The notes beneath the pieces are model-generated. The model saw nothing but the letters and a program-made list of their open reading frames with translations, was not told where the DNA came from and made no database searches. Of a stretch of 56,357 nucleotides of DNA, positions 1 through 56,357 are shown one piece after another. Each line of letters opens with the position of its first letter. The first letter of the stretch is position 1. Both the position numbers and the translations under genes were made by a program. Origin of the DNA: Chiloscyllium plagiosum (lineage: Eukaryota); the NCBI RefSeq assembly GCF_004010195.1, contig NC_057753.1, forward strand, positions 5,205,849-5,262,205. Reading direction: 5' to 3'.

Positions 1-995
1 TCAGCCTGGAGCCCAGTTACATGTGGAGTTCCGCAGGGATCAGTTCTGGGTCCTCTGCTGTTTGTAATTTTTGTTCATGACTTAGATGAGGGAGTCGAAG
101 GGTGGGTCAGTAAATTTGCAGATGATATGAAGATAGGTGGAGTTGTGGACAGTGAGGAGGGCTGTTGTCGGCTGCAGAGGGACTTAGATATGATGCAGAG
201 CTGGGCTGAGGAGTGGCAGATGGAGTTCAACCCTGCCTAGTGTGAGGTTGTCCATTTTGGAAGAACAAATAAGAATGCGGAATTCAGGGTTAATGGTAGG
301 GTTCTTAGTCAGGTGGAGGAACAGAGGGATCTTGGGGTCTATGTACATAGATCTTTGAAGGTTGCCACTCAGGTGGATAGAGTTTGTAAGAAGGTCTATG
401 GAGTATTATCGTTCATTAGCAGAGGGATTGAATTCAAGAGTCGTGAAGTGATGTTGCAGCTGTACAGGACTTTGTTTAGGCCACATTTGGAGTACTGTGT
501 GCAGTTCTGGTCGCCTCACTTTAGGAAAGATGTGGAAGCTTTGGAGAGGGTGCAGAGAAGATTTACCAGGAATTTGCCTGGAATGGAGAATAGGTCGTAC
601 GAGGATAGGTTGAGAGTGCTAGACTTTTTCTCGTTGGAACGGCGAAGGATGAGGGGTGACTTGATAGAGGTTTATAAGATGATCAGAGGAATAGATAGAG
701 TAGACAGTCAGAAACTTTTTCCCCGGGTACGACAGAGTGTTGCAAGGGGACATAAATTTAAGGTGAAGGGTGGAAGGTATAGGGGAGATGTCAGGGGTGG
801 GTTCTTTACCCAGAGAGTGGTGGGGGCATGGAATGCGCTGCCTGTGGGAGTGGTAGAGTCAGAATCTTTGGTGACCTTTAAGCGGCAATTGGATAGGTAC
901 ATGGATGGGTGCTTAAGCTAGGACAAATGTTCGGCACAACGTCGTGGGCCGAAGGGCCTGTTCTGTGCTGTATTGTTCTATATTCTATGTTCTAA
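1..995 (+). mobile_element. CR1-type LINE (HER1-like), 3' part of ORF2 and 3' tail
   Basis: FADD RT motif near 115; ORF 313-921 with RPHLEYCVQFWSP and RGDLIEVYK; (TTCTATG)-like tail. Confidence 0.93.
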
Positions 996-1200
996 TGCAC
1001 CTGACCTACAAATCCCTTTAGGCAATTTAGCGTGGCCAGTTGACCTAATCTGCACATCTTTGGACTGGGGGAGGAAACCGGAGCAAACCCACACAGACAC
1101 GGGGAAAACGTGCAAACTCCATACAGACAGTCGCCCGAGGCTGGAATTGAACCCGGGTCCCTAGTGCTGTGAGGCTGCAGTGCTAACCACTGAGCTACCA
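995..1200 (-). mobile_element. HE1-like tRNA-derived V-SINE
   Basis: Reverse complement has A box (agctcagtggttag), B box (ggttcaattcc) and V-domain gagtttgcacgttttccccgtgtctgtgtggg. Confidence 0.85.
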
Positions 1201-1539
1201 ACTCAGAGGTATGGAGGGATCAGGCAGTATTGAGTCCATCAATGGCATTATGCACATGAAGCAAGCAATGAGGAATAAAGGCATCAACATCTTTATGGAT
1301 ATCTTGATTGAAGCTCCCAGATTGAGTCTCAATCAACTCGGCTCCTTTGGTCCTGAGTGGAGTTGAGTTTTGGGAACGTAGTTGGTGCTGCTGTCATCCA
1401 GACAAACAGAGCTTACCGTCGCATTCCCAGTTGTGCCTTGCAGATGGTGGACAGACTTTGGGGGGCACAGGAGGTAAGCTAATTGCCACAGCATTCCCAG
1501 TCTCTGAGAGGTGCAGGTGAAGTGGTTTGGCCATGGTAA

Positions 1540-1680
1540 ATTGACCAGTGTTCAGGTTAGGTGAGTTAACTGTGGTAAATATGGGATCGTGGGAGTCTAG
1601 GTCTGGGTGGGATGCTCTTTCAAGAGTTTGTGTGGATGTGATGGGCCAAATGGCCTCTTTCAGCACCTTAGGGATTCTTG
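1540..1680 (+). mobile_element. HE1-like SINE 3' fragment
   Basis: Similar to the 3' half of the SINEs at 21610 and 48322. Confidence 0.6.
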
Positions 1681-1699
1681 TTGTGTCACTACACACTTA

Positions 1700-1895
1700 C
1701 TGACCAGACGGGCTGCTCTCTTATCAGAGAGAAGTGACTGGTGGTGATTTAACGTGAGGGCCACCAGACCTTAGGCAAGGGAAGAAGTCGAGAAGGAGAG
1801 TCCTTCATGGTAACCTCAAACCAGTGAAGGGAATTGAACCCATGCTGCTGGCATCACACTGCTCTGCAAACCAACAGTCCAGCTAATTGAGCCAG
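1700..1895 (-). mobile_element. Second tRNA-derived SINE family
   Basis: A/B-box-like head; homologous to the plus copy at 42938-43135. Confidence 0.6.
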
Positions 1896-2339
1896 GATGG
1901 GCCAATGGGCGGCGAAGTGGCAGATGGAGTCTAATTTAGGTAATTGCAAGGTGCTGCATTTTGGGAAAAGGAGTTAACCGTGGAAAATATGGGATTGTGG
2001 GAGTCTAGGCCTGGGTGGGATGCTCTTTGGAGAGTTCGTGTGGTCAGGTCCTAGGGAGTGTTGCTGAACAAAGAGACCTTGGAGTGTAGGTTCATAGCTC
2101 CTTGAAAGTGGAGTTGCAGGTAAATAGGATAGTGAAGGTGGCGTTTGGTATGCTTTCTTTTATTGGTCATAGCATTGAGTGGAATCTGAACTGAACCACC
2201 CAGTGATCAGGCGGAGTGCTTCGCAGTGCTGTCAACGTCACTCGTGATCGGTTTTCCGACGGCTGGAATTAGACTAATGAGGGAGTAACTGCCCGAATGA
2301 GATTTGTCCTGCTTTTTGTCAGGACACACTGTAGCTGGT

Positions 2340-2530
2340 TGGAGGCGGTGCTGGAGTGGTCTGGTGACTGAACTAGTCATCCAAAGGTCTGTGGTAATGC
2401 CCTGGGGTCCTACATTCAAATCCCATTATGACAGGCAGTGGAATTAAAATTCATAAGGAAAGAATATCTGGAATTAACAATCTAACGAAACTGCTGTCAA
2501 GTATTGAGGGGAAAAAAAAACATCTGAGTC
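2340..2530 (+). mobile_element. Old tRNA-like SINE fragment (third family)
   Basis: Degenerate A/B boxes (gtggt...ttcaaatccc); recognised by pattern only. Confidence 0.4.
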
Positions 2531-2634
2531 ATAGAGATCTGCAGCGTATGGGTTTTCAGCCATAGAGTCTGCAACAGTCAGTATGCCTTTACAGTGGTTG
2601 ACAGTCACCATTCAATATTAATCTGCTGCAAGAA

Positions 2635-2960
2635 TAGAGTAAATAGGCAAAGTCTTTTCCCTGGCGTCGGGGAGTCCAGAACTAAAAGGCATAGGTTTAG
2701 GGTGAGAGGGGAAGGATATAAAAGAGACCTAAGGGGCAACTTTTTCACACAGAGGGTGTTACCTGTATGGAATGAGCTGCCAGAGGAAGTGGTGGAGGCT
2801 GGTACAATTGCAACATTTAAGAGGCATTTGGATGGGTATATGAATAGGAAGGGTTTGGAGGGATAGGTGGGACTAGATTGGGTTGGGATATCTGGTCGGC
2901 ATAGACGGGTTGGACCGAAGGGTCTGATTCCATGCTGTACATCTCTATGACTATGACTCC
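2635..2960 (+). mobile_element. CR1 LINE 3' end
   Basis: NRQSLFPGVGESRT...FFTQRV...WNELPEEVV plus the conserved 3' UTR. Confidence 0.9.
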
Positions 2961-3424
2961 ATGTGCTGTGACTTTTCCCTCTGTTATGTAATACATAAAG
3001 TATGAATTGTGCTACACAGAACACCTCTCGCAAGTGACTAATGCCTCGTGTCATCAGAAGGACACCTGAAATGTTGCGTGCAAGTTTGTTCTCCTTATCG
3101 AAGGAAGGATGTTCTTGCTATAAAGGGAGTGCAAGGAAGGATGAGGGAGATTTAAACAATCCTTAGATAAGCACATGGATGATTTTGGGGTAGCGTAGGG
3201 GGACAAGCTGAGAATAGTTCACAGGTCGGCGCAACATCAAGGGCCGAAGGGCCTGTTCTGCGCTGTCTTGTTCTATGTTCTATTACCATCTTGATCTCTG
3301 GGATGGCAGTGCTGACGTATGAGGAGAGATTGAGTCATTTAGGATTAGAGTCTGCACTGGTCAGAAACAGCTTTTGAGTTCTGAAGCAATGCTGGAAGTT
3401 TCATAGTCATCTTTCAGGTATCAC

Positions 3425-4850
3425 TGGGGTCAGGGAGGGTCCCAGCGAACTGGAAAACCCCCTGTTTAAGAAAGGACTAAAGCAAAAGATGGGAAATTAT
3501 AGGCCGATTAGCCTGACTTCAGTTGGTGGTAAGGTTTTGGAGCCCATTGTGAAGGATTAGATTTCTGAAGACTTGGAAGTGCATGGTAAAATAGGGCAAA
3601 GTCAGCATGGTTCCATCAAGGGGAGGTCATACCCGACAAATCTGCTAGAATTGTTTGAGGAGGTAACAAGTAGGTTAGACCAAGGAGAGCCAATGGATGT
3701 TATCTACCTGGACTTCCAGAAGGCTTTTGACAAAGTGCTGCATAGGAGGCTGTTGAGTAAGATAGGGACCCACGGTGTTAGAGGCAAGGTGCTAGCATGG
3801 ATAGAAGATTGGTAGAAGGCATAGAGTTGGGAGAAAAGGGACCTTCTCAGGATGGAAGCCGGTGACTAGTGGTGTTCCGCAAGGCTCAGTGTTGAGAACC
3901 ACAATTTTTCACTTTATACGTTAATGATCTGGATGAAGGAACCAAGGGCATTCGGGCTAAGTTTGCAGACGATACAAAGATAGGTGGAGGGGGTGAGGCA
4001 GAAGAAAGATTTAGACGGGTTCAGAGAGTGGGCAAAGAAGTGGCAGATTAAATCCAGTGTGGAAAAGTGTGAGGTCATGCACTTTGGTCGGAAGAATAGA
4101 GGCATGGACTGTTTTCTAAAGGGGGAGAAAATTCAGAAATCTGAAGTGCAAAGGGACTTCGGAGTCCTAGGCCAGATTTCTCTGAAGGTAAACTTGCAGG
4201 TTGAGTCAGCAGTTAGGAAGATAAATACAGATGTTGTCATTCATCTCGAGTGGACTAGAATAGAAAAGCAGCGGTGTCCTTCTGAGGATTTATAAGGCTC
4301 TGGTCAGACCACATTGAGAGTATTGTGAGCAATTTTGGGCCCCACACCTCAGGAAAGCCCTGGAGGGGGTCCATAGGAGGTTCACGAGAATGATGCCAGG
4401 AATGAAAGGCTTAACAGATGGGGAACGTTTGAGGATTCTAGGTCTATACTCGATGAAGTTTAGAAGGATGAGGGGAGATCTAATTGAAACTAACAGAATA
4501 CTGAACGGCCTGGACAGAGTGGATGTTGGGAAGATGTTTCCATTGGCAGGCAAGACAAAGACACAGCCTTAGAGTAAAGGGAAGACTCTTTAGAACAGAG
4601 ATGAGGAGAAACTTCTTTAGCCAGAGAGCGGTGAATCTGTGGAATTCATTGCCACAGAAGGCTGTGGAGGCCAGGTCATTGAGTATATTAAAGACTGAGA
4701 TGGAGATGTTCTTGTTTGCCAAGGGGATCAAAGGTTACAGAGAGAAAGCAGGAAAATGGGGGAATAACCTATCAGCCATGATTGAATGGTAGAGAAAAAC
4801 TTGATGGGCTGAATGGCCTAACCTCTGCTCTTACATCTTATGGTCTTATG
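3425..4850 (+). mobile_element. Degenerate CR1 LINE ORF2 (RT) and 3' end
   Basis: SQHG..KGRS, DVIYLDFQKAFDKV, GVPQGSV, FADD motifs; (TCTTATG)-like tail. Confidence 0.9.
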
Positions 4851-5085
4851 TGATTCACTGGAGTTTAGAAGAATGAGGGGGGAGGAGTCTCATAGAAAAT
4901 TGTAAAACTCTCACAGGGCTAGACAATTTGGCTGCGCGAAGGATGTTCCCAATGGTAAGGGAGTCCACATATATAACAGTAAGGGGGGGTAATCATTTTA
5001 GGACAGACGAGAAATGATTTCACCGGGGAGTGCTGGCCCTGAGGAATTCACAGCCATAGAAAGCAATCGAGGCAAAAACATTGTG

Positions 5086-5765
5086 TTCCTCTGCTACCGC
5101 AAGACGTGCAAAACCTGTGCCCAACCCCCAACTTCTGTCCTAGGTCCCAAAGGATCCTTCCTCATCTGAAATAAATTTACCTGCGCTTCCACAAATGTCA
5201 TCTTCTATATCTGTTGCACCCGATGTGGTCTCCTCTACGTCAGGGAGACAGGGTGCCTTCTTGCGGATCGTTTCAGAGAACATCTCTGGGACACCCGCAC
5301 CCACCAACCCCACTGCCCTGTGGCTGAACACTTCAACTCCCACACACACTCCGCTGAGGATGTGCAGGTCCTGGGCCTCCTCCATCGTCAAACCCTAACC
5401 ACCTGACGTCTGGAGGAAGAACGCCTCATCTTCTGCCTCAGGACCCTGCAATCACACAGGATCAATGTGGATATCACCAGTTTCCTCATCTCCCCTCCCT
5501 TCACCTTATGCCAGTTCCAAGTTTCCAACTCGGCCCCGCCCTCTTGACCTGTCCATCGTCCTTCCCATCCATCTGCTCCATCCTCCTATCTGACATATCA
5601 CCTTCTCCCCCACCTTCATCTACGTCAGCTTTCCCAGCTACCTTCCTCCCAGTCCCAGTCCCAACCCCCCTCCCATTTCAGTCTCAGCCCCTGGCCCACA
5701 AGCCTCATCCCTGATGAAGGGCTTTTGCCTGAAACGTCGATTCTCCTGCTCCCTCAAATGTCTGC
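5086..5765 (+). mobile_element. Penelope-like element fragment: GIY-YIG region and terminal repeat
   Basis: FTCASTNVIFYICCTRCGLLYVRETG..RFREH..VAEHFN; hammerhead-like motif at 5712. Confidence 0.85.
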
Positions 5766-6021
5766 CCATGATGCAACTTTCAAGGAACTGTGTACCTATA
5801 GTCCTCTTTGTTCGACAGCACCACCTAGGGTCCTACCATTTACTGGATAGGTCCTGATTCATTTGGTGTTGAATATCATCAGCTTTTGAATGTGGAATAA
5901 AAAAACGTTTGTCTCAGGGGAAGGATTTCAATCGTTAGTGTGACAGGACAAGTACCAAGACATGCATTCACTGCATTGAGAATGTTCCAATAAACTAATG
6001 ATAGAAACTCCTTTCATCAAC

Positions 6022-6152
6022 AATTCCTGATGAAGGGCTTATGCCCGAAACGTCGATTCTCCTGCTCCTCGGATGCTGCCTGACCTGCTGTGCTTTTCCA
6101 GCACCCCACTCTCGACTCTGGTCTCCGGCATCTGCCGCCCTCACTTTCTCCC
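6022..6152 (+). mobile_element. Solo PLE 3' terminal repeat
   Basis: Same terminal repeat as 22560-22685. Confidence 0.8.
6023..6058 (+). ncRNA. Minimal type I hammerhead ribozyme motif (PLE family 2 exemplar)
   Basis: CTGATGA-A-GGGC-ttat-GCCC-GAAA-CGTC: intact core, 4-bp stem II, palindromic ACGT instead of stem III, GUC triplet. Confidence 0.75.
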
Positions 6153-6164
6153 CCTTTAATCAGT

Positions 6165-6500
6165 GACACGTACTGAGTGAGTGTGTTCTCGAGCACAGAC
6201 CGTGGAAAGAGCTTTAACTGGTTATGCTGACCTGGGAAAAAAAACACTCCATTCACAACGGGGGTGATATTGTACAAGTGTGTGTGTGTGTGGCTGAAAC
6301 TCCAACCAGTTATTCAATTTGTGGAGACTGAGGAGCTGGACGAAATTACAGAAACTGTGGGAAGGGATTCAGAAATCTGCGCACTGTGGAAATACATCAG
6401 TACAGAAACTGTTCACCTGCTCTGAGTGTCAGGAGAGATTCATTTGATCACAGCACCCACACCCCGACAGGCTGTTTGCCTGCTGTGTTGTGAGAGAAGT
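6165..6500 (+). pseudogene. Degenerate ZNF-exon fragment
   Basis: ctgagtgagtgtgttctcgagcacagaccgtggaaagagctttaac resembles 13452-13500 and 25157-25210. Confidence 0.45.
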
Positions 6501-6559
6501 AACGGATGGTCATGGAACCTGTATACAGTCTGATGAAATGATCACTTGAACCCAGAGTA

Positions 6560-7345
6560 GGCTGTCATTCGTGCGAACACGTTGATAGGGCATTTGTTCC
6601 ATGAGGCTTTTACAGAACATCCTCCATTATGGGCTTTTCACAGGTCTCTCCTCAGTAGCAACTTAGTGATGCACGATCGGTTTGGATAACTGAGTCAGTC
6701 CGTTCTCCATGCTGAATGGTCTCTCGCTAGTGAATTCGCTGGTGCACAGTAATCGGAGATGATCGCCTGAACCCCTGCGTACATGTCGATGGGACATCTT
6801 AACTCTGGACTGTTTACAGCCCTTCATGCAACACACAGGCATTTAAGAGTTCCTCATTGATTGTCTGATCAGGGGGGTTAGGGAGGGAAGGCTGTTGAAT
6901 GAGTGAATCCATTCCCACACTTGGAACAGATAAATCCAGTGTGATTACTTGACGAGTATCCAGATCAGAAAGGGAATTGCATCCCATTCCAAAGGGCCTG
7001 TACTTCCAGGGTTTTGCTGGTGTGCCTGAAACTCCACGGTGACAGAGGAGGTGATCGTTTGAAGGATCGTCCACAGATGATCTATGTTCAAAATCCAATG
7101 ATATTCAGGACTGATGGGTGTATGAATAGGAAGGGTTTGGAGGGATATGGCCTGGGTGCTGGCAGGTGGGACTAGATTGGGTTGGGACATCTGGTCGGCA
7201 TGGACGGGTTGGTCCGAAGGGTCTGTTTCCGTGCTGGACATCTCTCTGACTCTATGATGAATTGAGTGTTTCTGTCAAGTCTAAATATGATGTTTGGTTT
7301 GAGCTTTCAGGCTGCAAATAACTCCCTTTCCAATGCCCTGTGAAA
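6560..7345 (-). pseudogene. Ancient degenerate ZNF exon of the same family, minus strand (interrupted by CR1 tail ~7110-7255)
   Basis: Reverse complement gives ttcacag|ggcattggaaaggg...ctcaaaccaaacatca...ttgacagaaacactcaattcatca, homologous to 13245-13340, plus finger remnants such as CSKCGNGFTHS. Confidence 0.65.
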
Positions 7346-7704
7346 TGCTTATTCGGGAGGTAGAAGTCAAAGAGAACACAACAAAACCAAGGCAGGTTGT
7401 GAAATTGAGCTTCATGAACGAATAATTTGTACAGCTGGCAGTAGGAAATGGGATCAGCAGTTGTTGGAAATATCTTGTAGTTCTCTGGGGATAGTGCAGT
7501 GAAATTAGACTGGATTGCTGTAGAAGGAGATGGCCCAGACTCAATTCTTTACCTCTGATAACGTTTTGTATTCTTTCATGAGATGTGGACATTGCTGGCT
7601 TGTCTTTCAGTTTTTAGAACATAGAACATAGCAGCACAGTACAGGCCCTTCGGCCCTCAATGTTGCACCTACCGATAGAGCCAGTCTGAAGCCCATCTAT
7701 CCTA

Positions 7705-9057
7705 CACTAGAACATAGAAGAATACAGCGCAGTACAGGCCCTTGGGCCCTCGATGTTCCGCCGATCCAAGCCCACCTAAACTACACTAACCCACTATCCT
7801 CCATATACCTATCCAATGCCCTCTTAAATGCCCATAAAGAGGGAGAGTCCACCACTGTTACTCGCAGGGCATTCCATGAACTAACGACTCACTGAGTGAA
7901 GAACCTACCCCTAACATCAGTCCTATACCTACCCCCCCTTAATTTAAAGCTATGCCCCCTTGTAATACCCGACTCAATACGCGGGAAAAGGTTCATACTG
8001 TCGACCCTATCTAACCCCCTAATCATCTTGTACACCTCAATCAAGTCGCCCCTAAACCTTCTTTTCTCTAGTGTAAACAGCCCCAAGTGCCTCAGTCTTT
8101 CCTCATACGGTTTTCCTTCCATACCAGGCAACATCCTGGTAAACCTCCTCTGCACCCGTTCCAGTGCCTCCACATCCTTCCTATAGTATGGCGACCAAAA
8201 CTGCACACAATATTCCAGATGCGGTCGTACCAGAGTCTTATACAACTGCATCATGACCTCCGGACTCCGGAACTCAATTCCTCTACCAATAAAAGCCAGT
8301 ACGCCATATGCCTTCCTCACCGCACTATTTACTTGGGTGGCAACTTTCAGAGATCTGTGTACATGGACACCAAGATCCCTCTGCTCATCCACACTACCAA
8401 GTATCCGACCATTAGCCCCGTACCCCATCTTTTTGTTATTCTTCCCAAAGTGAATCACCTCACACTTAGCTACATTGTATTCCATTTGCCACCTTTCTGC
8501 CCAGCTCTGCAGCTTCTCTATATCCTGCTGTAACCTGCCACATCCTTCCTCACTGTCAACAACTCCTCCGTCTTTCGTATCATCCGCAAACTTGCTCACC
8601 TAACCTTCTAACCCCTCTTCCAGGTCATTTATAAAAATGACAAACAGCAATGGTCCCAAAACAGATCCTTGCGGAACACCGCTATTGACGGCACTCCATG
8701 AAGAAACTTTGCCATCAACTACTACCCTCTGTCTTCTTCCATCCGGCCAATTCCTAATCCAAACCTCCAACTCACCCTCAATGCCATATCTCCGTATTTT
8801 CTGCAGTAGCCTACCATGGGGAACCTTATCAAACGCCTTACTAAAATCCATATATACCACATCTACCGCTTTCCCCTCATCAACCTCCTTCGTCACCTTT
8901 TCAAAGAATTCAATAAGGTTTGTGAGGCACGACTTGCCCTTCACAAAACCATGCTGACTATCCTTGATCACATTATTCCTATCTAGATGTGCATAAATCC
9001 TATCCCTTACAATTCTCTCTAAGACTTTGCCCACAACAGAAGTGAGACTCACCGGCC
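7705..9057 (-). mobile_element. Young 5'-truncated CR1 LINE (RT)
   Basis: ORFs 8600-9052 and 7889-8599 are one frame broken by a stop; [25 protein letters not shown]. Confidence 0.95.
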
Positions 9058-9530
9058 TCCATTTCCATCCATGTGTTTATCCAATGGTCATTTAAATGGC
9101 CTTAAAGTTGGCGAGTCTACTACTGTGGCAGAAGTGGGTACTGCAGATGCTGGAGATTAGACTCAAGATTCGAGCGGTACTGGAAAAGCACAGCAGGTCA
9201 GGCAGCATCTGAGGAGCAGCACAATCGACGTTTCGGGCAAAAGCCCTTCATCAGGAATAGCCTGATGAAGGGCTTTTGCCCGAAACATTGACTTTCCTGC
9301 TCCTCGGATGCTGCCTGACCTGCTGTGCTTTTGCAGTACCGCTTGAATCTTGAGTCTACTACTATTGCAGGCAGTGCATTCCACACACTTACGATTCTCT
9401 GAACAAAGAAACTACCTCTGACATCGGTCCTATACCTATCACCCCTCAATTTAAAGCTGTGTCCCCTCGAGCTTGCCATCACCGACCGAGGAAAAAGGAT
9501 GTCCACCCTATCTAACCCTCTGATTATCTT
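9057..9530 (-). mobile_element. CR1 LINE 3' fragment interrupted by a PLE palindrome
   Basis: IIRGLDRVD...RGHSFKLRG...WNALP; its tail appears to continue at 7615-7705. Confidence 0.75.
9132..9351. mobile_element. Inverted pair of PLE terminal repeats (family 2)
   Basis: Minus arm 9132-9258, plus arm 9261-9351; flanked by gagtctactact(g/a)t(g/t)gcag at 9113-9131 and 9352-9370. Confidence 0.85.
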
Positions 9531-9950
9531 TTTTGCATTGGAGAAACTGGTAGTGAGCTGCCCTCTTGAGTTAAAAAATACTGCAACAATACAAGACCTT
9601 AGTCTGACCACATTTGGAGTAATTGTGCCAGTTTTGGTCTCAGAATATTTACTTGCCATAAAGGGACTCCAACAAAGGTTTACTTGGTTGATACCAGGGA
9701 TTGTAGCAGTGTGCTATGAGGAGTGATTGGTTCAGTTGGGCCTGTATTCAATCAGGTTTATTAAAATGAGAGGGGATCTGATTGCAATGTACAAAATACT
9801 AACAAGGTTGGAGAGACTAGAAGCAGGAGGAATATTTCCCAAGTTGGGGAGTCCAGAGACAGGAGTCACAGTTGATGAGAAATGCTTTCTTCAACCTCTG
9901 GAATTTGCTACCACAGAGGTCTGCGGAGGTCAGGACACTGAGAAATTCAA

Positions 9951-10776
9951 AATTAAAAGTCACACAACACCAGATTATAGTCCAACAGGTTTATTTGGAA
10001 GCACTAGCTTTCGGGGCACTGCTCCTTCATCAGGTGGTTGTGGATTAGAATCAGTCTGACCATTGTGGCACAGACTGCCTCACACAGGGAGCTAACACCT
10101 TCAATACATTATCTGGGCCAACGTAACACCATTTGTTAATAGAGTCAGAGAGGTGTACAGCATGGAAACAGACCCTTCCGTCCAACCTGTCCGTGCCGAC
10201 CAGATATCCCAACCCAGTCTAGTCCCACCTGCCAGCACCCGGCCCATATCCCTCCAAACCCTTCCTATTCATATACCCATCCAGATGCCTCCACCACTTC
10301 CTCTGACAGCTCATTCCATACCCGTACCACCCTCTGTGTGAAAAAGTTGCCCCGTGGGTCTCTTTTATATCCTTCCCCTCTCACCCTAAACCTATGCCCT
10401 CTATTTCTGGACTCCCCGACCCCAGAGAAAAGACTTTGCCTATTTTACCCTATCTATGCCCCTCATAATTTTGTAAAGCCATAACATTTTTAAAAAGTTT
10501 TTCGATTTACATATGAAAGAACTGAAACCAACATGGTCATTCTAAAAGATGAGAGACTTAACAATCCAGGTCTTTTTCAATAAATAATTTCAGTTACATC
10601 ACGCTGTAAACCTTTGCTGTAAACTCTGTGTCTTACAATCTTATTCTCCACAACCACCTGATGAAGAAGCAGAACTCTGAAAGTTAGTGCTTCCAATTAA
10701 ATCTGTTGGACTATAACCTGGTGTTGTGTGATTTTTAACGTTGTACATCCCAGCCCAACACCGGCGTCTCCAAATC
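9951..10776. mobile_element. Inverted PLE terminal repeats (family 1) with nested CR1 3' end (10141-10478, minus)
   Basis: Short minus arm 9951-10045, long plus arm to 10776; hammerhead motifs at ~10002-10036 (-) and ~10658 (+); imperfect TSD gagaa(t)attcaa. Confidence 0.8.
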
Positions 10777-10889
10777 GAGAATATTCAAGAAAGAGACAGG
10801 TGAATGTCAAGACATTAAAGTGTCAAGAGTTATCGAGAGAAAGCAGGAATATGGTGTTCAGGTCGAGGATCAGCTATGATCGTATCGAA

Positions 10890-11085
10890 TAGAGACAAAA
10901 AAAAACTCCAGATGCTGGAATCCAAGGTAGACAAGCAGGAGAAAGCGAGGACTGCAGATGCTGGAGATCAGAGTCGAGAGTGTGTTGCTGGGAAAGCACA
11001 GCAGGTCAGGCAGCATTCGAGGAGCAGTAGAATCGATGTTTCGGGCATAAGCCCTTCATCAGGAAGTAGGAGGCTGGGAGAACAT
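10890..11085 (-). mobile_element. PLE terminal repeat (family 2) nested in a family-3 terminus
   Basis: Matches the 39092 and 18745 repeats; hammerhead motif ~11035-11062 (-). Confidence 0.7.
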
Positions 11086-11439
11086 ATTGAATGACAGAGC
11101 AGGCTCGGAAAGGCTGAATAGCCGCCTCCTGCTCCTAGGTTCTATGTTTCTTGAACTGTGAAGTCCTCCGTGTGCAGAGACCCTGCTGCGGAGAGCGTTC
11201 CAGGATTTTAACCCAGCGACAGCGAAGGAACAGTCAAGATAGATTGTGACTTGGAGGTGAACTTGCAGGCGATACTGATCACCTACCTACCCTTTTCCTT
11301 TCAGGTAATGATTTTGAAACATTCTGTCGAAGGTGGAGTCAAGGTATCATGTGAGTGTATCTGTCGCCCCACCAGATACTTCCTGAGATATTTTGCCCCA
11401 AAGTAAAAAAAAACATGCTCACGACATTGCCTAACCAGT

Positions 11440-11700
11440 GTTCTGAATATCTCAGTGCTTCAGTGATACGGATCTGAAATCTTCTTCCAAAAACAAACCT
11501 TTGCTTCAACAGTCAAAGTGCTGATGATATTCAGATCGTGCTGAATCGAGTGACTCACTCCAAATATCAAATCGAAATTTTTAACAGTTTTCCACCTGAA
11601 AATGTTTCTCCCCAATGTCCATTAAAATGTACTTACAAAACAAAATCACTCTCAGTCTGGGATAGTAATTCAGAGGGGCCAAACTCTTCTCTTTGAGTTT
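11440..11700 (-). pseudogene. Relic of ZNF exon 5' end and acceptor region, minus strand
   Basis: Reverse complement matches gagtcactc...gaacatcactgccctctgactgt...agatttcaaacatc...aagcactgagaca of 25020-25150. Confidence 0.55.
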
Positions 11701-12429
11701 ACTCTGTGATAATCCTCCCATTCTGCTATTGTGAGGAAGATATAAGGAATCTGCAAATCCTTCAACCCTGGCAACATCCTTGTAAATCTTTTCTGAACCC
11801 TTTCAAGTTTCACAACAAGTGCTGGCAAATGGGACTAGAGTAAAAGAGATGTATAGCACGGAAACAGACCCTTTGGTCCAACTCGTCCATTTTGACCAGA
11901 TATCCTAACCTATTCTAGTCCCATTTGCCAGCATTTGGCCCAGACCCCTGTAAACCCTTCCTATTCATAAAACCATCCAGATGCCTTTCAAATGTTGTAA
12001 TTGAATCAGCCTCCACCACTTCCTCTGGCAGCTCATTTCATAGGATGGCGAATTCTGGAATTCTCTACACCAGAGAATTATGAAGGCTAGGTGACTGAAA
12101 GTAATGAAAGAGGATGCAGATAGATTTTTTGAATGTCAAGGTGAGGATGGCTTTGAGGACACGGCAAAAAAAAAGTGGAGTTAAAGCCTGGGGCAGGGAG
12201 ACCTTGATCTTTTAAAATAGCTTGAGAGGATCAATGACCCAAGCCTGCTCCTATTTCCCTGTTCATTCCAACTCCCTGTGAAAGGAATTTGCAAACTCCC
12301 TCACTGTCAGTCCAGGATAAAATTCAAAAGAGCCAATTTTTTTTTTAATGGGTGGAAGTTGCTGTGCACAAATCCTCCTCTTCTAGCCCGCTGTCAAAGC
12401 AGTTTCTAATTGTGGGGTTGGGGAGCATG

Positions 12430-12745
12430 TTCCTATCTCAAGGTTTTGCCCTTTGTCCCTTTAAATGCCGCCCTCGCTCCTTCCAGGGGCAGCGATGCGC
12501 ATGCTTCGCTCCGCGGTCCCGTCCCGCCCCTTCATTGACTCCGATTGGTTGGAGGACCAGCGCTGTCGTCCAGGCCAGGCCCGCCCCCTTCCCCTTACCC
12601 CTACCTTTTGGTCCCGCTTCTCCGTCAATGATCCAAACGCCGCCCCGTGCGGGAAAGGGCATGCGCAGCACGGAATTCCGCCCTGCCCGACACTGCGCAC
12701 GCGCGGTCGCCATTTTAGCAGCTTCCTCAAGTCGAGGTCGGGGTG
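12430..12745. promoter_or_regulatory. CpG-island promoter of unit A, probably bidirectional
   Basis: CpG-rich in a CpG-poor background; NRF1-like TGCGCATGC (12496) and GCATGCGCA (12659), GC boxes CCCGCCCC (12523), inverted CCAAT (12544), YY1-like CGCCATTTT (12708); candidate splice donor GTGAGG at 12743. Confidence 0.75.
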
Positions 12746-12844
12746 AGGGGGGTATTGTCGCAACAGGAATTGCTGGAAAGATCTCTGCAGGTCTGGCAGC
12801 GTCTGTGCAGAGTAAATGTTTCGCGTCCAAGAGAGTCTCGTCTC

Positions 12845-13030
12845 CAGTTTGGTTTGATTTGTTACTGTCACGTGTGTTGGGGTACAGTGAAAAGTGTTGT
12901 CTCATGTGTAAGTGCAACAGGGTGACAGAAGAGAGTGCAGGATACAGTGTTACAGCTGCAGAGAGAGAGATAAATATAAACATGAACATGAACATTAAAG
13001 AAGTCCATTCAAAAGCCTGATAACAGCAGC
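12845..13030 (-). mobile_element. Non-LTR retrotransposon 3' tail (possibly Rex/Babar-like) in the intron of unit A
   Basis: Absent from B and C introns; resembles the plus-strand segment 38760-38900; clade is a guess. Confidence 0.4.
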
Positions 13031-13210
13031 TTACGTTTGGTCAGAATGAGTTGGAAATTATTATCCAGTGTTTTATTGGGATTTCAATCCAATGGGGATG
13101 ATGGCACAGAGAGAGTCTGCGCGCGCGTTATGGGGATTCATAACTTGGAGGGAACCAAGGGGACAACACACCACAAAAACTGTAATTGTCTGCTTGCGAT
13201 TTCTCTACTT

Positions 13211-13251
13211 CACTGACAGTGAAGGGTTTTTATCATCTTCTTCTGTTACAG
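13211..13251 (+). promoter_or_regulatory. Branch point, pyrimidine tract and splice acceptor of the ZNF exon (paralogous AGs at 24959-24960 and 43907-43908)
   Basis: cactgac...tcatcttcttctgttacag|gg; ACTGAC and CAG|GG are conserved in all three units. Confidence 0.65.
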
Positions 13252-13616
13252 GGATTAGAAGAGGAGGGTTTACATCGTGAAACCCAAACAGAACATCAGG
13301 TCAAAGTCTGACAGAGTCGCACCATTCGTCAGGAGCTGAACATCACTGCCCTCTGATTGTGGGAGGAGAAGGAATTGTTTCTCTGGTTTGTCTGAGGGTT
13401 TAAATTTCAAACACTGGTGGGACTGGAAAAGCACTGGGATGCAAGTGCGCCTGAGTGAGAGTGTTCCAGGAAACTGACTTTGGAAACAGCTTTCGCTAGT
13501 TACCCAGACTGAACAGACATTGCATCGTTTAAAGCAGGAGAAACTGCACGTGTTCAGTGTCTGGATAAGGATTGAACTAAACCTTCAGTCTGGAGGGACA
13601 CAAAGATACTGGCACC

Positions 13617-14750
13617 ATGGAGAAACCATGGAAATGTGTGGAGTGTGGAAAAGGATTCAGATTTCCATCCTGTCTGGAAGTTCACTGGCGCAAACACACT
13701 GGGGAGAAACCATTCGCCTGTTTTGAATGTGGGAAGATATTCACTCAGTTATCCAACTTAAATCAACACCAGAGAACTCACACTGGAGAGAAACCATTTC
13801 CCTGCCTTGAGTGCGGAAAGAGATTCACTCAGTTATCCAACTTAAATCAACACGTGAGAACTCACACTGGTGAAAAACCGTTTATCTGCCCTGAATGCAA
13901 GAAGGGATTCACTCAGTTATCTAACTTAAATCAACACCTGAGAACTCACACTGGTGAAAAACCATTTATCTGCATTGAGTGTGGAAAGAGTTTCACTCAA
14001 TTATCCCACTTACATCAACACCAGAGAACTCATGCTGGAGAAAATCTGTTCACCTACACTGAGCATTGGAAGACATTCACTCAGTTATCCCACTTAGATT
14101 CACACCATGGAGCTCTCGCAGTAGAAAAACTGTTTACCTGCTCTGAATGTGGGAAGGGATTTGCTGATTCATCCACTTTGCAAGTACACCAGAGAACTCA
14201 TACAGGAGAGAAACCATTCACCTGCTTTGTGTGCGAGAAGAGCTTCACTCAATTATCCCACTTAAATCAACACCAGAGAACTCACACTGGAGAGAAACCA
14301 TTTTCCTGCCCTGAGTGCAGGAAGAGATTCGCTCAGTTATCTCACTTAACTCAACACCAGAGGATTCACACTGGTGAAAAACCATTTAGCTGCCCTGAAT
14401 GCAAGAAGCGATTCACTCAGTTAGCAAACTTACACCAACACCAGAGAACTCACACTGGAGAAAAACCATTCATCTGCCCTGAGTGCGGTAAGAAATTCAC
14501 TCAGTTATCCAACCTGCAATCACACCGGGGAACTCACACTGGAGTAAAAGCGTTCGTCTGCTCTGACTGCGGGAAGGGATTTGCTCAGTCATCCACCTTA
14601 CGTGTACACCAGCGAACTCACACCGGAGAAAAACCGTTCACTTGCCTTAAGTGCGGGAAGAGTTTCACCCAGTTATCCAACTTACAGCAACACCAGAGGA
14701 CTCACTGTAAGCCGCGCATTGTCAGGAAGGCGAGATCACATCCGGAGTGA
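13617..14750 (+). CDS. C2H2 zinc-finger protein, paralogue A (377 aa; 13 finger units, 12 canonical and 1 degenerate; no KRAB/SCAN/BTB visible)
   Basis: Uninterrupted ORF of CxxC-x12-HxxxH repeats with TGEKPF linkers; strong Kozak gcaccATGg; ends RSHPE*. Confidence 0.92.
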   Translation: MEKPWKCVECGKGFRFPSCLEVHWRKHTGEKPFACFECGKIFTQLSNLNQHQRTHTGEKPFPCLECGKRFTQLSNLNQHVRTHTGEKPFICPECKKGFTQLSNLNQHLRTHTGEKPFICIECGKSFTQLSHLHQHQRTHAGENLFTYTEHWKTFTQLSHLDSHHGALAVEKLFTCSECGKGFADSSTLQVHQRTHTGEKPFTCFVCEKSFTQLSHLNQHQRTHTGEKPFSCPECRKRFAQLSHLTQHQRIHTGEKPFSCPECKKRFTQLANLHQHQRTHTGEKPFICPECGKKFTQLSNLQSHRGTHTGVKAFVCSDCGKGFAQSSTLRVHQRTHTGEKPFTCLKCGKSFTQLSNLQQHQRTHCKPRIVRKARSHPE

Positions 14751-15520
14751 GAGAGAGAGAGTCTGAGTGAGTATATAATTTGTTGAGTTTATAGGCAGTC
14801 TTGGAATTTGGTGCAGAGGTGCTTTTTGCTTGTGTTCTGACTTGTTGTTTGTAAGGTCTTTTTAAAATGATCAATTGCAGCCCCAAGATCTGGGTCCAGC
14901 ACAACACAGTGACATCACATTAAAGCCATAACTTCATTGGTTGGTGAAAGCTACTAATGTGACTATCTGTCAAAGGTTACTTGCAGATTGAAGATAAATA
15001 GGGTAAATATTTACAGGTTACAAACTAAAAGATCAGTAGAAAATTTGTAAAAATCAAATTAAGAATGAATTAAAAAGAGGTGCAGAGCCAGGTGATGTAT
15101 TGTACCTGTATGATGTGGGAGCTGGAAGACCCCATTTCGTATCACAATGACCACATCTGTAGCAAGTGCTGGTTGGTTGAGGAACTGCGGCTCAGAGTTG
15201 ATGAGCTGGAGTCTGAGCTTCGAACACTATGACACATCAGGCAGGGGGCGAGAGTTACCTGGATGTTGTCTTTACAGAAGGCGTTACACCCCTTAGATTA
15301 ATAACCTCAAATTCAGGGACAGGAGGGTGTGACGGGGATGCAGGAGGTAGTGCAGAAGGAGCCTCAGTCCTTGCCGAATAGGTTTGAAATTCTTGCTCCC
15401 TGTGTGGATGACGAACGGCTGTATGGAGAATGAGCAAACTGAGTGCCGTGGTGCAAGTAGCTACTCAACATGGAGAAGGAAAGAGAAGTATAGTTGCAAT
15501 CAAGGATTGTACAGTCAGGA

Positions 15521-16044
15521 TTTGGAGATGCCGGTGTTGGACTGGGGTGTACAAAGCTAAAAATCACACAATACCAGGTTATAGTCCAACAGGTTTAATA
15601 GGAGGCACTAACTTTCGGAGTGCTGCTCCTTCAGGTGGTTGTGGAGTATGAGTTTGTAAGACACAGAATTTATAGCAAAAGTTTACAGTGTGATATTATT
15701 CAAATTATATATTGAAAAAGACCTGGATTGTTTAAGTGTCTCATCTGTTAGAATGACCATGTTGGTTTCAGTTCTTTCATATGTAAATCGCAAAACTTCC
15801 TTTAAAAGTTACATTCGCAAGTGAACTTTAACAATTGGCGTCATGTTAGCCCAGATAATGTATAGAAGGTGTGCGCTTCCCTGTGTGAGAATGTCTGTGC
15901 CACAATGGTCAGACTGATTCTCATCTCAAAAATGGATTTACAGAATCTTACATGGACTCATGCATTTTTTGAGCAAAGTAAAATGTAATTCTACAAGTAC
16001 AGATTCACCCCACAAACGTATGTGACAAAACTCCCACACGTGTC

Positions 16045-16087
<43 letters not shown>

Positions 16088-16554
16088 GAGGTGAATCTGT
16101 ACTCACAGAATTACATTTTATTTTGCTCAAAAACTGCATGAATCCATGTAAGATTCTGTAAATCCATTTTTTTTTTAGTTTAAAATCAGTCTGACCACTG
16201 AGCAACAGACAGTCTCACACAGAGAAGCTCACACCTTCGATACATTATCTGGGCTAACATGACACCAGTTGCTAAAGTTCACTTGAGAATATAACTTTTA
16301 AAAAACGTTTTGCGATTGACAGATGGAAGAACTGAAACCAACATGGTCATTCTAACAGATGAGAGACTTAACAAACAATCCAGGTCTTTTTCAATATATA
16401 ATTTCACTTTTATCACACTGTAAATTTTTGCTATAAATTCTGCATCTTACAATCTTATACTCCACAACTACCTGATGAAGGAGCAGCGCTCCAAAAGCTA
16501 GTGCTTCCAAATGAACCTGTTGGAATATAACCTGGTGTTGTGTCATTTGTAACT
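15521..16554. mobile_element. ~1-kb PLE palindrome (family 1) with central (CA)n
   Basis: Arms ~15550-16020 and ~16082-16556 are reverse complements; TSD ttgta(c/t)agtcagga at 15507-15520 and 16555-16568; empty site in unit B near 28730. Confidence 0.9.
16054..16081. repeat. (CA)n microsatellite
   Basis: Direct observation. Confidence 0.95.
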
Positions 16555-17494
16555 TTGTATAGTCAGGAGAATAGACATTGTTCTATGTGGGCATGATCAA
16601 GAGTCCTGAAGGCTGTGTTACCTGTGTTCCAGATATCTCCTCTGGGCTATGGAGGGAATGGGAGGGGAAAGATCCAATTATCATGGTCCACCTAGGTACT
16701 GACGATAGAGGTTAAGAGAGGAAAGAGATTCAGCTGAGGGAAGTAAAATTTAATTCTACAAGTACAGATTCACCCCACAAACTTTGGGGGTTAGATTAAA
16801 AAGCAGAAACAAAAAGTAATCTCTGGATTACTAACTGAGCCGCAAGCTAATTGGCACAGTCTCTGCAAGATTAAAGAGGTAAAGGTGTGGCTCAAAGATC
16901 AGTGTGGGAAAAACAGGTTCATATTTCATGGGCAGTTGGCAACAGTACTGGGAAAGGGGAGAGCTGTTCTGATGAGCAAGGTCCACCGGATCTGGCTGGG
17001 ATCAGAGTCCTTGTAAATTGCACCACTTAGGGTCAAGCATGAGGCTTTAACTAAATAGTGGGGTGTGGGTACACTTCCGTGGAAAATTAAGGAAAACGTT
17101 AATGGTGGAGATGGCTCAGCAGAAGTTACGGAAGTTTCCAGAACGAGTCATGGGACTGAGAGTATAGAAAGGATTTGGAATCTAACTTCAGGCCCAGCAG
17201 ATAAAGCGGCAGCTATGAGAAGGGAGGCAGGCAGTGCAGGACTGAGGGTGTTGTACCTGTATACAAAACAAGGTAAATGAGATTGGAGCGCAGATTGACA
17301 TTGACAGGTGATTTCGTGACTGTCACAGAGACATGACTCCAAAAGGATCAGGGCTGGGAACTAAATATCCAAGAATACACATCCTATGGAAAGGATATGC
17401 GAATATGCAGAGCAGGCTTGATCGTAAGAAATAAAATCGATAAGGAGATGTGATAGAGACTTGGAGGTCATGGAATCTGTGTGGGTAGACTTTT

Positions 17495-19810
17495 AGTGTC
17501 GAAGAGTCCTACAGCACAGAGACAGACAACTTTGGCTCAAACTGGTCCATGCTCGCTCACCCCACTTACTAGCAGTTGGCCCATATCCTTTGAAACCTTT
17601 CCTATCCATGTTTTTGTCCAAATGCCTTTTAAATATTGTTAATATACCCGCCTCAACCACTTTTGCTGGCAGCTCGTTCCATGTGCATTTCGCTGTGTAA
17701 AGAATTATTGCCCCTCAGGTTCCCTGTTATTCCTTCCCCTCTAACCTTAAACTGATGCTCTCTAGTCCTTGATTCCCCAACTCCAGGATAAAGACTGAGT
17801 GTATTCACCCTATCCATGCCTCTCATGATCTGATACACTTCTAAAAGTGCCCCCCCCCCCCCCACCCCTCAGTCTACTACACTCTTAAACAAAAAAGTCC
17901 TAGCTTGTCCAACCTCTCCCTAAAACTCAGACTATTGAGTCCTTGGAAATTTCTTCTGCATTTTTTCCAGTTTAACAACATCCTTCCCGTAGCAATGTGA
18001 CCAAAACTGTACACAATACTCGCTAACATTTTGTCCACCTGCAACATAACTTCCCAACTTCTATACTCAGTGCCCTGACTGATGAAGGCCAGTGTGCCTA
18101 AAGCCTTCTTCACTGCCTTATCTACCTGTGACTCCACTTTCAGAGAACCATGCATCTGAACTCCAAGATCCCTCTGTTCCACTACACTCCTTGAGGCCCT
18201 ACCATGAAACTCGTACCTTGATTTGACTTTCCTCACATTTATCTATATTAAACTCTATTTGCCATTTCTCGGCCCATTTCCCCAGCTGATCATGGTCCAG
18301 CTGCAATTTCTGATAACCTTCCTCACTGTCCACAATACCGCTTATTTTAGTGTCATCTGCAAACTTACTAATTATGCCTTGTACATTCTCATTCAAATCA
18401 TTGATACAGATGACACACAGTATTGGACCCAGCACCGACTCCTGAGGCACTCCACTAGTCACAGGTCTCTAGTCTGACAAGCATCCTTTCACTATTAACC
18501 TCTGCTTCCTACCGTCAAGCCAACCGTGTATCCAATTTGCCAGCTCGCCTTGAATTCCATGCGATCTAATCTTCCAGAGCAGCCTACCATGCAGAACCTT
18601 CTCAAAGGCCTTACTGAAATCAATATACACTATATCTACCGCCCTGCCCTCGTCAACCTTCCTGGCCACTTCATCAAAGAACTGTAATAAATTTGTGAGG
18701 CATGATCTCCCACTCTCAAAGCCATGCTGACTATTCTTAATCAAAGAGGAGAAAGTGAGGACTGCAGATGCTGGAGATCAGAGCTGAAAATGTGTTGCTG
18801 GAAAAGCGCAGCACATCAGGCAGCATCCAAGGAGCAGGAGAATCGACGTTTCGGGCATGAGCCCTTCTTCAGGAATATCGACGTTTTGGGCATGAGCCCC
18901 TCTTCAGGAATCCTGAAGAGGGGCAACACATTTTCAGCTTTCGTTTCTATTCTTGATCAAACCCGGTCTTTCCAAATCCATGTATAACTTATCTCAGAAT
19001 CTTCTCAAACAGGTGTTGAACTTACTGGTCTGTAGTTCCTGGGTTTTTCTTTGCAGCCCTTCTTGAATAATGGCACAACATTCACTACCCTCCAGTCTTC
19101 CGGGACCTCACTTGTGGGTCACGACGATGCAAAAGTATCAGCCAGATCCCCTGCAATTACTTCTCTAGCCCCTTGCAGTGTTCTTGCATATATCTGGTCA
19201 GCACCAGGATATTTATCCACCTTCATACATTCTGATACATGCAACACCACCTCTACTGTGATATTGACTGTCCCCAAGGGATGACCACTAACTTCCCCAA
19301 GTCTTATGTCTTCCTCCATGGTAAACACAGAGGAGATATATTCATTCAGGACCTCGCCCATCTCCTGTGCTTCTGCAAATACATGTCCAGTTTGGTCCTT
19401 GAGGGGCCCTATTCTCTCTCTAGTTATTCTTTTTCATTTAATGTACTTAAACCTTTATGGATTCACCCTAATCTTCCCAGTCAAGGCTATCTCATGTCCC
19501 CTTTTTGCCCTCCTGATTTCCTTCTTCAATAAACTCCTTTATCCCCTATATTCCTCCAGGGATTCCCTTGATCCTGGCTGCCTGTACCTGAGCCATACCT
19601 CCTCTTTCTGGCCAAAGCCTCAACATCTCTTGTCATCCAGTGTTCCCTATTCCTGTCAACCTTGCCTTTCACCCTCAGACCTTGAACTCTCAATGTCTCA
19701 CTTTTAAAGGCCTCCCCTTCGCCTGCAAACAAACTGTTCCAGTCAACCCCTGCAAACTCCTGTCAAATCCTATCAAAATTCATCTTGCCCCAATTTAGAA
19801 CTTGATTCGC
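17495..19810 (-). mobile_element. Degenerate CR1 LINE ORF2 with nested PLE termini (18745-18946)
   Basis: YIDFSKAFEKV, GVPQESVLGP, FADD; the PLE insert is flanked by ctattctt(a/g)atcaaa at 18730-18744 and 18947-18961. Confidence 0.9.
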
Positions 19811-19994
19811 TTGAGGAATTGCAAAGGAAAAACAACTCTGAAGAGTGTTATGTACAGGCTGCTAGCAGCAGTCAGGATGTTGGACAGAAGATAAATCAGG
19901 ACATTGGAAAAGGCATGGAAGAAAGACACTTAGAATAATCATGGGGGACATGGATGTGTGGGGAGATTGGGACAGTAAGGTTGGGAGTGTATCA

Positions 19995-20132
19995 GAGTCA
20001 ACAAAATGTGGCGCTGCAAAGGCACAGCCGGTCAGGCAGCATCCAAGGAGGTTAGCAGCCTGAACGGCTGTGCTTTTCCACCGCCACACGTTTTGACTCT
20101 GATCTCCAGCATCTGCAGTCTTCACTTTCTCC
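19995..20132. mobile_element. Very short inverted PLE terminal pair
   Basis: gagtcaacaaaatgtggcg...cagccg versus cggctgtgc...ccgccacacgttttgactc; imperfect TSD aggttgg(g/t)agtg(t/g)atc. Confidence 0.7.
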
Positions 20133-20971
20133 AGGTTGGTAGTGGATCCAAAGAAAAGGAATTTGTGGAATGTCCATGGGATTTCTTTTCAAGCAGCTTG
20201 AGATAGACTTGACTGGGGAACAGGCAGTTCTGGATTTGGTGATGTGTTGTGAAACATGCTTTATTAGGCAGCTTGATGTGGATAACCTGTTCGGGGGCAG
20301 TGACTATTTATTCTTAGAATTCACCCTGCAGGTTGAGAGGAGAGGCTTGAATCAAATGAACTGATATTACAATTGACTAAAGGAAACTACAGAGCGATGG
20401 GAACCGAGCTGGCCAGTATTGATTGAATTGGAAGTATAGCGGGGAGATGGTGGAGAGTAGTGACAGGAGTTTCTGGGGATAACTCAGAACGCACATTTAT
20501 CCCAAGTGCCGCTCAGACACTGAATTAATCACATAGACAGACACAAAGTGGATCCATAACGAGATGAATGTTTTGTGAAGTGATTGCAATAACCTCTCCC
20601 TGCCCCCGAGCTACAGGTATTACAGAGACTTCTGACAGTTTGTTTTATGTAAGGCGGGAATAACTATTCATTCCTAACAAAAAGCACCAGGCAAAATTCT
20701 AGGAATGGTGATGATACAACTTCTTAAAGCCACGAGCTAACAACCCGCAGTGTGAGCACAAACTCCCCCTTTTTCCCTCAAGGTGGTACTTCAACTTGGC
20801 AGATGAGACAAAAGGTTGGTAGTGGAGGTTAGATGTCAGGTTAAAGACAGAGAGGTGGTGAGCTATGTGGCTGGATTCAGAGTGTTTGAGTCTCAGGCTA
20901 GCAGTTGCGACCTCCAGTTGTGCAGCTCCCAAATCATTGATATAGGTAACAAACAATAGTGGACCCAGTAC

Positions 20972-21072
20972 CGATTCCTGAAGAAGGGCTTATGCCCGAA
21001 ACGTCGATTCTCCTGTTCCCTGGATGCTGCCTGACCTGCTGCACTTTTCCAGCAACACATTTTCAGCACTCC
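20972..21072 (+). mobile_element. PLE terminal repeat with hammerhead motif, inside a small CR1 fragment
   Basis: CTGAAGA-A-GGGCttatGCCC-GAAACGTC. Confidence 0.75.
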
Positions 21073-21609
21073 ACTAATCACATGTCTCCAGTCCAACGAG
21101 CGTCCTTCTACTATTACCCTCAGCTTCCTATCACCAAGCCAATTGTGTTACCAACTTGCTGTCGTCCCCCTCACCCGAGCAGCTCTACGATAGTTTGGTG
21201 AAGAAAGAGCTGAAAGCTTTGGAAGAGTTACTGAGCTGGTTTGGTTCCTTCCTCTGGCAATGTCCTCGTGGTAGCCGAGGATGCTCACGATACAGCTCCT
21301 TGTCAAAAACGGTCTTCCAGTTCACAGTGATCTGTTGTTTGCTTCAAGCAGTGTCCCTGTTTATTCCCTAGTAATCAGGTGCTCACGATTGTCTCCTCTC
21401 TGGGAGCAATCCTTTCACGGACCTCGCTGCTGAAGGTCTAGCCATCGACACCTCACACTGGGCTGGTAAAAGAGGCTAAGCAGCAGCCAATCCTGATCCA
21501 TGCTGATCTTGCCATCGCCAAGGTTGATTTCCCCTGCGCTGGAGACAGTGAGGGTCTTTTCTGACAATTTTAAAAAAAAATTTTAATGTAAGTGATTCGT
21601 AGAAGGAAA

Positions 21610-21865
21610 AGTTTGCACATTCTCCCTGTGTCTGTGTGGGTTTCCTCCAGGTGCTCCAGTTTCCACCCACAATCCAAAGATATGCATGTTAGGGTGAATT
21701 GGCCATGCTAAATTGTCCATGGTGTTCAGGGATAGTGTGGGCTAGGTGCATTAGTGACGGGTAAATGTAGAGTAAGAGGGAATGGGTTACTCTTTGGAGG
21801 GTCGGTGTGGACTTATTCGGCCAAAGGGCCTGTTTCCACGCTGTAGGGATTCTATGATTGGATTC
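21610..21865 (+). mobile_element. 5'-truncated HE1-like SINE
   Basis: V-domain and gggcctgtttccac...gattcta tail. Confidence 0.85.
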
Positions 21866-21869
21866 TATG

Positions 21870-22685
21870 AACACAGCAGGTCAGGCAGCATCCACTTCCC
21901 ACACCTCCACCCTCGAACCTCGCCCCTCCAACTGCAACAAGGACAAAACCCCCCGGTCCTCACCAGAGAGGGTGTCCCCTCCCCACCCCTATCTGCTTTC
22001 CATAAAGACCATTTCCTCCGTGACTCCCTCCTCAGATCCAAACCCCCCCCCCAACCAACCCAACCTCCCTCCCAACACCTTCCCTTGTCACCGCAGGAAT
22101 CGCAAAACCTGTGCCCAAATCTCCCCCCCTCGCCTCCGTCCAAGGCTCCAAAGGAGCCTTTCGCATCCATCAAAATTTCACCTGCACTTCCAAACGTCAT
22201 TTACTGTATCTGCTGCTCTCGATGTGGTCTCCTCTACACTGGGGAGACAGAACACGTACTCACAGAGCACTTCAGAGAACATCTCCGGGACACCCGCAAC
22301 AACCAACCCCACCGCCCTGTGGCCGAAAACTTTAACTCCCCCTCCCACTCCGCCGAGGACATGCAGGTCCTGGGCTGCCTCCATCGTCACTCCCTAATCA
22401 CCCCCTCCCTAGAGTAAGAACACCTCATATTTTGCCTCTGGACCCTCCAACCGCACGGCATCGAAGTGGATTTCACCAGTTTCCTCATTTCCCCCCCCCC
22501 CTATTCCAGTTCCAACCTTCCAACATGGCACCATCTCTCCCCACCCCCTTGGCTCACAGCCTCATTCCTGACGAAGGGCTTTTGTCCAAATCATCGATTT
22601 TCCTGCTCCTGGGATGCTGCCTGACCTGCTGTGCTTTTCCAGCACCACATTCTCAACTCTAATCTGCAGTCCTCACTTTTGCCTA
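21870..22685 (+). mobile_element. PLE 3' fragment (GIY-YIG endonuclease and terminal repeat) with a short inverted 5' stub
   Basis: NVIYCICCSRCGLLYTGETEHVLTEHFREHL...PVAENFN..H. Confidence 0.9.
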
Positions 22686-22973
22686 GTTGCTTTTTAAACT
22701 TTGTCCACCCCAGTCCAACACCAGCACCCATTAGTGTAGATACCTCAAAATAGAGTACACTGTCACAGAACAATGGGACTCTTATTTAACACAAAGGAGG
22801 GAAGAAAATTTTCCTCTTGAGAGTAAAGAATGCCTGGAATTGTCTACCCAGAGAATAGTGGGACTACATGATTGAAAGAAATCCATTTTTGAATGTCAGG
22901 GTGTTGAAGTCATAAAAGCAGCTGGCTCAAAAGAGGAGCTGAGGCCTGTGGCGAATGAGCCTTGATCTTTTAA

Positions 22974-24288
22974 TGATTTGGAGATGCCGGTGTTGGACTG
23001 GGGTGTACAAAGTTAAAAATCACACAACACCAGGTTATAGTCCAACAGGTTTAATTGGAAACACACTAGCTTTTGGAGCGACACTCCTTCATCAGGTGAT
23101 TGTGGAGGGCTCGATCGTAACACAGAATTTATAGCAAAAATTTGCAGTGTGATGTAACTGAAATTATACATTGAAGAATTGATTGTCTGTTAAGCCTTTC
23201 ATCTGTTAGAATACAGTGATAGTTTCACTTCTTTCATGTGTAAATCACAAAACCCTTTTTTAAGAAGTTGCATTCTCGGGTTAGCTGTTAACAATGGTGA
23301 TAGCGAGACCATGTGTTGAAGGTGTTAGCCCCCTGTGTTCTCTGTCTATGACCTGATGTTTAGGTTGATTCCAATCTAAAAAGTGAAATAACAGAGTTTT
23401 ACATAAATTCATGCAGTTTTTGAGCTCAGAGTTCGACATGAATCTATGTGGTTTTTGAGCAAAGTGCAATGTAACTTTTTACCAAAAGAATTCACCACAC
23501 ACAATATATATGTGTGCATGTGGGTCTGTCTGGAGTGGGGGTTGTGAGTGTGCAAGTAGTGGAGGTGTGGGGAAGGTCTTGGTGAGGTGCTCATCTGCAT
23601 TGATAATGTGTTGTAGGTCACGAAGAACATGGCGTAATTTTTCAGCCCCTGGGAAGTACTGAATAACGAAGGGTACCCTGTCAATTTTGCAAGTAGTGGA
23701 GGTGTGGGGAAGGTCTTGGTGAGGTGCTCATCTCCATTGATAATGTGTTGCACTCACAACCCCCACTCCAGACAGACCCACATGCACACATATATATTGT
23801 GTGTGGTGAATTCTTTTGGTAAAAAGTTACATTGCACTTTGCTCAAAAACCACATAGATTCATGTCGAACTCTGAGCTCAAAAACTGCATGAATTTATGT
23901 AAAACTCTGTTATTTCACTTTTTAGATTGGAATCAATCTAAACATCAGGTCATAGACAGAGAACACAGGGGGCTAACACCTTCAACACATGGTCTAGCTA
24001 TCACCATTGTTAACAGCTAACCCGAGAATGCAACTTAAAAAAAGGGTTTTGTGATTTACACATGAAAGAAGTGAAACTATCACTGTATTCTAACAGATGA
24101 AAGGCTTAACAGACAATCAATTCTTCAATGTATAATTTCAGTTACATCACACTGCAAATTTTTGCTATAAATTCTGTGTTACGATCGAGCCCTCCACAAT
24201 AACCTGATGAAGGAGCGTCGCTCTGAAAGCTAGTGTGCTTCCAATTAAACCTGTTGGACTATAACCTGGTGTTGTGTGATTTTTAACT
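22974..24288. mobile_element. Young 1.3-kb PLE palindrome (family 1)
   Basis: Near-identical arms ~23009-23551 and ~23752-24290; centre encodes DRVPFVIQYFPGAEKLRHVLRDLQHII (minus); perfect TSD ttgatcttttaa at 22962-22973 and 24289-24300. Confidence 0.93.
24201..24236 (+). ncRNA. Minimal hammerhead ribozyme motif (PLE family 1 exemplar)
   Basis: CTGATGA-A-GGAGC-gtc-GCTCT-GAAA-GCTA: palindromic AGCT, CUA triplet. Confidence 0.7.
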
Positions 24289-24489
24289 TTGATCTTTTAA
24301 AATAGCTTGAGAGGATGAATGGACCACGCCTGCTCCTATTTCTTATTGTTTATTGCAAACTCCCTCACTGTTAGTGCAGGATAGAAATTCAAAGAGGAAA
24401 GTAGCTGTGCATAAATCCTACCCTTCTAACCCCGCTGTCAAAGCAGTTCCCAGCTGCAGTTTCTAACTGGGGTCTTGGGGGTGGGGGGG

Positions 24490-24790
24490 CATGTACCTGT
24501 CTCAAGGTTCTGCCCTTTGTCCCTTTAAATCCCACCCTCGGTCCTTCCAGCTCCAGCGCCGGCGATGCGCATGCTTCGCTCCGCGGTCCCGTCCCGCCCC
24601 TTCGTTGACTCCGATTGGTTGGAGGACCGGCTCTGCCGCACGGTCCTCCAGGCCCGCCCCCTCCCTTCCAATGTGTCAATGACTGGCTCCGTGCAAGTCC
24701 GCGCATGCGCGGCACGGATTTCATCCCGGAACTGCGGTCTCCACTTCAGGAGCTGCTTCTAAGCAGAATCAGGGTCTTGTCTGCAGCTGT
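24490..24790. promoter_or_regulatory. CpG-island promoter of unit B
   Basis: Paralogous to A and C; TGCGCATGC, GC boxes, ATTGG and GCGCATGCGC retained; the YY1-like motif is lost. Confidence 0.7.
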
Positions 24791-25325
24791 AACCATTAGT
24801 CAGAATGAGTTGAAGATAATTACCCTATATTTTACCCAGGAATGAGGGAACGGGGGTTTGCAATTTTGAGGGAGCAAGAGAGGAAAATCCTCCACAGAAA
24901 CTGGAATTGTCTGTTTTAACGATACCTCTGCTTTACTGACATTGAACAGTTTGGTCGCAGGGACTAGAAGAGGAGGGCTCACATCGGGGAAACCCAAAAG
25001 AAACATCAGGTGAAGATCTGACAGAGTCACTCCATTCATCAGGTGCTGAACATCACTGCCCTCTGACTGTGGACGGGGGGAATCTTTGTCTGTTTTGTCT
25101 TGAGGGGAAAGATTTCAAACATCAATGTGACTGGAAAAGCACTGAGACACGCACGCCTGAATGTGAGTGTACCAGTGAATTAAGTGACTGCGCAAAGAGC
25201 CTTAACCAGTCGCACAGATTGAAGCGATATTGCACCATTTAGAGGAGGAGCTGTACACGTTTTCTCTGTCTGGATAAGGATTGAGCTGATCCTTCAATCT
25301 GGAGTGTCGCAAAGATCCTGGCACC

Positions 25326-27969
<2,644 letters not shown>

Positions 27970-28289
27970 GTACACAGTTCGGGGAAATTTGTGGGCAGTG
28001 TCGGAATGTGGTGCAGAGGGCTGGAGATGCTTTTTGCTTGTGCCTTGGCTCGTTGTTTGTAAGGTCTTTTTAAAATGATCGATTGAAGGCCAGAGTCTGG
28101 GCCCAGCATAACGCACAGAGTGATGTCACAGAAAAGCATGACTTCATTGGCTGGTGAAAGCTACAAATTTGTCTGCCTGTCATTGGTTACTTTCAGGTTG
28201 AAGTTAAATGAGGGAAATGGGTTCCAAAGTAAAACATCAAAAGGACGTTTTTTTAAAAATCAAATTAAAAACTAAGTAGATAATGTGGA

Positions 28290-29530
28290 GATGAAAAACC
28301 CCTTAATGTATTGTTTCTGTATGATGTGGGGACTGGTGGCTCCTTTTAGTGGTCTGTAGTGACCCCGTCTGGAGCGAGTGTTGGTTGCTTGAGGAAGAGT
28401 AGCTCAGATTTGATGAGCTGGAGTCTGAGCTTCGAATGCTGCGACACATCAGAGAGAGTGACCTGGATGCTATGTTTCAGGAGGCAACGCTCCCCTTGGA
28501 TTAATGACTTCGAATTCAGTCAGTGGTCAGAGACCGGAGGATCTGACCATGAGCGAGGCAGGTAGAGGCATAGTACCAAGGAGCCCCCCGGCAAGCAGGT
28601 TTGGGATTCTTGCTCCCGTGCAGATGCGAGGAAGGGCTGTAAGAGGGATGTGCAAACTGATCACAGCGTGGCGGTACAAGGCATGATTCAAGCTATGGAA
28701 GAAAAGAGAAATGTAGTTGTCATCAGGGATTGTATAGTCAGGGGAATAGACACAGTCCAGGATCAAGAGTCCTAAAGCTTTGTTTCCGCCTGGTGCTTGG
28801 GTTGAGGGTATCTTACCTGGGTTTCAGAGGAACTTGTGGAGTGGGAGCAGAAAGATCCAGTTGTCGAGGTCCACAAAAATACCAATGGTGTAGGGAGAAA
28901 GAAGGAAGAGGTTCTGCTGAGGGAATATGAGGCGTTAGGATCTAAAAAAAAAACAAACCAAAAGGTAGCAATCTCTGGATTACTAACTGAGCCAATCGGT
29001 ACAGTGTCAACAAGCTTTAAGAGGGAAGCCCGTGGCTCCAAGATCAGTCTGGAGAAGATGGTTTGAAATTAATGGGAAATTGGCACCAGTACTGGGGAAG
29101 GAGAGAGCTGTTCCAGTGAGGCAGACTGCACCTGGATCAGGCTGGGATCAGAGTCCTTACAAATTGCATAACTTGGGCTGTGGATAAGGCTTTAACCAAA
29201 CAGGGAGGCGTGGGTTCAATTGCATGGAAAGTTAAGGAAAACGTTAAAGGTGAGGTTATAGAAGTTTCCAGATATTAGGATAGAGAGTATGGAAAGGATC
29301 AAGAACTGAATTTCAGGCCCTAGTGGATGAGGGGGCAACTATGAGAAGGGAGGCAGTTAATGCAGGACTTGAGGATGTTGTACTCAGATGCATGCAGCAT
29401 ATGAAACAAGGTAAATGAGGTTGTAGCGCAGATTGACATTGACAGCTATGATTTTGGGAGTATCACAGGGATGTTGCTGAACAGGATCAAGGCTAGAAAC
29501 AAAATATCTAAGGATATGTGTTTGATGGAA
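28290..29530 (+). mobile_element. Old CR1 5' half (paralogue of 15075-17490); continues ~31830-32210
   Basis: Colinear similarity to the unit A copy. Confidence 0.75.
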
Positions 29531-29536
29531 AGGACA

Positions 29537-29802
29537 TAGACAAAGTCTTTTCCCTGGGATCGGGGAGTCCAGAACTGGAGGGCTTAGGTTGAGGGGAAAG
29601 ATATAAAAGAGACCTAAGGGGCAATGTTTTCATGCAGAGGGTGGTATGTGTATGGAATGAGCTGCCAGAGGAAGTGGTGGAGGCTGGTATAATTGCAACA
29701 TTTAAGAGGTGCTGGCAGGTGGGACTAGATTGGGTTGGGATATCTGGTTGGCATGGACGGGTTGGACTGAAGGGTCTGTTTCCATGCTGTACATCTCTAT
29801 GA
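29537..29802 (+). mobile_element. CR1 LINE 3' end
   Basis: Same 3' end as 2635-2960. Confidence 0.85.
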
Positions 29803-29849
29803 CATGCAAATGAGCAGAGAGAGCAGGCAGTGAGAAACAAAATGGATCC

Positions 29850-31828
29850 GAACTAAAGCTGCTCAGGAGATTTAACCTAGTAAGGTGGGGAGGGCGGTGG
29901 GGGTGGTTGGGATCCGGGAGATAGTGAGGAAAGAGATCAGTCTGAGACTGGTACAGTTGGGAAGACGAGCAACTCAAATGGTCAGGGCAGCCAGGAACAA
30001 AGCAGAAAATGATGTGGTAGTAAAGCAAACTGCATTTCTTTCAATGCAAGAGGCCTAGCAGGGAAGGCAGATGAATTCGGGGCATGATGAACATGGCATT
30101 GGGATATCATAGCAATTACAGAGATGTGGTTCAGTTATGGACAGGACTGGCTGCTCAAAGTTCCAGGATACAAATGCTACAGGAAGAATGAGGAAGGGGA
30201 AATGGTATTTTTGATAAGGGATAGCATTACAATTTGTACTTAGGGAGGATTTTCCTAGGAATACGTCCAGGGAAGTTATTTGGGTGGAACTGAGAAATAA
30301 GAAAGGGATCATCACCTTATTGGGATTGTACTGTGGAACCCCTCCCCAGTAGTCAATGGGAAATTGAGAAACAATTTTGTGTAGAGATCTCAGTTTTCTG
30401 TAAGAATAATAGGGTGGTTATGGTAGGGGATTTTAACTTTCTAAACATAGACAGGGACTGTCATAGTGTTAAGGGTTTAGAAGAAGAGGAATTTGTTAGG
30501 TGTGTACAAGAACATTTTCTGATTCAGGATGTGGATGTACCTACTAGAGAAAATGCGAATCTTGACCGACTCTTGGGAAATAAGGCAGGGCAGGTGGCAG
30601 TACAGGAGCACTTTGGGCCAAGTGACCATAACACTCTCAGTTTTAAAATAGTGATGGAAAAGGATAGACTGGATCTAAAAGTTGAAGTTCTAAATTGGAG
30701 GAAGGCCAATTTTGACGGTATTAGGCAAGAACTTTCAAAAGCTGATTAGGGTTGGTTGTTCGCAGGTAAAGAGATGGCTGGAAAATGAGATGCCTTCGAA
30801 AATGAGAGTCCAGAGACAGTATGTTCCTGTTAGGGGGAAAGGTGAGTCTGGTAGGTGTAGGGAATGCTGGGTGACTAGAGAAATTGAGGGTTTGGTCAAG
30901 AAAAAGAAGGAAGCATGTGTCAGGTATAGACAGCAAAGATCGAGCGAATCCTTAGAGTATAACGACAGTAGGAGTATACTTAAGAGGGAAATCAGGAGGG
31001 CAAAAGGGGACGTGAGATAGCTTTGGCAAATAGGGTTAAGGAGAATCCAAAGGCATTTCATAAATACGTTAAGGGCCAAAGGAAAAATAGGCAGAGAATG
31101 GGGCTCCTCAAAGATTAGCCAGGCAGACTGTGTGTGGAACCCCAGAAGATGGGGGAGGTACTAAATGAGTATATTCCGCATCAGTGTTTACTGTGGAGAT
31201 GTAGAATGTGGGGAAATAGATGGTGACATCTTGAAAAATGTACAGGACATTGGTTAGGCTACTTTTGGAATATTGTGTGCAATTCTGGTCTCCTGTCTTT
31301 CGGAAGGATGTTCTTAAACTTGAAAGGGTTCAGAAAAGATATACATGGATGTTGCCAGGGTTGGAGGATTTGAGCTATAGGGAGAAGCTGGAGAGACTGA
31401 ATAGGCTTGGGCTGTTTTCCCTGGATTGTCGGAGGCTGAGGGGTGACCTTATGGAGGTTTATTAAATCATGATTTTATATTTATCCTATGACAAGATAAA
31501 TATCCAAGGCCTTTTCCCTGGGGTAGGGAAGTCCAGAACTAGAGGGCATAGGTTTCGGGTGAGAGGGGAAAGATATAAAAGGGACCTAAAGGGCAGTCTT
31601 TTCATGCAGAGGTGGTGCGTGTATGGAATAAGCTGCCAGAGGAAGTGGTGAAGGCTGGTACAATTACAACATTTAAAAGGCATCTGGATCGATATATGAA
31701 TGGAAGGATTTAGAGGGATACGAGCCAAATGCTGGCAAATGGGACTAGATTAATTTAGGATATTTGGTCAGCATGGACGCGTTGGACTGAAGGATCTGTT
31801 TCCATGCTGTACATCTCTGTGACACTGA
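29850..31828 (+). mobile_element. CR1 LINE: endonuclease joined to C-terminus, RT core deleted near 31240
   Basis: VVMVGDFNF, SDHN endonuclease motifs, then a jump to YRTLVRLLLEYCVQFW. Confidence 0.85.
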
Positions 31829-32744
31829 CTAAGTGATGTAGACTTGGAAGGCTTGGAATCTGTGTGGGCAGAATTGAGGAACTGCAAAGGAAAAAGGACC
31901 CCGATGAGAATTATATACAGGCCTCCCAGCGGTAGTCAGGATGTGGGGCAGATAATAAATCAGTAGATTCAAAAGGCATGTAAGAACGACGCTATTACAA
32001 TAATCTTGGGGGACAGATATGCAGGTAGACTGGGAAAATCAGGTTGGTACTGGATCACAAGACAATGAATTTGTGGAATGTCGATGGGAATATCTTTGGA
32101 GTAGCTAGTGGTAGGGCCCGTGAAGGAGCAGGCAATCCTGGATTTGGTGATGTGTAGTGAAGCAGTCCTGATTAGGTAGCTGATCGTGAATGAACCCTTC
32201 AGAGGCTGTAACTGTTCTCGGAATAACTATTTATTCCTGACAAAACAGCACCAGACAAAATTCTGGGAATGGCACTGAGGCAATTGCTTAGTCATGCGCT
32301 AAAAACCTGGAATATTAGCCCAAATTCCCTATTTCTCCCCAAGCTGTTATTTCAGCCTGTGATACAAGACAAGTCGGTCATGGAGGTTAGCTGTCAGGTT
32401 AAAGGTAGAAAGAGAGAGAGAGAGAGGTGGTGAGCTGCGTGGCTGTGTTTGGTGTGTTTGAGTGATGTGCCATCAGTCCCGATGTGCTAAACCCCTCTGA
32501 GTAGATTTGCAATGATTTGGTGAGGAAAGAGCTGAAATCTTTCAGAGTCACCAAGTTGGGTTATGTCGTGATTGGAATGAGGTCGACATCGTTGACTAAT
32601 ATAACGAGGCAACTGGAATCTCCTCAGCTCGGAGGATTGACTCCGAGCTAGCTAGCCACTGCCAGTACCATACGCAATTAAATAAACGGTGGATTGCTGA
32701 TGGAATACTCGGCTCTGTGCACTTATTTCAGGCTGGTTCCTTTT

Positions 32745-33065
32745 TAGATTACATTAGATTCCTTACAGTGGGGAAGCAGGCCCTTCGGCCCAACAAGTCC
32801 ACACCGACCCTCCGAAGTGCAACCCACCCAGACTCATTCCCCTACATATACCCTTCACCTAACACTACGGGCAATTTAGCATGGCCAATTCACCTAACCT
32901 GCACATTTTTGGACTGTGGGAGGAAACCGGAGCACCCAGAGGAAACCCACGTAGACATGGGGAGAACGTGCAAACTCCACACAGACAGTTGCCCGAGGTG
33001 GGAATTGAACTCGGGTCTCTGCCGCTGTGAGGCAGCAGTGCTAACCACTGTGCCAACGTGCCGCC
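32745..33065 (-). mobile_element. Full-length HE1-like SINE
   Basis: ggcggcacgttggcacagtggttagc head through (taatcta)-like tail on the reverse strand. Confidence 0.9.
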
Positions 33066-33390
33066 CATCTGGACAACCTTCTCATAGTACCCTACCAATT
33101 GGACACTCATTCTATGGCCTGGTGCCAAAAATAGTCCTCCAGTTCGACTTTTACTGCTCCAGTCACAGTTACCTGTTGTTTTGATTCAGGACAATCTCCC
33201 CTTGGTTTTTACTAATTGGACATTCGGGGGGGGGTGTCTCCTCTCTGGGTACAATCCTTTCTTGGAATGTGCTGCTCAAGCTCCAGCCATTGACTCCTCG
33301 GACAGGCTGGAGGGATGTGGCTTTTACTGCACTGACCCCTAGTTTTTCCCTGCAGATTGTGACTGTTATGTTTGCACTTATTGTGAGGTT

Positions 33391-35330
33391 ATGGGTTTAA
33401 GTACCCTTGTAGCTTTGGTTGGCTTTCTGCAGTTAGGAAATGACCGTGAGTGGGCAACAGAGTTGTTTGTCTGTAATGGGGGTAAGCATGAATATGGTAT
33501 GGTGAATCGGATGTTAAACTAACAACAAAAATCCCTTCTGTTGCAGCAAACTGATGTGCTGGCTGCTGCGGTGCCTGTTTCCTCCTGCCTTGTATGGCAT
33601 GAGATCTGCCATCACCTGCACAATCTCACCACAGGATACAGTCTAGAGGATGAAGTCGTCATAATAACAACTGCATGCAAAATAATTGTAATGGTTTACC
33701 AGGTGAAATGTGTACTTTGTTGAACTTTCATTACACATGTAACGACCCATATTCACGGAGAACGCCAGGAAACAGGAATTAAGAATGCTACTGTTACTGG
33801 ATGACATGGAATAGCATTGCACCCCGACAGAACTAGATGGCACCTTACCATTGACCTGAAATAAGTCTATAAGAAGGCAGTGCCTAAAGTAGGCCCTGCC
33901 TAGCAGTAGCTGACATGAAAATTGGCATAATATAGTGCCTTGAAGTAGTGATTTGCCACTGTATCCCAGATGTTACAGAGATAAAGGGACATGGATTCTG
34001 GGGTTTGGGGTTATGATGGGGTGAATGGAAGGGCCCATCCAGTGACATACAGATACCCCATCTTCAGTGGTAGTATGATACATGTACCCCAGTGTTCAAA
34101 CAAAATATTGTTTTGGCTGTGACGGAAATAACTAATGAAAATAAAAATCACCCTTCCATTGCTGCCCTTTACACACCCCCATTAACAATGCAGAGGTGTG
34201 GCAGAAGAGTTGTACTCTCTCCCATTCAAAATGGAGCAGAGACAGAGATGGGTGCATTAAATTCTATGGTTGTTGCAACTTTACAAAACAAGATTGCTCA
34301 AATTGGGCAACTCACTATTAGCTGCTGTATGGAACAAAACCATCAGCACGTAAGGATTTAGCAAATTGGTGTCTGGCCAACAATGATTTGGAAGCTTGCT
34401 GATAGCCTTGTCTGGGGCATCGCACTCACAGACCTTAACGCTGAAGCTATTTGAACAGACGGTAACTTTTTAGCGACTTTGACAAAATTGAATGGAGTAA
34501 CACCTCATTGCTATCCAGGTATCTGTGGTCTCGCAAACGATTATTAAGTCTCTCATGTGCTAACTTTTAACGGTTAAACCTGATTTATGTAAAACTAATT
34601 GAAACGCCACAGTACGCAATGCTCCTTTTTGATTTTAAATAGTACACAGTGATAAATATGGTGCAAGTTTATCGCCCCATCTGTTGGGAGGTATGTTGTG
34701 GGAACCTGTATTTATGGGAAATGGCTGGATGATAACAATCAAACCCACAGGTGGGTGGTTGTGAATAGCCTGAAGGCCTAGTGTGCCTCTTCCACACCCC
34801 TGCCTTCGAACCATGTAGATTGTAGTCTAGCAGGGCTACCTGCACATGAAGGAAATTACTGTCAGTGATACAGCCATTCACACAACTGGTCCTGTCCACA
34901 GGTGTGTAACTAGTACTCATACAGTATATCTTAATGATGAGAGAGAGAGAACCGCCCAGCAACTTCTATAGTGACAAAAGTTATGTTCTTTATGATTTTT
35001 TTGTTGGAAATAAAACCTACAGAATTAAAGAATGGGAAATGATGACCTTGGACTGTACCATTAACCAATGGAGGATACTTCTACATGTGACATTTGAAAC
35101 ACTGAGGGCTTTCCTTGCACATTATAAACAGATTTGCTCTCATTTGGCAGCAGTATAATGTATTGCTGTGAAAACCTGCCATGATCAGCTATGATCCATT
35201 AATTGGTTTAGAAGACAATTTAGGAACTCTTGTTGTGTATTTAAGGGATGGTTAGCAAAAGCTAGCGAGCTCTTACGGCACCCAGTTATTGTAATTTTGC
35301 TAACTGTTTGCTTTTTTTTAATCACCTGAT
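33391..35330 (+). pseudogene. Decayed endogenous-retrovirus-type envelope (env) gene, copy 1
   Basis: Signal-peptide-like MGLSTLVALVGFLQL; Cys-rich region (CNGLPGEMCTLLNFHYTC); basic site then fusion-peptide/heptad-like RCGRR|VVLSPIQNGAETEMGALNSMVVATLQNKIAQIG; C-terminal FKGWLAKASELLRHPVIVILLTVCFFLI membrane anchor; many stops and frameshifts. Confidence 0.65.
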
Positions 35331-36329
35331 TAATGGCTTGTCAACTTTGTCACGTGTATAATTAGCTTGCAACCGTTGAACAACACATTGTTCTGATTAC
35401 CTGGTTTGAAGATATTAAAGGATATTCTGGTGTACAAATTCAAAAATGATACCTCGAAGCCAGACCAATTGTGGACGTGATAATAAGCAATTGATGGAGA
35501 GTGGAGGAATACATGAACACAGACTTTTGTTTTTACAAGAAAGTGGCCTTGGCGTGAGAACAGGCTGTTTTGCAAGGATAACAGAACTTGTTTTTGACTT
35601 ACTTGTGACCTCCAGGCATTGAGGAAAGCTTTGGAAAAGTACACAGAAGAGGTAGTTCAGCACATAACAGCAAGTCCAGTGTATTATGAACACTGGGGAC
35701 TTGTCCCAGTTTGTTGGTCTTCACGAACAGACTGGGTTCACGCAAAGTGCCCTGGAAATTGAGATTGAGCTCCGAGTGCCAGCTCTTGCCAGGGTTCTGG
35801 ACAAGCAAAAGAGCATGAGACTCATGTTTGAATATATCTAAAGCAGTTGAAGGTAATCATTTTGTTTAAGTATGTCTAAAGTAGTGTAAGCTAATAATTG
35901 TCTGATTACTTGATATATGTTAAGTAACCTAAGCTAACATATTTGCATTATATCGAAGCGCACATGTTCCCCCACCCACAAAATCAGCCCATACTGTATG
36001 TCAGTTCAGGACAGGAGACATTGGATGGATGAGGAATGGGTGGGTGAGTGGTTGAAAGAATGTTCAGTGAAGGTGGGCCGTCCTTGGTGCTGTGGTGGGG
36101 GTTGTTCATTCTGAAGAAGTCCCACCTGAAATGGTGACCACTAATTTCTCACGTTTCGATAATGAGTGATCTGCTGTCTATTTCTCCATGTTTGGTTTTC
36201 CGTTTCCATCTGTCTGGGGCTGTCCCAGAGTTTAGGTTTTGTTTCAGTTTGTATGGCACACCTGTTTGATCTCAGCTGGAATGTCATGTCCACTTCTGGA
36301 AGGATGTGAAGCATTAGAGAGGGTCACCA

Positions 36330-36870
36330 ATTTAATACAGAACAGAAAGAGATCCTTTGGCCCATCTTGTCTGAGTCAGTCAGCAAGTACCTATTTCCCT
36401 GCACTTGGTCCATAGCCATTCATCAAAATATTTCTTCAACGTTGTGATAATTCTTGCCTCTACGCAATGAATTCCAGATCCGTACCAACTTACGGCTGAA
36501 AAGATTCCTTCTCAAATATCCTCTCGTGCGTCTATGCACCCTTTTTATTGTTCCTGTTAACTAATAGGGGAAGATTTGTTCCTATCATCCCTATATCTGC
36601 CTCAAGTTTGTAACCTCAATCAGGTTCCCCCCTCGACCTTCTCTGCTCAAGGAAAACACTTACCCGGCCTTTCTACATTGTTAAACTGCTCCATCTGAGG
36701 AACATGTCAGTGAATCTCCTCTACACCCTCTCTAGTGCAGTCACAACCATCTACTGTGTCTAGAACTGCACACAATATTCCAGCTGTGGCCTGAGCAACA
36801 TTGTTTACAGTTCCATAATAACCTCTCTGCTCATTTTCACTACCTCAACAAATAAATGCCTTCTTAACCA
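36330..36870 (-). mobile_element. Old CR1 LINE 3' fragment
   Basis: Decayed tagaactgcacacaatattccagctgtggcct (reverse of RPQLEYCVQF). Confidence 0.65.
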
Positions 36871-37594
36871 ACTGTTCTGTTGAGTGCAGATTTGTTTTCT
36901 TTAATCTTTCCCAGGATATGTGTATCTCCAGCAAGCCTGGCATTGAGTGCCTATCACTAAATGTCGTGGAGAAGGTGGTGGTGGTAAGTGACAGCGATCT
37001 GTAGGGAGTTCCAGGATTTCACCTCGTGACACTGAAGGGTCAGTCGATCAGGATGTTGCGCACCATTGGTAGCTTGGATTGAGGTTTCAGCCTCAAAAAA
37101 AAAACTTCTTCTCAATCTGGGACAGAAACCCGGTTGGATATTTTTGCTCATAAATCATCCCTTTCTAAGCTCCTATCAATGGTGTTTGCAAAAATCCATT
37201 ACTGTCAGTCTAGGATTAAAAATTCAGAAGAGCCAAATACTTGTCTTGGTTTTAGCTTGTGTGTTAATTCTCCCACTGTGATGAGGAATCTACAACTATA
37301 TAATAGGTTAAGTGAGTGGGCAAAAACTCACTCAACCTTTGTTTGCAGATGTAATTTTACTGTAGGAAAGAGCGTGGTCATGAACTTCAAGAGGAAGAGT
37401 CAAAAGGCAAGCAGTCATTTAAATAGAGAGTCCAAAGAAGAGCAGCTCAGAGAGGTCTTGTGCATGAAACACACATGAAGCAAGTAATTAAGGCAAATAT
37501 AATTGGGTCTTTATTACCGGGCTGTTATGAGTTTGCAAATAGGGAAGTTTTGTTTTAACTGCACCAAGTGTTGGTGAGTGCAATTGTAGAATTG

Positions 37595-37888
37595 ATTAGA
37601 TTAGATTAGATTCCCTACAGTGTGGAAACAGGCCCTTCGGCCCAATATGTCCATACCGACCCTCCGAAGAGTAACCCACCCACACCCATTCCCCTACCCT
37701 ATATTTACCCCTAACTAATGTACTTAACACTACGGGCAACTTAGCATGGCTAATCCACCCTAACCTGTACATCTTTGGACTGTGGGAGGAAACAGGAGCA
37801 CCTGGAGGAAACCCATGCAGACTGGGAGAATGTGCAAACTCCACACAGTCGCCTGAGGCAGGAATCGAACCGGCGCTGTGAGGCAGCA
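37595..37888 (-). mobile_element. HE1-like SINE
   Basis: (ATTAG)n tail and V-domain. Confidence 0.88.
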
Positions 37889-39091
37889 TTTTAAGAAATG
37901 ATATGGAAATGGTGCAAAAGAGATGAACTCGGCTGATTACTGGGATGAAGGGACTGACATGTCAAGAATGGCTGAGCTGCTTAGCTCTCAGTTTTGAAGA
38001 TGTCGTATTGGAATTAAAACGTGAACTGTTTTATTCTCTACAGATGCTGCCAAATCTTTGGCGTTTCTGTAACGTTTTCTGTTTTAGGCATTTATTAATT
38101 AGTGTTTACAACAATGGGGGTGACCTTTTTCAAACATATAAAATTCTAAGGGGTGGTGGTTTTTGAAAAGAAAGATGATGAGATGTTGCCACTTGTGTGG
38201 ACATACTGAAATGGGATTCACTGTTTAAAGAATAATGGGTCTCATTTAAAATAGAGAAGGGAAGAAAATACTCTTCTGAGGGTAGGGAAGATCTGGAGTT
38301 TTTTTACCCATAGAATTGTGGAGGCTAGGGCACAAAGTAGTTAAAGAGGATGTGTAGAGATTTTTGAAATGTTTGGGTCCTGAGGGCTTTGAGACGCTCG
38401 CACAGAAGACAATGCAAGCCTGGGGCAGATAGCCATGATCTTTTAATATAGTCGGAGAGACTTGAGGGGATGAATGGCCTTTTGCCTGCTCCTATTTCTT
38501 ACGATTATTCCAACCCCCGTCAAAGGAATTTCCAAACTTCTCTTTGTCAGTCAGGATGGAAGTTCAAAAGAACCAAATAGTTTTCTTGGGATGAATAAGT
38601 TATCTCCTTCTGGCCAAAGGAAACAAAGATGTTGGAAATCAGAAACCAAAGACAGAATTTGCTGGAAAAGCTTAGCAGCGCCTGTGGAGAGATAGCATGG
38701 AACAGCCTCTTCCCTGCTGTTAGCAGATTTTTGAATGGACTGCTTTAATGTTAATGTTGATCTTTCTCTGCACCATCTCAGCAGTTGTAACATTGTTTCC
38801 TGCACTCTCTTCTGTGTTTCCCTGATGTATTGTATGATCCATCTGTCAGGCACACAAGGCAAGACTTAATTGTACCTCTGTTCTTGTGATTCGAATAAAT
38901 CAGGAAGTGTTTTGGGCCCAATGACCCTTCTTTAGAACTGATTGTATTTGGGAAATTGTTGATAATATGCTACAGAAGGGGTGGATGGGGAGAGAAGGAG
39001 TAAATGATAGGTGGAGATGGAGCCTAGAGAGAGAGAAACAACCCATCCCACCAGCATCCACATCCAAAGGATCAGTAGCTGCCATTTCAGT

Positions 39092-39675
39092 CAGAGACAA
39101 AAAAAAACTACAGATGCTGGAATCCAAGGTGGACCAAGCTGGAGGCGGGAAGAACACAGCAAGCCAGGCAGCATCAGGAGGTTCAGAAGTCATTTCGGAT
39201 GTAACCCTTCTTCAGGACTGGGGGTTGGTGTAAGGGGAGCTACGTATAAAGGGAAGTGGGGGAGGGGGTGGTGAGGTAGGTAAACATAGGTATAGGGTAT
39301 GATCTGGAGGAATAATGCCTCGTCTTCTGCCTAGGCAGCCTACAGCCTGGAGGATTCACGACATTGAGTTCTCAATTTCAAATGACCTTCCCTGCCATCT
39401 CTTAACTCCCTTCCCAGCCCCTCATCCCTCTTCTATTCCTCTGATCGACCCTTCCTTCCAGCTACCAACTGGATTCATTCCTCCCATCAAAAACCAGGAC
39501 GTACCCTCTGCCTGTGTTCAACAATCCCTACCTCACCACCCTACCCCCTTTATCTGCAGCTCCCCTTACACCCACCCCCAGTCCTGAAGAAGGGCTACAC
39601 CCGAAATGTTGACTTCTGCATGTCCTGATGCTGCCTGGCTTGCTGTGTTCTTCCATCCTCCGGCTTGTCTACCTC
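39092..39675. mobile_element. Inverted PLE terminal pair (family 3)
   Basis: Minus arm 39092-39310, plus arm to 39675; CTGAAGA-A-GGGctacACCC-GAAA near 39584. Confidence 0.75.
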
Positions 39676-40463
39676 CTGCCACTTCTAGCAGGTTGCCACA
39701 CCAGTGACCCTTTGTCAGCCTTCCGCGGGGACCATTTATTCTGGGATACCTCCAGCCCCTCTTTCAATGCCTTCCTGTAGCTCCATGTAGACAAGCAGGA
39801 GGCTGGAAGAACACAACAAGCCAGGTGGCATCAGGAGGTGGAGAAGTCAATAGTATAGGTATAATCCTTCTTCAGAAATGGAGGTGGGGGAGAGGGAGCA
39901 GCTGATGAGGGGAGGGGGCAGAATGGTGAGGTAGTGATAGGTGAATACAGGTGGAGGGTATGACCTGGTTGGTTGACAGGAGAGATGATAGGTTGGAAGC
40001 TGGAAGGAAGGGTCAGGTGGAATGGAAGGGAGGAGCTAGGACTGGAAGGGGTGTCAGAGGATGGTTGGAAAGGTTAATTGAAATTAGAGAACTCAATGTT
40101 GAATCCTTTGAGCTGTTGGCTACCCAAGTGGAAGATAAGGTGGTGTTCCTCCAATTTGCCGTCTGATTCACTGTGGTAATGGGATAGGACGAGGATGAGG
40201 GATTGAGAAAGGGAATTGAAATGGGCGGTGACCAGGACATCAGGCTGGCCCTTACGGACCCAGCTGAGATGCTGAGCGAAATGATCCCTAAGTTTACGTT
40301 TGGTCTCTCCGATGTAGAGAAGACCATATCGGGAGCACCGGACGCAGTAAGTTAGGTTGGAGGAGAGACAGGTGAACCTCTGTTTAACCCAGAATGACTG
40401 TTTGAAGCCCTGGATGGAGGTGAGACAGGAGGTGTGCTGGCAGGTTTATTAGATTAGATTACG

Positions 40464-40680
40464 GCTGGAAATGTGTTGCTGGAAAAGCGCAGCAGGTCAG
40501 GCAGCATCCAAGGAACAGGAGAAGACGTTTCGGGCATAAGCCCTTCAGGATTCCTGAAGAAGGGCTTATGCCCGAAACGTCTTCTCCTGTTCCCTGGATG
40601 CTGCCTGACCTGCTGCGCTTTTCCAGCAACACATTTCCAGCTCTGATCTCCAGCATCTGCAGACCTCAATTTCTCCTCAT
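40464..40680. mobile_element. Inverted PLE terminal pair (family 2) inserted in a SINE tail
   Basis: Arms meet at ~40550; flanked by tagattagatta. Confidence 0.85.
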
Positions 40681-40932
40681 AGATTAGATTAGGCCCAACA
40701 AGTCCACACCGACCCTCCGAAGAGTAACCAACTTCCCTCTGGCTAATGCACCTAGCACTATGTGTAATTTAGTATGGCCAATCCACCTGACCTGCACATC
40801 TTTGGACTGTGGGAGGAAACCCACGCAGACACAGGGAGAATGTATAAACTCCACACAGTCACCCAAGGGTGGAATCGAACCTGGGTCCCTGGCGCTGTGA
40901 AGCTGCAGTGCTAACCACTGAGCCACCATGCT
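40681..40932 (-). mobile_element. HE1-like SINE
   Basis: tRNA-like head at 40932 and V-domain. Confidence 0.85.
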
Positions 40933-42189
40933 GCATCTATGGGGAGAGTGGCTGCGAACCAAGGAGTGATGAAGGATGTGGTCCTTGCTGAAGGCAGAGA
41001 GGGATAGGGAGAGGAAGATGTTCTGGGTGGTGGGGTCAAATTGGAGTAGGCAAAAGTGTTTGAGGATAATACATTGAATGTAGAGACTAGTGGGATGGAA
41101 AGTGAGGACAAGGGGGACCCTGTCTTTATCATGTTTGGAGGGGGCAGGTTTAGAGCAGTGGAGCAGGGAATGGAAGGGGTGTGGTGGAGGGCTGCCTGGA
41201 TAGCAGAGGGGGAAATGCACGTTGTTTAAAATAAGTGGACATCTCGGACTTTGGGAGTGGAATGTTTCCTCATCAGAGCAGATATGATTGATTTGGAGGA
41301 TTTGGGAAAAACGAGATGGCGTGTTTGCAGGATTTGGGGTGGGAGGAGGTGTAGTCCAGATAGTTATGGGGAGTCTGTGGCTTTATTGTAAATGTCAGTC
41401 CGCAAACTGTCACCAGAGATGGAAAAGGAGAGGTCAAAACAAGGGGAGGGAGGTGTCCAACATAGACCTGGTGAATTTGAGGGCAGGTTGGAAGTTGTTG
41501 GCGAACTGAATGAACTGCTCCATTCAGGGTGGATGCAGGATGCAGCACTGATGCAGTCATCGATGAAATGGCAGAAGACCTGGGGAACCATACTGTTCGA
41601 TGTAGCTGACAAAGGACTGTTCGATGTAGCTGACAAAGGAGTAGGCATTAGGTAGGACCCATGCAAGTGCTCATGGCCACTCCCTGGATTTGGAGGAAAT
41701 GGGAAGAGTTGAACAAAAAGTTTTTGAGGGTAAGGACTAATTCAGCGAAGCGAAGGTGGGTATTGATGGAGAGGAGTGGGATGGGTCTGTTGGAGAGGAA
41801 GAAACTGAGGGCCTACAGGCAATCCTTGTGGGGACTGGACGTGTATAAGGACTGCACGTCCATAGTGAAGATGGAGTGCTGGGTTTGGGGCAGGGAAGAG
41901 ATGAGGGTGTGGGAAGTGCCTGGACCGAGGGGGAGAAAATGAAGTCAAGGTAGGAAGAAGTGAGTTCAGTGGGGCAGGGGCAAGTGGATATGATGGGTTG
42001 GCCAAGTTAGTTGGGCTCATTGGATCTTGGGGAGCAGGGAGAACCAGGCAGTGCAGGGCTGGGGGCTATGAGATTGGAGGCGGTGGAGGGGAGATCATTA
42101 GAGGTGCTGAAGTCACAGACTCTGTCGGCACTGGTGGCCTGATGGGTCATGGTGGGGTTGTGGTCAAGGGGGAGGTACAACGTGGCATA

Positions 42190-42770
42190 CCTTCCTGAGC
42201 AGTTCCACTTCTTGTGTTTACTTCCTCCCTCCTCCCTGTCAAAGGGAGTCCAGACACAGTTTCCAGATGAAGCAGCAATTTACCTGCACTTCAGTCAATC
42301 CAGCCTATTATATTTACTGCTGATATGTAGTGGCCGGTACGTTCTGGAGGCAAGTGCAGACTGGGTGACTGCTTTGCAGAACACCAATGTTCTGTCTGCC
42401 TATATGACCCTGAACTTCTGGTAGCCTCTATTGGGTATGCTGCAATGAAGCTCAGCTAAAACTGGAAGAAGGGCACCTCATCTTCCACTTGTAAACCCTG
42501 CAGCCTCTGGACTCAATATTGAGTTGAACGATGTTCAGGCTTGAGCCCCTTCTCTCGTGTCCTTATTCCAAACCCCACACCCCAAGCCGAGTCATCACGA
42601 GTTGTTACCTACCACAAACAACCCACTGTCACCTACTGACAGTACCCATCATTAAGTATTCATTCTGCCAGGCTGACCATCACTCGCCCTCTGTTGGATC
42701 TTCTCCCTCTCTGGGCCACATCATCTATCACTTACTCCTCCGTCACTCCGTCTTTAGTGTATACGCCAAC
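42190..42770 (+). mobile_element. Older PLE GIY-YIG and terminal-repeat fragment (remainder ~43150-43255)
   Basis: FQMKQQFTCTSVNPAYYIYC-like frame; opposite orientation to 38620-39050 PLE remnants. Confidence 0.6.
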
Positions 42771-42937
42771 CTTTTAAAAGGCATCTGGATGAGTATATGA
42801 ATAGGAAGGGTTTGGAGGTATATGGGCTGGGTGCTGGCAGGTGGGACTAGACTGGGTTGGGTTATCTGGTCAGCATGGACAAGTTGGACCGAGGGGTCTG
42901 TTTTCATCCTGTACATCTCTATGACTTTCCCAGGAAT

Positions 42938-43135
42938 CGGTTTAGCTCAGTTGGCTGGATTGCTGGTTTACCAACCAGTATGATGCCAGCAGTGCAGGTT
43001 CAATTCCCATCACTGATTTGAGATTACCATGAAAGACTCTCCTCAACTTCTTCCCTTGCCTGAGGTCTGGTGGCAGTCAGGTTAAACTATCACCATTTGC
43101 TTCTTTCTAATGACAGAGAAGCCCTCTATGGTGAC
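42938..43135 (+). mobile_element. Second-family tRNA-derived SINE
   Basis: tagctcagttgg A box, ggttcaattcc B box; homologous to 1700-1895. Confidence 0.65.
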
Positions 43136-43334
43136 ACAAGAACCTTTTTCCACCTGCAGTCAGTTCTGAAGGGTCATCACACTGGGAACGATTAATGTGC
43201 TTTCTCTCAACAGAGGCTGCCAGACCTGCTGAATTTTTCCAACACTTCGTTTTTGCTGCCCTTCTAACCCGTTGGTTAAAGCAATTTCCAGTTGCAAGAT
43301 CTGCAGTTTCTAATTGGGGTCTTGGGGATGGGGA

Positions 43335-43690
43335 GCATGTTCCTGTCTCAAGGTTCCGCCCTTTGTCCCTTTAAATCCCACCCTCGGTCCTTCCAGCTCC
43401 AGCGCCGGCGATGCGCATGCTTCGCTCCGCGGTCCAGTCCCGCCCCTTAGTTGACTCCGGTTGGTTGGAGGACCGGCTCTGCCGCACGGTCCTCCAGACC
43501 CGCCCCCTCCTTCGCTATTGGCCGGCCTCCTCCGTCAATCAACCCGCGCTTCTCTCCACCCCAATCCACACCCAACCCGGGCCCCGGCGGACATGCGCAG
43601 CACGTGTTTGCTCCCCGAACGGCTGTGCACATGCGCGGCGCCCATTTTAGCAGTTGCCTCAAAGTGGGGTCAGGGTCTTGTGTCCAGCTG
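43335..43690. promoter_or_regulatory. CpG-island promoter of unit C
   Basis: Paralogous to A and B; NRF1-like motifs, GC boxes, ATTGG and a YY1-like CCATTTT. Confidence 0.72.
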
Positions 43691-44096
43691 TAACCATTAG
43701 TCAGAATGGGTTGGAGATAATTATCCAATATTTTATTGGGATTTCACCCAGGAATGAGGGTGGGAGAGAGAAAGAGAGAGTGTGGGGGACGGGGAATTAT
43801 TATTTGGAGGGAACAAGAGAGGAAAATACACCACAGAAACTGGAATTGTCTGTTTAATGAATTCTCTGCCTCACTGACAGTGAACTGTTTGGTTATCTCC
43901 TGTCACAGGGACTAGAAGAGGAGGGTCACATCAAGGAAACCCAAAACAAAGCATCAGGTCAAGATCTGACAGAGTCACTCCATTCATCAGGAGCTGAAAA
44001 TCACTGCCCTCTGACTGTGGACAGAGAAATCTTCGTCTGTTTTGTCCTGAGGGGGAAGATTTCAAACTAATCCTCCCTTACAAAAACACTGGCACC

Positions 44097-44648
44097 ATGT
44101 AAACGTGTGGAGTGCGGTAAGGAATGAAGATTTCCATCCAGGCTGGAAGCTCATCGGCACAATCAGACTGGAGAGAAACCAATTATTTGCTCCACGTGTG
44201 AGAAATGATTTGCTTGTTCATGCAGTTTCAAGGTACACCAGAGACATCACACCGGGGAGAAGTGGTTCATCTGCACCACGTATGGTAAAAGGCTCATTAA
44301 TTTTTGCGATTTTTGTGAAAGTTCACACTGGGGAGAAACCATTCACCTGCTCTGAGTGTGGGAAGGTGTTTGCTCAGTCATCTGAATCACACCAGCAAAC
44401 CCTCACTGGGGAGAAACTGCAGAAAGGGTTTCACTCACTCATCCCACTTAGGTTCACACCAGAGAGTTCACACTCGACAAATACTCTTCCCGTGTCCTGA
44501 TTGCAGGAAGAGATCGTCAGTTATCCAACTGACATCAACATCAGGGAACTCACACTGGAGAAAAACCATTCACCTGCTCTGAGCGTGGGAACAAATTTGC
44601 TTAGTCTTCCAAATTGTATGAGCACCAGAGAACTCTCACTGAAAAAAA
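44097..44648 (+). pseudogene. Decayed 5' fingers of paralogue C
   Basis: Aligns to B from 25326 onward ([19 protein letters not shown]) but carries ATG-TAA, deletions and stops. Confidence 0.8.
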
Positions 44649-46865
44649 ATGTTCACCTGCTGTGACTGCGGGAAGGGATTCAGTCGGTCATCCACCTTAC
44701 GTGTTCACCAACGAATTCACACAGGAGAAAAACCATTCACCTGTCCTGAGTGTGGGAAGGGATTCACTCAGTTAACAAACTTAGAATCACACCTTAGAAC
44801 TCACACCGGAGAGAAACCGTTCCCCTGTCCTGAGTGTGGGAAGGGATTCGCTCGCCTCTCCAACTTACATCAACATCAGAGAATTCACACAGGAGAAAAA
44901 CCATTCACCTGTCCTGAGTGTGGGAAGGGATTCAGTCAGTTAACGAACTTAGAATCACACCATAGAACTCACACCGGAGAGAAACCGTTTCCCTGTCCTG
45001 AGTGTGGGAAGAGATTCACTCGCGTATGCAACTTACATCAACACCAGAGAATTCACACAGGAGAAAAACTATTCACTTGTCCTGAATGCGGGAAGGGATT
45101 CACTCAGTTAGCAAACTTAGAATCCCACCATAGAACTCACACTGGAGAGAAACCGTTCCCCTGTCCTGAGTGTGGGAAGAAATTCACTCGCGTATCCAAC
45201 TTACAGCAACACCACGAAGCATACCATAGAGAAATACGGTTCACGTGCTCTGATTGTGGGAAAGGATTCACTTATTCTTCCACGTTACGTCGGCATCAGA
45301 GAACTCACACTGGAGAGAAGCCGTTTGCCTGCTCTGAATGTGGAAAGGGATTCGCTCAGTTAACAGACTTGCACCAACATCAGGGAATTCACGCTGGTGA
45401 AAAACCATTCAACTGTCCTGACTGCGGGAAGGGATTCACTCAGTTCGCGAACTTAGAAGCACACCAGAGAACTCACACCGGAGAGAAACCGTTCCCCTGT
45501 CCTGAGTGTGGGAAGAGATTTATTCGGTTATCCACCTTACAGCAACACCAGGGAACACACAACAGAGAAATACGGATCGCCTGCTCTGACTGTGGGAAGG
45601 GGTTCACTTATTTATCCAGTTTACTTAGGCACCAGAGAACTCACACTGGAGAGAAACCATTCACGTGCTCCAACTGCGGGAAGGGATTCGCTCAGTTATC
45701 CCAATTACATCAACACCGGCGAACTCACACTGGGGAAAATCCGCTTCTCTGTCCGGAGTGTGGGAAGAGATTCACTCAATTATTCGACTTACGTCAACAC
45801 CAGAGAACCCACACGGGAGAAAAACCATTGGCCCGCTCTGAGCGTGGGAAGGGATTTGCTCATTCTTCCAAGTTACGTGAGCACCAGGGAACTCCGAGTG
45901 GAGAGAAACCGTTCACCTGCTCTGACTGCGGGAGGGGATTCACTTATTCTTCCACTTTATTGAGGCACCAGCGAACCCACACTGGGGAGAAGCCTTTCAC
46001 CTGTCCTGAGTGCATGAAGAGTTTTACTCAGTTAGCGAACTTACATTCACACCAGAGAACTCACACTGGAGAAAAACTGTTCCCCTGTCCTGAATGCGGG
46101 AAGCGATTCGTTACATTATCCAACTTACAACAACACCAGAGAACTCACACTGGGGAAAAGCCATTCACCTGCTCTGACTGTGGGAAGGGATTCGCTCAGT
46201 CATCTACCTTACGTGTACACCAACGAACTCACACGGGAGAAAAACCATTCACCTGCCCTGAATGTGGAAAGGGATTTGTTCGGTGTTCCAACTTGCATCA
46301 ACACCAAAGAACTCACGCTGGAGAGAAACCATTCACCTGCCCTGAATGTGGAAAGGGATTTGCTCAGTTATGCAACTTGCGTCAACACCAAAGAACTCAC
46401 ACGGGAGAAAAACCATTCACCTGTCCTGAATGTGGAAAGGGATTCACTCACTTATCCAACTTGCATCAGCATCAGAGGACTCACACTGGGGAGAAACCAT
46501 TCACCTGTCCTGAATGCGGAAGGGGATTCACTCAGTTAGTGAAATTAGAATCCCACCACAGAACTCACACCGGAGAGAAACCGTTCCCCTGCCCTGAATG
46601 CGGGAAGGGATTCAGTCAATTAGGGAACTTGCGTTCCCACCAGAGAACTCACACTGGAGAAAAGCCATTCACCTGCTCTGACTGCGGGAAGGGATTCACT
46701 CAGTCATCCAAGTTACGTGTACACCAGCGAACCCACACTGGAGACAAACCGTTCTCCTGCCCGGAGTGCAAGAAGAGTTTCGCTCAGTTACCTCACTTGC
46801 ATTCCCACCGGAGAACTCACGGTAAACTGCGCACTGTCAGGAAGGGGAGATCACATCCGGAGTGA
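44649..46865 (+). CDS. C2H2 zinc-finger protein, paralogue C (738 aa; 26 finger units, one lacking both Cys)
   Basis: 2.2-kb open frame of TGEKP-linked fingers with the same RSHPE* C-terminus as A. The start codon is uncertain because the ancestral ATG at 44097 is followed by TAA. Confidence 0.85.
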   Translation: MFTCCDCGKGFSRSSTLRVHQRIHTGEKPFTCPECGKGFTQLTNLESHLRTHTGEKPFPCPECGKGFARLSNLHQHQRIHTGEKPFTCPECGKGFSQLTNLESHHRTHTGEKPFPCPECGKRFTRVCNLHQHQRIHTGEKLFTCPECGKGFTQLANLESHHRTHTGEKPFPCPECGKKFTRVSNLQQHHEAYHREIRFTCSDCGKGFTYSSTLRRHQRTHTGEKPFACSECGKGFAQLTDLHQHQGIHAGEKPFNCPDCGKGFTQFANLEAHQRTHTGEKPFPCPECGKRFIRLSTLQQHQGTHNREIRIACSDCGKGFTYLSSLLRHQRTHTGEKPFTCSNCGKGFAQLSQLHQHRRTHTGENPLLCPECGKRFTQLFDLRQHQRTHTGEKPLARSERGKGFAHSSKLREHQGTPSGEKPFTCSDCGRGFTYSSTLLRHQRTHTGEKPFTCPECMKSFTQLANLHSHQRTHTGEKLFPCPECGKRFVTLSNLQQHQRTHTGEKPFTCSDCGKGFAQSSTLRVHQRTHTGEKPFTCPECGKGFVRCSNLHQHQRTHAGEKPFTCPECGKGFAQLCNLRQHQRTHTGEKPFTCPECGKGFTHLSNLHQHQRTHTGEKPFTCPECGRGFTQLVKLESHHRTHTGEKPFPCPECGKGFSQLGNLRSHQRTHTGEKPFTCSDCGKGFTQSSKLRVHQRTHTGDKPFSCPECKKSFAQLPHLHSHRRTHGKLRTVRKGRSHPE

Positions 46866-47010
46866 GAGAGAGAGAGCCTGAGTGAGTACACAGTTCGGGG
46901 AAATTTGTGGGCAATGTCGGAATGTGGTGCAGAGGGCCGGAGATGCTTTTTGCTTGTGTCTTGGCTCGTTGTTTGTAAGGTCTTTTTAAAATGATCGATT
47001 GAAGCCCAGA

Positions 47011-47560
47011 ATGACTTCCAGGCTGCAAATTAACAACTCTGCTAAAAGATGCATAAAAATGGCTTCTAATTCTGCTCTAGCTGCACAATTAACTAACCAT
47101 GTCTGCTTCGATAGAGATTAGCAGGCAATGCTCCCTTTACAGCGTAGAAATAACTAGATGAGGTCAGACATTACTGGCCAGCCTAACTGACCTTCAAATG
47201 CAGGTGCAATGGCTCGGTTAGTGAGATAAGGGTGGCCTGCGTGTTGCAAAACAAAGTTGGTTCCCAGGAAATATCACTGGACCAAGTAACGGTCAAATAA
47301 AGCGATATTGTAAATTGACTGGTAATTGACTGAATGTACTACACGATCATGGCCTGTACCTTGCTTTAAGAAAAGTATAAAGATGTCTTTGTTTGAAGCC
47401 ATGTGTGCAGCTCCTCCGAGGAATATGTATGTACACAACCAGTGTGTTTCTGGACGATCTATGCCTGGCCATATGAAGAAATAAAGAGTGAAGTCCTAAA
47501 GAACCAGACTGTTTGTGTGTGCTTTTTGACTGATCACGGAACAGAGGGAGCATAGATAAA
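47011..47560 (+). mobile_element. Candidate solo-LTR-like element
   Basis: Replaces the shared 3' UTR at ~47010; TATAAA 47376, AATAAA 47480, GT-rich downstream; ends and TSD not identified. Confidence 0.45.
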
Positions 47561-47599
47561 AATGGGGAAATCTGGTTGCTTTTTGTCTGTGTCTTTTGT

Positions 47600-47897
47600 T
47601 AGGAATGAGAACCTTTTTCCACGTATGGAGTCAGCTATTACGAGGGGGCATAGCTTTAAATTAAGGGGTGGTAGGTGTAGGACAAATGTTAGGGGTAGAT
47701 TCTTTACTCAGCGAGTCGTGAGTTCATGGAATGCCCTGCCAGTAGCAGTGGTGGACTCTCCCTCATTATGGGCATTTAAACGGGCATTGGATAGGCATAT
47801 GGAGGATAGTGGGCTAGTGTAGGTTAGGTGGGCTTGGATCGGCGCAACATCGAGGGCCAAAGGGCCTGTACTGCGCTGTATTCTTCTATGTTCTATG
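47600..47897 (+). mobile_element. CR1 LINE 3' end
   Basis: LFPRMESAITRGHSFKLRGG...; ttctatgttctatg tail. Confidence 0.9.
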
Positions 47898-48321
47898 AAT
47901 AGTAATTCCTGTCCTACATAAACCAAACGGTGTCAGATGTCTTTGTGATACCTGTAGCTCGGGGATGGTAAATTGAGGCACAGGTCAATTGGGAAGATTA
48001 TTGCAATAACACCAAGAAAAGGTCTCTGTGGACTATGGGATGTTTTTTGGAGTAGCTAGTGCTCGGGCCCATGAAGGAGCAGGCAATTCTGGATTTGGTG
48101 ATGGGTAGTGAAGCAGTCCTGATTAGGTAGCTGATTGATTGTGAACCAACCCCTCGGGGGGCGGGCTGTAACCATGCTATGATAGAGTTCATCCCACAGT
48201 TTGAGAGGGAGAAATTTGAATCAGATGTAAGAGTGTGAAAATTGAGGAGAGGTCACAATAAAGATCCGAGGGAGGAGCTGGCCAGAGTTGATAGGAATGG
48301 GAGCTGAGTGGAGAAGAGGGA

Positions 48322-48670
48322 GGTACGGTGGCACAGTGGTTAGCACTGCTGCCTCCCAGTGCCAAGGACCCAGGTTCGATTCCAGCCTCGGGGCGACTGT
48401 CTGTGTGGCGTTTGCACATTCTCCACGTGTCTGTGTGGGTTTCCTCCGGGTGCTCCGGTTTCCTCCCACAGTCCAAAGCTGTGCAGGTTAGGATGAAATG
48501 TCCGTGCTAAATTGCCCATAGTCCTCAGGGATGTGTAGGTTAGGTGCATTCGTCAGGGGGAAATATAGGATAACAGAGCAGGGGAATGGGTCTTGGTGGG
48601 TTACTCTTCGGAGGATGGGTGTTGACTTGTTTAGCTGAAGGGCCTGTTTCCACACTGTAGAGATTCTCAG
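48322..48670 (+). mobile_element. Full-length HE1-like SINE
   Basis: ggtggcacagtggttagc A box, ggttcgattcc B box, V-domain. Confidence 0.9.
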
Positions 48671-48942
48671 TTCTAGGGTGGAGTGGTAATGGCAGGATGA
48701 TCTGGGGTAACTCAGGACGCATAGCAGAAATTCATCCCAAGAGTCATGGAAGCTGAATTACCCACACGGTCAGATATGGGTCCGTAAGGTGATGAAAAGT
48801 TTGTGATGTTATTGCCATAATCCTCCCAATTGACCTATGCCTCAATTTACCGCCCCTGAGCTACAGGTATTACGAAGACATCTGACACCATTTGCTTTAT
48901 GTAAAGCAGGAATTACTATTTATTCCTAACAAAAAGCACCAG

Positions 48943-49197
48943 ATTCGATTCCAGCCACGGGGCGACTGTCTAAGTGGAGTTTGTACATTCTCCCCGTGTC
49001 TGCGTGGGTTTCCTCCGGGTGCTCCGGTTTCCTCCCACAGTCCAAAGATGTGCTGGTCAGGTGAATTGGCCGTGCTGGTTTGCCCATAGTGTTAAGTGCA
49101 TTAGTCAGAGGGAAACGGGTCCAGGTGGGTTACTCTTTGGAGGGTCGGTATGGACTTGTTTGACTGAAGGGCCTGTTTCCACACTGTAGAGATTCTC
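48943..49197 (+). mobile_element. HE1-like SINE, duplicate of 48374-48670
   Basis: Shares the downstream flank cagttctagggtg with the previous copy. Confidence 0.85.
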
Positions 49198-50253
49198 AGT
49201 TCTAGGGTGCAGCGGTAATGGCAGGATGATTGGGGTAATTCGGGACGCACAGCAGAAATTCATCCCAAGAGTCACGGAAGCTGAATTACCCACACGGTCA
49301 GATACAAAATGGAGAACTGTGGGTTCTCTGAACATTTGTGATGTTATTGCGATAATCCTCCCAATTGACCCGTGCCTCAATTTACTGCTCCCGAGCCTCA
49401 GATATTCCGAAGACACCGTTTGTTTTATGTAAAGCAGGAATTACTATTCATTCCAAACAAAAGGCCCCAGACAAAATTCTAGGAACGGTGATGATACAAA
49501 TTCTTAAAACCACAAACTAATAGTCTGGATTATTGGCCCAAGTTCCTTCTCCTCGCGCAAGGCGGTACATTAGCCTGACAGACAAGACAAAGGGTTGGCC
49601 GTGGATATTAGGTGTCAGGTTAAAGATAGAAAGAGAGAGAGGTGGTAAGCTAGCACGAGGGGACATAGCTTTAAATTGAGGGATGATAGATATTGGACAG
49701 ATGTCAGAGGTAGTTTCTTTACTCAGAGAGTAGTACGGGCATGGAATGCACTGCCTACAACAGGAGTAGGTTCACTAACTTTAAGGTAAAAGCAAGGAAT
49801 GTAGATGCTGGAAACCAGAGTCTAGATTAGAATGGTGCTGGAAAAGCACAGCAGGTGAGGCAGCATCCCAGGAGCAGGAAAAATCGACGTTTCGGGCAAA
49901 AGCCATTCATCAGGAATAGAGGCAGAGTGCCGGCAGAGTGGAGAGATAAATGAGAGGGGGGGGTGGGGCTGGGGAGAAGGTAGCTAAGAGTACAATAGGT
50001 GGATGGAGGTGGCGATGCAGGTGTTAGGTCAGAGAGGAGGATGGAGCGGATGGATGGGAAGGAGGATTGGCAGGTAGAACAGGTCATGAGGATGGTGCTG
50101 AGCTGGAAGGTTGGAACTGGGTAAAGTGGGGGAGGGGAAATGAGGAAACTGGTGAAGTCCACATTGATGCCCTGTGGTTGAAGTGTTCTGAGGCAAAAGA
50201 TGAGGCGTTCTTCCTCCAGGCGTCAGGTGGTGAGGGAGCGGCGGTGGAGGAGG

Positions 50254-50507
50254 NNNNNNNNNNNNNNNNNNNNNNNNNNNNNNNNNNNNNNNNNNNNNNN
50301 NNNNNNNNNNNNNNNNNNNNNNNNNNNNNNNNNNNNNNNNNNNNNNNNNNNNNNNNNNNNNNNNNNNNNNNNNNNNNNNNNNNNNNNNNNNNNNNNNNNN
50401 NNNNNNNNNNNNNNNNNNNNNNNNNNNNNNNNNNNNNNNNNNNNNNNNNNNNNNNNNNNNNNNNNNNNNNNNNNNNNNNNNNNNNNNNNNNNNNNNNNNN
50501 NNNNNNN
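50254..50507. other. Assembly gap (254 N)
   Basis: Run of n. Confidence 1.
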
Positions 50508-50670
50508 GATGGAGGTGATAGGTCAGAGAGGAGGGTGGGGGAAGGTAGCAAAGAGTACACTAGGTGGATGGGGATGGAGGTGATAGGTCAGAGAGGAGGG
50601 TGGGGGAAGGTAGCAAAGAGTACAATAGGTGAATGGGGGTGGGGATGGAGGCGATAGGTCAGAGAGGAGG
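50508..50670. repeat. ~65-71-bp tandem repeat of a PLE terminal-repeat segment
   Basis: gatggagg(t/c)gataggtcagagaggagg recurs at 50508, 50573 and 50644. Confidence 0.85.
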
Positions 50671-51172
50671 TTGGGAACTCTTTAGATACTGAGTGAACTG
50701 GTTGGCTCCTATCCCCCCCATCAGTCTCCTTTCTTTCCCCACCCACCCTTTCTACCCCAATTCTCCTTTCTCCCACTTGCTCTTCCTTTTCGGAAAGGAG
50801 GTGTGGGGGGAATTTAGAACACTACTGATCAGCTGTGCTTTTCCAGCATCACTCTAATCGAGACTCTTGCCAACTTTAAGGGCATTTGAATGGTCATTGG
50901 AAAGGCATATGGATGAGAATGGAATAGTGTCGGGTAGATGGGCTTCAGATTGGTTTCACAGGTCGGCGCAACATCGAGGGCTGAAGGGCCTGTACTGTGC
51001 TGTCATGTTCTGTGTTCTCTGAGCTGCGTGGCTGGATTCAGTGGATTTGAATCTGATGCTGATGCGACATCTGCCAAAGCCCACTGAGCAGCTCCATGAC
51101 AGCTTGGCGAGGAAAGTGCTGAAAGCTGTGAAAGAGTCACCGTGTTGGGTTGGGTGGTGACGGGGAACCCCG

Positions 51173-51805
51173 TTGATAGTGAAAAAGGCATTTGGTATGC
51201 TTTCCTTTATCGGTCAGAGTATTGAGTACAGGAGTTGGGAGGTCATGTTGCGGCTGTACAGGACATTGGTTAGGCCACTGTTGGAATACTGTGTGCGATT
51301 CTGGTCTCCTTCCTATCGGAAAGATGTTGTGAAACTTCAAAGGGTTCAGAAAAGATTTACAAGGATGTTGCCAGGGTTGGCGGATATGAGCTATAGGGAG
51401 AGGCTGAACATGCTGGGGCTGTTTTCCCTGGAGTGTCGGAGGCTGAGGGGTGACCTTATAGAGGTTTACAAAATTATGAGGGGCATGGATAGGATAAATA
51501 GACAAAGTCTTTTCCCTGGTGTTGGGGAGTTCAGAACTAGAGGGCATAAGTTTAGGGTGAGAGGGGAAAGATATAAAAGAGACCTAAGGGGCAACCTTTT
51601 CACACAATGAGCTGCCAGAAGAAGTGGTGGAGGCTGGTACAATTGCAGCATTTAGGAGGTATTTGGATGGGTATATGAATAGGAAGGGTTTGGAGGGATA
51701 TGGGCCGGGTCTGGCAGGTGGGACTAGATTGGGTTGGGATATCTGGTCGGCACGGACGGGTTGGACCGAAGGGTCTGTTTCCGTGCTGTACACCTCTATG
51801 ACTGA
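51173..51805 (+). mobile_element. CR1 LINE 3' end
   Basis: ORF 51173-51610 RPLLEYCVRFWSP. Confidence 0.92.
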
Positions 51806-52334
51806 TTGGGGTTGTTAAAACCCGGGCTGGTCAGGAAAGCCGGTCTCGGGTGAGCGTCGCTGGAGTTTCTTTGGGAAGTGTTGGACCCACGATAGCTGGG
51901 ACGATGATGAGCAAACCCCAAGGAGCCTGGGCGAGAACTGTAGCAGGAGATTGCTGGATTCGAAAGCCTGACGTGCAGGTCAACTTGGGGGAAGCAACGA
52001 CAATTGAAGGAGAAAGGAAAAGCAGCAGCGGCACCATGTAAGTGATTGCTTTTTCTGATTTTTGCACAAGCATTGCCTTCTCGCTACGTATTTCCTAAAG
52101 AAAAGGAAACTTTCGATACTGAGTGAACTATCCCCCCATCAGTGTCCTTTCTTTCCCCACCCAACCTTTCTACCCCAGTTCTCCTTTCTCCCACTTGCAC
52201 TTCCTTTTCGGAAAGGAGGTGCGGGGGGAAATTTAGAACACTACTGACCATCTGGGCTGGCTTAGTACGGTCTGGTGGCACTAAAGAGCCTGGATGTCTC
52301 CAGAGGAACCTGGAAAAGACCACAGGAAATCTTA

Positions 52335-52600
52335 ATAACATAGAACAATACAGCGCAGAACAGGCCCTTCGGCCCTCGATGTTGCGCCGACCTGTGAGCT
52401 ATTCTCAGCTTGTCCCCCTACACTATCCCCAAATCATCCATGTGCTTATCTAAGGATCGTTTAAATCTCCCTAATGTGGCTGAGTTGACTACCTTAACAG
52501 GTAGCGGCATTCCACGCCCTTACCACTCTCTGCGTAAAGAACCTGCCTCTGACATCTGTCTTAAATCTACCACCCCTCAATTTGTAGTTTTGCCCCCTCG
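52335..52600 (-). mobile_element. CR1 LINE 3' end
   Basis: aacatagaacaatacagcgcagaacaggcccttcggccc tail. Confidence 0.85.
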
Positions 52601-52842
52601 TATAAACAGAGTGAAGATGTCAAGGACCTAAGCTCAGTTCAGTCAAATCGTCTGTACAGGTTGCCATTTTGTTTAGTCTTTCGGCATGCATAGTAACTAA
52701 TTTTGGTTTTTGTTTCAATATGCAAGTAAAGATTTTAAATCTTTTCAAAAGAAAGAGAATTATAACGAGGAGGTGAGACCCGCGCCTATTGCGAGGTGAT
52801 GGGAATAAATTCCCTCTTCGCTTTGGTTGGCTTTCTGCAGTC

Positions 52843-53113
52843 GAATAGTGTGGGGCTGGAAAAGCCCAGCCGGTCAGGCAGCATCCGAGGAGCAGGAGAG
52901 TCATTCCCAGCTACCTTTCCCCCCCCAGCCCCAACCCCAACCCTCTCCCATTTATCTCTCAGCCCCCTTGGCCCACAAGCTCATTCCTGATGAAGAGTTT
53001 ATGCTCAAAACATCGACTCTCCTGCTCCTCGGATGCTGCCTGACCGGCTGTGCTTTTCCAGCACCACACTCTTCGACTCTGATCTCCTGTGTCTGTAGTG
53101 CTCACTTTCTCCC
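52843..53113. mobile_element. Inverted PLE terminal pair inserted in the env signal-peptide region
   Basis: Short minus arm and long plus arm with a decayed hammerhead near 52987. Confidence 0.8.
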
Positions 53114-53674
53114 AGTTGGCTCACTGCAATATGAAGTGACCGTGAGTGGGCGACAGAGTTGTTTGTCTGTAATGGGGGTAAGCATGAATATGGTATGGTG
53201 AATCAGAAATTAAACTAACAACAAAAATCCCTTCTGTTGCAGCAAACTGATGACGTGGTAACTGCTGCAGTGCCTGTGTTTTCTCCTGCCTTGAATGACA
53301 CGAGATCTACCATCACCTACACAATCTCACCACAGGATACAGTCTAGAGGATGGAGCCATCATAATAGCAACTGTACGCAAAATAGTTGGAATAGTTTAC
53401 CAGGTGAAATGTGAACTTTGCTGAACCTCACTTGCACATGTAACAACTTATGTTCCCAATAACTCCAGGGAACAGGAACGAAATATGCCCCTGTTACTGT
53501 ATGATGTGGAATCGCATTTCTCCCCCCACCGACCCCCTCAATTATCTGTGAAAACTAGATGACAATAACTGCACCTCACCATTGACCTGAGATAAGACTA
53601 TCAGAAGGCAGTGCCTAAAGTAGCTGACATGAAAACTGGTGTAAGATAGGGCTTTGAAATAGTGCTTGGCTGTT

Positions 53675-54570
53675 ATGTCTCCTTCCTATCGGAAAGATGT
53701 TGTTAAACTTGAAAGGGTTCAGAAACTAATTACAAGCATGTTGCCTGGGTTGGAGAATTTGAGCTATAGGGAGAGGCTGAACAGGCTGTGCTGTTTTCCC
53801 TGGAGGCTGAGGGGTGACCTTTTAGAGGTTTACAAAATTATGAGGGGCGTGGATAGGGTAAATAGGCAAAGTCTTTTCCCTGGTGTTGGGGAGTCCAGGA
53901 CTAGAGGGCATAGGTTTAGGTGAGAGGGGAAAGATATAAAAGAGACCTAGTGGGCAACTTTTTCACACAGAGGGTGGTACGGGTATGGAATGAGCTGGAA
54001 ATGTGTTGCTGGAGAAGCGCAGCAGGTCAGGCAGCATCTAGGGAACAGGAGAATCGACGTTTCGGGCATTAGCCCTTCTTCAGGAATGAGGAAAGTTTGT
54101 CCAGCAGGCTAAGATAAAAGATAGGGAGGAGGGACTTGGGGGAGGGGCGTCGGAAATGTGATAGGTGGAAAAAGGTCAAGGTGACTCCCCCAAGTCCCTC
54201 CTCCCTATCTTTTATCTTAGCCTGCTGGACAAACTTTCCTCATTCCTGAAGAAGGGCTAATGCCCGAAACGTCGATTCTCCTGTTCCCTAGATGCTGCCT
54301 GACCTGCTGCGCTTCTCCAGCAACACATTTCCATCTCTGATCTCCAGCATCTGCAGACCTCATTTTCTCTTATGGAATGAGCTGCCAGAGGAAGTGGTGG
54401 TGGCTGGTACAATTGTAACATTTAAGAGGCATTTGGATGGGTATATGAATGGGAAGGGTTTGGAGGGATATGGGCTGGGGTGGGCTGGCAGGTGGGACTA
54501 GATTAGGTTGGGATATCTGGTCGGCATGGACGGGTTGGACTGAAAGGTCTGTTTCCATGCTGTACTCTAT
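53675..54570 (+). mobile_element. CR1 LINE 3' end interrupted by a PLE palindrome
   Basis: SPSYRKDVVKLERVQ...WNELPEEVV. Confidence 0.9.
53998..54370. mobile_element. Young inverted PLE terminal pair (family 2)
   Basis: ~145-bp reverse-complement arms; perfect TSD tatggaatgagctg at 53984-53997 and 54371-54384. Confidence 0.92.
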
Positions 54571-54689
54571 GTTACAGAGATAAAGAGACATGGATTCTGG
54601 GGTATATGATTATGGTGGGATGAATGGAAGGGACGTACAGATACCTCATCTTCAGTGGTAGAATGATACATGCATCCCAGTGTTCAAAC

Positions 54690-54965
54690 TACTGCCCTAC
54701 CCTCATCTATCTCCTTGGTTACCTCTTCAAAAAACTCTGGAAGATTTGTCAGACATGACTTCCCGCCGCGCACAAATCCATGCTGACTATCTCCAAGCAG
54801 ACTATCCAAATGTTAGTTGATCCTGTCCCTCAGTATCCTCTCCACTGATGTCAGGCTGAGTGGCCTGGAGTTCCCTGGCTTGTCTTTGCTACCTTTCTTA
54901 AACAATGGAACAACATTAGCCACCCTCCAGACTTCTGGAACTTCACCAGTGGCTAACATTGAAAC
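54690..54965 (-). mobile_element. Internal CR1 RT fragment
   Basis: Reverse strand ANVVPLFKKGSKDKPGNSRPLSLTSV...SQHGFV. Confidence 0.8.
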
Positions 54966-55349
54966 AAATGTAGTTTAGAACATGACGGAAATTACTAATG
55001 GCAGTAAAAACGACCCTTCCATTGCCCCCCCCCCCTTTACACGCCCCATTAACATGACAGCCAAGCAGCAGAAGCGATGTACTCTATTCCATTTGAGATA
55101 GAGCAGGGACAGAGATGGGTGCATTAAGTTCAACGGATGTTGCGACTTTACAAAATAAACTTGCTAAAGTTGGGCAACTCATGAGGGAAGCTATTAAATT
55201 ACCTGCTGCATGGCCCAGACGATCAGCGCATAGAGATTTAGCAAATTGGTCTCTGCCCAACGTGGTTTGGAAGTTTGCTGATAGCCCTGTCTGGGGCATC
55301 ACACTCTCAGATCTTAATGCAGAAGATATTTGTGATTTGTTAGAATGAT

Positions 55350-56357
55350 ATTGCACTTCGGAGCAGCGAGAGGCGGAAGCCGGGAGGAGGTGACGTTGGT
55401 GCGAGGTGATTGTCGGGAAGGCCGGTAAGTATATTTAAACTTCTTATCTTCAGACCAGCGAGGGAGGAGCGAGCAAAAGACTTCTGGAAAGGGTAAGTAG
55501 AACAGTTTATATTTGCGAGGAGCATCCGAAATAAAGTGGGTGAACTGACAGCGTGGGTTGGTACCTGGGTCTTCCATGTTGTGGCTATTACGGAGACATG
55601 GATAGAGCAGGGACACGAATGGCTGTTGCAGGTTCCGGGATTCAGATGTTTCCGTAAGAACAGAGAAGATGGTAAAAGAGGGGGAGGTGTGGCATTGTTG
55701 GTCAAGGACAGTATTACAATTGCAGAAAGGAAGTTTGGGGACTCGTCAACTGAGGTAGTATGGGCTGAGGTTGGAAACAGGATAGGAGAAGTCACCGTGC
55801 TGGGAGTTTTCTATAGGCCTCTGAACAGTCCCAGAGATGTAGAGGAAAGGAGAGCAAAGATGATTCTCGATAGGAGTGAGAGAGCTAGGGTAGTTGTCAT
55901 GGGGGACTTCAACTTTCCAAATATTGACAGGGAACACTACAGTACGAGTACTATAGATGGGTCAGTTTTTGTCCAGTGTGTGCAGGAGGACTTCCTGACA
56001 CAGTATGTAGACAGGCCAACAAGGTGCGAAGCCACTTTAGATTTAGTACTGGGTAATAAGCCTGGCCAGGTGTTAGATTTGGAAGTAGGTGAGCACTTTG
56101 GAGACAGCGATCACAATTCTGTCAGATTTACTTTAGTGATGGAAAGGGATAGGTGTACTCCACCGAGCAAGAGTTACAGCTGGGGGAAGGGAAATTACGA
56201 TGCAATTAGGAAATATTTAGGAAGCGTAGAATGGGGAAGGAAACTGCAGGGGATGAGCACATTAAAAATGTGGAGCTTATTCAAGGAAAAGCTCCTGTGT
56301 GTCCTAGATAAGTATGTACCTGTCAGACAGGGAGGAAGATATAGAACGCGTGAGCCG
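55350..56357 (+). mobile_element. CR1 LINE: GC-rich putative 5' end joined to an open APE endonuclease frame that runs off the window
   Basis: Frame from 55515 ARSIRNKVGEL...VAITETW...GGGVALLV...VMGDFNFP...SDHN has no stop up to 56357. Confidence 0.88.

Follow-up and report, generated by a model that had tools for sequence, protein, structure and literature searches.

The window, that is, the whole stretch of 56,357 nucleotides of Chiloscyllium plagiosum DNA that was analysed, carries 23 motif sites, and the sequence supports their assignment to minimal type I hammerheads located in the terminal repeats (pLTRs) of endonuclease-bearing Penelope-like elements (PLEs). The most probable reading (about 0.87) is that these hammerheads are passengers of truncated PLE insertions that decay neutrally and are inert for the ZNF genes. 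An earlier note had reported the motif on both strands, in three families, giving stem, tetramer and NUH for two of them; the 23 sites that it listed all hold the motif or a decayed copy, all are repeat copies, and the family motifs are as it described. Only about 15 insertions lie behind these 23 sites. The sites are real, although the minus-strand coordinates given for them mark the cleavage end and the C3 of 5712+ lies at 5711; copies are therefore named here and in Table 1 by their core start (C3).

A descriptor combining the core, a stem II of at least 4 bp and NUH gave 11 matches, whereas 300 dinucleotide shuffles averaged 0.027 and never exceeded 1. No site matched the Rfam hammerhead models at gathering score, and none of the 16 Rfam matches obtained with E up to 10 involved a hammerhead model. 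All core bases (CUGANGA ... GAAA ... UH) are kept at 15 of the 23 sites. Six copies (6027+, 9254-, 18872-, 20978+, 54083- and 54246+), all from family 2, are fully intact, i.e. they combine the core, a stem II with G10.1-C11.1, a palindromic tetramer and 2 bp of stem I. The copy 24204+ falls short of this because of a G10.1-U wobble; the earlier note had correctly placed the cuts that it predicted after 6054 and 24232. Of 21 anchored copies, 17 close helix II with G-C at 10.1-11.1 and three with G-U, and in one the pair is broken; one extra base is visible after A9, and stem II is 4-5 bp long. A short helix I flanks the core (first pair C-G in 19/21 copies, second pair U-A or A-U in 17/21), and the copies have no helix III of their own. 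The 15.2-16.2 palindrome is C-G in 10/14 family-2 copies and G-C in 4/5 family-1 copies. In family 3, 15.2-16.2 is U-G and the tetramer non-Watson-Crick in both listed copies. The exact family-2 pattern had no match in metagenome contigs.

The stems had been described as covarying, which is the case between families but hardly within them. Compensatory changes separate the families at 5/9 pairs (15.2-16.2, stem I pairs 2 and 3, stem II pairs 3 and 4), while the core is kept across all three. Within families, two-sided changes affect one of 112 pair cells in family 2 and none of 40 in family 1 (1/152 overall), with 12 and 3 broken pairs, respectively. That the motif is a chance look-alike within an abundant repeat would fit the silence of the Rfam models and the non-independence of copies in one family; the core kept in three families despite two-sided changes at these five pairs, together with the presence of the same motif at the same place in distant PLEs, makes this exceedingly improbable. 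Decay within families looks neutral, like that of neighbouring DNA, in this small sample: differences between arms affect 8/79 core and 23/320 downstream positions (p=0.36). Outside CpG, departures from the family majority number 6/245 in the core versus 68/1119 downstream (p=0.02, 24 copies pooled), a hint of extra core conservation in a test that mixes non-independent arms and subfamily variants.

The attribution to PLE terminal repeats made by the earlier note is borne out by the proteins. GIY-YIG (EN) remnants end 85-232 nt upstream of four motif copies, and PLE protein remnants precede copies of families 2 and 3 and also occur inside one family-1 palindrome, whose thumb/linker piece ties family 1 to PLEs. 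Among 39 PLE loci from outside the window, 12 have the same motif 110-169 nt after the EN match, and none has it in antisense. The remnants align to P0001 and conform to endonuclease-bearing PLEs, in which RT is followed by a C-terminal GIY-YIG with two cysteines between motifs plus two histidines. The window pieces score below the Pfam GIY-YIG cutoff, which 3/5 relatives reach. A CX2-5CxxC motif occurs in the RT-EN linker at about 5089-5112 and in P0001, and this pattern was found in 95/151 proteins. The window holds no full-length PLE, and the search of viral contigs with P0001 gave no relative.

Table 1. PLE-derived insertions, hammerhead copies and ZNF genes of the window (hammerheads named by C3 and strand)
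Feature	Position	Strand	Details
PLE 3' end, cut off downstream	5083..5766	+	linker Zn finger and GIY-YIG remnant 5083-5484, then 3' UTR
Family-2a hammerhead of this PLE end	C3 5711	+	core intact, G10.1-U wobble
Family-2a pLTR stump with tail	6008..6152	+	fully intact motif 6027-6054; start about 4 nt before core, behind decayed mini-palindrome
Family-2a head-to-head pair	9141..9353		9254- long arm, intact; 9262+ short arm, palindrome broken; target-site duplication score 8
Family-1 head-to-head pair	9943..10776		10033- short; 10658+ long; other repeat in middle; duplication score 6, not above control
Family-2a copy 11062-	10891..11080	-	palindrome broken; family-3 tail fragment directly after
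ZNF gene 1	12300..14750	+	CpG-rich promoter-like island; C2H2 array 13581-14750
Family-1 palindromic insertion	15519..16559		15634- long, 3-nt core deletion; 16472+ short, G12 lost; 14-bp duplication; empty paralogous site near 28730-28745
Family-2b insertion	18749..18946	-	18872- intact; tandem partial copy 18907- 35 nt away, G12 lost; internally deleted inverted arm; 14-bp duplication
Family-2 head-to-head pair, truncated past core	19991..20131		no hammerhead left; 16-bp duplication, 2 mismatches
Solo family-2b copy, short end	20974..21070	+	fully intact motif 20978-21005; target duplication looked for, not found
5'-truncated PLE 3' end	21845..22726	+	thumb/linker/GIY-YIG remnant to 22483; decayed hammerhead 22568+, then family-1 tail fragment; inverted stub 21849-21893
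Young family-1 palindrome	22975..24291		arms 541 nt, 98.5% alike; 12-bp duplication; 23095- long, G12 lost; 24204+ short, wobble at 10.1
PLE RT-thumb/linker piece inside this palindrome	23539-23724	-	
ZNF gene 2	24300..27969	+	island; C2H2 array broken over several frames
Family-3 head-to-head pair	39085..39675		39215- long, deletion at cut site; 39584+ short; duplication score 6, not above control
Decayed 5'-truncated PLE	39780..42258	-	remnants of RT (about 40759-42258) and GIY-YIG (40071-40490)
Decayed family-3 hammerhead of this PLE	near 39875	-	
Family-2b head-to-head pair nested in this PLE	40464..40675		40548- short, core deletion; 40554+ long, stem I lost; 12-bp duplication
Faint GIY-YIG remnant	42258-about 42540	+	within 42258..43290
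Older decayed fourth repeat family	near 43172	+	within 42258..43290
ZNF gene 3	43200..46865	+	island; C2H2 array 44643-46865
Family-2a insertion across N gap	49777..50881		49913- long, G10.1 lost; EN end 50145-50252; short inverted stub 50824+; 10-bp duplication
Family-2a head-to-head pair	52840..53111		52903- short, start about at cut site; 52987+ long, G12 lost; duplication score 9
Youngest family-2b palindrome	53992..54369		arms 153 nt, 99% alike; 54083- and 54246+ both intact; perfect 14-bp duplication

Two rows of Table 1, the pair 19991..20131 and the fourth repeat family, were absent from the earlier list; the latter is probably linked to the faint GIY-YIG remnant that precedes it.

The insertions share one layout. 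In 9/9 head-to-head pairs, one arm is short and the other about 30 nt longer, and 7/9 have a target-site duplication score of at least 8, versus 2/72 mismatched junctions and 2.0% of 989 random pairs, the junctions being picked from our own alignments. Two additional pairs, noticed by eye before scoring, have scores of 11.5 and 10. Duplications span 10-16 bp, the insertions are mostly truncated to 140-1300 nt, and an empty paralogous site was found for one of them. This layout matches the inverted-pLTR-plus-tail arrangement described in the relevant parts of PMC4209133, PMC3846280, bioRxiv 2021.04.23.441226 and PMC11167929. A single-event origin of the family-2 copies that carry the tail of another family was considered and rejected (duplication scores of 5.5 and 5, not above control).

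Five of the 12 family-2 insertions start 4-6 nt before the core, and junctions cluster at -1 and -4 to -6 relative to it. Such a common start, and the lack of a GIY-YIG part in both long family-1 palindromes, would be expected if the palindromic units formed a separate SINE- or retrozyme-like family, non-autonomous and copied as a unit, rather than being new PLE stumps. This is nevertheless unlikely: arm lengths and centres vary by insertion (141 to 1317 nt), four copies continue directly into GIY-YIG sequence, and the only tandem duplicate has a broken core, no array of intact units being present. The clustered starts may instead mark the RNA start, a composite proposal that we hold as doubtful in its entirety, its parts sharing one estimate. 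An initiator-like word 4 nt ahead of the core would be where the transcript begins, the ribozyme being the extreme 5' end of this RNA; cleavage would remove a 32-nt capped leader rather than release the element from a precursor, and would act as a concentration-dependent off switch. Reverse transcription would begin within the repeat, at either of two sites separated by about 30 nt, and run off the capped end, hence the pile-up of junctions at these positions, before fold-back or second-strand joining. Stumps would then bear the mark of their template, uncut for those starting at -4 and, rarely, cut, as for 52903-. The proposal is weakened because the initiator-like word, looked for as a general PLE feature at this position, was not evident by eye in the 20 motifs from loci outside the window. 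If it were right, stump boundaries would cheaply tell cut from uncut templates genome-wide, a read-out that bears on the role of weak ribozymes in PLE transposition.

The earlier note had further proposed that intact copies self-cleave transcripts through the ZNF cluster. This is unsupported, since no motif site lies between a ZNF promoter-like island and the coding end, and copies in pairs fall in predicted hairpins; the six intact copies sit 3-7 kb outside these spans. A sense copy in read-through or 3'-extended ZNF transcripts could still dimerise and be cut, in cis for 5711+ and 6027+, which lie 316 nt apart on one strand with the same tetramer, or in trans with other repeat transcripts. 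The six fully intact sites and the pooled core conservation (p=0.02) fit this proposal, as does the predicted stem II probability of 0.98-0.99 (401-nt context) of the solo intact copies 6027+, 18872- and 20978+, which could therefore fold if transcribed. Against it, the only sense copy in the 3' region common to ZNF genes 1 and 2, 16472+, lacks G12, and 24204+ lies upstream of the gene 2 island within a 541-bp hairpin. An active-like dimer of 6027+ is predicted at -10.7 versus -25.4 kcal/mol for the best cofold, in an energy model without tertiary contacts. All eight paired copies folded in context have a predicted stem II probability of 0.0, and the folding model suggests that fold-back hairpins sequester the members of inverted pairs. 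For the tandem 18907-/18872-, a self-contained type III-like fold was rejected (-6.1 versus -11.5 kcal/mol, pair probabilities of 0.0). Dimer cleavage was reportedly described by Lunse et al. in 2016, a work summarised in PMC6765202. According to PMC4209133 and PMC11167929, activity of minimal hammerheads is low even as dimers or depends on the protein of the element, and the lizard element was uncut without protein, with no RNA-seq reads ending at the cut site (PMC11167929). An action on host RNA thus appears improbable, and it is unlikely that motif stumps between the ZNF genes control them.

Taken as a whole, the passenger reading can be viewed as follows. In source PLEs, the motif sits in the terminal repeat, some 85-230 nt past the GIY-YIG reading frame, and published work suggests that it was under selection there. 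From the same work, two RNA copies would pair via the palindromic tetramer into a helix III and be cut after position 17, probably aided by the protein of the element. Target-primed reverse transcription would then lay down the 5'-truncated ends whose anatomy is observed here. Most of them lie in head-to-head pairs, in which one end exceeds the other, short one by about 30 nt, with a target duplication of 10-16 bp. Once inserted, the copies decay like neighbouring DNA in this small sample and most likely do nothing for ZNF genes.

This class is already known: in 2014, Cervera and De la Pena reported minimal hammerheads at PLE ends as massively abundant across animal genomes (PMC4209133, whose parts considered here name fishes, coelacanth, Xenopus and reptiles but not sharks). 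Set beside these, the window copies are alike in their core, extra base between A9 and 10.1, G10.1-C11.1, palindromic 15.2-16.2, short helix I and pLTR location, and also in being mostly solo copies of truncated elements, with opposite-strand pairs and several families per genome; their stem II is shorter (4-5 versus 7-8 bp in Schistosoma families). The shark motifs may already be listed in the supplementary alignments of PMC4209133 or in the species table of bioRxiv 10.64898/2026.07.22.740005. Non-LTR retrozymes, reported from one chondrichthyan genome (PMC7229834, bioRxiv 10.64898/2026.07.22.740005, in part), also carry type I hammerheads in short non-coding PLE-end repeats, but form head-to-tail tandem arrays with one hammerhead per unit, whereas the window copies are dispersed and head-to-head. 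Instead of two or more successive units that each contain a complete hammerhead, the window has a sole tandem, 18907-/18872-, whose first core lacks G12.

Endonuclease-bearing PLE insertions, as described in sections of PMC3846280 and bioRxiv 2021.04.23.441226, comprise an inverted pLTR, a 30-40 bp tail and a target duplication, and share with the window the head-to-head inverted copies, the tail at one end, the junction palindromes and the short duplications. The window differs by its longer duplications (10-16 versus 8-10 bp in rotifer examples), its mostly truncated insertions and its fixed junction just before the hammerhead, which those sections do not include. The Poseidon element PAc of Anolis also has a hammerhead in its pLTR. 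Reverse transcription of PAc starts at two sites that define the tail, in keeping with the two classes of ends found here, and its cleavage and extension of both target strands fit the two-armed insertions (PMC11167929, in part). Unlike PAc as presented there, the window has no conserved open frame starting in the hammerhead: the candidate frame has 37 open codons in 6027+ and is stopped in 54246+ and 18872-. The window elements also differ from Poseidon by their linker Zn-finger motif, which the portion of bioRxiv 2021.04.23.441226 considered assigns to Neptune and Nematis. As a class, the window copies add little; what the window offers is a neat illustration of how PLE insertions are built, showing two fixed ends, target duplications and an empty paralogous site.

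All 23 sites at which the earlier note had described a recurring minimal hammerhead motif were found to hold the motif or a decayed copy of it. A descriptor combining the core, NUH and a stem II no shorter than 4 bp gave 11 matches versus a mean of 0.027 and a maximum of 1 in 300 shuffles, and adding the palindrome left 9 matches versus 0.003 in shuffles. Site by site, the full core is kept at 15 of the 23 sites and the motif is fully intact at six, all belonging to family 2 of the terminal repeats (pLTRs) that Penelope-like elements (PLEs) carry, a family made of two subfamilies (2a and 2b) that differ at N7 and downstream. The Rfam hammerhead models did not match the window sites, probably because the motif has no closed helix III. 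The catch was correct: these motifs are new, mostly decayed members of the known class of PLE minimal hammerheads. Profile searches added further copies (see table), including faint matches on the minus and plus strands, at or next to the respective promoter-like islands of zinc-finger (ZNF) genes 1 and 3.

Hammerhead sites and related pLTR features (sites named by core start and strand)
Feature	Position	Detail	Basis
GIY-YIG remnant	5711+	end 227 nt before core	similarity to P0001
GIY-YIG remnant	22568+	end 85 nt before core	similarity to P0001
GIY-YIG remnant	49913-	end 232 nt before core	similarity to P0001
GIY-YIG remnant	39875-	end 205 nt before core	similarity to P0001
Family-2 insertions	6027+, 9254-/9262+, 18907-, 20978+, 40554+	start 4-6 nt before core	
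Core-less stubs	20050-, 20055+, 21893-, 50824+, 52903-	absent from the earlier list	profile searches
Decayed family-3 copy	near 39875-	absent from the earlier list	profile searches
Older, fourth pLTR-like family	43172+ (43155-43290), 12829- (12750-12835)	faint matches	profile searches

Remnants of a GIY-YIG endonuclease (EN), recognized by similarity to the PLE protein P0001, precede the core at four sites, and upstream of the one at 39875- reverse transcriptase (RT) remnants carry on. A single protein match for a GIY-YIG remnant is from Chiloscyllium punctatum by name. The young family-1 palindrome (22975-24291) contains on its minus strand an RT-thumb/linker piece matched by 18 of 151 proteins, and no GIY-YIG part was found in this palindrome. 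The frame of this central piece, 23539-23750 (-), is open, carries a 63-nt direct duplication and abuts the 3' UTR directly, the GIY-YIG part missing between. The linker contains a CX2-5CxxC motif, which bioRxiv 2021.04.23.441226 assigns to the Neptune and Nematis clades. P0002, a PLE RT-EN protein of the representative set, has N-terminal C2H2 zinc fingers, either a fusion or a gene-call artefact.

Among the 80 top-ranking of 515 metagenome stretches that encode PLEs, the EN end is present in 46 and followed by at least 400 nt in 39. The same motif lies 110-169 nt downstream of EN on the sense strand in 12 of these 39 loci, several of them near-identical and hence not 12 independent families, and on the antisense strand downstream of EN in none of the 39. 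One outside stretch (L002) shows a direct hammerhead pair at 947 and 4013, about 3 kb apart, with a near-complete PLE between two pLTRs; another (L013) has an inverted pair at 1789 (-) and 3959 (+).

The stems had also been described as covarying, which holds between families but not within them. Across 21 of the 23 sites (two with core deletions being omitted), both sides of the pair differ between family majorities at 15.2-16.2 (C-G vs G-C), at stem I pairs 2 (U-A vs A-U) and 3 (C-G vs G-C) and at stem II pairs 3 and 4; such two-sided changes indicate that the source elements were under selection. Of the 112 pair cells in family 2, 96 show no change, 12 are broken, 3 are wobbles and 1 has changed on both sides; for the 40 cells of family 1, the corresponding counts are 33, 3, 4 and 0. 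Non-CpG changes, pooled over both arms (halves) of head-to-head pairs and over subfamily variants, are rarer in the core than downstream (6/245 versus 68/1119, p=0.02), and pooled CpG-site changes do not differ (7/39 versus 6/28). Arm-to-arm differences, most of which date from insertion or later, revealed no core protection in a small sample of seven pairs (core 8/79 versus downstream 23/320, p=0.36).

Self-cleavage of ZNF transcripts by the intact copies, as the earlier note proposed, is unsupported, given the location of the sites, the folding of inverted pairs and the weak activity published. The three paralogous C2H2 ZNF genes, all on the plus strand and each preceded by a CpG-rich island, are surrounded by fragments of LINEs and other repeats. 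Not one of the 23 sites falls between an island and its ZNF coding end, and the six intact copies are 3-7 kb away from these spans. The 15519-16559 insertion might lie in a long 3' UTR of ZNF gene 1, but its sense copy lacks G12. Fifteen copies were folded in context, eight with the whole inverted pair, for which the predicted stem II probability was 0.0 in every case (40554+ and 39584+ included), and seven with 200-nt flanks, for which it was 0.98-1.0 at 6027+, 11062-, 18872- and 20978+, 0.47 at 49913- and 0.01 at 5711+. Stem II stays unformed even in local folding in three family-1 copies and 39584+. A minimal hammerhead requires a same-strand partner; the only close ones are 5711+ and 6027+, 316 nt apart. 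PMC4209133 reports no activity of minimal hammerheads as monomers and low activity as dimers or trimers, and in PMC11167929 a lizard element showed no cleavage without its protein and no RNA-seq reads terminating where the cut is expected.

ZNF gene 2 has its C2H2 array split across several frames (25285-27969), and in gene 3 the array is interrupted at its start (44051-44640); the final 200 nt of the two genes are 97.6% alike. A recent conversion or duplication may lie behind this, or else errors in sequencing.

Five of the 12 family-2 insertions, as grouped by eye and from both subfamilies, start 4-6 nt before the core, and the arm facing them ends at -1 at three junctions. In copies retaining upstream sequence, this spot holds an initiator-like word, which would fit the rather unlikely idea that element RNA begins there, 4 nt before the core. 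However, the word was not seen in the outside loci, numbers are small, and palindromes at pLTR 5' ends were already noted in PMC3846280. A short non-autonomous master would produce the same clustering, as would an endonuclease cutting at ATT (PMC11167929). In one arm, 52903-, the start falls no more than about 3 nt from the cut site. The pLTR of D. virilis Penelope contains an internal promoter, but its start is further from the hammerhead (PMC2377424).

Since sites pair head-to-head, the 23 collapse, in our own grouping, to about 15 insertions. In each of the nine head-to-head pairs examined, measured from the core start, a short arm of about 80-97 nt faces a long arm of about 120-125 nt, except that one long arm could be aligned further, to 139. 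Flanking direct repeats score at least 8 in seven pairs, a level reached by 2 of 72 mismatched junction pairs and by 2.0% of 989 random ones; the remaining two, 10033-/10658+ and 39215-/39584+, score 6. Seven further candidates were scored as well: two, both noticed by eye beforehand, reached 11.5 and 10, and the other five 4-5.5. An empty counterpart of the site of the 15519-16559 insertion lies in the 3' region of gene 2, where the 14-bp repeat occurs once. At junctions 15507/16555, 22962/24289 and 53984/54371, the duplicated target and the short end of the element overlap by 3-5 matching bases, suggesting that priming there relied on microhomology.

Immediately behind two family-2a copies, and oriented as they are, lies a tail segment of another family, family 3 in one case (10891-10941, -) and family 1 in the other (22692-22726, +). 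Template switching or nested insertion would account for this; no duplication shared by copy and tail was found at either. At 18844-18923 (-), the hammerhead unit is duplicated in tandem with cores 35 nt apart; a self-contained type III-like fold, possible in principle, was disfavoured in folding.

PMC4209133 mentions motif pairs on opposite strands at distances of 100-700 bp. In PMC11167929 the tail is linked to two sites at which reverse transcription starts, and both target strands are shown to be cut and extended. The window insertions resemble the arrangement found in PMC3846280, namely an inverted pLTR, a 31-bp one-ended tail and a target duplication; a tail of 30-40 bp at one end is described in bioRxiv 2021.04.23.441226.
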